From a virus: DNA of 64,000 nt. Both the position numbers and the translations under genes were made by a program. A model generated the notes under the pieces. The model made no database searches and had not been told where the DNA came from. It saw nothing but the letters and a program-made list of their open reading frames with translations. Shown here piece after piece: positions 1 to 64,000 of the stretch (position 1 is the stretch's first letter; the number at the start of each line of letters is the position of its first letter). Location: the IMG/VR virus record IMGVR_UViG_3300008448_010404, positions 7,443-71,442 of that record. One strand, written 5' to 3'.

Positions 1-211
1 AAATAAAAAATCATTTATGAATTTAGAAATCAATTTTTATTTAAAAGATAATATAATACTAACGTTTAAAGATAAAGAAATTAAAGATTTATTAAAAAAT
101 ATTACAACTAAAATATTTCAAGATAATTTAAAAAACAACCAATATTTTAAGTTTTATTTTTCTAAAACAAATAAACCAACCAATAAAACTGTCAAAACCG
201 AAAATATTTAA
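1..211 (+). CDS. 3' end of a hypothetical protein truncated by the window edge
   Basis: Frame of ORF 17..211 stays open back to the window start; TAA stop at 209-211. Confidence 0.6.
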   Translation, partial: NKKSFMNLEINFYLKDNIILTFKDKEIKDLLKNITTKIFQDNLKNNQYFKFYFSKTNKPTNKTVKTENI

Positions 212-218
212 TATTTAT
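212..218 (+). promoter_or_regulatory. TATTTAT motif, putative late promoter of the prohead protease gene
   Basis: The same heptamer lies 6-37 nt upstream of about 14 genes in this window; here 14 nt before ATG 233. Confidence 0.55.
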
Positions 219-232
219 TGTTAAACGAAACG

Positions 233-952
233 ATGAATTTAAAAATATTAAAACCATATGAGTCGGGTAAAGGTATCTTAATTGAACAAGATGCTGGATA
301 TATCTCCCCAACAACAGAACATAATAAATATATAATGGAGTCTAAAAACTTTTTAGACCATTCAAAACCATTTGAATTTTATGCCGTTCTACAAAAATAT
401 GACACACCAAATAGAAATGGTCGTGTATATCCTGAAAGGATTTTAAAAAGAGAATCTGAGAATTATAAAAAAATGATTGATAAGGGTGTTTCATTATCAG
501 AATTGAATCACCCCGAATCTTCATTAATAGATTTAGATAGAGTTTCACATATAATCACTGATGTGTGGTGGGATGGTAATATCTTAATGGGTAAATTGAA
601 ACTTTTAACAAGTCCTGGTTTTCACGAAAGAGGTATTGTATCAACTAAAGGTGATATGGCTGCCAACTATCTTAGACAAGGAGTTACTTTAGGTATATCA
701 TCAAGAGGTGTTGGGTCATTAAAAAAAGTTGGTGAAAGAAATGAAGTTCAAGATGACTTTGAGTTAATTTGTTTTGACTTAGTATCATCACCATCAACAC
801 CGGGGGCTTATTTATTTTTAAACCCTGATGAAAGAGGTAATTTTGAAGAAAATATTGAAGAAGAAAAAAAATTCAGAGAAGAAAGTGAACCGTCAACTAA
901 TAAATCACTTGACTTAATGAAAAAATTGAACGATTATTTGGGAAATAGATAA
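233..952 (+). CDS. Prohead core protein protease, T4 gp21-like
   Basis: Motifs NRNGRVYP, ELNHP, RVSH, GISSRGVGS (catalytic Ser region), FDLVSSPS; upstream of scaffold and capsid genes. ATG 233 preferred over TTG 218. Confidence 0.92.
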   Translation: MNLKILKPYESGKGILIEQDAGYISPTTEHNKYIMESKNFLDHSKPFEFYAVLQKYDTPNRNGRVYPERILKRESENYKKMIDKGVSLSELNHPESSLIDLDRVSHIITDVWWDGNILMGKLKLLTSPGFHERGIVSTKGDMAANYLRQGVTLGISSRGVGSLKKVGERNEVQDDFELICFDLVSSPSTPGAYLFLNPDERGNFEENIEEEKKFREESEPSTNKSLDLMKKLNDYLGNR

Positions 953-963
953 AATAATTTAAT

Positions 964-1179
964 ATGGAACAAGGAGAAAAGTATTTTGTAGCTAAAATTA
1001 GTTCTGATTTATTAGACACTGAATCAGGTAAAGTTAAAAAAATGAGAGAAGAAAAATTAGTTCTTGGTTATACACCAACTGACGTTGAAGCCAAAGTCAC
1101 TAAACTTTATGAAAACTATTCTATGGATTGGAGAATCACAGGAATCGTTGAGAGTAAAATTGATGAAGTTATCGAATAA
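964..1179 (+). CDS. Small protein, single DUF4494-like repeat
   Basis: YFVAKI..ESGKVKKMREEKLV...VEAKV...WRITGIVESKIDEVI resembles one repeat of Bacteroidota DUF4494 (recognised by eye). Confidence 0.6.
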   Translation: MEQGEKYFVAKISSDLLDTESGKVKKMREEKLVLGYTPTDVEAKVTKLYENYSMDWRITGIVESKIDEVIE

Positions 1180-1204
1180 TTTAACTTAAAAATAATATCA
1201 GTTT

Positions 1205-1238
1205 AAAGGGGAAGACATTAGTCTTCCCTTTTTTTTTT
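1205..1238 (+). terminator. Rho-independent terminator
   Basis: GGGAAGAC-ATTA-GTCTTCCC stem followed by T10. Confidence 0.9.
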
Positions 1239-1313
1239 AACTAAAAAAATCATTAATAGTTATTTTTTTTTTCATAGTCAACTGTAAAAAATAGTTTTTT
1301 TTAAATTTCTTAA

Positions 1314-1320
1314 TATTTAT
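1314..1320 (+). promoter_or_regulatory. TATTTAT putative late promoter for the scaffold-capsid operon
   Basis: After a terminator, 27 nt before ATG 1348. Confidence 0.6.
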
Positions 1321-1347
1321 TTAGAAATAAAAGAAACATTTTTTTAA

Positions 1348-2802
1348 ATGGCAAAAGAAAAAACATTAGTTGAAGAGACTTTTATCCAAATGAAGAATTT
1401 GGAAGAAGCCGTTGCACAAAACGCAAAAGGAATACTTGCATCTACAATGAAGCAAGAAATCAAAGACTTAGTAAAAGAATCTCTATTCGAACAAGAAGAA
1501 GATGAGATTGAGAACACAGATGTTGAACCTACAGATGATGTAGAGGATACTGATAATCTTGAAGATGAAGAAGAATTCTCAATCGGGGAACCTATGGGTG
1601 ATGAAGAAGAACCAATTGATTTAACTGACCCAGGTGTTAGTAATGATGAAGTTCTTAAAGTATTCCAATTGATGGGCCCTAATGATGAGGTAATCGTTGT
1701 TAAAGACGGTGGTAATATTAATCTAAAAGATACAAAAACAAATAAAGAGTATATGATTGTACAAGAATCAGATAACGAGTTCGATGAATTAGATGAAATG
1801 GACGAATTCGATGAGTTAGAAGAATCAGATGAGTTTGATGAGTTAGAAGAATCAGATGAGTTTGATGAGTTAGAAGAATCGGATGAGTTTGATGAGTTAG
1901 AAGAATCGGATGAGTTTGATGAATTAGATGAAAACACAATTGATGAAGTTTTTAATGAAATCTTTAACCAAGATTCTGAAGAAATGGATGAAATGGTTGG
2001 TGTTGATTATCTTAATCCTGAAGATGGAGAAAATAGTGAAACTCTTTACGAACTTTATTTGGATGATGAAGAATCTGAAGAAATGGAAGAGGACTTATAC
2101 GAATCTAAATCATTTAAAGCAAAAGGTAAAGGTTTCGGTTCACCTAACAAATTTAAATATTCTTCAAAACCTAACCAAGAAGGTGGTTTTAAAACTAAAC
2201 AAAAAGAAGGCCCTAAATCAATTGGGACAGGTAAAGCTAAATTTACATACAAAGATGGTGAAAATTTAGATGGTGAGTTTAAAATTAAACCTAAGAAAAA
2301 AGTTGAGGCTAATGAAGCATCAAGAACTTTAGGGTCAGGTAAAAGATGGGGTAGAGAAGGTTTAGATAAACCAAAAGCAGCTCCAAGACATTTAAGAAAA
2401 GAATCAGTAGATAGTGAAGTTAAACTATTAAGAGAAAAAAATGAGGAATACAGAAACGCATTAAACGTATTTAGAGATAAATTAAATGAAGTTGCGGTTT
2501 TCAATTCAAACTTAGCTTACGCTACACGTTTGTTTACTGAACATACAACAACTAAACAAGAAAAGATATATATCTTACAACGTTTTGATTCTGTAGAAAC
2601 TATTAAAGAATCTAAAAGTTTATATCAAACAATTAAGCAAGAATTAAATAAAGATAATTCTAGCAAACCAATCAATGAATCAGTCGAAAAAACTTTTGAT
2701 AACACACCTTCAACAGGTTCGGCTATTAATTTGATTGAATCAAAAACTTATGAAAATCCACAATTCTTACGAATGAAAGATTTAATGGGTAAACTTAAAT
2801 AA
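1348..2802 (+). CDS. Prohead scaffold/core protein (T4 gp22-like position)
   Basis: Very acidic N-half and coiled-coil C-terminus; lies between protease and major capsid gene; many L/I-x-E sites. Confidence 0.75.
   Translation: MAKEKTLVEETFIQMKNLEEAVAQNAKGILASTMKQEIKDLVKESLFEQEEDEIENTDVEPTDDVEDTDNLEDEEEFSIGEPMGDEEEPIDLTDPGVSNDEVLKVFQLMGPNDEVIVVKDGGNINLKDTKTNKEYMIVQESDNEFDELDEMDEFDELEESDEFDELEESDEFDELEESDEFDELEESDEFDELDENTIDEVFNEIFNQDSEEMDEMVGVDYLNPEDGENSETLYELYLDDEESEEMEEDLYESKSFKAKGKGFGSPNKFKYSSKPNQEGGFKTKQKEGPKSIGTGKAKFTYKDGENLDGEFKIKPKKKVEANEASRTLGSGKRWGREGLDKPKAAPRHLRKESVDSEVKLLREKNEEYRNALNVFRDKLNEVAVFNSNLAYATRLFTEHTTTKQEKIYILQRFDSVETIKESKSLYQTIKQELNKDNSSKPINESVEKTFDNTPSTGSAINLIESKTYENPQFLRMKDLMGKLK
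1774..1935 (+). repeat. 6 x 27-bp in-frame tandem repeat encoding DEFDELEES
   Basis: Units start at 1774, 1801, 1828, 1855, 1882 and 1909; consensus GATGAGTTTGATGAGTTAGAAGAATCA; outer units degenerate. Confidence 0.95.
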
Positions 2803-2840
2803 AAAATAAACTAAAAACAAATAAAAACAAAAAAAACACA

Positions 2841-4661
2841 ATGGGTGCATTATTAGAATCAGGTCTAGTTGGTAACATAGGTTTAAAACATTTAAAAGTT
2901 ATCAAAGAAGACACAATTAACAAATGGGATAAATTAGGTTTCTTAGATGATTTAAAAGGTCACTTGAAAGAAAACGTAGCTCAGTTATATGAAAACCAAG
3001 CGTCTTTCTTAATCAACGAGGCAACTTCAGAAGGTTCAAACGGAGCGTTTGAAACTGTAGTTTTCCCAATCGTGAGAAGAGTATTCTCAAAATTATTAGC
3101 TAACGATATCGTATCGGTTCAAGCTATGAACTTACCTATTGGTAAATTGTTCTACTTTATCCCTAAAATTCAAGGGTACAATGCAGCAACTGCAAATGGT
3201 GGTGAACACTTCCAACCAATTGGTGCTCCAGGTTCAACAACTGATGTTAATTCAGGATACAACGATGGTAACGCATACTCTAAAAACTTGTATGATTTAT
3301 TCTACGAAGGTGCTGAACCAGGATTAGACCCAGCAGGTTTATTTGATTATTCAAAAGGAACTTGGACAGCGGTAACTGCAACTGCAATTACTCAAGTTTG
3401 GAATGGTTCTACATTAGTTGATGGAACAACAAATTTAACAGGTAACCAAAGAAAAGTTATCATCAAATTATCAGGATTCTCAAATGTTGGTGATGGTAAA
3501 TTAATTGGTCCTGATGGACACGAAATGGATACTGAAACTTTCTTATCTGATTTAAAAGTCCTTAAAGGTGCTGGAATAACTGTTGACGCGGCTTCACCAT
3601 GTGCACTTCCTTCAAGTACACCGTTATTATTTAGAGTTGTTACTCAAAAATATGGTAAAGGAATTGTTCAATATGGTGCTCAAGAAGGGACAACATTTGG
3701 AACAGGTGTAGGTAACAGTAATGGTGGTTCATTCTACAATATCTGTGACGCTACAGGAGTTATCTATTTAGAAGTTGATTTATCTTGTCCTGCATGTGTT
3801 GGATGTGGTGCTGATACTTTAGATGGTTACACAGGGACAACAATTTCTGCATTAACTACAGCAACTGCGTTCAGTGCAACTTACAGAAGATATAAAGAAT
3901 TAGAATTCGAAGACAAAATTGGTGAGGTATCTTTCGATTTAGAATCTGTTACAGTTTCTGTTACTGAAAGAAAACTAAGAGCACAATGGTCTCCTGAATT
4001 AGCTCAAGACGTTGCGGCATTCCATAACATTGATGCTGAGGCTGAATTAACGGCTTTATTGTCAGAACAAGTTGCGGCTGAAATTGACCGTGAAATCTTA
4101 CGTGACTTACGTAAAGGTGCGGCTTGGAACTTACGTTGGGATTACAACGGATGGAGAAGAGTAACAAACTTAACAACATCTTATACTCAAAAAGATTGGA
4201 ATCAAACATTGATTACTGCAATTAACCAATTGTCAGCACAAATCCACAAATCTACATTAAGAGGTGGGGCTAACTGGATTGTTGTTTCTTCTGAGGTTTC
4301 AGCTATCTTTGATGATTTAGAATACTTCCACGTATCTAACGCGTCTCCTGAGCAAGACCAATACAACATGGGTATTGAAAGAGTTGGTACATTAGCAGGT
4401 CGTTACCAAGTTTACCGTGACCCTTATTTCCCACCAAACACAATCTTGTTGGGTCATAAAGGAACTTCATTGTTAGACACAGGTTACATCTACGCACCGT
4501 ATGTTCCTCTACAATTAACTCCAACAATGTATAACCCATTCAACTTTACACCTATCAAAGGTATAATGACGAGATACGCTAAGAAAATGGTTAACAACCG
4601 TTTCTACGCGAGAATCACAGTTGATGGTGTTCGTACATTTGACTTGAGAGAATTGAGATAA
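2841..4661 (+). CDS. Major capsid protein, T4 gp23-like
   Basis: PIVRRV, DIVSVQAM..P.G.LFY, RKLRAQWSPELAQD, IDAEAEL..LLS.....EIDREI, YAPYVPL, P..GIMTRY are gp23-family motifs. Confidence 0.96.
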   Translation: MGALLESGLVGNIGLKHLKVIKEDTINKWDKLGFLDDLKGHLKENVAQLYENQASFLINEATSEGSNGAFETVVFPIVRRVFSKLLANDIVSVQAMNLPIGKLFYFIPKIQGYNAATANGGEHFQPIGAPGSTTDVNSGYNDGNAYSKNLYDLFYEGAEPGLDPAGLFDYSKGTWTAVTATAITQVWNGSTLVDGTTNLTGNQRKVIIKLSGFSNVGDGKLIGPDGHEMDTETFLSDLKVLKGAGITVDAASPCALPSSTPLLFRVVTQKYGKGIVQYGAQEGTTFGTGVGNSNGGSFYNICDATGVIYLEVDLSCPACVGCGADTLDGYTGTTISALTTATAFSATYRRYKELEFEDKIGEVSFDLESVTVSVTERKLRAQWSPELAQDVAAFHNIDAEAELTALLSEQVAAEIDREILRDLRKGAAWNLRWDYNGWRRVTNLTTSYTQKDWNQTLITAINQLSAQIHKSTLRGGANWIVVSSEVSAIFDDLEYFHVSNASPEQDQYNMGIERVGTLAGRYQVYRDPYFPPNTILLGHKGTSLLDTGYIYAPYVPLQLTPTMYNPFNFTPIKGIMTRYAKKMVNNRFYARITVDGVRTFDLRELR

Positions 4662-4680
4662 TCAATAATTTCATAATATT

Positions 4681-4707
4681 AAAAGGGACTTTACAGTCCC
4701 TTTTTTT
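4681..4707 (+). terminator. Rho-independent terminator after the major capsid gene
   Basis: AAAAGGGACT-TTAC-AGTCCCTTTTTTT. Confidence 0.9.
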
Positions 4708-4717
4708 ATTTTAAAGA

Positions 4718-4724
4718 TATTTAT
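4718..4724 (+). promoter_or_regulatory. TATTTAT putative late promoter
   Basis: Just after the terminator, 14 nt before ATG 4739. Confidence 0.6.
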
Positions 4725-4738
4725 AAATAAAAAAATAT

Positions 4739-5314
4739 ATGAGAAATACATTTAATTTAACACAAGAAGAACGCAGTCGAATTTTAAATTTACATGAAAC
4801 ATCTACTAAAAACCAATATTTAGATGTTATTAATGAACAAGTCACACCTTTTGACCATAAAGGTAAGATGATTGAAATTCAAAATATATTAAAAACTAAA
4901 GGTTATACTGTTAGTAAAGATGGTAATCCTGATGGGAAATTTGGACCATTAACTTATTCGGCACTAACCGCAGCACTACAAGGTTCATCCGCTAGTAGTG
5001 GGGGTGAAATTAAAACACCTGTTGATGTTTTATCTGAATTAATGAAAAACCCTGAAGTTAAGGCAATTGCCGAAAAATTAAAAGCTGCGGGTGTTGACTT
5101 GACAAAAATGCAACCAGCCGAAATATTACCAAAAGTTCAAGAATTGGCTGCCGATGTTTTAAAGGCAAGTCCTAATTTAATAAACACAGTTAAAACACAA
5201 ATTGAGTCTTTAATGAATATTAAATTACCTGAATTAACAAACGCTACTAATAATAGTACTACGGAAGTTGGTAAGGACGATGGTGCTATGGATAGTCAAG
5301 GTTTAAAATTTTAG
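4739..5314 (+). CDS. Peptidoglycan-binding (PG_binding_1-like) domain protein with an N-terminal leader
   Basis: IQNILKTKGY...DGKFGPLTYSAL matches the PG-binding helix motif; leader ends VINE|Q. Confidence 0.7.
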   Translation: MRNTFNLTQEERSRILNLHETSTKNQYLDVINEQVTPFDHKGKMIEIQNILKTKGYTVSKDGNPDGKFGPLTYSALTAALQGSSASSGGEIKTPVDVLSELMKNPEVKAIAEKLKAAGVDLTKMQPAEILPKVQELAADVLKASPNLINTVKTQIESLMNIKLPELTNATNNSTTEVGKDDGAMDSQGLKF

Positions 5315-5322
5315 TAAATAAA

Positions 5323-5544
5323 TTATTCGTTAGGTAAATCAGTATTTAACAATCTAATTGATTTAGATATTATTTCACTTTCACCTAATGAAAATACACC
5401 ATTGTGATAAGCGTAATTAACCGCGTGAGTTAAATAATATATCGCGGTTTGTTTATCCATTGTTGATAACATAACTTCAATATGTGTCTCATCAACTAAT
5501 GGTATAACATTAAATAATTTACCGTAAATTTCTTGTTCTTCCAT
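5323..5544 (-). CDS. Hypothetical protein (73 aa)
   Basis: ATG 5544 (MEEQEIYGKLF); the longer ORF-track start overlaps the divergent gene. Confidence 0.65.
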   Translation of the reverse strand: MEEQEIYGKLFNVIPLVDETHIEVMLSTMDKQTAIYYLTHAVNYAYHNGVFSLGESEIISKSIRLLNTDLPNE

Positions 5545-5564
5545 AATTAAAACTTTTATAATAA

Positions 5565-6227
5565 ATGAATAGTAAAAAAAAACGTATAAGTGAAGCAACT
5601 TCTGACAGTTCAGGAGGGAGGGGTTCGTATGTTGCACCATTACAACTTGGGTTAAGACCATTTAAAAAAGACACATTAGCTCCATTTACAGACTCCGTTT
5701 CTGATTATGATAGTCCATTATTACAATACGATAGTTATGATGGTAAAATGGATGAAAGAAGGAAAGATATTAAACGAATTGAACAACAAGCTAAAAAAGT
5801 TACTGATTATATTAAAACCCACCCATCTTCAACATTTAGTGATGATGATGGTAATATTATTAACCAATATCCTAAAGGTAAAAATAAAAAGGGTATTGTT
5901 CCTATAAAAGAAGCTAATACATCCGTAAGTTCCGGTGAATATAATGGACCATTAGAGATTGGAATGAAAAAATGGGATTCAAATTATTTAGAACCATTTA
6001 CTGAGTTTGTTGATACTGAAATAAATCACAAAAAAATAAAAAGTTCATTAAGAAATAACATTAAAAGAGTTGTTGGTGTTTGGGAAAAAAACAAAGACGG
6101 TTCTTATAAAGAAAAGAAACATAAAGTACATACAATTAATGAACATAGTATTAATAAGAAAATAATAAGATTAACCGAAAATCAATTATTAAATATTATT
6201 AAAGAGATTATTAAAGATATAAAATAA
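5565..6227 (+). CDS. Hypothetical protein with two internal repeats, probable head-associated protein
   Basis: ISEA..SG.Y..PL..G....L.PFT occurs twice; C-terminus IIRLTENQLLNIIKEII. Confidence 0.7.
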   Translation: MNSKKKRISEATSDSSGGRGSYVAPLQLGLRPFKKDTLAPFTDSVSDYDSPLLQYDSYDGKMDERRKDIKRIEQQAKKVTDYIKTHPSSTFSDDDGNIINQYPKGKNKKGIVPIKEANTSVSSGEYNGPLEIGMKKWDSNYLEPFTEFVDTEINHKKIKSSLRNNIKRVVGVWEKNKDGSYKEKKHKVHTINEHSINKKIIRLTENQLLNIIKEIIKDIK

Positions 6228-6256
6228 AAAAACCCCATTGTTTAGATGGGGTTTTT
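6228..6256. terminator. Bidirectional terminator between convergent genes
   Basis: AAAAACCCCAT-TGTTTAG-ATGGGGTTTTT. Confidence 0.88.
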
Positions 6257-6258
6257 AA

Positions 6259-6672
6259 TTATATCTTCTCAGATATTTTATGTAAAATGGTAGAAAGTGA
6301 GACAACAATTTGTGACATCATTTCATTTTCAAACTCATTTCTTATTTCTTCAGTTTTATTATCGTACATATGACTAACTCTATCAAAATCTCTTTGAGTT
6401 AAAATAACATCATAATGATATATGTGATTTGTTATTGTCACCTTTTTATCATCCAAAATAATAAACACTTTTAAAACTTCATTTTTAATGTATCGTTTTC
6501 CTGACAGTGGAGCGATTAAAAACTTAGAGTGAGGGTTGTTTATCATCCTATAACAAATAGACTTACAAATCCTCTCATTATGGTTGTTTTCAGGGGTTTG
6601 GTTAGTTGTGTATCTAACACTTTTTAAATATTTAGCATACACTCGTTTAATAAATCGTTTAATGTAGTTCAT
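6259..6672 (-). CDS. Hypothetical protein
   Basis: ORF; ATG 6672 (MNYIKRF) preferred. Confidence 0.7.
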   Translation of the reverse strand: MNYIKRFIKRVYAKYLKSVRYTTNQTPENNHNERICKSICYRMINNPHSKFLIAPLSGKRYIKNEVLKVFIILDDKKVTITNHIYHYDVILTQRDFDRVSHMYDNKTEEIRNEFENEMMSQIVVSLSTILHKISEKI

Positions 6673-6749
6673 AATAGTATCTTTATATATTATAAAATTA
6701 ATGATTTTTCTGAGTTCAATCAATAATATGGATAACTAAAATTGTTAAC

Positions 6750-6779
6750 AAAAAAAAAGGGGTTGTTAATAAACCCCTT
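6750..6779 (-). terminator. Rho-independent terminator for the small gene 6804..6977
   Basis: Minus strand GAAGGGGTT-TATTAAC-AACCCC followed by T9. Confidence 0.8.
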
Positions 6780-6803
6780 CATTAAATTCTTTATTATAAA
6801 AAA

Positions 6804-6977
6804 TTACGAATTTAAACCATTTGGACCTCCAATTACAATCATGTTTAACTGAGTCACAGTTCCACCTGTCATATCACCATATACTGGATGTGGTGGTCTT
6901 ATTGTGTATGGACTTCCAACACAATTATCATTGTTTACACAAATTGTTGATTCCGTATTTGCACTTGTATTAGCCAT
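6804..6977 (-). CDS. 57-aa small protein missed by the ORF track (MANTSANTESTICVNNDNCVGSPYTIRPPHPVYGDMTGGTVTQLNMIVIGGPNGLNS)
   Basis: Translated by hand; ATG 6977, TAA 6804-6806; own TATTTAT upstream (6993-6999) and terminator downstream. Confidence 0.8.
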   Translation of the reverse strand: MANTSANTESTICVNNDNCVGSPYTIRPPHPVYGDMTGGTVTQLNMIVIGGPNGLNS

Positions 6978-7004
6978 TATCTTGTTTTATTAATAAATAT
7001 CAGT

Positions 7005-8456
7005 TTATTCTAAATATTTTACATTTACTATTTGAAATTTTATTTGTTTTTTATAAGTGTTAATCTCCCCACTACTAATCACTTTCATATCAACAAAGTA
7101 TTCATTAGGTATCTTATCTCTAGTATCAAACATGAAAAAATATTCATTCGGTGTTCTATTTATTTTAGTCCAATCTTGAACCTCAACTTCTGTTTGACCC
7201 TCTCTAACATATACACGGTAATAAGCATCTACGTGTCTTAAATGTTTATTAACTGTAAATGCCTCTTTAATTATTACACCTACTTTTCTTAAATCCGTGT
7301 TAAATATTTTTTCATCTTGTTTTAAGCCATAAAAATCAAACCCATATAACTTAGGTTCGGCTGATGATGTTGAACCAATCTGTATTGAGTTTTTTATTGG
7401 GTGTAATGTAAATTCGTTTCTAACGTCAGGTAAATTAAAACCGTTTAGATAAAGTCCCGACCATTTATCAAAAAAAGTACAAGGTGTTTTGTAACCTAAT
7501 AATGGGGGTATTGTAACTTCATAAACGCCTTTAGTTGTTTTACAAGTTGATAACCCAATTAAACCAGGTATGGGAGTACCCGTTGAGTCACTAATAGTAA
7601 CGGTTGGATTACTATCCAAGTTAATTGGATGTCCATTATCATACAAATAAAGATATAATTTATTTGTCTTACCCAATGTGAATAAGTTTCTATCATCTTC
7701 AATTAAATCATTATATGATGTCTCTAAAAATGGTTCGTAAAATGTTTGGGTATGACGAGTGAAAAATTGAACTTCGTAGTTTTCAGTTAATCCTGATAAA
7801 TTTTCAACTTGAGGTTTAAATGCTATACCCCAACCTGATACATTAACAAGAGAACCATTAAGGATTGAGTTTATTTCATTAGTCATATCAAAACTAACAT
7901 TTTCATTACCAAATTGAAAATGTTGTGTATCGACAATAACTAAATTATTATAATTAACAACGCCTGTGTTTGTATTACTATACAGACCAGGTTGTGACCA
8001 TTTATCAATTGTTGTTCTTTGAAACCAATTTGAAGGTCTAAATGAAAAATTTTTATCATTAGATACCTGATACACTAAATCAGCGTAGTCATAACCAACA
8101 CCCTCATCCCACAATTGTGGTGATGGGATTCTAAATAATATTAAATCAAATGATGTTGCTCTTTGTCTAAACTGTGATGTTTCAGTGTTTAAAACATCAT
8201 TAAATGATGATGTATTAACCATCCTTAACGTATGTTTAATATCATTATTACAACCATCAGATATTGTTCCATCTTGGAATTTTTCAATCAACAAATCTAA
8301 ATTAAGGTCAAATATGAAACGACTAAAAGCACTTGGGTAAGTATTATTAATAACCGACCCGTAAAATAATTCAGTAACAGGGTTTCTACCCGTGTTAGTG
8401 TAACTATTTGAAATTATTGTATTATTTTTACTAAAATATGAATTATTAATTGACAT
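7005..8456 (-). CDS. Probable virion structural (baseplate-region) protein
   Basis: Beta-rich 483 aa; TATTTAT at 8471-8477; adjacent to the gp5-like gene. Confidence 0.55.
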   Translation of the reverse strand: MSINNSYFSKNNTIISNSYTNTGRNPVTELFYGSVINNTYPSAFSRFIFDLNLDLLIEKFQDGTISDGCNNDIKHTLRMVNTSSFNDVLNTETSQFRQRATSFDLILFRIPSPQLWDEGVGYDYADLVYQVSNDKNFSFRPSNWFQRTTIDKWSQPGLYSNTNTGVVNYNNLVIVDTQHFQFGNENVSFDMTNEINSILNGSLVNVSGWGIAFKPQVENLSGLTENYEVQFFTRHTQTFYEPFLETSYNDLIEDDRNLFTLGKTNKLYLYLYDNGHPINLDSNPTVTISDSTGTPIPGLIGLSTCKTTKGVYEVTIPPLLGYKTPCTFFDKWSGLYLNGFNLPDVRNEFTLHPIKNSIQIGSTSSAEPKLYGFDFYGLKQDEKIFNTDLRKVGVIIKEAFTVNKHLRHVDAYYRVYVREGQTEVEVQDWTKINRTPNEYFFMFDTRDKIPNEYFVDMKVISSGEINTYKKQIKFQIVNVKYLE

Positions 8457-8477
8457 CGAATCTTTTACATATAAATA

Positions 8478-10100
8478 TCAATTCAATCTAATATTTTCAT
8501 TTAAAATTGTATTTTCCGCATTTGATAACATTTGGAATATCTCATCAATAGATTGTCCACTACCTGTAGATATAGGAATTGGGGGTATAGTTGAAAACGC
8601 GTGAACGTGACCTGCTAAATATTCAACAATTTTACGGATTAATTCCATTAACTTATCACCTCGAACCATCGGATAAGTTTTTGAGTTAATACTATCTTTA
8701 GAACCACTTTTACCAAAACCACCAACAAACATATCTTGGGGTATACCATAAAGAGTGTCAGATAAAGTTATCTTACCATTGGGTCCGTCAGAATCGTGTG
8801 AAATTAAATATAATTTTTGGGCACCTAATGTTCCATATGTCACGTCCTCAGTTGCACTATATTTAAAACGATTAATAGTATCAATTTTAGGTTTAATTGG
8901 TGCGGTAAAAACGGGTTGACCATTTTTAGTGGTATATATTTTAAAAAACCCTCGTTTTAGTATAAATTTAGGTGCGGTAATACCAATCATAAATTTACCG
9001 AAGTTAGTAATTTCTACAGTTTCTTGAACCGCTTTATTAACATCAGGGTTATCTAATGAATTAAATTTAGTTCCTGTTTCATAAGTTAATTTAGATGGTG
9101 TTACAATTAATGGATATAAATTTTCAGGTAAAACGTTTTGTGGATTTTTAACAGGATACGGATAATCTTTAAATTGATTTAACACCCCATTAATAAATGC
9201 GTTAATAATTGTTTTACATTCGTCAAAAGATTTAGATTGGAATTTAATAGATTCTAAAGGACCTGTAAAGTTAGTTCCTGACGACAATGATTTAATCGTA
9301 CTAATTTTAAAATTTTTAGTGTTTACCATTTCAGATGGAATAACATTATATAATCCAACATCACCGGTGAACGAATCTTGGGTGTTATCTAAATTATTAA
9401 TATTCCAAACTATCATTTTTTTAACCACCTGAACTTGGGTTATCAATCTAACCTGAGTTTCAGAATCTGTCTCTTCTTTTTTCTGAGTAAATCTACTCAA
9501 TTGTAAAAAGGCTCTATTAGTATTACCAACCGGTAATACATTTTTTTGTAATGTTTTAACTTTTCCAGCTCTAAGTAAAACATCATTATCTTTAATAATA
9601 ATATCCGCAGTCCCACGACCCAAAATCGCATTATCTCTTGGTTCAGGAAAAACTCCTTGACTTTGAGCTTTTTTATATGTGTTATCTTTATTTTTTATTG
9701 AAACACTATCTTTAATCAAATCACCTGATGCTAGATTTTTTTTAGATGCTTGGAAATACTCAAATCCAATAGTCATTGGTGATGATATTGGTCCGGGAAT
9801 ATAAAATTGATTCTGTAGTGGATAGTTTTTATTTTGATAAATTATATGAACATATTCATTTTTAAGTGGTGTAATGTTTAATGAATAAGGTAATAACGGT
9901 AGGAACAATACAGGGTCTTTAGATGTCCATGGGTCTTTTAATTCATCCCAACCAACAATTGATTGGATAATATCAGAATAGTTTTTTGTTTCAGGAACTA
10001 CACGAAGTCTACCTAACATCATAGGGTCTTCATTATCTAAAACAATACCTGGAAATATTATTTGACTTAATAACGATTTATCTAAATTACTTTCTTCCAT
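8478..10100 (-). CDS. Baseplate hub/central spike protein with a gp5-like N-terminal OB-fold
   Basis: GIVLDNEDPMMLGRLRV (gp5/VgrG OB motif), ILGRG..DI, and C-terminal VRGDKL...HVH spike-type His pair. Confidence 0.7.
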   Translation of the reverse strand: MEESNLDKSLLSQIIFPGIVLDNEDPMMLGRLRVVPETKNYSDIIQSIVGWDELKDPWTSKDPVLFLPLLPYSLNITPLKNEYVHIIYQNKNYPLQNQFYIPGPISSPMTIGFEYFQASKKNLASGDLIKDSVSIKNKDNTYKKAQSQGVFPEPRDNAILGRGTADIIIKDNDVLLRAGKVKTLQKNVLPVGNTNRAFLQLSRFTQKKEETDSETQVRLITQVQVVKKMIVWNINNLDNTQDSFTGDVGLYNVIPSEMVNTKNFKISTIKSLSSGTNFTGPLESIKFQSKSFDECKTIINAFINGVLNQFKDYPYPVKNPQNVLPENLYPLIVTPSKLTYETGTKFNSLDNPDVNKAVQETVEITNFGKFMIGITAPKFILKRGFFKIYTTKNGQPVFTAPIKPKIDTINRFKYSATEDVTYGTLGAQKLYLISHDSDGPNGKITLSDTLYGIPQDMFVGGFGKSGSKDSINSKTYPMVRGDKLMELIRKIVEYLAGHVHAFSTIPPIPISTGSGQSIDEIFQMLSNAENTILNENIRLN

Positions 10101-10302
10101 TTCGACTATTATATTCTTTTAATACTTTATTATATAATTCTTCTAAATTATCCAAATGATGTGTCATATCAATTAAAGTTTGTTTAACCGTTTCAAAATC
10201 TTTATTAATGGTATCCATCGCTAATATTAAATCATTGTTAGAATGTGTTGATGGACTTTCAACAACATCCATGGTTTTTTTTGTTATTTCTTCTTTAGTC
10301 AT
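10087..10302 (-). CDS. Small coiled-coil hypothetical protein
   Basis: ATG 10302 (MTKEEITKK), coupled to neighbouring genes. Confidence 0.65.
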   Translation of the reverse strand: MTKEEITKKTMDVVESPSTHSNNDLILAMDTINKDFETVKQTLIDMTHHLDNLEELYNKVLKEYNSRNGRK

Positions 10303-10303
10303 A

Positions 10304-12238
10304 TTACATAGATTTACCTGAACCCATTGCCGGTATTGTAACACCAGCCGGTGTCATTGTTAATGGAGGTATCGCAATTGAAACTTTACCATTTTCAGCC
10401 ATTTCAAGTGCTTGTGCTTTCATTGATGAAAACATACTTAAAACCGCTAAATTTGGACTACCATCCGGCATAGGACCTGTTGGTATCCCTATTTTTTGTA
10501 GTTCAGTTATTGTCCCAATAAAAGCTCTTGTTTCTGAAAACCCATCTAATAATTGTGACCCAAATAATAATGGTAGGGGTAATGTTCCCCACCCCGTGGC
10601 GGCTATTTTGAGTAACCATAATATTTCATCAACAACACTTTTACATTCCCTCCAATCAGTTATAAACTGACCAATGGTAATTAATAATTGAATTAATTTC
10701 AATATCATTATAACATATTTATTAACAGATTCTTTTACTAAATCAGTAATAACATTTTGAATTAAATTTCTGATATCTCGTTTTATTTCATCAAATAATG
10801 TTTTAATAAAAATACCGGCAATTTTTGAAATAACATTTTTGAAAAAACTTTTAAATCTTTTAACAAAATCAAAAAATGATTCGATAGTTTCCATAACCGA
10901 TTTACCAATAGCCTTTAACATAATTGCCAACGGTAGTAAAATTTTTGGTGAAAACAATGAAAACGCCAATCCCTTTACTAAATTTTTAACAAAATCTAAA
11001 TTTAATTCTAAATCAATATTTCCTTCAAGACCAAGACCATTCCAATTAGGGTCTTGAACCATATTATCAGTTATTTTATCAGCGGCATTAATTTCATTAT
11101 TATCACCTTCAACCCTCATAACTTCATTTAATAATTCAAATGCTAAGTCAGCATTAACAGGAACCTCAACGTCACCACAAGTTTCAAATTTTGTAACACG
11201 GTTTCTAATATTACTCACACGTTCCTCAATTTTTCTTAAATCAACGTCAGTTAATTCAAAAAATGAATTATCACTATCATCAGATTCTGAGAGTTTTGAA
11301 ATACCACTAACATCTATTGTTTTTCTATTATCAAAACAAAGTCCTAAAATCCTTTGTATGATAGCCATAACTTTACTTTGTTCCTCAACTTCATTAATAC
11401 CAACATCGGCTTTAATTGAAATAACCCCTAACATTGCCTCTAAAACCCAAGCTAAAGTTGTATTAAAATCAACAACTTTTATTGTTTTATAATAATCAAC
11501 AATAAATTCACTAACATTATTTAATTTACCTAACGTCATTCTTTGTGGTAATGTTACTTTATAGAAATTACCTGTCTCACCTAAGTCATTTGTTTCCGTA
11601 TATTGGATATCAAATAATGGTTGACCTGAACGTCCTAAATATATCTGACCATTATCAGTATAGTAACTATTATCACTTTGTATTAACCTATATAATTCTT
11701 TATTCATTGAAAATGGGTAATTTTGAATAACAACAGGTTTTTTTTCGTATAGTGGCTTACCTTTATCAGAATTTGGGTCTTTTTTTAATAAAGAACCTAA
11801 ATCAATTGATTTTACTTTAATATAAATAACCGTTCCATTTGGGACAGGAACATTTGGTGCGTTATATGACTGTTGTTGGTCACAACCCACAACTGACAAA
11901 CATTCATTCATTAAAATCTCAGCAATCTTAGGTTCAATCTTACGTAAAGTTCTAATCAATATTTTTTTAATATATTTTATTGAGTTAGACCCTTTACCAC
12001 CAGTGATTTTATTGATATCTAATAATTGGTCAAATTGGTTTTTTAATTGTTTTTGGTATTTGTTTGTTTTATCTTGAATACTTTTTAATGATTGTGCAGC
12101 ATTCTCTTTGGTGTTTTCAAAAGAGTCTCCGGCCTGTCTTTTAATATTATCATAATCACTTTTTAAGTTAGTATATGATTTGACTGCATTTATTTTTTCT
12201 TGAGCTTCTTTATAACCCTCTTGAACACTAATTGCCAT
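10304..12238 (-). CDS. Hypothetical protein, probably structural (baseplate/tail region)
   Basis: 644-aa ORF with helical N- and C-regions, in an operon with the gp5-like gene. Confidence 0.6.
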   Translation of the reverse strand: MAISVQEGYKEAQEKINAVKSYTNLKSDYDNIKRQAGDSFENTKENAAQSLKSIQDKTNKYQKQLKNQFDQLLDINKITGGKGSNSIKYIKKILIRTLRKIEPKIAEILMNECLSVVGCDQQQSYNAPNVPVPNGTVIYIKVKSIDLGSLLKKDPNSDKGKPLYEKKPVVIQNYPFSMNKELYRLIQSDNSYYTDNGQIYLGRSGQPLFDIQYTETNDLGETGNFYKVTLPQRMTLGKLNNVSEFIVDYYKTIKVVDFNTTLAWVLEAMLGVISIKADVGINEVEEQSKVMAIIQRILGLCFDNRKTIDVSGISKLSESDDSDNSFFELTDVDLRKIEERVSNIRNRVTKFETCGDVEVPVNADLAFELLNEVMRVEGDNNEINAADKITDNMVQDPNWNGLGLEGNIDLELNLDFVKNLVKGLAFSLFSPKILLPLAIMLKAIGKSVMETIESFFDFVKRFKSFFKNVISKIAGIFIKTLFDEIKRDIRNLIQNVITDLVKESVNKYVIMILKLIQLLITIGQFITDWRECKSVVDEILWLLKIAATGWGTLPLPLLFGSQLLDGFSETRAFIGTITELQKIGIPTGPMPDGSPNLAVLSMFSSMKAQALEMAENGKVSIAIPPLTMTPAGVTIPAMGSGKSM

Positions 12239-12239
12239 A

Positions 12240-12617
12240 TTATTTTAATTTGTAAGAACCTTTAGTTGTGTCGGTATCTTTTTCCAAAAGATTTTTAATA
12301 ATATCATCATCCATATCAATATCTGAGATAGTGAAATTATCACTATTTGATGTGTTATTAGTTTTTTCCCAAATACTTGATTGTAATTTAGATAATGACA
12401 ATTTTTTCTCAACACATTCGTTTATTATTTTTTGTTGTTTCTCAATGATAGGACCAATTAAAGTCATATCTTCAACTTCTTTCATTAAAGACAACATTTT
12501 ATTTTGAATTCTGATGGCGGTATTTCTTTGTTCTACAAGTTCATTGTAGATTTCTTGCATTAACGATAAGATTGAGTCTTTAGTTAAATTAATTTCTTTT
12601 TTTGCCGGTCTTCCCAT
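12240..12617 (-). CDS. Coiled-coil hypothetical protein
   Basis: 125-aa ORF; ATAAATA at 12624-12630. Confidence 0.7.
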   Translation of the reverse strand: MGRPAKKEINLTKDSILSLMQEIYNELVEQRNTAIRIQNKMLSLMKEVEDMTLIGPIIEKQQKIINECVEKKLSLSKLQSSIWEKTNNTSNSDNFTISDIDMDDDIIKNLLEKDTDTTKGSYKLK

Positions 12618-12631
12618 AATAATATAAATAT

Positions 12632-13378
12632 TTATTTAACCATTTTTTCAATAAGTGAAAAATATATCGTTTTATATTTTTTCATTGAACTTCTAATTTC
12701 TTTTGTTGATAAATTAGTCATTTCACGTAATGATAGTAATACAACATTTTTATTAAATTTGTTGTTATCATTACCTATAAAAACGTCATTGTAATTATCA
12801 AATAATTCGTATAACGCATGTCCTAACTTAATTTCATTCTCAGACAAATTACTGTTTTTTAAAAATTCGTCTAACTCCAATAAAAATCCTGCAATAATTG
12901 TTGTTGCGTCTATTGAATCATTTTCAATATTGTATGAGAAATCGTTACTATTTTCTAAATCATACGATATATCTTCATACGATATTTTTCGATTAGTTTC
13001 TTTTTGGTCTTTAATTATTTGTCCCATCAAATAATTTTTACAGATGGTCCCAAAATAAGAATAGGCCTTCTTTTCTTTTGAAGGTTTAAACTTATCAATT
13101 TTGGTCATTAAAAAGGAGTGTGTATCTATATGTATTTCATAGAAATCCATATCTTTTCTGTATAATTTATATCTTCTAATAATTGAAGATATCATCTTAT
13201 CTAAAGGTTTACGTAAAAAGTTGTTGTAAATTTTATTCTTTTCTTCAAATGAATTAGCGGTTAGATAATCTATAACCGCTAATTCTTCTCTCACATCAAA
13301 ATAATTTTCTTGTGTTGGTTTTCTACCTTTCTTTTTTAACTCCGTACTTGTTTCATTAATTGTTTCATTAGTACTCAT
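12632..13378 (-). CDS. Phage sigma factor, T4 gp55-like late sigma
   Basis: NYF..., KMISSIIRRY, KIDKFKPSKEKKAYSYFGTICKNYL resembles sigma region 2 of gp55 (F.P.K...F.YFT.I). Confidence 0.7.
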   Translation of the reverse strand: MSTNETINETSTELKKKGRKPTQENYFDVREELAVIDYLTANSFEEKNKIYNNFLRKPLDKMISSIIRRYKLYRKDMDFYEIHIDTHSFLMTKIDKFKPSKEKKAYSYFGTICKNYLMGQIIKDQKETNRKISYEDISYDLENSNDFSYNIENDSIDATTIIAGFLLELDEFLKNSNLSENEIKLGHALYELFDNYNDVFIGNDNNKFNKNVVLLSLREMTNLSTKEIRSSMKKYKTIYFSLIEKMVK

Positions 13379-14181
13379 TAAACTTCTTGGGGTTCATATT
13401 TTATGGCTCTGTCGTTAATAAAGAAATATTCTTTTTTAGCCGAATCAACCCAAAATTTTACCTCACCATCAGTTAAAACTTCTTCACCATTTTTATAATT
13501 CCAAAAAATAGAACCTTCACGTAAGTTAGTATGTTTGTAACCAATTTTAGGTATTGACATAATTTTAAGTGAATTATAAGTCAATCTCAAAAATAACTCA
13601 TATCCAAATGTTAATTTCATTGACGGTTTAATTAATCCAGCGTCAATAAATTTTTGTTTTTTAATTACCATACCTGACGGTTGGAAATTTTGATAAGTTT
13701 GTAATGTTTCATTAGTCAAAATACCCATTTCACTACTGAAATTTGCTGCAAATGTTGCTTCATTTGTAAATCCCGCAAATAACTCCTTATCTGTTGTGTC
13801 CACAACAATTGGTAAGAAAGCATCATAATCAGGATATGATTCTGTGTATAATTTTACATTTTTAAACCAAATTGATGAATATTCATCATCAAACTCAAAT
13901 AAAGAAACCCATTCTGATTTTGATGAACGAACACCATAATTAACTTGTGATGCGTAATTAGGTTCTTTAGTCCATTCATGTTTCACAACATTAATATCAC
14001 CAAAATCGTAACCATTTAAATACTCAACTAAACTAGTTTCATTTGTATGAACAATTACTAATTCATTAATACCCAATTTTTGATTTTTAATTGATTGGAT
14101 TGCTTTATTAAAATAATCATCAAAATTTAATGTTTTAGATGATTTAATTGGTAAGATTACTGATACATTTAATTTTTCCAT
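13378..14181 (-). CDS. Glycosyltransferase family 2 (GT-A)
   Basis: VSVILPI, AIQSIKNQ, VNYGV, FEFDDEY. Confidence 0.8.
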   Translation of the reverse strand: MEKLNVSVILPIKSSKTLNFDDYFNKAIQSIKNQKLGINELVIVHTNETSLVEYLNGYDFGDINVVKHEWTKEPNYASQVNYGVRSSKSEWVSLFEFDDEYSSIWFKNVKLYTESYPDYDAFLPIVVDTTDKELFAGFTNEATFAANFSSEMGILTNETLQTYQNFQPSGMVIKKQKFIDAGLIKPSMKLTFGYELFLRLTYNSLKIMSIPKIGYKHTNLREGSIFWNYKNGEEVLTDGEVKFWVDSAKKEYFFINDRAIKYEPQEV

Positions 14182-14183
14182 AA

Positions 14184-15245
14184 TTATTCTTCGATTGTTT
14201 GTAGTTTAGAGATTTGTTCTTCAAATGATTTTAAACGAACTGAAAAATATTCGTCAAATAAAGACAATGCTTGTTTTTCAAAATTTTCTTTTGTTGGTAA
14301 AGAATCCACAGTTGTTTTTATTTTACCATTAAATTCCTCACTAATATTATCTTCTAACCAATTTTGTAAATGGTCAGCAATAACATCAACAATGTGTGAT
14401 TTGTTATTAACCCAAATACCGTTATCTTCATTCATCCATGTTGGTAATACATTTGGTACTAAACCAATTACTGGTATGTTAGACTTCATTGATTCTAATG
14501 GAAACGTTCCGTATGAACTTGTTTCATCAATCCACACTGAAACAAAACCTTCACTAAGTTTCTCAGCAAATTCAGTGTGAGTTAAACCTCTCATATCTCT
14601 TAATGTAACCCATCTATATTGAGGGTATTTTAGATAAAAAGTTTTAATAATATTAACAGTATCTCGTTGGTCTTTAGAATGGACAGAAATTATTGGTTTT
14701 GCTGGTAATTTACTAGGTTTAAAATCCTCAGAAATATATGGTTCTAAAATGTCAAAACTAACACTTTTCATAACATTTTTAATATATTCTTTTTGATTTT
14801 CCGATGTTGTAATACATTTATAGAATCCAAATTGTGCCCAAGTTTCACCCGGATTTAATGTTTCTAACATGTGGTCATAAGATTGACATAGTACAATTTT
14901 ACCACAAGGTAAATTTTTTATTTGGTCCATAACAAATCCAAATAATTCAGGAACAACTATAAAATCATCAGGTGACACTTGTAAATTACTACCCTCAATT
15001 GATTGATGAGGTATAGACTCATATTTATCACCTAACCAAGATGAAACACTTGTATAATCAGGTCTTTCATGTAAAATGATTGGATTATATCCATTATTCT
15101 TTAAAGTTAACACCAATTCATAAATGTAATGTATTGAAGCTTTGGCATTACCTTTAGTGTCTTGAACAATAAAATAAATTTTTGAATTTTTGTTTTTTAA
15201 ATTTTCAACAGAAGTTTCAATTTTAGAAATTTGTTCTTGGTTCAT
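14184..15245 (-). CDS. GT-B fold glycosyltransferase (GT4-like)
   Basis: IVVPE and C-terminal SSYGTFPLESMKSNIPVIG donor-binding motif. Confidence 0.75.
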   Translation of the reverse strand: MNQEQISKIETSVENLKNKNSKIYFIVQDTKGNAKASIHYIYELVLTLKNNGYNPIILHERPDYTSVSSWLGDKYESIPHQSIEGSNLQVSPDDFIVVPELFGFVMDQIKNLPCGKIVLCQSYDHMLETLNPGETWAQFGFYKCITTSENQKEYIKNVMKSVSFDILEPYISEDFKPSKLPAKPIISVHSKDQRDTVNIIKTFYLKYPQYRWVTLRDMRGLTHTEFAEKLSEGFVSVWIDETSSYGTFPLESMKSNIPVIGLVPNVLPTWMNEDNGIWVNNKSHIVDVIADHLQNWLEDNISEEFNGKIKTTVDSLPTKENFEKQALSLFDEYFSVRLKSFEEQISKLQTIEE

Positions 15246-15246
15246 A

Positions 15247-15507
15247 CTAATACTTGTTTATTATTTTTTTATTTATTAGCGTATTAAACGCAATTTTAAA
15301 AGGGATTGATAAATTACTACTTTTAGTCCCTAATGTTTCATCAACTTCTTCACTTTCAGTCATTAAGATTTCCACCATAGTTTTATACATTTCGTATCTA
15401 ACTAAGTTAACTTGAGTTTCCGCAGAAAGTGTTGTTTTTTCAATATTGACACATTCTTCTAATTTGTCAATATCTAAATAATAATGTTCGTTTAATACTT
15501 TTAACAT
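15247..15507 (-). CDS. Hypothetical protein
   Basis: 86-aa ORF coupled to neighbours. Confidence 0.7.
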   Translation of the reverse strand: MLKVLNEHYYLDIDKLEECVNIEKTTLSAETQVNLVRYEMYKTMVEILMTESEEVDETLGTKSSNLSIPFKIAFNTLINKKIINKY

Positions 15508-16118
15508 TTTAATAAGTTATTTAATTTATCATCAAATTCATTTAGTGTTTTTACGGTATGTTCAGATTCAATATCTTTATTGTATTCTGTTTCATACTTA
15601 ACAACTATTTTATTCGACGGATTATCTAATAATAACGCAGGATTTGATGTAAGTAAAATATCAACCTCATCCCACATTGAATTTATTGTGATATTACTAT
15701 AAAATTTTATTTTTTCTAATTGACAAATAAATTTAGAAAGAAAAAAAAGTGTTGCTGGTTTGGACTTACCAATTTCATCGGAAACTATTAATAAATCATT
15801 TTCATCTCTATATTTTAAATAAATTTGTTGTAAATCATTAAATGTTGAATATTCAGACGATTGAGCATGTCCAAAAATTTCCATCGCAAATTCTTCATAT
15901 AAAAATGAATACAATTCTTCATCACTTTGAAATTTGAAATGTTTGTTTAAATCTAAAGATGTAACAGGTAAAATCATTTCATATTGAAATTCATTTTCCT
16001 CTTCAATACCGTCAGTTTGTGATAAATAAAATTTTTCGTAAGTTTGTTCAACTTTTCCAATAGTATCTCTTAAAACACCATTAATATCAAATCCGATTCT
16101 AAATTTTGGTTTTTCCAT
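15501..16118 (-). CDS. HAD-superfamily 5'(3')-nucleotidase-like protein
   Basis: IGFDINGVLRD (motif I, D-x-N variant) and YN near the C-terminus. Confidence 0.6.
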   Translation of the reverse strand: MEKPKFRIGFDINGVLRDTIGKVEQTYEKFYLSQTDGIEEENEFQYEMILPVTSLDLNKHFKFQSDEELYSFLYEEFAMEIFGHAQSSEYSTFNDLQQIYLKYRDENDLLIVSDEIGKSKPATLFFLSKFICQLEKIKFYSNITINSMWDEVDILLTSNPALLLDNPSNKIVVKYETEYNKDIESEHTVKTLNEFDDKLNNLLKC

Positions 16119-16124
16119 AATACC

Positions 16125-16152
16125 AATATATTTAGAATAAAAAAATAGTAAA
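16125..16152 (-). promoter_or_regulatory. Sigma70-like promoter TTTACT-N16-TATATT
   Basis: Read on the minus strand upstream of 16118; similar elements lie upstream of 23767 and 26100. Confidence 0.4.
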
Positions 16153-16157
16153 CAATA

Positions 16158-16931
16158 TTATAATTTACCTTTTTTTTCTTCATAATCATCAAACTTCTGT
16201 TCAATGATTTTAATGATTTTATTTCTAACTATTTCATCAGGATTATTTAACGATACACAACCAAATTCAGGTTCGTCCTCGAACATCTTATAAACAATTT
16301 CTAGTGAAGATTCTTTTTTGTTTCTGATGTCTTTTTGTTTAGTATCTCCAAGTATCACCATTTTAGAATTATCACCAATTCTTGTTAGTAATGTTTTCAT
16401 ATTATCTAAAGTAATATTTTGACACTCATCCGCAATGATAATTGAATTGTCAATTGAACGTCCTCTAATAAATGCCAATGGTTGTATTTTAATAATACCT
16501 GATTCCCTTAATTTATTAGTAATTTCCTCTCCAACAATTTTCTCAAAATTATCAATAAAAGAAATCATAAAAGGTTCTAACTTTTCTTTAATATCACCGG
16601 GTAAAAAACCTGTTTCTTCACCCTTTAATTGTGTAACTGATTTAACTAAAATGATTTGTTTAAATTCGTGATTTTTAACCATTTTAAGAGCTTCAGCACA
16701 CGCTAAGAAAGTTTTACCTGTCCCAGGTAATCCTGAGACAATGGTAATTTCTTTTTCCTTAATAGTTTTGATTAATTTTTTTTGAGTTTCATTTTTACAT
16801 TGAACTCTTACACTTATGTGGTCTAAAAGTTTAGCCGAGTCAAACTCTTTTTTATCAACAACTAAAACTTTTGTTGGTAATTTTTCAACCTCAGATGTTG
16901 GGGTTGTACTTGGTTTTCTACCTCTACCCAT
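16158..16931 (-). CDS. phoH: PhoH-family ATPase
   Basis: Walker A GLPGTGKT, GFLPGD..EK, PLAFIRGRS, IIADECQN, LLTRIG, GDTKQ.D. Confidence 0.95.
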   Translation of the reverse strand: MGRGRKPSTTPTSEVEKLPTKVLVVDKKEFDSAKLLDHISVRVQCKNETQKKLIKTIKEKEITIVSGLPGTGKTFLACAEALKMVKNHEFKQIILVKSVTQLKGEETGFLPGDIKEKLEPFMISFIDNFEKIVGEEITNKLRESGIIKIQPLAFIRGRSIDNSIIIADECQNITLDNMKTLLTRIGDNSKMVILGDTKQKDIRNKKESSLEIVYKMFEDEPEFGCVSLNNPDEIVRNKIIKIIEQKFDDYEEKKGKL

Positions 16932-17012
16932 ATATTTTTTTTTATACTAATAAATATAACATATATTAAGAATACAACAAGTATTTAAAATCATCAATAA
17001 TTTTTAAATTAC

Positions 17013-18077
17013 TTACCCTTTTGAAATTGAGTTAATCCATTCATATGTCAATTTTAACCCATTAAGTAATGGTTGATTAACTGACCACCCAATTTTTTCT
17101 TTATAGAGTTTATTATCAGAATTTCTACCCTTAACACCTATTGGACATTTATGTCCGTATTTCTCAATAAATTCATCCCCGTAAATATTTTTTATTGTAA
17201 TATTTTTACCTGTTAAATTAATAGCCATTTGAGCCAATTGATTGATTGTAACCATTTCTTCAGAACCTATATTAACAGGTCCTATAAAATCACTATCCAT
17301 CAATCTTAATACCGCCTCAACACATTCATCAATATATAGAAAAGAACGCGTTTGTAACCCATCACCCCAAACTTCCAAAACACCACCGTCAGGTGTCTCA
17401 ACAGCTTTTCTACACATAGCTGCAGGTGCTTTTTCTTTACCACCTTTCCATGTCCCTTGAGGTCCAAATATGTTATGAAATCTGGCAATTCTAACATTTA
17501 ACCCATAATTTCTCATGAAAGATAAATAAAGTCTTTCACTAAATAACTTCTCCCAACCATATTCTGAATCAGGATTTGCTGGATATGCTGATGATTCTTC
17601 ACAGTTTGGGTTATTAGGGTCTAATTGATTATGTTCGGGATACATACATGCCGATGATGAATAAAATATTTTTTTAACATTAAATTTAGTCGCATAATGA
17701 ACCACATTTAAATTAACTAAAGAAGAATTGTGCATTACGTTAGCGTCATTTTCACCTGTAAAAATATAACCAGCACCTCCCATATCAGCAGCTAATTGAT
17801 ATACCTCATCAAAAGTTACTATCTCAGTAAATGGTTGTTTGTAAAAACTATATTTTACAATATGACCATCACCGACGGTTTCCAATCTCATAACAGATTC
17901 AACTATTTTTGGGTCTCTTAAATCACCCACAATAAAATCATCACAAATATCTTCTTTAGAAAAATATTCATGTTCTTTTAAATCCACAATTCTAACCCAA
18001 TTACCCTCGGATTTTAATCTTTTAGCCAAATGACCACCAATGAAACCACCACCACCTAGTATTAAAATTTTTTTCAT
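17013..18077 (-). CDS. GDP-mannose 3,5-epimerase-like extended SDR
   Basis: GGGGFIG, LAADMGGAGYI, SSSACMYP, YGWEK, RFHNIFGP.GTWKGGKEKAPAAMCRK, VWGDGLQTRSF match GME signatures including the catalytic Cys and Lys; ATG 18077. Confidence 0.88.
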   Translation of the reverse strand: MKKILILGGGGFIGGHLAKRLKSEGNWVRIVDLKEHEYFSKEDICDDFIVGDLRDPKIVESVMRLETVGDGHIVKYSFYKQPFTEIVTFDEVYQLAADMGGAGYIFTGENDANVMHNSSLVNLNVVHYATKFNVKKIFYSSSACMYPEHNQLDPNNPNCEESSAYPANPDSEYGWEKLFSERLYLSFMRNYGLNVRIARFHNIFGPQGTWKGGKEKAPAAMCRKAVETPDGGVLEVWGDGLQTRSFLYIDECVEAVLRLMDSDFIGPVNIGSEEMVTINQLAQMAINLTGKNITIKNIYGDEFIEKYGHKCPIGVKGRNSDNKLYKEKIGWSVNQPLLNGLKLTYEWINSISKG

Positions 18078-18078
18078 A

Positions 18079-19014
18079 TTAAATAAATTGTTTTTTGTAT
18101 AATTCAAAAAATGTTAAAGCATTTTTTGGTATAATTTTATCAAAAGATATTAGATTCTGAGTTAATTGTAAAGTACTTCTATATCCAATAATTTCTTTTT
18201 CTAAATTGGTTATTAAATCTTGAACATTCCTATCTTGATATACACTAGCAGGTGAGTAAACAATACTATTTGGGAAGTAGTGTTGTAATATATAACCACC
18301 CCAAATATCATCCATTCTTCCTGTAAACGGTAATACTGAATAATACGGAATTACTTCTCTTGATAAAAATGTGTTTTGAGAATTAAATGGTGATATTTTA
18401 TTAGAACAATATGGTTCAGTAATGTCAGAATATTTAACAATAGGTTTGTATGTTAATCTTGCCATTGCGTCAATGTCAGGGTCACCATCCCATAAATCAG
18501 CTTGAATTAACACTTTTCTTTTTATTTTACCTTTGTATTCTACCTTATGCCTTTTTTGTAAATATTCTATAGGGTAACCTCTATGCCAAATATAATTATC
18601 CTTAGTTATTGAAAGTGGGTCAAATACATCAAGTTCAGGTTCATATAAATCAACATCAATTGTTTTACCAACATAGATATTTTTACCCCAATTATCATAA
18701 GGTATATTATCATCATCAACCGTTGCGATAATATCGCCACCCATTTTATATGCGGCAATAAATCCTACGTTTCTTCTTTGAATTGTTTTCCATCCAATAA
18801 TATCACTAATCTCTTTATAATCTCTTTCTTGTTCTTCCGGTGAAAGATATTTAACATTAGGATATTTTGATGATAATTCAATATATTCATCGTGAGGTGT
18901 TTTTGTATCACCAACTATGATGAATGTCCAATTATCTCTTTGAGCGATTTGAGCAAACTTAATTGTCGCTATCGTTGGACTATTGATTGTTGTTGTAACA
19001 ATAATTTTTTTCAT
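18079..19014 (-). CDS. STELLO/DUF288 (GT75/RGP-related) glycosyltransferase-like protein
   Basis: IVTTTIN.PT, VGD.KTP, RRNVGF..A, DDDN, RGYP, DPDIDA, NSQNT, RMDDIW. Confidence 0.75.
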   Translation of the reverse strand: MKKIIVTTTINSPTIATIKFAQIAQRDNWTFIIVGDTKTPHDEYIELSSKYPNVKYLSPEEQERDYKEISDIIGWKTIQRRNVGFIAAYKMGGDIIATVDDDNIPYDNWGKNIYVGKTIDVDLYEPELDVFDPLSITKDNYIWHRGYPIEYLQKRHKVEYKGKIKRKVLIQADLWDGDPDIDAMARLTYKPIVKYSDITEPYCSNKISPFNSQNTFLSREVIPYYSVLPFTGRMDDIWGGYILQHYFPNSIVYSPASVYQDRNVQDLITNLEKEIIGYRSTLQLTQNLISFDKIIPKNALTFFELYKKQFI

Positions 19015-19015
19015 A

Positions 19016-19798
19016 TTAACTTAAATACTTTTGTATAAAATGTCTTGTAGTATACTTATTTAATGCTTTTTCATGTGCCGATTCAATCATAGGTAAATAA
19101 TCATCATAGTTATTTAAAACTGTATTAATCAATCGTTCTAAATCATCACCATCATTATAATATAAGAAATCTTTATTAGGTTCAAACCATTCTTCAATTA
19201 TGTTCCATACATCTCTTTTACAAAGAATTAAACTTTTACAAAAAGCAGCATCAAATGGTCTAGTTTTAATTTGTGGTGTACCAGTACCCGTTAAGCTGTG
19301 TACAATTGTAATTCTAGATTGGCTGATTAAATTAATTTTTTCAGCGTAAGATGGTGATACATTAGTTGTTTTACCGTCATTTCTAAAACTAACAAGTCTA
19401 TAATTAAATTTTGGTATTACATCCAAAATCTCAGTTACATGAGGACCGGTTGCTAACCCACAGTAAATCACATCAAAATGTTTATCAAACTGTTTTGGTA
19501 TGAATTGTTCATTAAAAGGGAAGAAACAATATTCTCTTTTCTCTCTTCCAGTAATACTAGGTGGACAGATTGTAAATATTTTCTCAACTTGGTCAATGCA
19601 ATGGTTTGTCGTATCAATATCCCAAGTTTGTTCTTCAGTTGAGAAGAAATATTTAGGTAAATTTGATGGTTCAAAAACCGCATCATTTGCGTGACCACCA
19701 TAAAAGAAAATACAATCTTTACCTAGGTGAGATAATTCTTCAAACCCTAAATAATTAATAGGGTCTTCACATTGTTGGTGATTTTTAATTACTATCAT
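19016..19798 (-). CDS. Glycosyltransferase, CgeB/Glyco_trans_1_2-like
   Basis: K.RPFDAAFCKSLIL...IEEWFEPNKDFLYY pattern. Confidence 0.7.
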   Translation of the reverse strand: MIVIKNHQQCEDPINYLGFEELSHLGKDCIFFYGGHANDAVFEPSNLPKYFFSTEEQTWDIDTTNHCIDQVEKIFTICPPSITGREKREYCFFPFNEQFIPKQFDKHFDVIYCGLATGPHVTEILDVIPKFNYRLVSFRNDGKTTNVSPSYAEKINLISQSRITIVHSLTGTGTPQIKTRPFDAAFCKSLILCKRDVWNIIEEWFEPNKDFLYYNDGDDLERLINTVLNNYDDYLPMIESAHEKALNKYTTRHFIQKYLS

Positions 19799-20550
19799 CT
19801 ATAATTCCAATTTAATTTAAACAAATGTTTCACTTCAAGGAAAGAACCATATCTGTGATATAAGTTTAAGTTTTTAGTTATTTTATTTTTCATTTCATTT
19901 GTTTCCAATACATAATTTAATGATGTTTCAATCATATGTATTTCAGAAGCATTCTCCAAAACTTTACACCAATCAAAGATACTAAAACCATCGTAAATTC
20001 CCATTTCAACAACTTTTTTACCATAGTGTGATGGGTCATTAGATATATCATTATATGATAGTACTTGAGGTCTCATTTGATAATTTCTATTAACAAATAC
20101 ATACTCTTCACCATCTTTTAATCCTAATACTTCGTAAAACAGTTTATCTTCTTTTTCTTTATTACGATTGAATGTGAAATAATCAGCCCAATCGTCAAAT
20201 GATAAACCTAAGTTAGTATATTTAAAATCCATTATTCTACCTTTTGGTTTTTTAAATCCGTTAATAAAAACAAATTCATCTGTAAAGATATGGTCAGAAT
20301 TTGGGTCATATTTCTCTTTGTAAGGGAAAACAATATTTTCCGGTAATTTATCCTTGTGAGTTAATTTACGTTCTTTATCTCCCCATGAAATAAATTCAAT
20401 ACCATCTATATAATTATTTAACCATTCATATTCATAAACAACAGGGAATACAATTATATACCCCTTTTCAATATATAATTTACATATTTTTTGTAAGAAA
20501 AATATATCACCTAAACCACATGGTTGGTATATTAAACAAATTTTATCCAT
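19795..20550 (-). CDS. Putative GT-B glycosyltransferase, paralog 1 of 3 (QP.GLGDIFF family)
   Basis: QPCGLGDIFFLQ, FDWCKVLENASEIH..ETS. Confidence 0.65.
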   Translation of the reverse strand: MDKICLIYQPCGLGDIFFLQKICKLYIEKGYIIVFPVVYEYEWLNNYIDGIEFISWGDKERKLTHKDKLPENIVFPYKEKYDPNSDHIFTDEFVFINGFKKPKGRIMDFKYTNLGLSFDDWADYFTFNRNKEKEDKLFYEVLGLKDGEEYVFVNRNYQMRPQVLSYNDISNDPSHYGKKVVEMGIYDGFSIFDWCKVLENASEIHMIETSLNYVLETNEMKNKITKNLNLYHRYGSFLEVKHLFKLNWNYR

Positions 20551-21176
20551 TATTTTTTCGGTGTCATTACTAAATACCCTTGATGTCTATGGTCTACTTC
20601 TATATTATGTGTAGCTTCAAATCTACTAATAATATTTGCAGCATCATCATCTTGAATAAGATTTAATGATTTTTGTAATTCACTATATGGCCAATTCTTA
20701 GTATTATTAGCTTCATATGTTAATTCAGGTTGATATAAAAACCAATCATCAATAATAAACACATCATTAGTTATGTCTCTATTTTCTAAGATGATATCCA
20801 CTTCTAATTTAAGTGGTAAAGATTCTTCTTTATATTGAGTGATTGATTCTTCATAAGAAATTTTATGAAAATCCGCACCTGGAAAATGAGCATCCAAAAA
20901 GAATAATACTGACTCATCTTTAGGTAAATTAGGAAGGATGTTATTTTTTAACCCATTTGTTGAATAATCGTTGATAATTTCAACGTTTTCATTTGTTACT
21001 TTTAATCTAGCTTCTCTAGCTAAATCCTCATCTAACTCAACTGAATATAATTTATTGAAATCAAACTTGTTTGCATGAGTTAAACACTCAGCAATTCCAG
21101 TTCCGGTCTCAACATATGTTTTAGTATTATATTTTTCAATAATTGGTGTTAGATTGAATGATGATATTGACCCCAT
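20550..21176 (-). CDS. Class I SAM-dependent methyltransferase-like protein
   Basis: YVETGTG, YSVE, FFLDAH, IIDD. Confidence 0.7.
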   Translation of the reverse strand: MGSISSFNLTPIIEKYNTKTYVETGTGIAECLTHANKFDFNKLYSVELDEDLAREARLKVTNENVEIINDYSTNGLKNNILPNLPKDESVLFFLDAHFPGADFHKISYEESITQYKEESLPLKLEVDIILENRDITNDVFIIDDWFLYQPELTYEANNTKNWPYSELQKSLNLIQDDDAANIISRFEATHNIEVDHRHQGYLVMTPKK

Positions 21177-21194
21177 AATTTAATTTAATTTAAT

Positions 21195-21929
21195 TTAATT
21201 TAAAACTTTATATTCCCACGGAATATTAAAGATGTTAATTATGTTATTTAAATGACTTCCTTTACCACCATCTCTAGGATAGCAATCAAAGAAATCATAA
21301 TTTAATTCTAATTTTTCCAAGATGTATTGAATGGATGTATCTACAGTAATAATACCTGACGCATTTTCTAAAGCTTTACACCAATCCATTAAATTAGTTC
21401 CTTCAATGAACTCCATATCAACTATTTTATATTCACTAGTTGGTATTGGAATATCTAATGTTACAAAGTTTGGTGGTGTACCAAATTTAGTATTTGTCAG
21501 GATATATTTATCACCATCTTTTAAACCTAATATATCATAAAAAAGTTTTTCTTCTCTTTCTTTATTTCTGATAAATGAAAATTCATTAACCCATGTTTTA
21601 TAATCTAAATTTACTAATTTATATTTAGATAACATAAAACCATCTTCAGAACCTACAACTCCATGTGATTGGTCTAAATTGATGTATAAAAAGTCACCAT
21701 TTAAAATAGTTGTATTAAATTGCGAATATCTATCCTTATATGGAAACTGTGAACTTTCATCAACATATGTGATACCTTCAAATGCTAAATAATCTTTTAA
21801 GTACATTAAGTTTGATTTGATAGGGTAAATAACTTTATACCCTAATCTAACATAATGTTTAGCAATCGCTTGACAAAAGAAGATGTCACCGATACCAGCT
21901 GGTTGATATATTAAACAAATTTTATCCAT
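21195..21929 (-). CDS. Putative GT-B glycosyltransferase, paralog 2 of 3
   Basis: QPAGIGDIFFCQ, DWCKALENA..I.TVDTS. Confidence 0.65.
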   Translation of the reverse strand: MDKICLIYQPAGIGDIFFCQAIAKHYVRLGYKVIYPIKSNLMYLKDYLAFEGITYVDESSQFPYKDRYSQFNTTILNGDFLYINLDQSHGVVGSEDGFMLSKYKLVNLDYKTWVNEFSFIRNKEREEKLFYDILGLKDGDKYILTNTKFGTPPNFVTLDIPIPTSEYKIVDMEFIEGTNLMDWCKALENASGIITVDTSIQYILEKLELNYDFFDCYPRDGGKGSHLNNIINIFNIPWEYKVLN

Positions 21930-22287
21930 TTTTACTTAATTTTTCATATCCTATTTTAACTTCCATTAATTCACTGTTAAAATATTTAGTTTGTAGATTA
22001 ATTTTACAAATCATTCTCCGATAATTACATTCATCAACATAACTAGCTAAAACATCATCAGTTTTTGCTTTATCAACCGCATTAAATGTTAATTCATTAG
22101 CTTCAAATAATTCTTTATATTCATTTGAATTAAGTATTTCTTCAACCAACTCTTTACCAATTTGTTCAATTAAGTCAGCTTTAACAACATCAACAGTTTC
22201 TTTTGGAATATAATTATTTCTCAATTTTAAATCCAAAATGCAATAATAATCAAAAGCATACGCTTCGTCTACATTAATTTTTACCAT
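21922..22287 (-). CDS. Helical hypothetical protein of the glycan cluster
   Basis: ATG 22287 (MVKINVDEAYAFD); overlaps the gmd stop. Confidence 0.65.
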   Translation of the reverse strand: MVKINVDEAYAFDYYCILDLKLRNNYIPKETVDVVKADLIEQIGKELVEEILNSNEYKELFEANELTFNAVDKAKTDDVLASYVDECNYRRMICKINLQTKYFNSELMEVKIGYEKLSKNG

Positions 22288-23254
22288 ACATTTCTTTATA
22301 ATATTCAATCATTTCATCAATCATAGTTTCAAAACTATAAGATGGTTCCCAATTTATAACTGTTCTTAATTTAGTTGAGTCACCTTTTAAATGTTTAGTT
22401 TCTTCTGGTCGACTGAAATTTTCATCAATAACAACGTAATCTCTATAATCAAGCCCTAATCTTTTAAATGTATGGTCACATAAATCTTTAATTGTGTGAT
22501 TAATACCTGTAGCACAAATGAAATCATCCGGTTCATCATGTTGTAGAATCATCCACATAGCCTTTACATAATCTTTAGCATGACCCCAATCACGAGAACT
22601 AGATAAAGTACCTAACGATAATTTATCAGTTAATCCTAATGATATTTTAACCGCCTCTCTAACTACTTTACTAGTTACAAAATTTTCACCTCTTCTTGGT
22701 GATTCATGGTTAAATAAAATACCATTTGAAATAAATAACTGATAAGCGTTTCTATAGTTAACACACATATTATGTGCGAAAAGTTTAGAAACCGCATATG
22801 GATTAGCAGGTTTAAATGGTGTAGTTTCTCTTTGAAAACCATCATTGTCAATTGAGTTACCAAACATTTCTGATGTACTAGCTTGATATATTCTAGCATT
22901 TGGTGCGTAATGTCTTACAGCTTCTAATAAGTTTAAAACACCTACAGCCGTAATGTTTGCAGTTAAGATTGGATTCTCATAACTAACTTTAACATGTGAC
23001 TGTGCTGCTAAGTTATAAATCTCATGTGGTTGACATCTTAATAAGATATTTTGAAGTGAACTTAAATCAGTTAAGTCACCATAAATCAAATTAACTTTAT
23101 CTTTTATTTCATCTATTTTAGTTAGATTATGTGAGTCAGTTGAATGTCTTCTAATGATACCCCATACCTCATAATCTTTTTCTAGTAAAAACTCAGCAAG
23201 ATATGAACCATCTTGTCCTGTGATACCAGTGATTAACGCTCTTTTTTTACCCAT
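22274..23254 (-). CDS. gmd: GDP-mannose 4,6-dehydratase
   Basis: ALITGITGQDGSYLAE, YNLAAQSHV, YQASTSE, PYAVSK, GILFNHESPRRG..FVT, RDWGHA.DYV. Confidence 0.97.
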   Translation of the reverse strand: MGKKRALITGITGQDGSYLAEFLLEKDYEVWGIIRRHSTDSHNLTKIDEIKDKVNLIYGDLTDLSSLQNILLRCQPHEIYNLAAQSHVKVSYENPILTANITAVGVLNLLEAVRHYAPNARIYQASTSEMFGNSIDNDGFQRETTPFKPANPYAVSKLFAHNMCVNYRNAYQLFISNGILFNHESPRRGENFVTSKVVREAVKISLGLTDKLSLGTLSSSRDWGHAKDYVKAMWMILQHDEPDDFICATGINHTIKDLCDHTFKRLGLDYRDYVVIDENFSRPEETKHLKGDSTKLRTVINWEPSYSFETMIDEMIEYYKEMYGKN

Positions 23255-23275
23255 CTTTAAAAATTTTAGTATTTA

Positions 23276-23767
23276 TTATTTTTCACACATAACCATGAAA
23301 GCGTTATTTAAATCAATCTCACCAACAAAGATATTTTTATAACCTTTGTGTGTTAAGTAATCACGTATAATTGTTTGTGTAAAAATGTTTACATGTTTTT
23401 TATTATTCCATGGTCTCCAATATTCTTGAGAATAATCCGGTAAATATAAGAATAAAGTCCCACCTTCATTTAACGTATCATACCAATAATCCATTACATC
23501 AACCCAATTGTTGATATGTTCTAAACAATGGCTAGAGAAAATATAATCAACTCCCTTTGTTGGTAAATTTAATGCGTGATAATCATCATCAAAAGATAAG
23601 TCAATTGGAATTGAAGAAGGGAATGACCATTCTTTTTTCATACATCCTATATCGTATCCAATCCCTTTACATACGTGTAATGCGTAAGGTATTGCAAATT
23701 GTGATGCGTTACCTTCAGTTTGAAATTTAGGATAGTTAGTACCCTTGTACTCGATTACATCTATCAT
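23276..23767 (-). CDS. SAM-dependent methyltransferase (Methyltransf_11-like)
   Basis: GYDIGC, DYIFSSHCLEH, L..GG.LFLYLP. Confidence 0.8.
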   Translation of the reverse strand: MIDVIEYKGTNYPKFQTEGNASQFAIPYALHVCKGIGYDIGCMKKEWSFPSSIPIDLSFDDDYHALNLPTKGVDYIFSSHCLEHINNWVDVMDYWYDTLNEGGTLFLYLPDYSQEYWRPWNNKKHVNIFTQTIIRDYLTHKGYKNIFVGEIDLNNAFMVMCEK

Positions 23768-23779
23768 ATTTTTTTTTTA

Positions 23780-23811
23780 ATAAATATGACCCTTAACTTT
23801 TTATAAGTAAA
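23780..23811 (-). promoter_or_regulatory. Overlapping TTTACT-N17-CATATT and TATTTAT elements
   Basis: Minus strand GACTTTACT..GTCATATTTATT upstream of ATG 23767. Confidence 0.4.
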
Positions 23812-23814
23812 GTC

Positions 23815-24510
23815 TTAACCAATCCAGCACCAATTTTTTTTAAATAAATTACCTAAACATTTTAATATGTGGTCAGGGTGTCTAGGATATAGACATAAGT
23901 TATTAGATTTAAGTTCTAAAGTTTCAATAACATAATTTATTGACGTATCTACAGTGTGTATTTCAGTCGCATTTTCTATAACTTTACACCAATCAAACAA
24001 TGTAAAACCACCAATAAAACCTAATTCAATAACTCTAAGTGATTTATCAATAATACTTTTACCAACATCACCTCTATATTGGTTAAGACCATACATTTTA
24101 TTAATTAGAATATATTTATCACCGTCATTTAACCCTAATACCTCATAGAATAATTTTTCTTCTTTTTCAGTATTACGCTCTATTTTTAAATAGTCAACCC
24201 AATCAGTCCAATCTATTGAATGTAATTCATCGTCTAAATGATTTAATGTTTTACCAATCATATCATATTTACACGTCATAATATCGTATGGGTGATTAGA
24301 TTCAATAGAATGTTTAAGAACTAATTGTAATGTAGGTTCTGAACTTGTAGACCATGATAACCCTTCTTTTTTAATATATTCATTAATCCATGAATATCTA
24401 TCCACCGGCCAATAAACTTGATGACCATGTTCAATTAATTTATACGCTATTTTCTGACAAAAAAGTATATCCCCTAATCCTGCCGGTTGTAATATTGTTA
24501 CTTTAGCCAT
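23815..24510 (-). CDS. Putative GT-B glycosyltransferase, paralog 3 of 3
   Basis: QPAGLGDILFCQ, FDWCKVIENATEIHTVDTS. Confidence 0.65.
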   Translation of the reverse strand: MAKVTILQPAGLGDILFCQKIAYKLIEHGHQVYWPVDRYSWINEYIKKEGLSWSTSSEPTLQLVLKHSIESNHPYDIMTCKYDMIGKTLNHLDDELHSIDWTDWVDYLKIERNTEKEEKLFYEVLGLNDGDKYILINKMYGLNQYRGDVGKSIIDKSLRVIELGFIGGFTLFDWCKVIENATEIHTVDTSINYVIETLELKSNNLCLYPRHPDHILKCLGNLFKKNWCWIG

Positions 24511-25277
24511 TTTTCAAAAATAATATCTTCAATAACATCATATTTTATAGCTCTATTGAAGTTATCTTTTACAGCATCAAGTCTATCATAATAATCTTTT
24601 TCAGTTATCTTTGTTATATCAAAATTATCATTTAATAAAATGATACCATCCATATTAAAGTAATCACCAATATCTGGTGAACCATAATAAATAGGAATTG
24701 TACCACTAGCAAAACAATCTAAAATCTTTTCAGACCAATATGTTGGATAACTATCATTCTCAATTGTAACTGAGAACATATAATCACACAGTGCTGTTTC
24801 TTTTTTACTGACATAATTAAATCCACTACCAAATAAGTCAACAAAACCATTTAATTTGTTTACCCAATCTAATCTATGTTGATATCCTTTATTTGATGAT
24901 ATCATCGAAACTAGTTTTGTTTTTTCATAAATTTTAGGTGTCTCAATCCAAAAACCGTGAGGTGGTAAATAAACAAAATTATCCGCTAATTCATATATTT
25001 CTTTATTATGTGTAAATAATATCTCATATTCTTTAGATATTTTTTCCCAATTATTTTTTACAAAATTAACATCATTAGGGTTTATTACTCTAGACTCTAA
25101 TAACCACGCAAATTTACGTTTACAATTCACAGTTAACCCATGCTCAATACCTTCATCAACAAAAAATGTAATATCTTCAATATTATTTTTTGACCAAATA
25201 AAATGTGATGGGTGTTTCCATAGTGTTGATGAATTTGAATGATGGAAACCCCCTCCTATTAACCCAATTTTTATCAT
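24498..25277 (-). CDS. GT10 alpha-1,3-fucosyltransferase-like protein
   Basis: YMFSVTIEN....YWSEKILDCF..GTIPIYYG is the GT10 motif. Confidence 0.85.
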   Translation of the reverse strand: MIKIGLIGGGFHHSNSSTLWKHPSHFIWSKNNIEDITFFVDEGIEHGLTVNCKRKFAWLLESRVINPNDVNFVKNNWEKISKEYEILFTHNKEIYELADNFVYLPPHGFWIETPKIYEKTKLVSMISSNKGYQHRLDWVNKLNGFVDLFGSGFNYVSKKETALCDYMFSVTIENDSYPTYWSEKILDCFASGTIPIYYGSPDIGDYFNMDGIILLNDNFDITKITEKDYYDRLDAVKDNFNRAIKYDVIEDIIFEKWLK

Positions 25278-25278
25278 A

Positions 25279-26100
25279 TTATTCTTTAATTAATAATTCA
25301 CCATTAACATTTTCTAATTCAATAATTTTCCAATTTTCTTCAAAAATATCACTAAAATTATTAGGACCATCTGAGGCAAACCATATTGATGGTGCGAAAA
25401 CTTGTTTATTATTATTTTTATTTAAAAATGCACCCCACCATGAAAATGTTGAGTTTGATATTATGTTATTTTTACATAACGACATTAACCATAATTCTTC
25501 ATAATCTAATAAACCATCAACATATATGATATTCTCATGTTTAATATTATTTTTTACCCATTCTTTATCATCACTAAAGCAAAAGATATAGTCTTTATTT
25601 TCAATCATGCTTAAACATTTATCAACATATGATGTTGATACCACAGGATGTACATTTGGGAATGAAAGATAGTCCCCCCTTCTAACATGTATTGATACTG
25701 TATTATTATTATTTAGTTGTGGGTATTTATCATAAATTTTAGATAAAAAATCATCATTAGGTGAAAATAAATCTATAATTTCATTATCAAATCCTAAAAA
25801 ATTTTTACTACTCTGAAAATACCCATGAAATATTGTATTACTTTCTAAGGGATTAATTTCATTATAATGCCAATCATTAGAATAAACAAAGTTCAAATCA
25901 TTAATTTTGTTAACAAAATTTAATTTTGAAAAAATATTCTGAACATAAGTATTAACATTATTACCCTGTAAATTAGTTTGCGATTCATTAAAAAAAACCG
26001 CCGGTCTATTATGTTTTAATGATTGAGAATATACGTGAGCGGCTTGAAACATTTGGTTCCCTAAACCCCCCATAAATTGACATGTAATTATTTTTTCCAT
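25279..26100 (-). CDS. GT11 alpha-1,2-fucosyltransferase-like protein
   Basis: GGLGNQMFQ, GYFQS, IHVRRGDY, FSDD, NSTFSWWGA. Confidence 0.92.
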   Translation of the reverse strand: MEKIITCQFMGGLGNQMFQAAHVYSQSLKHNRPAVFFNESQTNLQGNNVNTYVQNIFSKLNFVNKINDLNFVYSNDWHYNEINPLESNTIFHGYFQSSKNFLGFDNEIIDLFSPNDDFLSKIYDKYPQLNNNNTVSIHVRRGDYLSFPNVHPVVSTSYVDKCLSMIENKDYIFCFSDDKEWVKNNIKHENIIYVDGLLDYEELWLMSLCKNNIISNSTFSWWGAFLNKNNNKQVFAPSIWFASDGPNNFSDIFEENWKIIELENVNGELLIKE

Positions 26101-26110
26101 ATAGTATATA

Positions 26111-26138
26111 ATTTTATATAAAATTTATAAAATGTAAA
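26111..26138 (-). promoter_or_regulatory. Sigma70-like promoter TTTACA-N16-TAAAAT
   Basis: Fills the 39-nt gap upstream of the GT11 gene. Confidence 0.4.
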
Positions 26139-26139
26139 G

Positions 26140-26769
26140 TTATTTAATTAACCAATTATAATCAACAATCTGTTTTTGAATGTCTGAATACCCACTTTGT
26201 TGTTTTGCAACTCCAGGATAAAATGAATAAACATTATATTTTTTCTGTAGTTCAGAATAAATAACATCAATTTGTTTATCATAATTTTTTAATAAAGGAA
26301 TTATAACATCAAATAAATTTGATTTAATTCCAACCATATGAGCAGAATATGTGTTATGTAATTTAACAACATAATCATTTATATGTATAGGGGGTTTAAT
26401 ATTCATATGTGTATTATGGTTACCTCCGAAATATAACATATCCCAATCATCAGGAACAAATTTCATAAACTCATTAATTTTTACAATATCCTCAGTAAAG
26501 TAACAATCATCTTCAATTATTAATACATTATTAAATTTGTTTTTTTTTGATTCATTTAAAATATTAATATTTGTTTCAATAATACCAATCTCCCCATCTA
26601 GTAATCTTGAATTTATATTTTCACGGATAGATGAACCTAATATAGCGTCATATCTTTCATAATTACCTAAATCAAATTTGATAACCTCATTATTAAATGA
26701 GGTTAATCTGTCTTCTCTATGTTTTAGATTAATACAGTATGTTTTATCAAATAAGTCAAACAATTTCAT
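26140..26769 (-). CDS. GT25 glycosyltransferase
   Basis: YCINLKHREDR, LIIEDD, WDMLYFG; ATG 26769. Confidence 0.85.
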   Translation of the reverse strand: MKLFDLFDKTYCINLKHREDRLTSFNNEVIKFDLGNYERYDAILGSSIRENINSRLLDGEIGIIETNINILNESKKNKFNNVLIIEDDCYFTEDIVKINEFMKFVPDDWDMLYFGGNHNTHMNIKPPIHINDYVVKLHNTYSAHMVGIKSNLFDVIIPLLKNYDKQIDVIYSELQKKYNVYSFYPGVAKQQSGYSDIQKQIVDYNWLIK

Positions 26770-28147
26770 TTTTAAAATTTTTACTAATAATTTTATTATA
26801 TAAGTCAACATGGTTTTTATTAGCATCAGTCGATACCGTCCCATCATTTTCATGATGAAAATACGTAAATAACGGTTTTGGTATTCTTTTACCAACATAA
26901 CCATTTAATCCCATCCTAATCCATAAATCATAATCTTCCCATCCCTTTAAATTATTATCATAACCATCACAAATATCAAATGCGTTTCTATGAAACATTG
27001 AACAATTAACAATAAAAGGTCCTTTAATTAATCTATCCATAGACCATTCAGGTCTTTGTTCAACACCTTGTAGTTCACCAATATGTTGTGTATCACAATA
27101 AACAGGACTTATATTTTTATTGTTTTTTAATATTGTTACACAAGACTGTATGTATTCAGGTTGAATCATATCATCAGCATCTAATGGTAAAATAAAATCA
27201 CCGGTGGAGTTTCTAATACCGTTATTTCTAGCGGATGAAGGACCTTGATTTTCTTGATACACAACTTTAATGTTTTGGTGATTAATACTTTCTAGTTTTT
27301 TTAAAGTATATTCATCAGTTGACCCATCATTTACGATTACAATTTCAATATTTTTATAGTTAGATTCAAATACCGATTGTAACGTTTTTTCAAATTGTTT
27401 ACCGTAATTATAAATTGGTATAATAACACTAACTAATGGTAATTTTTTATTAATTTTTAAATCAGGATAATATGAAGGTAATTTTATAGGTAAATGTTCT
27501 TTATATTTTTCCGATAACTTTTGTCTATTACTTTCCCATTCTGAATTTGTCATACCAATTGACAAGTGAGTTAATGAAACGTTAGATATTGTCCCAATTT
27601 TAACACCTTCCAAATGATTAGACAAACAAAAAGAAATATCATAAAAATGAAATCCTTTAAATGTTTCATCAAAATTTGTTTTTAAATTTGATTTTTTAAC
27701 TGAAAAAAATACACCATCAACAACAACCGAATCAATCACTTTAGACCCAAATGGTTTATTATACTCACTAAGCCATCTTTTACCATCTTTTTGATGGTAT
27801 ACTTGACCAACCATTTCACCAGTAATTTCCCACCACATACATGATTTGGGTAAATAAGATATTCCCGCAACTCCTAAAATACCATAATCAGGTTTTTTGG
27901 TATGATGTTCTAATATTCGTTTACCCCAATATTTTTGGTTAAAAATAACATCATTGTGACAAAAAATAACAATATCATTTTTTGACTCAGATAACCCTTT
28001 GTTATAAATTTCCGTTAAACTATATTGATTATAGTTTTCATATTCTAAGATTTCCACATCATTTAAACCAACAGTATCTAATAAATGTTGACGGAAGTTA
28101 GTGTTATATTTTAAATCTTTATGTGTTGAGTATACTATTGTAATCAT
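26756..28147 (-). CDS. Two-domain GT2 glycosyltransferase
   Basis: N-domain YNKGL..IFCHNDV..VVDG..FHFYD; C-domain VSVIIPIYN, VNDGSTD, ARNNGI, LDADD, WEDYDLW. Confidence 0.88.
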   Translation of the reverse strand: MITIVYSTHKDLKYNTNFRQHLLDTVGLNDVEILEYENYNQYSLTEIYNKGLSESKNDIVIFCHNDVIFNQKYWGKRILEHHTKKPDYGILGVAGISYLPKSCMWWEITGEMVGQVYHQKDGKRWLSEYNKPFGSKVIDSVVVDGVFFSVKKSNLKTNFDETFKGFHFYDISFCLSNHLEGVKIGTISNVSLTHLSIGMTNSEWESNRQKLSEKYKEHLPIKLPSYYPDLKINKKLPLVSVIIPIYNYGKQFEKTLQSVFESNYKNIEIVIVNDGSTDEYTLKKLESINHQNIKVVYQENQGPSSARNNGIRNSTGDFILPLDADDMIQPEYIQSCVTILKNNKNISPVYCDTQHIGELQGVEQRPEWSMDRLIKGPFIVNCSMFHRNAFDICDGYDNNLKGWEDYDLWIRMGLNGYVGKRIPKPLFTYFHHENDGTVSTDANKNHVDLYNKIISKNFKNEIV

Positions 28148-28149
28148 AA

Positions 28150-28764
28150 TTAAATCCCTGTTGAACCAAACCCGTTTTCACCACGTTCTTTTTCATTTAT
28201 AACTGATTGTTCAGTTAAATTAACCCATTTTCCATTAACCACGGGGCAAAGTACTGCCTGACCAACTTTCATACCTTTAGGTATTGTTACTGAATAATTG
28301 TTAGTGTTGAACACAATTACTTGAACTTCACCTGTATACCCGTTATCCACCGTTCCTGGTGAATTTAAAACCATTAACCCTTGTTTAATTGCTAAACCAC
28401 TTTTAGACCTAACTTGGATTTCATAGCCATCTTTAATATCAAAAGATAATCCTGTCGGAACTAAAATTCTACCAAACGGAGGAATTTCTAAATCTTCAAC
28501 AGAATGTAAATCAAATCCCGAATCACTTACATAATTATACTTAGGTGTAACCGCATCATGGTTTAATACACGATAACCTAAATCTAATTTTGGGGTGTAA
28601 TTTTCAAAATCTCTTTCTAATTCTTCTAAATCAATACCATATTCTCTTAATTGGTCATTGAACATTTGTTTAGTACTTTCAATATCCGAGTCATCGTATT
28701 TACTTAACATATCGTTAATTTCATCCGGAGAGAAAAAACTTTCAAAGTGTTTATTTAAATCCAT
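28150..28764 (-). CDS. dut: Trimeric dUTPase with an acidic N-terminal extension
   Basis: SGFDL, RSKSGLA, GTVDNGYTGE, GQAV, RGENGFGSTG. Confidence 0.93.
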   Translation of the reverse strand: MDLNKHFESFFSPDEINDMLSKYDDSDIESTKQMFNDQLREYGIDLEELERDFENYTPKLDLGYRVLNHDAVTPKYNYVSDSGFDLHSVEDLEIPPFGRILVPTGLSFDIKDGYEIQVRSKSGLAIKQGLMVLNSPGTVDNGYTGEVQVIVFNTNNYSVTIPKGMKVGQAVLCPVVNGKWVNLTEQSVINEKERGENGFGSTGI

Positions 28765-29495
28765 TATTCTAATTCTTTTAATTTAATTATTATATCAATT
28801 AATACTCTAACGTCACGTTCACAGTATTCAGTAATTTCTTTTAACTTACCATCATTCCAATACGCCGTATGTACCTTATCACCGGTAATCTCACCTTCTT
28901 TTGGTGAAGGAACACCTAATGATGTACATAACAAATCTAACGACCCAATTGATGTGTAAGCACCATATTGCCAAACATCTTTAGTGTCAATTGCCTTAAC
29001 TTCCCAAGGTTTAGTGTCATAAGATGGTAACATAACTGACGGTGATATACCATTTATTATCATTCTTTTCGCTAACATTGGTATATCAAAGTTCTTTAGA
29101 TTGTGACCACAGATATGGAAATCTAATTTATAACACTTATCTAAAACTTTTTTACAATTACGTAATAATTCTTTTTCATCATCACCTGAAAATGATTGTG
29201 ATTTAACATCACCATTGTCAGTTACGAACTGAACGTTAACACAAACAATTTTAGCGAACTCAGGAACTAATGCGGTTCTTTTACTAAAAACTTCATTGAC
29301 ACGTACAATATTATCCTCCCTATAAGATGGTGTGGTAAGATGGTCTTCAGGAAATCTTTTCTGAAACCAATCATAATATTTCATAAATTGATTTGCCAAC
29401 TCAGGTCTTTTTTCAAGACAAGTATCATAATCTTTTTCAATCCCAACAGTTTCGATGTCTAAGAACAATATCTTAGTTAAAGGTATTTTTATCAT
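28764..29495 (-). CDS. PolB-type 3'-5' exonuclease (stand-alone DEDDy)
   Basis: LFLDIET, GHNLKNFDIP, YCERDV. Confidence 0.88.
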   Translation of the reverse strand: MIKIPLTKILFLDIETVGIEKDYDTCLEKRPELANQFMKYYDWFQKRFPEDHLTTPSYREDNIVRVNEVFSKRTALVPEFAKIVCVNVQFVTDNGDVKSQSFSGDDEKELLRNCKKVLDKCYKLDFHICGHNLKNFDIPMLAKRMIINGISPSVMLPSYDTKPWEVKAIDTKDVWQYGAYTSIGSLDLLCTSLGVPSPKEGEITGDKVHTAYWNDGKLKEITEYCERDVRVLIDIIIKLKELE

Positions 29496-29497
29496 TT

Positions 29498-30715
29498 TTA
29501 TTTAATTAAAGATTTGTAAAATTCAGCTCTATCCTTTGTTACTTTATTTAAGTCATAAGTGTCTTTAACTGTTTCATATAAACGATTACCCATGTCCTCA
29601 ATAAGGTTAGGGTTCTGAACTAATTTTTTTGTAAATTTAGCCCAATCACTATGATTGTTATGTTCATTAACTAATAAAGCATTTCCATCAACAAAGTTAC
29701 CATTATTTAATGAATGTTTCAAGTCAATTGTGTAAGGACCAACATTTGATGCAATTAAAGCTTTTTTATAGAAACCAGCCTCAATAACTTTAAGTTGAGA
29801 TTTCATTCTATTAAAGATATGGTTTTTAATTGGTGCTAAAGATATATCAAATTTAGAATAATTAATAGCGTATGTGTTAACAGGTAATGTCCATACACGT
29901 CGGTATGGTAAATCAGTTACGTTAGTATAATCACCTTCTTTAAATTGATTTAAAAAAGACTGATATTCACTATCAATTATTTTATAATTATTTGTGAATA
30001 ATTTTTCATACTGAACCCATACCGTTTCTTCAGGTTTAATAGGTCTCTGAGATTGTTGCCCTGTTTGTTTATTTATTTCGGTTACAGTACCTCTAGTATC
30101 AAACCCACACAATACATATTGAACTTGGTCTTTTAATGAACTGTTTTTATTAACCATTCCATCTAATAATTTTAAATCGTGAAGATGTGATGAACCACCT
30201 AACCAACCAATTCTAATTCTATCTGATTTTGGTGTTGGTTCATTGAATTGCGGTTCTTTGGGGTTAATAGCGTTTGGAAAAACTACCACATTTTTATTAA
30301 ACTTGAGTATCTCATCAGCAAACACAGTTGTTGTTGTTGTAACGTAATCAGCCACTTTTAAACTATTTATGATTTTTTCATGTAATTTATTAGCAACTAT
30401 AATATCATGTATTGGGTGTTCTTTAGTTGGTAACCAATAATCATCAATATCAATAATGACAATAATCCCCATACTTTTTAACCATTTAATTATTTCAGGT
30501 GAAGAATCATAATCTTGAGTTACACTTCTGTGTGCATGGATTATTTGATATTTTTTCCAATAGTTAACATCATTAACGTTTGGTTGATAATCAATATCAA
30601 CATGAAAATCATCAGGATATAAATTTTGTAAAAAAGTGTGTGGGTCAACTGAACGGAATTTACCAACTCCTGTGGTATCAGAAGGTAGAACTAAAACATT
30701 AATTTTTTCTTTCAT
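29498..30715 (-). CDS. GT-B fold glycosyltransferase
   Basis: DIDDYW, IGWLGGSSH..D, DISLAPI..FN.MKSQLKVIEAG, IASNVGPY. Confidence 0.82.
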   Translation of the reverse strand: MKEKINVLVLPSDTTGVGKFRSVDPHTFLQNLYPDDFHVDIDYQPNVNDVNYWKKYQIIHAHRSVTQDYDSSPEIIKWLKSMGIIVIIDIDDYWLPTKEHPIHDIIVANKLHEKIINSLKVADYVTTTTTVFADEILKFNKNVVVFPNAINPKEPQFNEPTPKSDRIRIGWLGGSSHLHDLKLLDGMVNKNSSLKDQVQYVLCGFDTRGTVTEINKQTGQQSQRPIKPEETVWVQYEKLFTNNYKIIDSEYQSFLNQFKEGDYTNVTDLPYRRVWTLPVNTYAINYSKFDISLAPIKNHIFNRMKSQLKVIEAGFYKKALIASNVGPYTIDLKHSLNNGNFVDGNALLVNEHNNHSDWAKFTKKLVQNPNLIEDMGNRLYETVKDTYDLNKVTKDRAEFYKSLIK

Positions 30716-30776
30716 AAATTTAATTTAATTATCCAAAATAATAATAATTAAATTTGATAGAATAAAGATATAAAAG

Positions 30777-30804
30777 AAAAAACCCCCACTTTTCAGTGAG
30801 GGTT
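30777..30804 (-). terminator. Rho-independent terminator (GAAA tetraloop)
   Basis: Minus strand AACCCTCACT-GAAA-AGTGGGGGTTTTTT. Confidence 0.85.
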
Positions 30805-30810
30805 ATTAAT

Positions 30811-31452
30811 TTATTTTACTTTTTTAATTTTGGTTACTTTACCTTCAAAAATATGTGAACCGACTCTAAAACTGAAGACATCATTTGCTTTTGAAACTGA
30901 TTCTGTAATTAAACCATTTTCACTTAACACTTCTCTAACAGCCTCCATAACCATAGTTTTTAAATCACTTGTTGGTTGTGTTCGTTGTTCTTGAACGGGT
31001 CTTCGTGTTTGTTCTCCTTTAGCATTCGAATTCATTAAACGAGATGCTTTCTCAACCAATTCATTTGATATCTGAGCCCCACCTGACATAGGGTTATCAG
31101 GTTGGTGTATTGGGTGTTCAATCATTAATTGTTTAATAGCATCAGGTAATTTTGATGACATAATTCTTTCACTTGGTGCCGGTGTATATGTTTTAGTTAA
31201 GTTTTTTTCATTCATCGCACTCTCAGATAACAATGGGTAATCAATATTATCATTTTGCATGTGTCCCATAGTCATAGATTCATTCATATATTCCTGTGGA
31301 ATATTATAGGTTGCGTTAGGTTGATTATAGGTATCAACTCTATGTGTTTCATTCATTGTTACTGGTAATCCACCACGACCAATTTCATTATGTTTATTCA
31401 TAATTTTTTTAGCCGTAACTAATTTCATCATTAAATCATTTTCATTTGTCAT
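30811..31452 (-). CDS. Hypothetical protein, possible head-internal protein
   Basis: 213 aa with repeated MNE/LSE/ITE-S sites; last gene of a TATTTAT operon. Confidence 0.6.
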   Translation of the reverse strand: MTNENDLMMKLVTAKKIMNKHNEIGRGGLPVTMNETHRVDTYNQPNATYNIPQEYMNESMTMGHMQNDNIDYPLLSESAMNEKNLTKTYTPAPSERIMSSKLPDAIKQLMIEHPIHQPDNPMSGGAQISNELVEKASRLMNSNAKGEQTRRPVQEQRTQPTSDLKTMVMEAVREVLSENGLITESVSKANDVFSFRVGSHIFEGKVTKIKKVK

Positions 31453-31462
31453 ATTCTAAAAA

Positions 31463-31867
31463 TTAAACATTTACATTATTTGTATTATCAAAAACCGCAT
31501 TTACTATTACACGTAACATACTTTTATCACCATTAGGGTTATATCCAGGTCTTACCTCATTAAAATTTTCACCTGTTGGTTTAAATGATAATATTTTATC
31601 AACTCTAAATATCCTCCATCCGGGTAATGGTTGTTCACCTTTATACCCCGTGTGTGACGCCCCTTCATAATCCCAAGCCCTAACTATAGGGTTGTCAGAT
31701 TTACTGTAACCAAAACAGACAGGTTCAATTTCACGTAACCCACGACCACCAGGTTCATCCCCATCATAGTAGATAACAATTTTCTTCTTTTTTTTAATAG
31801 CATCAACGATTGAGTCAACTGACGCCATCTCTAAAATAAGATTTTTAAAACTATTGTAAAGTTTCAT
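31463..31867 (-). CDS. Stand-alone WYL-domain protein
   Basis: IVIYY......R.IEP...G......VRAW.....WRIFRVDKI WYL/Sm-fold pattern. Confidence 0.75.
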   Translation of the reverse strand: MKLYNSFKNLILEMASVDSIVDAIKKKKKIVIYYDGDEPGGRGLREIEPVCFGYSKSDNPIVRAWDYEGASHTGYKGEQPLPGWRIFRVDKILSFKPTGENFNEVRPGYNPNGDKSMLRVIVNAVFDNTNNVNV

Positions 31868-32163
31868 TACGCTTTAGGTGTTGTATATGGAGATACTGAT
31901 TTATATAAATTAATTTTTATTTCATTTTTACGTTCAACAATATCTTGAATTGCTCCCGCATTTTCATTGTAGACATCTAAACTACCACCTGTTCCTTTAC
32001 CTCGTGAATCCCCATCGCCAATAGCATCCGGATTGACTGATGAATATTCATTAGATGATTTTGCATAATCATTTTTAGGTATTAATTTTTTTCTTTCTAA
32101 GTCTGCAATACTTGACAATCTATTATCAGGTTGTTCAAAATTTAAAGGTTCTTTTGACGGCAT
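31867..32163 (-). CDS. Hypothetical protein
   Basis: 98-aa ORF coupled to neighbours. Confidence 0.7.
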   Translation of the reverse strand: MPSKEPLNFEQPDNRLSSIADLERKKLIPKNDYAKSSNEYSSVNPDAIGDGDSRGKGTGGSLDVYNENAGAIQDIVERKNEIKINLYKSVSPYTTPKA

Positions 32164-32164
32164 G

Positions 32165-32635
32165 TTATATTATTTTTTTTATTATTTCGTTTATCCTTTT
32201 TAGGCTTTCAGTTATTTCTAAATCGTATTTTTCAAGATTTGAGTGATGGTCTTTACTTGGTCTATTTTGGTTTATTATGTTATTTTTTTCGTGGGGTGCA
32301 ATAAATTGATTGTCTAAAGCCACTGATTTAATTTCTTTAGAACGATGAACATCACCTCTCATAGATGATAAAGTATTGTTAACCCAATTTTTTACATAAT
32401 CACCACCATTTAGAATAAAAGGTAAATCATTTTGATGTCCGTTAAATTCATCAAACCAATTTTTCATTCTTTTTAATTGTTGATAAGAAACGTTACCTTT
32501 TTCCCTTAATTCTTTATTTCGTCTAAACCCTTCAGTTGAATCATCAGCACCTATGGCCGAGTTAAAACATTCATCCAAATATTTTAGAACGTCTTCAGGT
32601 AAATTAACAGTATTTCCGTATAATTCTTTATTCAT
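32165..32635 (-). CDS. Hypothetical protein
   Basis: 156-aa ORF; C-terminus ITESLKRINEII. Confidence 0.7.
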   Translation of the reverse strand: MNKELYGNTVNLPEDVLKYLDECFNSAIGADDSTEGFRRNKELREKGNVSYQQLKRMKNWFDEFNGHQNDLPFILNGGDYVKNWVNNTLSSMRGDVHRSKEIKSVALDNQFIAPHEKNNIINQNRPSKDHHSNLEKYDLEITESLKRINEIIKKII

Positions 32636-33473
32636 TAGATTTTAAAATTTTAATTAATTCACTAAGACTAATACCCTCTTTTTCCGCAATTTTTTTTATT
32701 GATTGTATATTTTTTGTTAAAATTTTACTAACAGGGTTAGACTTTGAAATAATGTCAGTGTCGGATTTATTCTTTTTAGTTAAAATATCCTCAACCATTT
32801 TAATCATTTTCTGTCTTTGTTCTTCATCAAGTTTTTCTTTTTCAACTAAACGTTGTTTTAAAACACGTTTACCATCTTTAGCTTTTCTAACTTTTTGTTT
32901 TGGTAATTTCCCAAATTGTTCAGCTCTTTCTTTAGGATTTTCAACACCCATATTTTTTAATGTTTTAACAGTGTTTTTATAATCTTTATATTCAGTTTCT
33001 TTATAACCAAACGCTTCAGAATAATCCACTTCTGACACAACATTATCAGAATCCTCAACACTTTCACCGTAGTAAACTCTGTAACCACGTAAAACAGGAT
33101 TACCCGCTTGTCTAGTCATAGCAATTGTTTGGTCCATTGTTTTGTGTGGTGTTAATGTTTGATTTAGATTAGGTATCCTTGATGATAACATAGTACCGTC
33201 AGAATCAACTAATTCATCAAGTTCACCTGATGGTTTTTTAGTTAGTTCTTTTTTAATATCATCTTTAGAATATTTCTTTTTACTATTTAATATTTTTCGT
33301 AAAGTATTTATAACTTTTTTAGAATCTTCTTTTTTAAAATCTTTTTTTTCGTGATTTTGTTTAGATTCAGTTAAAGTTTCTCCTGTTGAATAATATAATG
33401 ATATTGTGTCACCTTTATCTTTTAAATAGAAGTAACAATTATTACCAAAATATCCAATATTATACTTAATCAT
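32628..33473 (-). CDS. Hypothetical protein
   Basis: ATG 33473 (MIKYNIGYF), 14 nt downstream of the minus-strand TATTTAT. Confidence 0.7.
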   Translation of the reverse strand: MIKYNIGYFGNNCYFYLKDKGDTISLYYSTGETLTESKQNHEKKDFKKEDSKKVINTLRKILNSKKKYSKDDIKKELTKKPSGELDELVDSDGTMLSSRIPNLNQTLTPHKTMDQTIAMTRQAGNPVLRGYRVYYGESVEDSDNVVSEVDYSEAFGYKETEYKDYKNTVKTLKNMGVENPKERAEQFGKLPKQKVRKAKDGKRVLKQRLVEKEKLDEEQRQKMIKMVEDILTKKNKSDTDIISKSNPVSKILTKNIQSIKKIAEKEGISLSELIKILKSNE

Positions 33474-33487
33474 CTTCCTTTTTATTA

Positions 33488-33514
33488 ATAAATACCACGA
33501 TGTGGAGTATTTAT
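33488..33514. promoter_or_regulatory. Back-to-back TATTTAT motifs (divergent late promoter) around a CCAC-GAT-GTGG inverted repeat
   Basis: ATAAATA CCACGATGTGG AG TATTTAT between divergent genes 33473(-) and 33528(+). Confidence 0.7.
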
Positions 33515-33527
33515 CATAAAAAAGAGT

Positions 33528-35771
33528 GTGAGTCAGAATATTTATCAATATCCTAATCCTAATTGGGGTCTAAAATTAAGTTTAGACTCTTATGATATGT
33601 CATTAACTTTTGACAGTCAAGACTTTAATAAAGAAGTCGTATTTTCACCTTATTTAATAGCTCAAACATATGGTAATAGATTACCAATATATTTTGATAT
33701 TAATAATACGTTAACCGCACAAGATTTAACATTAACTTATAAGAATTATAATTACAATAATGTTTTTGTTTCTCAAAATTTTAGAGTTAATGAAAATGAA
33801 GATTTAAGTTGTTTTACCGCAAGAACATCTTGTGATATTGGTTTAACAGGTACAGATAACGGTTTAGTAACGGGTATGACCGCACAAACAATCACATTTA
33901 CAAATGGTTTAGTAAATGACACTGAAAAATTTAATCGTTTAATTTTTGACAGACGATTTAAAATGTTTCAAGTAACAGGATACACAAACACACCTAATTT
34001 TAGGTTTTCAGGTTTTGAAGATAATATCTTATATGAAGTTGTTAGTAAAAACAGTCCTTATATCGGTAGATATCACGAATTATACGGTGGTTTTTATCAA
34101 GGGTTTTATAAGTTATTTGGTTATGACTATGACATTTTCCCTGAAAGAATGAATAAGGGATGGTCCGTTGAAATATTATTGAAACCAAGATTAATTAATG
34201 AGTATTCACCTAGTTCAGGTGAGACAACTCTAAATGAAATTTACCCAAACAATAAAGACACTTTTTTTTATTTAGGAACAAGAGCCGAAAACAAATATTA
34301 CCATCACGCGGATGGTTCACCAAAATCAATGTCAGGTTACACTAGAATAACTGAACCGTTAGTTAATCTTGAGACTTGTGCTTGTTGTAACACCGGTGTA
34401 ACCGATAGTCGTTGTATCTACGTATATCCACCAAGGTCAAATGGTGGTGTTCACGACCCACATAAAAATTACGGATGCGATACTTGTGGGTGTAACACAA
34501 CAACAATAGGTGGTGTTTGTTCAGGTTGTGGTTGTCCTTCTGAAGAATACGATACTTGTGGGTGGGAATGTAAAACACACATTTGTGGGTCAGGAACAAC
34601 CTCATCAATACAAAGTACGTGTGAAAGTAATCCATTAGATGATTCAATGTCAAATGCGTTGTCATTTAAATTATCAGGTGACCCAAAAAACCCTAGTATT
34701 TGTGTGAGAATATTACGAATTACCGGTGATTGTCAAACTAGCGGTAGTTGTTCAACCACAGGAATTACGTATACCACAGGTTACACGGTTGATGAATATT
34801 GTACTTCACCAATATATCCAAGATGTCAAATAGAAAATCCTGCGTGGTTAGAAGAAGAACATTGGTTTCAATTTAATGCCGTTTGGGAGAGATATACTTG
34901 GTTGGATGATTGTGATTTAAAATATCGAGGTGGTTTAGATGATATCACCGAAAAATTATATTTAGATTCATTAGCGAATAACACATCAATTTTAATAACC
35001 CCACATTATACTCACGAAGGTGCTAAACCAGCCGAACAAATTGATTTAGTTAAATTAAATGAAAAATGGTTAATAGATAAAGATTATCGTAATGGTCGTC
35101 TAAAAATATATATTAACGGTAAATTATTTCATACTTTTGAAAATATTGAAGAAATAATACCAAGAGCGTTATCGACCGATAAAGAAAAACAAGTTGGTGT
35201 TCCATTTAACATTTCTTGGGGTGGAGGAACTCAAGGTTTAAGAGAACATTTAATCCCAAAACAAGTTCCTGTTTGTGATATTGTTGGGGGTGTATTAATT
35301 GATGTTGTTTTAACTTCTGAAGTATTACCCGGCTCTGTTGTTATTATTTACACATTAACATCATCATCGGTTCTTAATGAAGATTTAACATTAAATTTTA
35401 CCGACACTTTAGGTTTAATATCAGGTAGTAATATTGAAATCTCAACAGGTGTTACAATTAATTCAGGTTCAATCTCAGGGTCAACAACGGTTAATTTACC
35501 TTATAATTTTAATGAATTAACCAGAACAAGTTCATTTAGTTCAACTGAAATTACTAACCCTAATTTATCAAATTGTTGTAATATATCAATAAACACACCT
35601 TTCTTTGCTACCCCAACACCAACCCCTACTCAAACCCAAACACCAACTACAACACCAACACCAACCCCTACAAATACACAAACTCCAACTCAAACACCAA
35701 CCCCTACAAATACACAAACTCCAACAAATTCAGAAACTCCAACCCAAACCCCAACTCCTACAAATAGTTAA
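33528..35771 (+). CDS. Probable virion protein: Cys-rich region, N-terminal part of a LamG/concanavalin-like domain, Ig-like segment, Thr/Pro tail
   Basis: GTG start; Cys cluster at ~34376-34625; GRLKIYINGKL..NISWGGG; C-terminal (TP)n. Confidence 0.7.
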   Translation: MSQNIYQYPNPNWGLKLSLDSYDMSLTFDSQDFNKEVVFSPYLIAQTYGNRLPIYFDINNTLTAQDLTLTYKNYNYNNVFVSQNFRVNENEDLSCFTARTSCDIGLTGTDNGLVTGMTAQTITFTNGLVNDTEKFNRLIFDRRFKMFQVTGYTNTPNFRFSGFEDNILYEVVSKNSPYIGRYHELYGGFYQGFYKLFGYDYDIFPERMNKGWSVEILLKPRLINEYSPSSGETTLNEIYPNNKDTFFYLGTRAENKYYHHADGSPKSMSGYTRITEPLVNLETCACCNTGVTDSRCIYVYPPRSNGGVHDPHKNYGCDTCGCNTTTIGGVCSGCGCPSEEYDTCGWECKTHICGSGTTSSIQSTCESNPLDDSMSNALSFKLSGDPKNPSICVRILRITGDCQTSGSCSTTGITYTTGYTVDEYCTSPIYPRCQIENPAWLEEEHWFQFNAVWERYTWLDDCDLKYRGGLDDITEKLYLDSLANNTSILITPHYTHEGAKPAEQIDLVKLNEKWLIDKDYRNGRLKIYINGKLFHTFENIEEIIPRALSTDKEKQVGVPFNISWGGGTQGLREHLIPKQVPVCDIVGGVLIDVVLTSEVLPGSVVIIYTLTSSSVLNEDLTLNFTDTLGLISGSNIEISTGVTINSGSISGSTTVNLPYNFNELTRTSSFSSTEITNPNLSNCCNISINTPFFATPTPTPTQTQTPTTTPTPTPTNTQTPTQTPTPTNTQTPTNSETPTQTPTPTNS

Positions 35772-35830
35772 CTAGTTCACAAGTTTTACAAAACTATAAT
35801 AATAACAAATCTAAATATGGTTTATAAACA

Positions 35831-35837
35831 TATTTAT
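35831..35837 (+). promoter_or_regulatory. TATTTAT putative late promoter
   Basis: 12 nt before ATG 35850. Confidence 0.55.
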
Positions 35838-35849
35838 AATTAAAAAGTA

Positions 35850-37157
35850 ATGGCATCAACAGTAGTTATAGGTACAAGAAATTATAGTGGGGAAACTGCC
35901 GATATTACGTTTTACCCTGAAACAGGTGGGACAATAAATGTTGGTTCTCAAATTGTTCCGTATAATTATTCTACGGATTACTTCTTTGGTAAATATGAAC
36001 TTTATTTTTCTGCATATAATTTTACTTGTGATTTTACAATATCATCAACAAACTCAATACCCGCACCTCAAACAATAACCGCAACAACCGTTGAATATGA
36101 TTTATTCCAAAGATACACACAAGACCCTGAAAATTTTTCTGATGTTGATTTAAGTGGAACAACATTTAGTGGTTTAACTACTAATATTTTAATTAATAAA
36201 TATTTTGCAGGTTCTTTTGAAGGTGCAATATCTCAATTTAGATTATATACAACACCACTATCAGCCCCTGAAGTTAAGCACAACTTTAGTTTATTGAAGA
36301 ACCCGTTCATAATGTTTAATCCAGATTGTCCTGATTGTTCTACAGACACTTGTTCAATTAATGATTTCACATATGTTGTTACTGACACCAATACAATAGA
36401 GGAACCAATTGATATTAGACCTGATGTTAATTTATTAGGTAGAAATTATATACCTGATGTTAGAGATAATAATTATTTAATTAAAAATCACTTTGAATAC
36501 TTACTACAAGTATATAACAAAAAACCACCGGTTAGACCAACACCGGTTAAACCATCACCAATCAAACCAACACCAACACCATCACCAATATTTGTTACAA
36601 AATATTGGGATTCTGACGGATGGTGGGGTAATCAAGGTAATAAACCTCATTGTGTTGGATTTTCTTGGGCACATTGGATTGAAGATGGTCCAATTGGTCA
36701 TGGTGGTGTTCCACCTATCATTTCACCTGTTATAATTTATAATCAAGCACAGAAAATTGATGAATGGCCAGGTGAAAATTACGCAGGAACTTCAGTTAGA
36801 GCCGGAGCAAAATATTTAAAATCAATAAATGCAATACAATCTTATTATTGGGCTTACGATTTAAACACGTTAGTTGACTGTATTTTTAAATTAGGACCTG
36901 TCGTTGTCGGAACGTATTGGTATAGTGGAATGTTTTCACCTGACGGTAATGGTTTGATTAGAGCTTCAGGTGGTATAGTTGGTGGTCACGCTTATGTAAT
37001 AAACGGTGTAGATAAAACAAAACAACTTTTCAGAATAAAAAATAGTTGGGGTAAATCTTGGGGTAAACAAGGTCACGCATTTATTTCATTTAGTGATATG
37101 TCAAGATTAATCTCAATGAATGGTGAAATATGTATTGCAGTTGAAAATAATTTTTAA
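35850..37157 (+). CDS. Fusion protein: small N-module, C-terminal part of a LamG domain, Pro-rich linker, papain-like (C1) cysteine peptidase
   Basis: FEGAISQFRLY..PLS..EVKHNF; NQGNKPHCVGF (Cys 36651), GGHA (His 36987), KNSWGKSWG (Asn 37041). Confidence 0.85.
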   Translation: MASTVVIGTRNYSGETADITFYPETGGTINVGSQIVPYNYSTDYFFGKYELYFSAYNFTCDFTISSTNSIPAPQTITATTVEYDLFQRYTQDPENFSDVDLSGTTFSGLTTNILINKYFAGSFEGAISQFRLYTTPLSAPEVKHNFSLLKNPFIMFNPDCPDCSTDTCSINDFTYVVTDTNTIEEPIDIRPDVNLLGRNYIPDVRDNNYLIKNHFEYLLQVYNKKPPVRPTPVKPSPIKPTPTPSPIFVTKYWDSDGWWGNQGNKPHCVGFSWAHWIEDGPIGHGGVPPIISPVIIYNQAQKIDEWPGENYAGTSVRAGAKYLKSINAIQSYYWAYDLNTLVDCIFKLGPVVVGTYWYSGMFSPDGNGLIRASGGIVGGHAYVINGVDKTKQLFRIKNSWGKSWGKQGHAFISFSDMSRLISMNGEICIAVENNF

Positions 37158-37161
37158 TTAG

Positions 37162-38322
37162 ATGAGTACAACAATAATAATATCAAGTGTAAATTATGAC
37201 GGTGAATCGGCAAATATTCTATTTAAGCCTGATAACGCAAATGTTACAGTAAATTTAGGTCAAGTTACGTTACCTTATACTTTTGACCCCACACTATTAA
37301 CACCCCAACGAAACGTATACGGCACTTACACTATTTTAGTAAACGATGGTAGTTGTTCTAATATACTGAACGTTCCAAGACCGACACCTACAGTTACACC
37401 AACACAAACAGTAACACCAAGTATTACTTTAACGCCAACTAGAACATCAACACCTACCGCAACTATAAACCCGTGTTACTTAACACCAACACCAACAAAT
37501 ACACCAACACCAACTGTCACACCAACAGTAACTGTAACACCAACAGTAACTGTAACACCAACAAAAACACCAACACCATCTCCACAAACTTGTTTACGAA
37601 GACAAAATAATTGGTGGAATTCTAATTCATATTTTAGTTACACCGGTATTACCGATTTTTACTTATATACTTATATTCCAGGTGTTACAACAATAAACAA
37701 CGGTGGGTTTAATATGTTTAACGTAGGAAATACAATATTATTAAATTTACCAATACCAAGAGTTTATGGCAGTTTTGGGAGTGATTTTTTTGTTACAAGA
37801 ATTAATACTTGGCCTCAATTGACTTTATATAATTTAGGTCCAAATCTTAGTCCTCATTCAATATCTGAAGTCGGTAGTCCTTCAACAATAAATGGTAATG
37901 ACCCTACTTACGGACCATACACAGTTACTAGACAAGTGACGTTAAGTGATGGTGTATATAGTTGTGGTGATATTCACGGTAGTTGGTATCGTTATAGTAA
38001 TATTGGAGTTAACCCGTCATTCTTATCAGGTTCAACACCTTGTCCTTCTATCGAATATGTATGGTTTACAATTGAATCACCTACTTGGGGAACAGATATA
38101 AGTTCTTTTAATGATGATAGAAATTCAACATCAAACCCAAATTTGTTAGATTCAACAATTAGTGTTGTTGGTAAAAATGGTTATTTGGGTATGGTTCTTT
38201 TATCAAAATATTCACCATTATCACCTTCAACTACTATTCCTGATAGTCAAATCACACAATTCTTACAAAATTCAATTTGTCAATTATTTAGTTCTGTAAA
38301 TTGTGCGGATTTTAATGTTTAA
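37162..38322 (+). CDS. Thr/Pro-repeat protein sharing its N-module with the previous gene
   Basis: I...NY.GE.A.I.F.P.....N.G...PY......G.Y N-module; (PT/VT)n tract at ~37375-37590. Confidence 0.75.
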   Translation: MSTTIIISSVNYDGESANILFKPDNANVTVNLGQVTLPYTFDPTLLTPQRNVYGTYTILVNDGSCSNILNVPRPTPTVTPTQTVTPSITLTPTRTSTPTATINPCYLTPTPTNTPTPTVTPTVTVTPTVTVTPTKTPTPSPQTCLRRQNNWWNSNSYFSYTGITDFYLYTYIPGVTTINNGGFNMFNVGNTILLNLPIPRVYGSFGSDFFVTRINTWPQLTLYNLGPNLSPHSISEVGSPSTINGNDPTYGPYTVTRQVTLSDGVYSCGDIHGSWYRYSNIGVNPSFLSGSTPCPSIEYVWFTIESPTWGTDISSFNDDRNSTSNPNLLDSTISVVGKNGYLGMVLLSKYSPLSPSTTIPDSQITQFLQNSICQLFSSVNCADFNV

Positions 38323-38384
38323 TTTTATCAAAAAATAATTACTTTTTTTTAAATATTAAACAAACAAATAATTAAATACGAAAG

Positions 38385-38391
38385 TATTTAT
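38385..38391 (+). promoter_or_regulatory. TATTTAT putative late promoter of the giant gene
   Basis: 7 nt before ATG 38399. Confidence 0.5.
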
Positions 38392-38398
38392 GAATTAA

Positions 38399-41300
38399 AT
38401 GAGTGTAATACATATAACAAGTTTATCGGGACAATCCCCATTTAATATTACAATTTGTGATAAAACAAAAACTTATTGTGAGTTAGTCGCAACAGGTGTT
38501 GGTTCTGTACCCCCTGTTTTAGATTTAACAATACCCTCAAATATTAAATCAGACACAGTTTTAGTAATTGCCGAAGATTCAACAGGTTGTGAACAAATGA
38601 TTGTTGTTAAATGTAGTACTACACCAACACCAACACCAACAATACAACCAACACCAACTGTAACCCCAACACCAAATAAGTGTAAATGTTATACATTAAT
38701 AAATCCAACATCGGATGAATTGGGTTTTGAAATTACATTATGTAATGGTGACTCTCTTTGTACCACTATAGATAGTTACACTAATTTATATTTTTGTGGT
38801 TATAACCCATCAATAGAATCACCAGGTTACATTGAATATAAAAATTTTGGTTGTGACACAGGTGTCTGTCCTGAACCTGACCCAACTCCAACCCCAACTC
38901 CAACAATCACACCTAGTTTACCACCTATGGTTGCATCTTTTGTTAGTTGTTGTGACCCATCAGTTAAATTCACAGTTTACAATATACCATTAACAAATTC
39001 ACCAATAGGTGGGATTTATTATGTTGATAATAACGGATTTAATGGTTGTGCTGAAGTGATAGAGACTGATATGACTTTACCATTATATCAAAACGAATTT
39101 TTGGTTTCGTCATTAAATTGTAGTCAATGTTTTATTGATAATCCATTATATATTTGTCCAACTAAAACCCCGACACAAACACCTAGTTCAACTGTTACCC
39201 CAACAAATACACAAACACCAACAAACACACAAACGCCAACAGTAACTCCAACAGTAACTCCGACAGTAACACCAACAGTAACACCAACAGTAACACCAAC
39301 AGTAACACCAACAGTAACGCCAACAGTAACGCCAACAGTAACACCGACAGTAACGCCGACAGTCACACCAACAGTCACACCAACAGAAACCCCAACGAAC
39401 ACACCAACAGTAACGCCAACAGTAACACCGACAGTAACTAGAACAGAAACCCCAACAAACACTCCGACAAATACACAAACTCCGACAAATACACAAACTC
39501 CAACAAATACACAAACTCCGACAAATACACAAACTCCAACAAATACACCAACAAATACATCAACTCAAACACCAACAAATACATCAACAAACACCCCAAC
39601 AAAAACCCCAACAAAAACTTTAACAAAAACCCCAACTAATACACCAACTAATACATCAACAAATACTCCGACTAATACACCAACAAATACCCCAACAGTT
39701 ACGCCAACAGAAACACCTACAGTCACACCAACAAAAACGCCAACTAAAACGCCAACTAATACACCAACAAACACCCAAACTAATACTCCAACAGAAACAC
39801 CTACTAATACCCCTACAAACACCCAAACACCCACAAAAACTCAAACACCAACAGTAACTACAACAAAAACACCCACAAAAACACCCACAAATACACCAAC
39901 AAATACACCAACCCAAACCCCAACAAAAACCCAAACCCCAACAAAAACTGAAACACCCACACCAACAGAAACACCAACTCAAACATCTACACCAACAGAA
40001 ACCCCAACACCAACAAATACTGTTACACCAACTGTAACCCCAACTGTAACCCCAACAAAAACACCAACAAAAACCCCAACTGAAACTCCAACTAATACAC
40101 CAACAAACACACCAACTAACACCTCAACTAACACCTCAACTAATACCCCGACCAATACTTCAACTGTAACCCCAACAAAAACACCAACAAAAACTCCAAC
40201 AAACACACCAACTGAAACTCCGACAAATACACCAACCAATACCCCAACAAATACCTCAACAAATACCTCAACAAATACTCCGACTAATACTTCAACAGTA
40301 ACCCCAACAAAAACACCAACAAAAACCCCAACAGAAACCTCAACTCAAACCCCGACTAATACTGTTACCCCAACACAAACACCTACAAATACACCAACAA
40401 ATACACCAACACAAACACCCACACAAACGCCAACAAACACCACAACAAATACTCCAACAAACACACAAACGCCAACAAACACACAAACGCCAACAAACAC
40501 ACAAACTCAAACTCCTACTAACACTCCAACACCAACAATGCCTTATGACATGTTTATTGTCCAAAATTGTTGTGGAGGGACAACAGGATATATGGATTTA
40601 CCAATAATCTATACACCAATTTTTTTCCCAACATATAAGAGTTATGTAGTTGTTGACATTAACGGTAATTGTTATTTAATAACAGGTACTGCACCTGGTG
40701 GTGAAACACCTAATTTTATATGGAATGGTAACCCTAATGACGTATATATTGATAATGGTTCAGGTTGTTCACCATGTTTAGATGTTCATCCTTGTCCAAC
40801 TCAAACACCCACACCTACAAAAACTCAAACACCCACACTTACAAGAACTTCAACCCAAACCCCAACAAATACTCCAACTAATACACAAACCCCAACTAAT
40901 ACACAAACTCCGACTAACACACAAACATCAACACAAACCCCAACTAAAACAAAAACTCCAACACCTACTAAGGCACCTTTAATATGTTTTTCATTTTCAT
41001 CAACAACAGGTACTAATGGTGTGTACACATTTAATGGTAATGCAACTGGAAGTTATAATAATAGACCATACTATTCAATACAAATTCAAGACCCATCAAT
41101 AACTGTTGTAGGTTATGTTTGGTTTAACACATCAACAAATGTTTGGGTTTATTCAGAATTAATTGGTGGGGGTGTTAATTATAGTTCATTAATAACAACA
41201 AATCAGTACCCGATAAGTTCACCATCACTTAATTGGATTGGTTCGGTAAGTGGTAATGGTATGATTTCATCAATTTTAGGTTCATGTCCAACGCCAACAC

Positions 41301-44300
41301 CAACACAAACCCCTACTCAAACACAAACACAAACACCTACTCAAACACAAACATCAACACAAACACCTACTCAAACACCTACACAAACATCAACACAAAC
41401 ACCTACACAAACATCAACACAAACATCAACACAAACACCAACAAATACTCAAACCCCAACAAATACTCAAACACCAACAAACACTCAGACACCAACAAAA
41501 ACACCAACCCCAACAAATACCACATATTGTTACTGTATAGTTATATTAGATTTTACTAGCGAATCAAGTTCAAGTAATTTTATAATATCAATTAATGGTG
41601 TTGAATATCAGTTTGGTGATTTATGGCATAAATCAACATATCTACAATTAGAAAATGATTTAAATTTATTAAATCTAGGTATTTTTACAATAACCCCAAC
41701 ACAATTAGACCCAGATGTAGGTCAAATAAATGTTATAGGTGGTGGGTCAAATACATATGATTATATTAGTGTTGGATTTGGGAATACCCCATTTAATTGT
41801 TATAACTGCCCAACACCAACACCAACAAAAACACCTACTAATACACCAACAAAAACACCAACTAATACACCAACAGACACTCCAACAAATACCCCAACTA
41901 AAACCCAAACATCAACACCAACTAACACTGTTACACCAACTATTACTCTTACAAACACACCAACAAACACACCAACTAATACACAAACACAAACACCGAC
42001 TAAAACAAATACGCCAACAAATACACCAACAAATACACCAACAAATACACCAACACCAACAAACACACCTTCAATTAATATCCCACCTAGCCAAACACCA
42101 ACAAACACACAAACATCTACTAATACACCAACTAATACACCTACTAACACTCAAACACCAACTAAAACTGTAACACCAACTAAAACTGTAACACCAACAA
42201 ACACTCCAACAAATACGTCAACAAACACACCAACAATTACATCAACTAATACACCAACAAACACACAAACACCAACAAACACACAAACACCAACAAACAC
42301 ACAAACACCAACAAACACACAAACACCTACTAAAACACAAACTCCAACAAAAACACCTACAAATACTCCAACGAATACAATAACTAACACACCAACAAAT
42401 ACCCAAACACCGACAAATACAAGAACTAACACACCGACTAACACACAAACTCCAACAAATACACCTACACAAACTCCAACAAACACTCCGACAAATACAC
42501 CTACAAATACTAGAACAAATACACCAACTACCACACCAACCAATACAAGAACTCAAACCCCAACGAATACATCTACTATCACACCAACACCAACTAAAGT
42601 TTGTTATCCGGGCGCTGATTATATAATATTTGAGTATAATTATTTACCAAGTGCAGGAACTGACCTTAATGTTGAAACGACTTTAGTTGTACCGACAACT
42701 GAAGGTCCGGTTGGGTATTGTAGTAATGGTTCACAACCATCAGGACAATACGGTGGTCCTTACTTATATTGGGGTGGTTATAACACTTTAAGTCCTGAAA
42801 CATTTTATGTTGATGTTAACTCTTTAAAAACAACATATCCGTCATTATTTAATTTTACAATAACATCAAATGGTAATTGGTTAACATCTGTAGGTAATGG
42901 TATTGTAAATGTTAAAATAACAATATACGCAGGTGGAACAATGTTATCTAACGGTAACTTTGGATTTACAAATGCTGGTGGGACTATGTTATTACAACAA
43001 ACTATCACATTACCACCAATAACAACTGTTAATAACACATGTTCAATTAGTGAATGTATTAGTTCATTCACATACCAACTTTCTGATGGTTGTATCATTA
43101 AAACCACTTGTTTATCACCAACTCTAACACCTACAAACACCCCAACAAAAACACCTACAAACACCCCAACAAGGACACAAACACCCACAAACACACCAAC
43201 AAAAACGCCGACTAATACCCCTACCAATACACAGACCACAACTAACACAAGAACACAAACTCAAACACCAACACAAACATCAACAAATACACAAACCCCT
43301 ACTCAAACTCCAACAAATACACCCACACAAACTCCAACACAAACCCCTACTCAAACATCCACTCAAACACCAACCCAAACACCAACACCAACGCCAACAC
43401 CAACCATAGACTGTATTCAAGTTTGTGAAACAATACCGGCAACACCTCCTGTAAGTCAATTGACTATTGGATTGGGTAATCAATTATCAGTATACAGTAA
43501 TTTTGGAACATTATTATACCGTGAAGGTCTTTATGATAATTGTGGTGTTGGAACTCCGACTTATTCAATGACAACCGCACCATTATGGAGAAGTACAACA
43601 TCTACCAACGGTCCTTTAAATAATATAGGTATTTTTTCAAACCCTATTGACCAAACACAAAAATGGATTGGATTTACAAAATGTATTGTTGTTACTCAGA
43701 GTAAAAGATATTATATTGGTTTAGCCGCTGATAATAATTATAGATTCTACATTGATGGTGATTTATTTGTTGATACTTCAGGTTGCTACGCATGTAACCC
43801 AGGAGGTGGTGGAGGTGCAACAACGGTATTTAATTATTGGAGAATTTATGAAAGATATTTAGATGCTGGAGTTCACATTATACAAATGTTAGCACAAAAC
43901 TGTGGGGACCAAGCCACAATGGGTGCCGAAATTTATGATAACACAATTCCCGAATTGGTTAATGCACAAACAGATAATGATTTAACTAAAATATTCACAA
44001 CTAAAACATTTAGAGATATTGTTGAAGCCGGTGGAACTAGTTATTTTGACGTTGTTTTAAATAGTAACGGAACCCCAACAACTCAAGGTTACACTTGTCC
44101 TCCAGGATATGTTTATGGTTGTGAACAATGTTATTATTTTTGTAATGTTTGTATAACAAGAACACCAACAAAAACCCCAACAAACACACCAACAAACACC
44201 CCAACACCAACTCAAACACAAACATCAACTAACACACCAACAAGAACACAAACCCCAACAAATACACCAACGAATACACAAACATCAACAAACACTCCAA

Positions 44301-47300
44301 CAAACACACCAACTAATACGCCAACTAATACTCCAACTAATACCCCAACAAGAACTCAAACCCCAACAAATACAAGAACAAATACCCCAACAAACACACC
44401 GACAAATACACAAACCAATACACAAACATCAACTAATACACCCACAAATACACCTACTAATACAAGAACAAACACCCCAACAAGAACACAAACACCGACT
44501 AACACACCAACTAACACACCTACTCAAACACCAACTAATACTCCGACTAATACCGTAACTCCGACTAATACACCAACTAATACCCCAACTAACACAAGAA
44601 CAAACACACCTACAAGAACTGTAACACCAACAAACACACCTACAAGAACTGTAACACCAACAAACACCTCAACAGTTACTCCAACACAAACTCCAACAAA
44701 TATTATTATTTATTTTAAATTTGAAGTGACTAGTTGTTGTCCTCAAGTGACAGGACCTGTATTTATTATGTCATTACCAAGTCATTATCAACCTGTAGGT
44801 ACAACATCATATTCAGTTGTGGATACAACAGGTGTGTGTTTTAGAGTTGGTTCTATTGTTGATGAGTCAACACCAACAAATAGAACTTGGAACGGTAATA
44901 CCTCTCAAGTTATAACAGGTATTAATAATATTAACCCTTGTATTCAATGTAATCTTAATAACGGATGTCCAACCCCAACCCCAACCCCAACCGTTACTCA
45001 AACTCCAACTAACACTCAGACACCTACAAATACACCAACAAACACACAAACACCAACAAACACACCAACACCAACAAACACACCAACAAAAACCCCAACA
45101 AACACACCAACAAGAACACAAACTCCAACAAATACGCCAACCGTAACACCAACAAATACCCCAACGAGAACTGTAACCCCAACAAACACACCAACAAGAA
45201 CACAAACTCCAACAAATACGCCAACACAAACTCCAACAAATACACCAACTAACACTAATACACCAACCGTAACACCAACAAATACCCCAACAAAAACTAA
45301 TACCCCAACTAACACACCTACAAACACACCTACTAAGACACTAACACCAACTAACACACCCACAAATACACGAACACAAACACCAACAAACACAGTTACA
45401 CCTACAAATACACAAACTCAAACACCAACAAACACCCCAACGAGAACTGTAACACCAACAAATACCCCAACGAGAACTCAAACACCAACAAACACAGTTA
45501 CACCTACAAATACACCAACAAAAACAAAAACCCCAACTCCAACAAAAACTCCAACAAATACCCCAACACCATCACCAACACCAGTTCCTGTTGATTACTT
45601 TGTTCAATGTGTTGAAACCGTATGCCCATCAGGTCAAGTTAATTTTGGACCTGAAGATGACCCAGATACTATTTTTGGGACTTGGAATAGATTCGCACTT
45701 TTAGCACCAAACATATTTAACAATTATGCAGGTTCTCCTGTTCTTATTTCCGGTTTACAACCTGACGGGTCAATAATCACTAATAACCCATCATATTATT
45801 TTTACACAGGTGCTACTAATACATATTATTTAGGTGTTTATAATTTACCAATGACTGAAGGTGAAAACGTTGGACCTGTAACTGCCGATGGTTCAATACT
45901 TGGTAAATTTTATTATAACTCAAACATTAAAAAAATGGTTGTTGTTTGGGACGTAGCAGGTGCGGGATACTATGAATGGACAACATTTAACCCAACCGTA
46001 AATGTTGGACTATCTTTAGGTCATCCAACGGCATCACAATTTTTAACAACCTCAACAAATTGGGGAACAACTAATTTAACTAACGCTCAATTCACTGTTA
46101 GTGGTTCTAATAACACTGTAGTTTTAGCAACAACCAAAATAAATGATGCTGGGGGTGTTCCTAAAATGATTCAATGTACAAAAAATAGTGGATTAATTAA
46201 CGGTTTTTATAGTGTATGTGAATACGGTAATTATGTTCACGAAGTAACAATAGGAAGTGAGTATAATGATGATGATTTTATAGGTATTGTTATCGCAGCA
46301 AAAAAAGGTTTAGGTACTAACCCTAACGCAACTGATATGTTAACGTTAGTGTTTAACGGAAATAGTGGTAGTGTTAATGTTGTTTACAACTCAGGTCAAG
46401 ACGTTTACTCATTTAATGATTATGCGGGTTCAACATCTGCGGGTGTTATGATAGGTGGAACTAGTCCATTTGGTACTGGTTATTATAACACCAAAGGTCA
46501 AGTCAGAGTTAAGATTATTAAAACAAGTACAATAGTTAGTATATACACAACTCAACGTATGGGTCTAAATGGTATTGTTCAGGCTGGAAATCCAAATCCA
46601 TATACTTTATTATACCAATTTGATTTAACAGATAAAACAACTTGGAATGGAGCCCCATCATATGCTGTAGGTAATGAATTATTGAAATTTACAAGTGGAA
46701 CTAGTTTTGGTTACTTAACATCATCACAACCACTAAGTCAATTTTATGATATTGAATTTTCAAGTATTCAACAACCTTCAGGTGTTTTATACTCTAAAAC
46801 TGTAACTAACCCTATTTTAGGTAAAACATATTCATTTTATGGTGTGGATGGTTGTTGGCAATATAGTGGTAAAACATTTAACTATACAGAATCTGATTTA
46901 GTAAGTATTACCGCTGAAACAATCAATAATAATTGTATTGATTGTCAAACTAACGTTATTGATTGTTATGAAGTTACATATTCAAATATTACAATACCTG
47001 ATAACTTAGACGCAGTACCTTACCCTGTTAATTTTGTAGTTCCACCGGGTGCGATTACAGGTAATGTTACAAGAGTTGAACTTATTTTGAGTGGATATAC
47101 TCATACATATACTCAAGATGTTGGTATGGTACTTGTCTCACCTAATAATGTTTCATCATTAGTTGTTGGTAGACCTGTAGGTGCCCATGTAGCAAATAAT
47201 ATAAACGTAACACTTAATCATTACAGTCCGGATGTTTGGAATGGTTTTAGTGGTGGGACATATAGAAATAATTCATACGTTAATTATGTGATGAACTTTT

Positions 47301-50300
47301 CACCGGGACCTAGTTATTCAACCATTAACACTCAAACACCTGATTTTAGTACGTTTGTTGGAATGTCCTCAACTAATGCAACGGGAACATGGAAATTTTA
47401 TATTAAAGATTTCTCACCAGGTTATGGTGGGTCTATGTCAGGTGCAACATTAAGAATTTGTCACGAAATAATTCAACCAAGTCCAACCCCAACTAAAACC
47501 TCAACACCAACCCCAACCCCAACGAAAACTGTAACACCAACAAATACACCAACGAAAACTGTAACACCAACAAATACACCAACAAGAACTGTAACACCAA
47601 CAAAAACCCCATTATCAACAAATACCCCAACAAATACACCAACAAAAACTACAACACCAAGTAATACACAAACACCAACAAATACTCCAACAATAACTGT
47701 AACACCAAGTAATACACAAACCCCAACAAAAACACAAACGCCAACAAATACTCCAACAAAAACACAAACACCAACAAATACTCCAACAAAAACACAAACA
47801 CCTAGTAATACTGTTACACCAACAAATACTGTTACACCAACAAATACTGTTACACCAACAAATACTAAAACTCCAACAGTTACCCCAACAAAAACTACAA
47901 CACCAACACCAACAGTAACCAAAAACTGTTTTAATGGTATTGTTATTGAATCAATTTATCTTGATGATTATTCAGATATAAATTTATTACCACTTGAATG
48001 GCAAAATATTGGTTTGGGTAATGACTTTGTAATTTCCCCTACCGAGACTTTAACTAACGTCGGAGTTGGTGGTCATGGTTGTAGTTCAGCTCTATTCGAA
48101 TATAGGTCCGGGTCAGTTGTTCTTGGTGAAGGTAGATTAAATAATAATGGTAGTCCATTAGCAGGTGCACAAACCGCGTCGGGAACATATATTTGTGGTG
48201 ACTACTCTAACACACCGGCACCATTAACAGGAGGTGTTTGGGTAGGAACATCATCGTCTCGTTATAGTAAAATAGTTATAAGTCCTGAACAAGCTACCCA
48301 ATTGGTGGTTCAATCAGGTGGTGGTTTTATAACTATTAGTACTTATTGTGCTAAATCGTTGTATAGTTGTTGTTCTAGTCCTGCAGGATGTAATTGTTGT
48401 GCATTATTTGATGGAAATTGTCACACAAATGCGATATTTGTAAGAATCACACAAGGAAATGGTTCATTAATATATGCCGGTCCAGCACAGGTAGATACAC
48501 CTGTTGTAGTTGACCCTTGTATCTCTGTAAGTCCAACACCAACAAAATCACAAACACCAACACCAACACAAACACCAACAGTTACACAAACTCCGACTAA
48601 TACACAAACACCAACAGTCACACAAACTCCTACACAAACTCCTACAAAAACACCAACAAATACAACAACACCAAGTAACACACAAACTCCAACAAAAACA
48701 CCTACACCAACAAATACACCAACAAAAACGCAAACTCCAACAAACACGACAACAAAAACACCAACTGTTACACCTACACCAACTGTTACACCTACAAACA
48801 CACCAACCACGACCGTAACACCAAGTTCATCAACAGGTTCAAATTGTAGATGTTATAAAAATTTAGGTTATGGAACACCTATATTAATACCTTCAACATA
48901 TTCAACGGACCCTGAATTAGGTATTGCTTCACCATATCCTGTAATATTTAATGTTACCAATTTACCATTTGGTGTTATTACTAATGTGATTGTTAAAATT
49001 AGTGGTTATACTCACACTTTTCCAGGTGATATTGGAATGTCATTAGTGTCTCCAAATAATAATGACTACGCACTACTAACAGGTAGGGCTGGTGGTGGTA
49101 GTGATGCCAACAACACTGATGTTATATTAGACGATAACGCCTCAACAGAATGGAATGGTTATAGTTCAGGAACATTTAGAAGTATCAGAACATCTCAAGG
49201 TGATTTCACATTTTCAAACGCATCATCAACACCACCACTTTTACCACCATCAATACCTTTTGTTACAAATAACACATATAATGGTTTATCTACATTTGTT
49301 GGAAGACCAAAAAGTACCGCAGAAGGTTTATGGGGGTTATATATTCAGGATTTTGCTGATGATGATTATGGTCAAATATTAGGTATTGAATTGTGTATAT
49401 GTACTTTAGATGTAACTTTAACACCAACAAAAACACAAACACCTACCCCAACACAAACACCTACTAAAACACCAACACCAACAAACACACCAACAAGAAC
49501 AGAAACCCCAACACAAACCCCAACTAAAACGCCAACTCCAACAAACACTCAGACACCAACAAACACTCAGACACCAACACAAACACCAACAAACACTCAG
49601 ACACCGACTAAAACCCCGACCCCAACAAAAACACCAACACCAACACAAACCCCAACTGTTACACCAACAAAAACAAGACCACCACTAGATTTTACCGTAA
49701 CATCATCTTGTGATGGTACTAATGCCGGAGTCAACATTACTAATATTATTGGTGGTGTTCCACCATATCAAGTTGGGGCTTCCGTGTTTTCAACTCAAGC
49801 CGCGGCATTAGCAAACACCAATTGGCTTAACGCTTCAAGTGTAAGTTATGGTGTTTCAATTTTAGCATCACCTTCTTGGGTGGCGGTTAAAGATTCTTCA
49901 GGTACAATTTTAACAAAATCAACAACATTTACTTGTCCAAGTCCAACACCAACTAAAACCCCAACAAATACCCCAACAAAAACTGTAACACCAACAAAAA
50001 CTGTAACACCAAGTAATACACAAACACCAACAAATACTCCAACAAAAACTGTAACACCAAGTAATACACAAACACCAAGTAATACACAAACACCTACAAG
50101 AACTGTAACACCAACAAATACACCAACAAATACTAAAACCCCAACTGTAACACCGACAAAAACACCAACACCAACAACACCATATTCAGTATTTGCAGTT
50201 GATAGTTGTTGTGCTTCAGTAAGTGGGACTTTTTATATGTCATTACCAACACAATACACACCATATTTTGACCCTGTTAATGGTGTGACAAAATGGGTGT

Positions 50301-53104
50301 TTGTTGGGACTGATAATATATGTTACATAGTTAACTCATTAGCTGTAGGTCAAACACCTAATAGAACTTGGAACACAACAATACTACCATATAAAAATGA
50401 TGACTCTACACCGGGTTGTGTTAATTGTTCTTCAGTAAGACCTTGTCCATCACCAACACCAACACCAACTAAAACACAAACGCCAACAATGACTAAAACA
50501 CCAACACCAACACCAACAAGATGTCAATATTGTACCACATATAATTCAAACCAAAATAATATAGCAATACCTGGAACAGGCACCGCAGGTACTGCATCGT
50601 CATACCCAATTACATTTAATGTTCAAGGGTTAAACACCTCAATTAGTAAAATTAACATAACTTTAAATAACTATAGTCACGCATGTTTTGCTGACGTTGG
50701 TTTAGTTTTAGTAGCTCCCGATGGGACTTATTCATTACTAAGTATGAGATGTGGTGATTGTATCCAAAGTTCACAAACAGTAATTAACCCAACAATATCA
50801 TCAGATGGTGTAACAACATGGGATGGTAAGAGTTCAGGGACGTTCTCAAACATCACATCACCATGTGGTACGCAAACATTTGCGGTTGTTCCCGGAATCA
50901 CATTACCAACATTTACTAGTGGAGTCCAAACCCCATCATTTACGTCAGCATTTGTAAATAAATCCGCATCATCAGCAAACGGTCAATGGAAATTACTTAT
51001 TCAAGATTTTGGGAATAATGACATAGGTTCATTAGGTAGTGCAACTATCCAAATTTGTCAAAATACCCCATGTGGTTGTAATAGTTATAGGTTTGAAAAT
51101 TACGCACCTGTTTCATTATTTGAAACTGCGACATTCACATTTACACCTTGTTGTAATACTTTAGAAACATCACCAATTAATATTGATAGTAATGCTAAAT
51201 ACATAATCGAAGTTTGTTCATCAACAGTTCCTCAAGTATCAGGACCAGGAACTGTAACATTATTAGGACCATGTGATTATTGTAACAATTCATGTTACTG
51301 TTGGGATTTATTCACCCCTCAATGGACTGACTATGAATTAACCTATCTAAACTGTAGTGGAATTGTAACAAGTATTTATTTAGGACCAGGTAGTAGTTTT
51401 TCAATTTGTTCATCGTCTTATATAACATCACAACCTCAATTTGGGTTTGCCGCGACTAGAAGAGGAACATGTGCTGGAGGTGCTTGTCCAAGTCCAACAC
51501 CAACAAAAACACCAAGTCCAACTCCAACAATGACAAAAACACCAACAAAAACTCCAACACCAACTAAAACACCAACAATGACAAAAACACCAACACCAAC
51601 TAAAACACCAACAAAAACTCCGGTATTTATTCCTTGTGTTGGTGGTGGTTGTGCATTTAACACAACAGGTGATGTAATTTTAGGATTAAATATATTACCT
51701 CAAAATTGTAGTGGTGAATGTGATTTTCTTGGTAGTCCAATATCACCATATTATAGAATAAACCAAGGTCCTTGGATTTTAAGTACTCAATTGTTTTATC
51801 CATCAACATTTAACTGTACTTATACTACACTTAATTTAACAGTACCATATGGTTCAATAGTTGATATATATTTTCCTGGTATAAATTGGGGTGTGGGTAA
51901 TAATAGTGGTGATTTTACATCAAGATGTAATAACCAATACGTAACATATACTGTAACATCAAATACTAATGTTTATTTTAATTTAGGTGTAACAACAACC
52001 TCAACATGGAATCCATCACCAACCCCTTGGGACCCACCATATATCACATATTCTTGTAATTTCACATCATGTTATAACAATAGAACACCTTATCCATGGG
52101 TATATACGTATACTAAATCATTATATGAAATATCCAACTTTAACGACCCATATTCATTTGAATTAATAACTGTTTATACTGAAAGTGGTGGAACATATAA
52201 TGGTAAATCTTATTACGAAATTCCTGATAGTGATTATACTACTATTACGTCATATGTGTGGTATAATTCAGGGACAACTGAATGGAATAGTTCATCACTA
52301 TTAGGTTCAGGTACGCTATACACAACATTAATAAGTAGTTCACCTGATGAACCAGTTGATTCATCATCAAATGAATGGCAAATTATTGATTACTCAGGTC
52401 CGATAATAATTAGTTCACAACCTCAATACCCTATAGTTTCAACAGGTCTAATTGTTTGGTTAGATGCTGGAGCTAAAATATCGTGGTCAGGTACAGGTTT
52501 TGTTTGGTATGATATCACAACAAATAATAACGATGGTACTTTTTACCAATCTTTAAGTGCCACAACACCAAATTATTTACCGGCAAATGGTGGTTCATTT
52601 ACTTTTAACGGTAGTGACCAAAAATTCAATATATCTAACTCACCAACATTATCGGCAATAACAAATACCGTTACTGTTGAGGTTTGGTTGAAACCAACTT
52701 TGTTTGACAATAGAGAGATTTTTAGTAAAAATAGTAACCAAGGATTTAGAATGTGGATAAACACATTAGGTCAATTAACTATGTTAGGTGCTAACGCCTC
52801 TAGTTATGAAGAATTTAGCAGCACAGGTACTGTGACTTTAAATCAATGGAATCAAGTTGTTGGGGTGTGGACACCTACAGGGTTTTACACTTATATTAAC
52901 GGTGTTAATTCAGGTAATAGTTCGGCGTTGTCATTTTTAATACAACAATATAACTTATCACTTGATATTGGTTGTTTCACAGGTAACTTAGCACAATTCC
53001 ACTATCAAGGTGATATGTCAATATTTAGGTTATATAATAGGGCCTTAACTTCAGATGAAGTTTTATCAAACTTCAACTCTCAAAAAGATAGATTCGGTTT
53101 ATAA
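38399..53104 (+). CDS. Giant (4901 aa) mucin-like Thr/Pro-rich, Cys-rich multidomain protein, probable virion fibre/adhesin
   Basis: About 13 long T-P-T-x tracts alternating with globular modules: 3 proprotein-convertase P-domain-like units (~46975, ~48860, ~50530), a TSP_C-like DDDFIG lectin segment, 4 CC-containing modules and a C-terminal LamG (~52430-53101). No signal peptide seen. Confidence 0.9.
39157..40540 (+). repeat. Longest Thr/Pro low-complexity tract, including 12 x 12-bp (PTVT) at 39236-39379
   Basis: CCAACAGTAACN units counted directly; the rest is mixed [16 protein letters not shown]. Confidence 0.95.
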
Positions 53105-53113
53105 TTAAATCTT

Positions 53114-53120
53114 TATTTAT
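53114..53120 (+). promoter_or_regulatory. TATTTAT motif upstream of the GT60 operon
   Basis: 37 nt before ATG 53158; no terminator hairpin seen between the giant gene and GT60. Confidence 0.4.
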
Positions 53121-53157
53121 ATATTAATAAACTTATTTTTTTAAAAAAAAGTAAAAT

Positions 53158-54405
53158 ATGAAAATTTTTGTGCAAATTGCATCGTATAGAGACCCAGAAT
53201 TGGAAAACACAATCAAAAGTATGATTGAAAATGCTAAGAAACCTAATAATCTTAGAATAGGTATCTGTAGACAGTATCATCCCGAAGATGGTTTTGATAC
53301 TTTAAGTGAATACAGAAAAGATAAAAAATTTAGAATTTTAGATGTTTTATATTCAGATTCTAAAGGAGTTTGTTGGGCAAGAAATCAAGTTCAACAATTA
53401 TACGGTGGTGAAGAATATACTATGCAAATAGACTCACATATGAGATTTGAAAAAAATTGGGATGATGAGTTTATTAAAATGGTTAAACAATTACAAAAAA
53501 AAGGATTTAAAAAACCTTTATTAACAGGTTATGTATCATCTTTTAATCCGGAAAATGACCCTGAAGAAAGAGTTAGAGAACCTTGGAGAATGGTGTTTGA
53601 TAGATTCATACCTGAAGGTGCGGTATTCTTTTTACCTGAAACTATACCAGGTTGGGAAAATTTAAAAGAACCTGTACCATCAAGATTTTATTCCGCACAT
53701 TTCGCATTTACCGTTGGTAAATTTAGTACTGAAGTTCAACATGACCCTGAGTTTTATTTTCACGGGGAAGAGATTTCAATCGCGGCAAGAGCTTACACAC
53801 ATGGGTATGATTTATTTCACCCCCACAAACCATTAGTATGGCACGAATATACAAGAAAAGGTAGAACTAAACAATGGGATGACGATATCGAATGGGTTAA
53901 CAAAAATAATGTATCACATAAAAAGAATCGACAACTTTTTGGAATGGACGGTGAAATTGCCGAAGATGATTTTGGTATATATGGGTTTGGAACAGAAAGA
54001 GAATTATTGGACTATGAGATTTATTCAGGTTTAAGATTTTCAAAGAGAGCGGTTCAACAATACACTTTAGATAAACATTACCCACCAAACCCTACAATTT
54101 ACGGAACAGAACAAGAATGGGAAGAAAGTTTTGCATCTATTTTTAAACACTGTATAGATATTGGTTATGATTCAGTTCCTGAAACGGACTATGAATATTG
54201 GGTTGTTGCATTTCATGATGAAAATGATGAAACAATACACCGATTAGATGCTGACATACATGAAATTAATCGTATGAAAAATGACCCTGATGGGTATTGT
54301 AAAGTGTGGAGAGAATTTCAAACAACACATAAACCAAAATATTGGGTGGTATGGCCATTTTCAACATCAAAAGGATGGTGTGATAGAATAACAGGTGATT
54401 TATAA
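53158..54405 (+). CDS. GT60 (PF11397 GlcNAc) polypeptide alpha-GlcNAc-transferase-like glycosyltransferase
   Basis: IFVQIASYRD.E...TI, G.CWARN..Q.LY.GE.Y.MQIDSHMRF..NWD (DSH metal motif), F.GEEI..AARAYTHGYD. Confidence 0.85.
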   Translation: MKIFVQIASYRDPELENTIKSMIENAKKPNNLRIGICRQYHPEDGFDTLSEYRKDKKFRILDVLYSDSKGVCWARNQVQQLYGGEEYTMQIDSHMRFEKNWDDEFIKMVKQLQKKGFKKPLLTGYVSSFNPENDPEERVREPWRMVFDRFIPEGAVFFLPETIPGWENLKEPVPSRFYSAHFAFTVGKFSTEVQHDPEFYFHGEEISIAARAYTHGYDLFHPHKPLVWHEYTRKGRTKQWDDDIEWVNKNNVSHKKNRQLFGMDGEIAEDDFGIYGFGTERELLDYEIYSGLRFSKRAVQQYTLDKHYPPNPTIYGTEQEWEESFASIFKHCIDIGYDSVPETDYEYWVVAFHDENDETIHRLDADIHEINRMKNDPDGYCKVWREFQTTHKPKYWVVWPFSTSKGWCDRITGDL

Positions 54406-54408
54406 TAT

Positions 54409-54798
54409 ATGAATTTAAGATTAGTAACAAATAACTCAAAATATTACGAATTTATTCGTGAGTTGAGAAATCATACAGATAATCTCTCAGGATTTATTAT
54501 TCAAACAAATATCACAAAAGAAGACCAAATTAAATATATGGAAAAGTATGAAAAATTTTACTATATAGCGATTAATGAAAGTGAAATACCTGTTGGTTTT
54601 ATTGGTGTTGTTGATAATGATATTCGTGTTGCCGTACATCCTGATTTTAAAAATCAAGGTGTTGGTAAATTTATGGTTAATGAAATAATAAATAATTATC
54701 CTAACTCTATTGCTAAAATTAAAATAGATAACACGGCAAGCATTAAGTTATTTGAATCTTGTGGGTTTAAAACTAAATTTTTAATAATGTCAAAATGA
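54409..54798 (+). CDS. GNAT acetyltransferase (probable sugar N-acetyltransferase)
   Basis: VHPDFKNQGVG, N.ASIKLFESCGF; adjacent to the aminotransferase. Confidence 0.8.
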   Translation: MNLRLVTNNSKYYEFIRELRNHTDNLSGFIIQTNITKEDQIKYMEKYEKFYYIAINESEIPVGFIGVVDNDIRVAVHPDFKNQGVGKFMVNEIINNYPNSIAKIKIDNTASIKLFESCGFKTKFLIMSK

Positions 54799-55439
54799 AT
54801 TATAGAAGACCATTACATAATCCGTTTAAAGTTGTTCAACTTTTTGAGGAAGAAGTTGCTGATTATACAGGTGCTAAATATGCAGTATCAGTAGATAGTT
54901 GTACTAATGCGATTTTTTTATGTTGTAAATATTTAAATGTTAAACAAGTAACCATCCCATCAAAAACTTATCTATCAGTCCCACAATCAATTATACATTC
55001 GGGTGGTGAAGTAATCTTTGATAAAAGAGATGTAACTAATAATTGGGAAGGTATTTATCAGTTAAAACCTTATAACATATACGACTCAGCGAAAAGATTC
55101 ACTTCAAACATGTATATACCAGACACATTTATGTGTTTGTCATTTCATATTAAAAAACATTTAAAAATATCTAAAGGCGGTATGATTTTAACTGATAATT
55201 TAGATGCCGTTAAATGGTTTAAAAAAGCGAGATATGAAGGTCGTAGTGAAAAATTATATCATGAGGATGATATCGAAATGTTGGGGTGGAATATGTATAT
55301 GACACCCCAACAAGCATCTCATGGTTTATCATTAATGCAAAACATATCACCTAATAATCCTGACTTAATTGAGAATGACGGGTATCGTGATTTAACCGAA
55401 TTCACAATTTTTAAAAAACATAAAATAATATATGAATAA
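54795..55439 (+). CDS. Short DegT/DnrJ/EryC1/StrS sugar aminotransferase
   Basis: FEEEVADYTGAKYAVSVDSCTNA, YDSA, SFHIKKHL..GGMILTD, GWNMYM. Confidence 0.85.
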   Translation: MNYRRPLHNPFKVVQLFEEEVADYTGAKYAVSVDSCTNAIFLCCKYLNVKQVTIPSKTYLSVPQSIIHSGGEVIFDKRDVTNNWEGIYQLKPYNIYDSAKRFTSNMYIPDTFMCLSFHIKKHLKISKGGMILTDNLDAVKWFKKARYEGRSEKLYHEDDIEMLGWNMYMTPQQASHGLSLMQNISPNNPDLIENDGYRDLTEFTIFKKHKIIYE

Positions 55440-58400
55440 AATTTGTTTTGTATTAGATTGTCATTATTCTAATTATACTAACCGACTAAAAACCACATCA
55501 TTAAAAAATTTTATTGATTTAAAACTTAATGAGTATGGGGTTCATTTTTTGATATCAACAAATCAACCTGAAGATTTTAAAGATTTTGAATCGGAATATA
55601 TCAAAATTTTTGATATAAATGAATTACGTAAAGATAATGATGTCTCTTTAACCTATGAATTATTACCTGATGACCCTACAGGTATTTATCCTTCAAGATT
55701 CCCTTGGAATATCGAAAGGTTTATCTTGAAAAAAGCTGGTGAGTTAGGGTTTAATATCGTGATTAATTTAGATTCTGACGTTATAATAGATGAACGTTTT
55801 ACTTCAGAATATATTATCCAACACATTGAAAACTCATTTGTTGAAAACACGGTTATGACTAATCAAGCGTTATTTTCATATGAAGAAAATTCAACTAACG
55901 AAATCTTTAACTTACATAATAGATACATTGAACATTTCAATTTAGATTTTAAAACTGAGGAGTATAATAGTCTAGACGGTCCTGTTGTAATTTACATGGG
56001 AAAAACATCAGATGATATATTAAGATACGCCGAAAATTGGGATATGTTAACTTCATTTGGTTACACTAAACCTTTAGGTTTTGGTTATGAAAATATTGTT
56101 TGTGGTAATTGGTCATTATGTATTCCTATGTCAAATTTTAAATTAAAATGGCATGATTTTCCATTAACCCCACACCATAAATTTGAAGATAGATATGATA
56201 TGTCAAAAGTTAATACACCTATTAGTGAATCAAAAACAAGTGATATTAATGAACCTAATATAATTTATGTTAATGATAATGTAACAAATGACATAAAAGA
56301 AAAAATAAACGATACTTTGGGTTCAATTTTTGAAAAATACTCATCAGAAACCCATGGTGGTGATTTTTCTAATTTATTAAATGACGTTGTAACATTAATT
56401 AATAACAAAATAACAAATGAAACTAAAGTAATTAATAATAACATTACATTAGATTCTTTATTTGAAAAGTATTCTTGTTCAAAATTAGAACATGGTTTTT
56501 CTAAAATATTTGAACCTTATTTAAATCAATTAAAAAATAGTAATCCGTCAATACTAGAAATTGGAATTGGTACAATAACTGACATACCGTTACCTGAAAT
56601 GACCCACGTACCAGCAAACATGAGAGGGTGGAAAGAAAATAACCCTAATTATTTACCCGGAAATTCGTTGAGGGCTTTTAGGGATTATTTAAATACAGGT
56701 GTTATTTATGGTATTGATAATCAACCTGACTGTCTTTTAAATGAAGACAGAATAGAAACACATATTTTTGATTCAAGAAGTAAAAAACACTCTAAAAATT
56801 TTATTAAAGATAAAAGTTTTGATTTAATCATTGACGACGGTGATTTAGACCCAAATATAAGAATTATTAATTTTAATAATTATTTTGAATCGTTAAAAGA
56901 TGATGGTTATTATGTGATACTAGGTTTATTAGGTGAACATTTTTTAAAAACATATTTTACTGAACTTGATATACCATTTATTATTAAAGATAATAACATT
57001 ATTTTAAATAAAAAAAACGATTTTAATGTGTTTAACATTACACCTAATATGATAGCCACAAAACCAGCTACGGTTGTCGAAATAAATAACAAAGTTATTG
57101 ATTATTCGGAAGATATTAAATCGACTCCGATGTTTTCAATAAACGATAATATATTTGCAGAAAAAGGGTTTTATATTAATTTAGATACTAGTGTTAATCG
57201 AAAGGAAAATGTTGAGTCTCAAATAGAGAAATATAACATTAAAGGACTATTAAGATTTGACGCTTTGAGAGATTCTATGATACAATATTCATGTACTAAA
57301 AGTCATCTTTCTGTATTTCAAACGTGTTTAGATAATAATATTGAATCTGTTTTTGTGGCTGAAGACGATTTTCAGATTGAAGAAAATCTTTATTTACCTA
57401 ATGAAAGTAATATCCCATCGTTCAATGATAAAATTAAGGAAGTTAAAAACGATTTAGATAACTTAGAATGGGATGTGTTTTTATTTGGTTGTAATCCAAA
57501 AACTCATATTGTTCCATTAACAAATAATGTTGGTATTATTAATAAAAGTACAGGTGCATGGGCTTATATAATTAAAAAACGTGCTTATGAATATTTAATG
57601 AAAAATTTAAATTACAAACGTGATTATATAGCAATTGATGATTATCTACCTTTATTAAACGACAATGGATTTATAACTTTAACTTCATTACCAATGACTA
57701 TTGGTCATGCAATTGGTTTTGAATCAACATTACAACCAAGAGGACCTGTAAACTACACCGAATGGATTAGAGGTTCATACCATAGATTTTTATTTGATAA
57801 CTACCCAAATAATAATTTCACAACCACAAAAATAGAAAAATCCTTAACAATATTTATACCCGGATTTTTTTGTGATGAATATATGAAATATTTAAGATAC
57901 GCGTTAAAAAGTATTCCAAAAGAATTAAGACAATGTAAATTTATAATAAGATTTGATACACCGACAAAAAATTATGATTTAACAAAATTTATGGGTTTAC
58001 AAGCTTATTTTAAAGATGTTAGAAATGATTTAAATGTTAATTTAACTTATGGGTTTGGAGGTCTTATTTCAAGTTTTGATTATTTTTTAAAACAGGTTAA
58101 AACACCTTATTTTATGATGTTCGAGTTTGATTATGTGTTCTTAAATAACGAAGAAATAAACTTTAACGGTATTATTGATTCTTTTAATAAATATAACTTT
58201 ATTAACTCCATTTATTTAAATGGTGATGATAATAGTCTTAGAGGATTCGATATTAACCCCGATTTAAATGGTAATGAAACCCCTTTTGAATTAGAACAAA
58301 GGGTAAGTGAGATTAATTTAATTACCACGACAAGATGGTCAAATAGACCTGGAATCCATAGAGTTTCAAAAATGAAAGAATGGTTTGATAAATACATATG

Positions 58401-58662
58401 GAATGAACAAATTGGGGTTGTCCACCAAAGTTGTTATGGTGTTGAGGATTCAATGATACCAGCTTATCGTAAAATAATAAGCCAAAATAATTGGACCGAC
58501 ATTAAAGATGATTGGGGAACTTACATATATGGTAATTTTAATGAGGGTCCGTTTATCGCTCATACAGATTCATCAAGAAGATACCAAGGTGATATTAAAA
58601 CAATACTAGAAATTAACGCAGAGAAATACATGGAAGAAAATCCATTAAATGATAATGATTAA
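55432..58662 (+). CDS. Multidomain glycan enzyme: GT-A, methyltransferase-like, GT25, GT-A
   Basis: INLDSDV; ILEIGIG..SLRAFRDY..YGID..FDLIIDDG; FYINLD....RK..CTKSH..AEDD..WDVFLFG; FEFDYVF..WSNRP. Confidence 0.75.
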   Translation: MNKICFVLDCHYSNYTNRLKTTSLKNFIDLKLNEYGVHFLISTNQPEDFKDFESEYIKIFDINELRKDNDVSLTYELLPDDPTGIYPSRFPWNIERFILKKAGELGFNIVINLDSDVIIDERFTSEYIIQHIENSFVENTVMTNQALFSYEENSTNEIFNLHNRYIEHFNLDFKTEEYNSLDGPVVIYMGKTSDDILRYAENWDMLTSFGYTKPLGFGYENIVCGNWSLCIPMSNFKLKWHDFPLTPHHKFEDRYDMSKVNTPISESKTSDINEPNIIYVNDNVTNDIKEKINDTLGSIFEKYSSETHGGDFSNLLNDVVTLINNKITNETKVINNNITLDSLFEKYSCSKLEHGFSKIFEPYLNQLKNSNPSILEIGIGTITDIPLPEMTHVPANMRGWKENNPNYLPGNSLRAFRDYLNTGVIYGIDNQPDCLLNEDRIETHIFDSRSKKHSKNFIKDKSFDLIIDDGDLDPNIRIINFNNYFESLKDDGYYVILGLLGEHFLKTYFTELDIPFIIKDNNIILNKKNDFNVFNITPNMIATKPATVVEINNKVIDYSEDIKSTPMFSINDNIFAEKGFYINLDTSVNRKENVESQIEKYNIKGLLRFDALRDSMIQYSCTKSHLSVFQTCLDNNIESVFVAEDDFQIEENLYLPNESNIPSFNDKIKEVKNDLDNLEWDVFLFGCNPKTHIVPLTNNVGIINKSTGAWAYIIKKRAYEYLMKNLNYKRDYIAIDDYLPLLNDNGFITLTSLPMTIGHAIGFESTLQPRGPVNYTEWIRGSYHRFLFDNYPNNNFTTTKIEKSLTIFIPGFFCDEYMKYLRYALKSIPKELRQCKFIIRFDTPTKNYDLTKFMGLQAYFKDVRNDLNVNLTYGFGGLISSFDYFLKQVKTPYFMMFEFDYVFLNNEEINFNGIIDSFNKYNFINSIYLNGDDNSLRGFDINPDLNGNETPFELEQRVSEINLITTTRWSNRPGIHRVSKMKEWFDKYIWNEQIGVVHQSCYGVEDSMIPAYRKIISQNNWTDIKDDWGTYIYGNFNEGPFIAHTDSSRRYQGDIKTILEINAEKYMEENPLNDND

Positions 58663-58667
58663 CAATA

Positions 58668-59414
58668 ATGAATAAACGTTCTAAATTTAAATATAAAAGA
58701 TTTGTTATTGCCGATGCAGGATTTGTTATCAATTTACCTAAAAGAACCGACCGAAAAGAACAAGTTACTAAAACTTTAAAAGATTTAAAATTTAGTGGAT
58801 GGGAATTTTTTGAAGGTATTACAGAATCAGACCCTTTTTGGCATAAATATGGTTGTACTCAAAGTTTTATAAAAATTTTTGAAAAATCAATTAAAGAAAA
58901 TTATAAATCAATTGTTATTTTTGAAGATGACATTAGGTTAGCATCTTCATGTAATGTTCAAGATATTGATAACATTTTTCGTAATTGGCGTAAAGAATCT
59001 AAAAAATATGATTTAATTGGTTTGGGTACAAGACCTTTAGATGATGCCAAAGTTTTAAGAGAATCTGAAAATTTCGGTAAAATCACTAATTGTGTCTGTG
59101 CTCACGCTTGGTATTATACGTTAGATTTTATGAAATATGCTGTCGAAGAATTAAAAGATATTAAAAATCCTGAAGACAAAAATTATAGAACAATTATTGA
59201 TGAATTTATAAATGATAGTTGTTCAACGGAATATAGATGGAAAACCCATAATAAAATTTTTAGAGCCGGAGTAACAATACCTTTAATGTTTGTCCAATCA
59301 CCAGGTTTTTCTGATAACGAAAATGGTTATTTTGATTACACAGGTTTTATTGAGGATTTGTATTATATGGCACTACGTAGAGGTGATGAAATAATAAAAA
59401 ATAAATTAAATTAA
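58668..59414 (+). CDS. GT25 glycosyltransferase
   Basis: FVINLPKRTDRK, GCTQS, IFEDD, QSPGFSD. Confidence 0.85.
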   Translation: MNKRSKFKYKRFVIADAGFVINLPKRTDRKEQVTKTLKDLKFSGWEFFEGITESDPFWHKYGCTQSFIKIFEKSIKENYKSIVIFEDDIRLASSCNVQDIDNIFRNWRKESKKYDLIGLGTRPLDDAKVLRESENFGKITNCVCAHAWYYTLDFMKYAVEELKDIKNPEDKNYRTIIDEFINDSCSTEYRWKTHNKIFRAGVTIPLMFVQSPGFSDNENGYFDYTGFIEDLYYMALRRGDEIIKNKLN

Positions 59415-59416
59415 AT

Positions 59417-61813
59417 ATGTTAGAAACAATTTTAAATTTTACTAATAGTAAATTAGACCACGGAATGAATACTCCGGAACAAGTTAATAGTTTAGTAACT
59501 AAGTTATATTCATTAATCGAAAATAATGTTGAGGGTGATGTTGTTGAATTAGGTTGTTATGTGGGTGAATCATCAAAATACTTAATGAAAACATTAGTTG
59601 AGACCAATAGTCGAAAAAATCTATTTGTATATGATTCATTTGAAGGATTACCTGATTTATCCAAATGGGAAGAAAATACAGGTTGGAGACCAAGAACTTT
59701 AAACACAACTGAAGAAATACTTATTAGTAATTTTAGAGAAAATAATTTACCATTACCTATTATACATAAAGATTGGTTTAAAAATATACCTGAATATAAA
59801 ATACCTGATAAAATATGTTTCGCATTTTTAGATGGTGATTTTTATGATTCAATATATGATAGTTTAACAAAAATCTACGATAAAGTTGTTGATGGGGGTG
59901 TTATATTCTTTCATGATTATTTAAGACCTGATTTACCTGGTGTTGACGCGGCGATTAGAGATTTCTTAAACACAAAAAATTTACCATACACAGTAACTGA
60001 AGCATGTAATCAATTAGGTATGTTAATTAAATCAAACAATCCAATAACACCCGAACATTTAGAAGAAAAAAAAAATGAAATAATAGAACCAATATTAAAC
60101 AAGTCAAATAGTAAAGTAACAATTGTTACGGGTCTTTGGGATATTGGTCGTGATAAATTAACAAATGATTGGTCTCGTAGTTTTGATTATTATTTAGAAA
60201 AATTTGATGAGTTATTAAAAATTGAAAACAATTTAATTATTTTTGGTGACGAACAGTTACAAAAATTTGTAATGAGTCGTAGAGATTCATCTAACACTCA
60301 ATTTATTTTACGTAGTACTGATTGGTTTAAAAATAATGATTATTATGAATTAATTCAAAAGATTCGTTTAAAACCTGATTGGTATGAACAAGTTGGTTGG
60401 TTAAAAGATTCAACACAATCCAAATTAGAACTTTATAATCCATTAGTTATGAGTAAAATGTTTTTACTTAATGATGCTAGAATAATGGACAAGTTTGAAT
60501 CCGATTATTTGTTTTGGCTTGATGCTGGTATATCAAATACTGTTCATCCGGGTTATTTTACTCACGATAAAGTTATTAATAAATTACCAAATTACGTTAA
60601 AGATTTTTTATTTGTAGCATTCCCTTATGATGCTGAGAACGAAATTCACGGATTTAAATATGAAGCAATTAATAGATATTCAGGGAATAATGTGAAATTA
60701 GTAGGTAGAGGTGGTTTTTTTGGTGGACATAAAGATACTATCCAAGAGGTTAATTCAATTTATTATTCATTACTAATTGAAACTTTATCTAAAGGTTTTA
60801 TGGGGACAGAAGAAAGTATTTTTTCGATACTAATTTACCGTCATTCTAATTTAACTAGTTATTTCGAACTTGAATCAACGGGTCTAATTAATAAGTTTTT
60901 TGAAGAATTAAAAAACGATAATGTTGTTATCAATAAAATTTCAAATAATGTTGTTGAACTTTCTAATTCATCATATGATAATAATACAATAACAAATACC
61001 CCATCAGAAAATGTTGGTGTTTATGTAATAGGTTTTAATAGTCCTAAACAATTTGAAACTCTAATTACATCAATGTTAGAATATGATAAAAATTTCATCG
61101 AAAAACCTAGAAAAATTTTGTTAGATAACTCAACGGATTTATCAACGACACCAAAATATAGTGAACTATGTTCTAAATACGGTTTTGAACATATTAAAAA
61201 GGATAATTTAGGGATTTGTGGTGGTAGACAATGGATTGCAGAACATTTTGATAAATCAAATTTAGAATACATGTATTTTTTTGAGGATGACATGTTTTTC
61301 TACCCTAAAAAAGGTGAAGTATGTAGAAACGGATTTAATCGTATGGTTGATGATTTATACTACAAAAGTATTAATATAGCGAAGATTGAAAATTTTGATT
61401 ATTTAAAACTTAATTTTAGTGAGTTTTTTGGGGATAATTCAACACAATGGTCGTGGTATAATGTACCACAAGTAGTTAGAGATGAATTTTGGCCCGAATA
61501 TTCTAAATTACCTGAACAAGGAACTGACCCTAACGCACCTAGAGTTAAATATGATAGTGTTAAAATACACGAAGGTGTTCCATATGTAACAGGTGAGATT
61601 TATTATTGTAATTGGCCACAATTAGTTTCTAAATCAGGTAGTAGAAAAATGTTTTTAAACACTACTTGGGCACACCCATATGAACAGACTTGGATGAGTT
61701 TTATGTTTCAAGAAGTGAAAAAAAATAATTTAAATTTTGGATTACTTTTACTCACACCGACGGAACACGATAGATTTGACCATTATAGTAGAGAATTAAG
61801 GAAAGAAAGTTAA
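59417..61813 (+). CDS. Fusion: TylF/MycF sugar O-methyltransferase, HtrL/YibB-like domain, GT-A domain
   Basis: GDVVELGC..G.S, YDSFEGLP, FAFLDGDFYDS, HDY..LPGV; VTIVTGLWDIGR, SKMFLL, FWLDAG, GTEES; NLGICGGRQ..FFEDDM. Confidence 0.8.
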   Translation: MLETILNFTNSKLDHGMNTPEQVNSLVTKLYSLIENNVEGDVVELGCYVGESSKYLMKTLVETNSRKNLFVYDSFEGLPDLSKWEENTGWRPRTLNTTEEILISNFRENNLPLPIIHKDWFKNIPEYKIPDKICFAFLDGDFYDSIYDSLTKIYDKVVDGGVIFFHDYLRPDLPGVDAAIRDFLNTKNLPYTVTEACNQLGMLIKSNNPITPEHLEEKKNEIIEPILNKSNSKVTIVTGLWDIGRDKLTNDWSRSFDYYLEKFDELLKIENNLIIFGDEQLQKFVMSRRDSSNTQFILRSTDWFKNNDYYELIQKIRLKPDWYEQVGWLKDSTQSKLELYNPLVMSKMFLLNDARIMDKFESDYLFWLDAGISNTVHPGYFTHDKVINKLPNYVKDFLFVAFPYDAENEIHGFKYEAINRYSGNNVKLVGRGGFFGGHKDTIQEVNSIYYSLLIETLSKGFMGTEESIFSILIYRHSNLTSYFELESTGLINKFFEELKNDNVVINKISNNVVELSNSSYDNNTITNTPSENVGVYVIGFNSPKQFETLITSMLEYDKNFIEKPRKILLDNSTDLSTTPKYSELCSKYGFEHIKKDNLGICGGRQWIAEHFDKSNLEYMYFFEDDMFFYPKKGEVCRNGFNRMVDDLYYKSINIAKIENFDYLKLNFSEFFGDNSTQWSWYNVPQVVRDEFWPEYSKLPEQGTDPNAPRVKYDSVKIHEGVPYVTGEIYYCNWPQLVSKSGSRKMFLNTTWAHPYEQTWMSFMFQEVKKNNLNFGLLLLTPTEHDRFDHYSRELRKES

Positions 61814-61843
61814 AAGAGGTTGTAAAACCTCTTTTGTTTTTTT
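61812..61843 (+). terminator. Rho-independent terminator closing the second glycan operon
   Basis: AAAAGAGGTT-GTAA-AACCTCTTTT followed by a T-run. Confidence 0.88.
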
Positions 61844-61853
61844 AATATCAAAC

Positions 61854-61860
61854 TATTTAT
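61854..61860 (+). promoter_or_regulatory. TATTTAT putative late promoter
   Basis: After the terminator, 15 nt before ATG 61876. Confidence 0.6.
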
Positions 61861-61875
61861 AATTAAAAATAGTAG

Positions 61876-62502
61876 ATGGATTTTTTTATTAAAAAAAATG
61901 CAACATTACCTTTATTAAAATTACAAGTAGTTAATAACGGAAGAAGTGATTTTGACAATTTTATGAAAACAATAGAATTGTCAGCTATCTTTTTTTCTAT
62001 GGTGGATGTTGAAACAGGTATTGCTAAAGTTACGTCAAAACCAGCAGGTTTTGTTGAGAAAACATTCACTGACCCAAATTCAGAACCTGAGTATTATATA
62101 TATTACCAATTAACTTCAACCGACACTAATCGTGTTGGTAAATTTGAAGCTCAATTCTTATTACGAAATGATGAGGGTGTTTTAATATTACCAATACGAG
62201 AAAAATTAACAGTTTATGTTCAAGATTCATTTATCGCCAACGATTTAGATTATGAAAGTTGTTACGTATCTGAGTTTCCATGTTGTGTTAACGGACCATA
62301 TATTACAACAACAACAACCTCATACCCTTGTTCAACACCAACACTAACACCAACAAGTTCACCTACACCAACACCGACACCTACACCAACACAAACACCA
62401 TCACCAACACCACCATCACAACCACAACCTGAACAAAATCCGATATTAATTGGTGAAGATAGTTATTTATCTATAGGTGATAATGAATATCTAAGTTTTT
62501 AA
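61876..62502 (+). CDS. BppU-N-like baseplate/fibre adaptor with a Thr/Pro tail
   Basis: FFIKKNATLP.L......Y.L...DT...G.FEAQF......LILP, then TTTTT/PTPT tract. Confidence 0.6.
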   Translation: MDFFIKKNATLPLLKLQVVNNGRSDFDNFMKTIELSAIFFSMVDVETGIAKVTSKPAGFVEKTFTDPNSEPEYYIYYQLTSTDTNRVGKFEAQFLLRNDEGVLILPIREKLTVYVQDSFIANDLDYESCYVSEFPCCVNGPYITTTTTSYPCSTPTLTPTSSPTPTPTPTPTQTPSPTPPSQPQPEQNPILIGEDSYLSIGDNEYLSF

Positions 62503-62510
62503 AAAAATAA

Positions 62511-62517
62511 TATTTAT
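62511..62517 (+). promoter_or_regulatory. TATTTAT putative late promoter
   Basis: 14 nt before ATG 62532. Confidence 0.55.
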
Positions 62518-62531
62518 ATAAAAAAAATAAA

Positions 62532-63224
62532 ATGAGTTTAACAGGAAAAACAATAAATCAGTTACCATCAATATCGGGTTATAGTAGTAACACCCTAATA
62601 CCGGTATACAAAGATGGTCAAACAGTTAAAGGAACATTTAATGATTTAACAAATGTTAAGAAATGGTCCGCACTATTAACACAAACAGGACCTATAATTG
62701 TTACATCAAGTACCGAATCAAATGGTGGTTTAATTTTAAATGAAATTTACACTATTAACAATTATGTTTCAGGTGATGACTTTTCAAATATTGCTCAAGT
62801 TTTATCAGGTGTTATTAACACCACTAATTGTGTGTTTAGAGTTACAGGGGATTCTAGTTCAAGTTATTTTTATCCATCAAATTGGGAGGGTAGTGAATTA
62901 GAATCTGAAGGAGGTATGGTTGTTACTGTTTTAGAAAATTCTTTAGGAACTGAAGTAGTTGTTGAATACCCGGCATTTGGTGACCCAGCATTTGATGCAA
63001 CCATTAGGATATACCCATCTTCAGGTGTTTTTGTACCTACTAAAACAACTATTACAACACAAATGTCAATACCGTATGATTTATCTAGTCCTGTCCCTCA
63101 AATTATGACAGGTATTGATAGAAATACTTTAACAGGTGTTATGTGGGTATTTGATTTCTTTAGTGGTACTTTATCACCTAATCTATTAAACAATACGATA
63201 GTTAATATAACAGTTTATAAATAA
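62532..63224 (+). CDS. Hypothetical beta-rich protein, possible fibre/decoration protein
   Basis: N-terminal KTINQLP...LIPV...G.T.K motif seen in fibre-like proteins; late motif upstream. Confidence 0.55.
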   Translation: MSLTGKTINQLPSISGYSSNTLIPVYKDGQTVKGTFNDLTNVKKWSALLTQTGPIIVTSSTESNGGLILNEIYTINNYVSGDDFSNIAQVLSGVINTTNCVFRVTGDSSSSYFYPSNWEGSELESEGGMVVTVLENSLGTEVVVEYPAFGDPAFDATIRIYPSSGVFVPTKTTITTQMSIPYDLSSPVPQIMTGIDRNTLTGVMWVFDFFSGTLSPNLLNNTIVNITVYK

Positions 63225-63228
63225 AATT

Positions 63229-63420
63229 ATGGAAAAAGCATTTCAACGATTATTGGATAACAAATTTTTGGTGTCATTAGAACATGATATATGGTCAGAT
63301 AAAAAACGTGAAGCCCGTAGATTTGATGTTAAAGAGTATAAAAATGTCTTATTGGTTTTGTTAAATACATATCAAGAAAAAGACATCGTTGTCTATACTG
63401 ACTACAATTTTAAAAACTAA
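63229..63420 (+). CDS. Small hypothetical protein
   Basis: 63-aa ORF with an A-rich start context. Confidence 0.55.
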   Translation: MEKAFQRLLDNKFLVSLEHDIWSDKKREARRFDVKEYKNVLLVLLNTYQEKDIVVYTDYNFKN

Positions 63421-63449
63421 TTGACTATATCTCACATTAATCATATACT
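63421..63449 (+). promoter_or_regulatory. Canonical sigma70-type promoter TTGACT-N17-TATACT
   Basis: 5/6 match at both hexamers, 17-nt spacer, intergenic. Confidence 0.8.
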
Positions 63450-63462
63450 TAATTAAGTAAGG

Positions 63463-63500
63463 TAAATGTCGTTTGGTTACGGCAGCTAATGAACCATTTA
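63463..63500 (+). promoter_or_regulatory. Structured 5' leader (hairpin or H-type pseudoknot)
   Basis: TGTCGT(63467-72)/ACGGCA(63479-84) stem; loop TGGTT complementary to AACCA(63492-96). Confidence 0.5.
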
Positions 63501-63511
63501 AAACAAAGTAT

Positions 63512-64000
63512 ATGATTAGTGAAGAAGAAATCAAATCATTCCTCGAAGGGAATGACCCTGAAGAACACATCGTCGCTATAGAATTTGACTATGCGGGTGA
63601 TTGTGTTTACAAAATCAAAGAGATTCCTGGTAAAGGGAAAGAAATCAAAAAAGATACATTTACAGCATTTGCGTGGGTTGGTGATTTAAGAGGATTAAAT
63701 TTTTATAATTCATCTAAACACGAACAAAAAGCAGGTATGTCAAAACATAACATCATCATTGAACGTTTAAGAACTGAGAATGAGGATGGTACTCCCAATG
63801 ATAGATTAGAAGAAGGATTAAAGTATATGGTTAAATCTTTAAAAGGTTACCGTTCCTTAATTCAATTCTTCAAAGAAGGTGGTATAGAACCTTGGGGTGA
63901 AAAAGCCAAAGACAAAATAATGATTCTACCTCCCGTAGAACAATATTTAATTTCACGAGAAAAAAGATTATTTAAAGGATTTGACGAATATAATGACCTT
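63512..64000 (+). CDS. N-terminus of a probable family B DNA polymerase (truncated; not in the ORF track)
   Basis: Open frame from ATG 63512 to the window end (MISEEEIKSFLEGNDPEEHIVAIEFDY...PPVEQYLISREKRLFKGFDEYNDL). The P.EQYLI....RLFKG stretch resembles the segment before Exo I in PolB; catalytic motifs lie outside the window. Confidence 0.6.
   Translation, partial: MISEEEIKSFLEGNDPEEHIVAIEFDYAGDCVYKIKEIPGKGKEIKKDTFTAFAWVGDLRGLNFYNSSKHEQKAGMSKHNIIIERLRTENEDGTPNDRLEEGLKYMVKSLKGYRSLIQFFKEGGIEPWGEKAKDKIMILPPVEQYLISREKRLFKGFDEYNDL

Follow-up and report, generated by a model that had tools for sequence, protein, structure and literature searches.

The eukaryotic GT60 enzymes that start mucin-type glycans act in the secretory pathway as type II membrane proteins of the Golgi, and Dictyostelium ModB/Gnt2 initiates O-glycans on Thr/Pro-rich (T/P) proteins, such as the PTVT repeats of PsA. 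Mimivirus fibrils are decorated by the virus's own glycosylation machinery. To our knowledge, no bacterial or phage GT60 has been characterized, and giant-virus glycosylation (PBCV-1, mimivirus) involves no T/P mucin-like repeats. In chlorovirus PBCV-1, virus-encoded cytoplasmic glycosyltransferases and sugar-nucleotide enzymes are described as decorating its own structural protein Vp54; the giant viruses differ from the present case in their eukaryotic hosts, linkages and transferase families. The characterized GT60 enzymes are reported to be polypeptide GlcNAc-transferases, and the Trypanosoma cruzi enzyme belongs to the family, as the first-pass annotation of the locus had stated (PMC6939170). 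The same source outlines the Skp1 pathway (PhyA–Gnt1–PgtA), in which a cytoplasmic soluble GT60 starts the glycan and Gal and Fuc transferases extend it. In mycobacteriophages, phage-encoded glycosyltransferases glycosylate the C-termini of the capsid and tail-tube proteins (Freeman et al. 2023, as cited in PMC12619734). For phage XacN1, at least two virion glycoproteins were reported and proposed to be products of phage glycosyltransferases (Yoshikawa et al. 2018, PMC5852040). In view of both reports, the earlier assertion that no phage pathway of this design had been characterized needs qualifying.

The window analyzed here is a 64,000-nt stretch of a 71.4-kb contig from a very large freshwater phage. 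The contig is about one quarter of a ~320-kb jumbo myophage, and its Gp23-type capsid protein bears out the phage origin claimed at first. A giant T/P-rich ORF is followed by a GT60 gene at exactly the coordinates first given (Table 1). We lean slightly toward the reading that the phage glycosylates the T/P tracts of its own fibres, the GT60 enzyme starting the glycan and the cassette extending and capping it. As a form of phage virion glycosylation, this reading is plausible and partly supported.

Table 1. Features of the T/P-protein and sugar gene region (window coordinates).
Feature	Position	Strand	Remarks
Second sugar island	12632..30715	-	GT2s, Fcl-like epimerase/reductase, GMD, methyltransferase, GT10, GT11, GT25, double GT2, another GT
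747-aa protein	33528..35771	+	~60-aa C-terminal T/P tail ([19 protein letters not shown]...NS*); 61 T/P-tract residues
435-aa protein	35850..37157	+	C-terminal papain-like (C1) peptidase (PF00112, 7.6e-5; phrog_16701 peptidase, 6.5e-52); P-rich linker
386-aa protein	37162..38322	+	78-residue T/P tract; shared N-terminal domain; C-terminal domain without known family
4901-aa modular fibre/adhesin-like protein	38399..53104	+	16 T/P tracts between Cys-containing globular modules
(PTVT)12 run	39236..39379	+	aa 280-327, longest run; lies in the first long T/P tract (467 aa)
Intergenic spacer	53105..53157	+	53 nt, A+T-rich, without terminator-like hairpin; crossed by independent contig 51586-53185
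GT60-type glycosyltransferase (PF11397)	53158..54405	+	415 aa, soluble; proposed initiating polypeptide HexNAc-transferase
GNAT N-acetyltransferase	54409..54798	+	weakly PseH-like; not conserved in relatives compared
DegT/PseC-like aminotransferase	54795..55439	+	214 aa; N-terminal region of a family of ~380-aa proteins (match to profile positions 31-97 of 380)
1076-aa protein	55432..58662	+	GT25 domain at aa 619-738; remainder without known family
GT25-family glycosyltransferase	58668..59414	+	248 aa; 1.5e-11
798-aa protein	59417..61813	+	TylF-type O-methyltransferase, aa 14-194; HtrL/YibB-like (HtrL_YibB), aa 233-479; C-terminal 320 aa without known family
Terminator-like hairpin	61811..61836	+	11 bp, then TTTTTTT; closes the + strand block directly after the 798-aa gene
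208-aa protein	61876..62502	+	C-terminal T/P/S tract; N-terminal 140 aa conserved beside the HtrL-like gene in relatives

The giant ORF consists of 25.3% Thr and 11.7% Pro. With tracts defined by a T+P content of at least 60% in a 15-aa window, they cover 2015 of 4901 residues (41%); 12 of the 16 are at least 53 aa long, and the earlier count of about 13 was a fair one. The tract residues (T 932, P 413, N 195, Q 121, K 81, V 74, S 62) are 46% Thr and 20% Pro, in an alternating X-Pro-X-Pro register. The 12 PTVT repeats noticed earlier are present at the protein level. Their 12-nt units differ by synonymous changes, so it is the protein repeat that is conserved, not a perfect DNA repeat. The globular part includes three P-domain modules (Pfam P_proprotein; aa 2857-3022, 3500-3668 and 4048-4221), two further repeated module types, and a C-terminal Laminin_G_3 match (1.9e-20); a PA14 match was weak and below the cut-off. 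The N-terminal 140-250 aa are the part most often detectably similar in relatives. T/P tracts are confined to five of the contig's ORFs, all flanking the sugar block. The 435-aa and 386-aa proteins have a ~50-aa N-terminal domain in common. The 747-aa protein matched no Pfam family; in G001, a complete relative, its homologue is 55% identical over 734 aa. Its T/P tail recalls the glycosylated C-termini of the mycobacteriophage proteins, although the proteins modified there form the capsid and tail tube and are no giant fibres rich in linkers.

The GT60 identity proposed at first was confirmed by a profile search, which gave a PF11397 match with an E value of 1.2e-69 and 236 bits (cut-off 21). 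No NCBIfam model matched the protein, and no PDB relative was found by sequence. PF11397 and the DxH metal motif (here DSH, D92-x-H94) are common to the phage enzyme and the eukaryotic α-GlcNAc-transferases (T. cruzi OGNT, Dictyostelium Gnt2/ModB), and Q39, R75, D92, H94, E204, E205 and H229 were invariant in an alignment of 47 sequences. The proposed phage acceptors are likewise Thr/Pro-rich repeats, PTVT units included. Unlike the Golgi enzymes, the phage protein is soluble, has no hydrophobic segment (maximum 19-aa hydropathy 0.88) and must work in a bacterial cytoplasm. Hydropathy analysis found no membrane segment in GT60 or the other cluster enzymes, which must therefore act in the cytoplasm, in support of what had been suggested.

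The gap before GT60 contained no terminator-like site, and the downstream genes are as first listed (GNAT, DegT, GT25s, O-methyltransferase, HtrL-like). GNAT and DegT call for a correction: neither is conserved in relatives, and the truncated DegT/PseC-like ORF, absent from 11/11 relatives compared, is probably a remnant. In relatives, conservation is limited to the order T/P gene, GT60, variable cassette, HtrL-like gene, T/P gene. The 798-aa protein was detected in all 11 relatives. In ten, residues ~232-798 were matched at 49-77% identity downstream of GT60; in the remaining one (L236), only residues 234-485 were matched, at 21%. Homologues of the 1076-aa GT25 protein were full-length in one relative (L059) and partial in two (L222, L008).

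The Skp1 pathway offers another acceptor. Gnt1 is a cytoplasmic soluble GT60 that needs PhyA (PMC6939170), and by analogy a host prolyl 4-hydroxylase could modify the tract prolines, the glycan then starting on hydroxyproline rather than Thr. The Pro content and register of the tracts would suit this, and the best-scoring multidomain homologues of the phage GT60 carry up to four GT60 domains fused to P4H-type PF13640 oxygenase domains. Such fusions suggest that some family members, at least, act on hydroxyproline. However, PF13640 was found in 0/10 phage records (four of them at least 90% complete) and PF13661 in 0/5, with control genomes positive. Thr is thus favored, and it is also the most conserved tract feature in all lineages seen. 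We consider the hydroxyproline start highly improbable. The phage resembles the Skp1 system in also having fucose-supply and fucosyl/galactosyl-transferase-like genes. The target of Gnt1 is a single hydroxyproline of a single protein, and its action requires a prolyl hydroxylase, whereas the phage offers hundreds of potential sites in repeats, with no such hydroxylase in 10/10 phage records.

The check suggested earlier, whether GT60 goes together with T/P-rich genes in huge phages, was positive at the genome level. TPTxTPT-coding motifs were present in 9/9 GT60-bearing genomes (22-141 each), namely in five of five relatives (103-141 in the complete, ~322-kb G001-G003; 108 in G004, 91% complete; 59 in G005, 73% complete) and in four of four cultured GT60 phages (XacN1 51, Xoo-sp13 51, RAS14 22, CM1 22). 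The reversed pattern, used as a control, occurred 0-1 times in these genomes. The motif was absent from 9/9 GT60-less control phages (3.06 Mb in total), Xanthomonas jumbo phage XaC1 included. The split gives a Fisher p of 4e-5, the GT60-bearing genomes representing two unrelated lineages only; GT60 itself was found in just 4 of 50,697 phage records. At the protein level, long in-frame T/P tracts were seen in 15 ORFs of XacN1 and 8 of G001. T/P paralogues number about eight or more per genome, the giant gene among them, and in G001 some lie 95 kb from GT60, so the one-gene/one-enzyme pair envisaged earlier has to be dropped.

The association is also present at the level of gene neighbours, in phages and bacteria. 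Counting as T/P any ORF with at least 30 T/P-tract residues, the ORF directly upstream of GT60 (position -1) qualified in 66/80 close and 28/80 diverse loci, and 18 of the latter 28 had no BLAST similarity to proteins of this window. In phages, with GT60 clustered at 85% identity and positions -6 to +6 compared, a T/P ORF stood at -1 in 22/70 cases against 46/685 other neighbours (p = 1e-8). Bacteria of several phyla showed this bias too, with 7/64 at -1 against 7/519 (p = 3e-4). Since phage loci are phylogenetically related, the p-values overstate independence. Among the bacterial cases, two Gemmatimonadaceae PqqD-domain proteins encoded directly ahead of GT60 have a T/P tail at the C-terminus. 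This recurrence makes fibre self-glycosylation likely, though still unproven. The association is not obligatory: a T/P ORF is missing from the 10 kb around GT60 in 32/80 diverse phage loci and 56/70 bacterial loci, no T/P gene adjoins GT60 in XacN1, and the -1 gene in G001 has no T/P tract.

Unmodified T/P linkers are a common design, and the tracts could be plain linkers, with the GT60 block acting on another virion protein (capsid, sheath, tube), a host envelope polymer or a soluble glycan. The many GT60 loci without T/P neighbours and the distant T/P genes of G001 fit this reading, as do records rich in T/P motifs (counted in any strand or frame) that have no PF11397. When IMG/VR records were selected by the motif, only 16 of 48 had PF11397, and six of the nine that are at least 90% complete did not (e.g., G021, with 170 motifs). 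In gene content (GMD, GT2, GT10, GT11, GT25), the sugar islands are also reminiscent of O-antigen-type clusters, and the mycobacteriophage glycans sit on capsid and tail-tube C-termini (PMC12619734). Against it, plain linkers leave unexplained both the 9/9 versus 0/9 split and the T/P enrichment at -1 in phages and bacteria. The lack of membrane segments in the block enzymes, together with no flippase/polymerase-like gene seen in the window, argues against a lipid-linked envelope glycan. We regard plain linkers as possible but doubtful.

The closest cultured comparison is XacN1, whose ORF334 is a GT60 homologue 47.6% identical to ours. It differs in its host, its GC content and a carbamoyltransferase following GT60; the XacN1 paper neither names GT60 nor connects it with T/P tracts (PMC5852040). 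T/P-tract ORF369, 370, 372 and ORF325 lie in blocks beside tail-sheath and baseplate-wedge genes. These neighbourhoods and the architecture of the giant protein suggest a virion location.

The giant ORF might instead encode a released or cell-bound adhesin/enzyme scaffold produced while the phage infects its host, or be partly a repeat assembly artefact, with GT60 adjacency a functionless inherited synteny. No virion proteome exists for this lineage, within-lineage adjacency is phylogenetically non-independent, and the gene upstream of GT60 varies from 182 to >3315 aa among relatives. Moreover, all matching Logan contigs stop inside the T/P repeats, breaking in every tract, so only the original assembly gives the exact repeat numbers and the order of the modules. 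However, these contigs (4 runs, 4 studies) matched the globular parts and the 3' junction at 100% identity, one of them (51586-53185) running across the gap and 28 nt into GT60, and homologous long ORFs are present in many independent contigs. The N-terminus is not signal-like, and neither a signal peptide nor a membrane anchor that would serve export was found. The anchor-linker-variable-tip design and the XacN1 neighbourhoods fit structural proteins, and non-homologous T/P proteins occupy -1 in other phages and in bacteria. This alternative is improbable.

The 33.5-62.5 kb block encodes five proteins, the 4901-aa one being the largest, each with a short conserved N-terminal domain, T/P mucin-like linkers and variable distal modules (P-domain, PA14-like, LamG, C1 peptidase), and a sugar operon sits between their genes. 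The data establish this gene content, the solubility of the enzymes, the synteny and the co-occurrence. In the self-glycosylation mechanism that we infer, with its acceptor, donor sugar, virion location and biological role, the five proteins would be virion-attached fibres or whiskers. Rigidity, mimicry and shielding, put forward earlier, are candidate roles. The soluble GT60 would add the first HexNAc to Thr hydroxyls of the tracts, by family analogy α-GlcNAc from UDP-GlcNAc. The reaction would take place in the host cytoplasm, either ahead of assembly or in the course of it. The substrates of GT60 would be all T/P proteins of the phage, not the neighbour alone. The HtrL-like protein and a strain-variable cassette (here two GT25s, an O-methyltransferase and GNAT) may then extend and cap the glycan.

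The opposite-strand fucose/GT10/GT11/GT25 island may contribute too, possibly through glycan extension and GDP-fucose supply, a putative link to the T/P proteins. A PhoH gene, a dUTPase/dCD-like gene and a PolB-exonuclease-like gene are interspersed in it.

The ORF map of the window agreed exactly with the giant Thr/Pro gene that the first-pass annotation had placed directly before a GT60-like gene. The gap between the two, annotated as 53 nt without a terminator, was indeed 53 nt long, was A+T-rich, and held no terminator-like site. It is followed by six plus-strand genes finishing at 61813, namely GT60, a GNAT gene, a DegT fragment, a 1076-aa GT25-domain protein, a 248-aa GT25, and a 798-aa TylF-methyltransferase/HtrL protein. 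All the downstream functions claimed (GNAT, DegT, GT25s, O-methyltransferase, and an HtrL-like domain) were located. None of the 11 relatives in the comparison has an equivalent of DegT or GNAT; DegT is probably what is left, in decaying form, of a cassette that was swapped in. T/P tracts (15-aa windows with T + P of at least 60%) occurred in just five ORFs of the entire 71.4-kb contig, all at 33.5–62.5 kb of the window around the sugar genes. The 435-aa and 386-aa members of this set have an N-terminal domain of ~50 aa in common. The sugar block, closed by one terminator, is flanked by these five proteins, which are putative virion components. The T4 late-promoter motif TATAAATA gave 12 matches in the window against 16.9 expected; neither the giant ORF nor GT60 was preceded by one in the plus direction, and sigma-70-like sites showed no excess over shuffles. 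No RNA run was among those listed as carrying 51500–55500.

Features of the giant gene, the GT60 block, and the minus-strand sugar island (window coordinates)
Feature	Position	Strand	Remarks
Second, larger sugar island	12632–30715	-	GMD-, Fcl-like, GT10, GT11, GT25, several GT2, methyltransferase
Fcl-like epimerase/reductase	17013–18107	-	
GMD-like gene	22274–23254	-	392 bits, slightly below equivalog cut-off of 415
GT10-like gene	24498–25277	-	
GT11-like gene	25279–26100	-	
GT25-like gene	26140–26904	-	
Double GT2	26756–28147	-	
747-aa protein	within 33.5–62.5 kb		Ends in 60-aa T/P tail
435-aa protein	35850–37157		Pro-rich linker + papain-like C1 peptidase
386-aa protein	within 33.5–62.5 kb		T/P-tract ORF
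Giant ORF	38399–53104	+	4901 aa; from ORF map
GT60 gene	53158–54405	+	415 aa
DegT/PseC-like aminotransferase	54795–55439		214 aa; matches N-terminal part of ~380-aa family only
Terminator-like hairpin	61811–61836		11 bp + T-run, closing the block
208-aa protein	just past terminator		T/P-tract ORF

The identity of the GT60 gene, for which a profile check had been proposed, was borne out by a Pfam PF11397 match of 236 bits, where the cut-off is 21 (E = 1.2e-69); the match falls into two stretches that together cover the profile. The six-frame PF11397 search was also positive in relatives and in XacN1, a cultured Xanthomonas jumbo phage. Residues D92-S-H94 (DxH), E204, E205, and H229 were invariant among 47 diverse GT60 sequences; the first of these would be the DxH/DxD metal-binding motif of a putative GT-A catalytic core. 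By family analogy, the predicted reaction would be a retaining alpha-transfer from UDP-GlcNAc. No PDB relative of GT60 was found by sequence, and a homologue search returned near-identical metagenome proteins only, none informatively named. The family is large and uncharacterised. Its sequences form 4577 protein clusters. In IMG/VR, 235 close GT60 relatives were found, and the broader profile matched at least 584 viral stretches; bacterial genomes gave no fewer than 566 matches, in lineages that include Acidobacteriaceae, Verrucomicrobia, Gemmatimonadetes, and Sphingomonas.

The giant contains 25.3% Thr and 11.7% Pro. Long tandem Pro/Thr/Ser-rich tracts, as expected of a mucin-type substrate, were present: 16 T/P tracts account for 2015 of its 4901 residues, with 46% T, 20% P, and a remainder made up chiefly of N, Q, K, V, and S. 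The 12 perfect PTVT repeats described earlier were recovered as the longest run (12 units), whose coding 12-nt repeats vary at synonymous sites. The tracts are separated by Cys-containing globular modules (three P-domain-like modules and two other repeated module types), and the protein also has a weak PA14-like piece and a C-terminal LamG (Laminin_G_3) domain. A PDB sequence search with the modules at aa 2401–3023 and 4414–4901 gave no match. The sole PDB match for aa 1–252 (8x8h, 2.7e-6) overlaps a T/P tract and was treated as a low-complexity match.

The globular parts of the giant were recovered at 100% identity in contigs of four public runs from four studies, and one such contig spans the gap to GT60, reaching the first 28 nt of the latter. 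Every public-run contig ends within T/P repeats, so the repeat numbers and the module order of the giant depend on a single assembly. Within the giant ORF, one bin that takes in a T/P tract (48206–48772 of the window) had a summed contig depth of 2000–5200x in three of the four runs, compared with ~5–30x elsewhere. Very abundant other organisms or phages in those samples probably share near-identical T/P-coding words.

The window (~29% G+C) covers bases 7443–71442 of the 71.4-kb viral contig and encodes a Gp23-type major capsid protein (PF07068, 1.8e-73). The contig was estimated to be 24% complete, and complete relatives, with GT60 77–83% identical, measure 321–322 kb, one of them having direct terminal repeats. 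A Gp23-type capsid protein and a genome of more than 200 kb, the latter judged from the relatives, identify the window as part of a T4-like jumbo myophage. Its DNA was found in runs labelled as freshwater, lake water, plankton, and 'fungus' metagenomes. The nearest GenBank phage capsid proteins are ~41% identical and belong to an uncultured 484-kb phage, Microcystis phage Mel-JY01, and Flavobacterium immuto phages.

In related contigs, the ORF upstream of GT60 often retains the first 140–250 residues of the giant. The shortest such ORF encodes 182 aa and the longest more than 3315 aa. In most of them, the distal part is without detectable similarity to the giant, the C-terminal ~470 aa of which were kept in five of the closest loci (L005, L006, L008, L009, and L069). 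From its sequence, this design of anchor, linker, and variable tip is what would be expected of virion fibres or receptor-binding proteins. The complete relative G001 has at least eight long T/P ORFs in three regions, with N-terminal parts homologous to the five T/P proteins of the window. A common order was kept in the relatives: T/P gene, GT60, variable sugar genes spanning 2 to 5 kb, an HtrL-like gene (corresponding to aa 232–798 of the 798-aa protein), and a homologue of the 208-aa protein. That the sugar cassette varies while its flanks are conserved suggests that the glycan is under diversifying selection. In the IMG/VR locus L222, the upstream ORF is a 1526-aa T/P-linker protein with a tip of RCC1-like repeats (GQLGLG...), an example of the free exchange of distal modules on T/P scaffolds.

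Co-occurrence of GT60 and T/P-rich genes was counted at the genome level through a DNA pattern encoding TPTxTPT, with the reversed pattern as control. GT60 relatives were present in 4 of 50,697 GenBank phage records, the jumbo phages XacN1, Xoo-sp13, CM1, and RAS14 (44–48% identity). These four contained 51, 51, 22, and 22 motifs, with none for the reversed pattern, and five records of relatives of the phage contained 59–141 motifs each (reversed pattern, 0–1). The controls were nine phages totalling 3.06 Mb: the five nearest by capsid protein, including the Xanthomonas jumbo phage XaC1, together with Atu_ph07, SCTP-2, RB16, and AYL. GT60 was absent from all nine in the GenBank relative search and the family search, in which the positive control was detected, and each had zero motifs (reversed pattern, 0–3). 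Motifs were thus borne by 9/9 GT60 phages and 0/9 controls (Fisher p = 4e-5), yet the former represent two independent GT60-bearing lineages only. On inspection of the encoded proteins, 15 XacN1 ORFs had long T/P tracts in frame; ORF369, ORF370, and ORF372 lie in a block right behind the tail-sheath genes, and ORF325 follows the baseplate wedge.

In the reverse test, PF11397 was found in 16 of 48 IMG/VR records chosen solely by a TPTxTPTxTPT-coding motif, and in only three of the nine that are at least 90% complete, although these counts are soft because the motif is blind to strand and frame. Record G021 had 170 motif hits and no GT60. In G041, with 165 motifs, GT60 lies in an 820-aa frame, and the tracts are 160–240 kb from it. 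For G006, G020, G021, G023, G029, G030, and G040, the motif counts refer to the DNA level only. G050, a complete viral record of 108 kb, was dropped as a T/P case, since its hits read from the complementary strand of a gene for (GV)n repeats. This gene (L210, 10336–12555), whose 740-aa product has long (GV)n runs, lies beside a distant GT60-like gene.

At the gene-neighbour level, position -1 (the ORF directly upstream of GT60) was examined in 80 close and 80 diverse phage loci; at least 30 T/P-tract residues were present there in 66 of the former and 28 of the latter. Eighteen of these 28 diverse ORFs had no BLAST similarity to any window protein, and several begin with a different short N-terminal domain that leads immediately into the T/P tract. 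For the statistics, GT60 was clustered by identity, and one locus per cluster was evaluated at positions -6 to +6. With 85% clustering, T/P tracts were found at -1 in 22/70 cases vs 46/685 at all other positions; the corresponding values were 42/99 vs 72/946 at 95% and 8/37 vs 17/351 at 75%. Bacterial genomes (70 analysable of 80 loci) yielded 7/64 at -1 vs 7/519 elsewhere (p = 3e-4). No T/P ORF was present within 10 kb of GT60 in 32/80 diverse phage loci and 56/70 bacterial loci. GT60 and T/P tracts are thus associated, but such loci, together with motif-rich records lacking GT60, show that the pairing is not obligatory. The co-occurrence check proposed in the first-pass annotation came out positive in the 9/9 vs 0/9 split and the enrichment at -1; the many unpaired loci and the GT60-less motif-rich records count against the link. 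As evidence that the acceptor is a polypeptide hydroxyl (Thr/Ser or hydroxyproline), the split and the enrichment are indirect. In two Gemmatimonadaceae MAGs (L321, 8507–9232; L341, 9323–9961), the gene directly before GT60 encodes a small PqqD-domain protein whose C-terminus is a T/P/S tail; the arrangement resembles a carrier or recognition domain bearing a tail open to glycosylation.

Part of the GT60 family may be directed at hydroxyproline instead of Thr, like Skp1 Gnt1, which is reported as a Hyp-directed GT60 (PMC6939170). The best-scoring multidomain homologues in a library of 1.8 billion proteins fuse up to four GT60 domains to PF13640 oxygenase domains. P0123, P0125, P0126, and P0130 are proteins of this type, with 1600–2500 aa, up to four tandem GT60 domains, and P4H-type 2OG-Fe(II) oxygenase domains (PF13640/PF13661); P0123 additionally has an AhpC/TSA-like domain. 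As Rosetta-stone fusions, they hint that some prokaryotic GT60 enzymes might act on hydroxyproline. However, PF13640 was found in 0/10 phage records covering both lineages and PF13661 in 0/5, while the positive controls were detected. Skp1-type glycosylation has a dedicated prolyl 4-hydroxylase before GT60, whereas the searched phage records have none. The lack of a phage P4H-type oxygenase favors Thr over hydroxyproline as the acceptor; a host enzyme could possibly supply the hydroxylation.

Transfer to Thr would have to take place in the cytoplasm. The hallmarks of the secretory pathway, a signal peptide and a Golgi-type membrane transferase, were lacking in the giant and GT60: no signal-like or membrane segment was found at the N-terminus of the former, and neither was present in GT60; the other enzymes of the block also had no membrane segment. 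Any glycosylation must therefore be cytoplasmic. The system may work like a mucin system but stands outside the eukaryotic pathway.

Published data on phage glycoproteins bear on this reading. In the study of Yoshikawa et al. (2018, PMC5852040), the two glycosyltransferases given for XacN1 are ORF328 and ORF334; of these, our comparison identified ORF334 as the homologue of GT60. That study reported at least two glycoproteins in the virion (in a supplementary figure) and suggested the phage enzymes as their makers. It mentions neither GT60 nor T/P tracts. By analogy, the XacN1 glycoproteins hint at what might be dense O-glycan occupancy of T/P tracts. Glycosylation of the C-termini of the capsid and tail-tube proteins in the virion has been described for mycobacteriophages (cited in PMC12619734). 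Our literature searches found no paper connecting GT60/PF11397 to T/P-rich phage proteins, and the sole mention of GT60 in the phage literature that they found was a CAZy list in a virome preprint.

We lean slightly toward the interpretation that GT60 starts the O-glycosylation of T/P linkers on the phage's own fibre-like proteins. The earlier proposal that the phage O-glycosylates its own fibre stands to that extent. Speaking for it are the statistics on co-occurrence and neighbours from two phage lineages and from bacteria, the cytoplasmic nature of the enzymes, and the glycoproteins of XacN1. Against it, all evidence for Thr transfer is indirect, counter-examples occur in both directions, and hydroxyproline is an alternative acceptor. 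In kind, the system would be a variant of phage virion glycosylation and not categorically new. Should the interpretation prove true, mucin-type (Thr-linked, repeat-directed) O-glycosylation of proteins would for the first time be assigned to a phage, and to GT60 outside eukaryotes. The interpretation offers a testable enzyme–substrate pair, GT60 and a (PTVT)12 peptide, and suggests a possible identity for the unexplained XacN1 virion glycoproteins. It also bears on the origin of eukaryotic mucin-type glycosylation and on how huge phages make long, protease-resistant or glycan-shielded appendages.

A more far-reaching picture is speculative, and we consider it rather doubtful. Phage and bacterial GT60s would be cytoplasmic mucin-type initiators with T/P substrates typically encoded just upstream. 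In these abundant freshwater jumbo phages, about eight or more fibre proteins of each virion, with thousands of Thr sites among them, would receive glycans that vary from strain to strain and may be fucosylated and methylated. The virus would thereby obtain a bottle-brush glycocalyx without a secretory pathway. The prokaryotic and viral pool could then perhaps be the evolutionary source of eukaryotic GT60/GT27 mucin-type initiation.

Besides the genes placed individually in the table, the minus-strand island includes further GT2/GT1-like genes and a methyltransferase. The gene set is as would be expected for fucosylated, Lewis/H-like glycans. PhoH, dUTPase/dCTP-deaminase-like, and PolB-exonuclease-like genes are interspersed on the same strand (16158–16931, 28150–28764, and 28764–29495). 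A papain-like C1 peptidase is located near giant T/P proteins both here (35850–37157) and in XacN1 (locus L212), where the ORF382 peptidase lies ~1 kb from the >2800-aa T/P ORF384. This pairing of peptidase and T/P protein is a parallel between two unrelated GT60-bearing jumbo phages.
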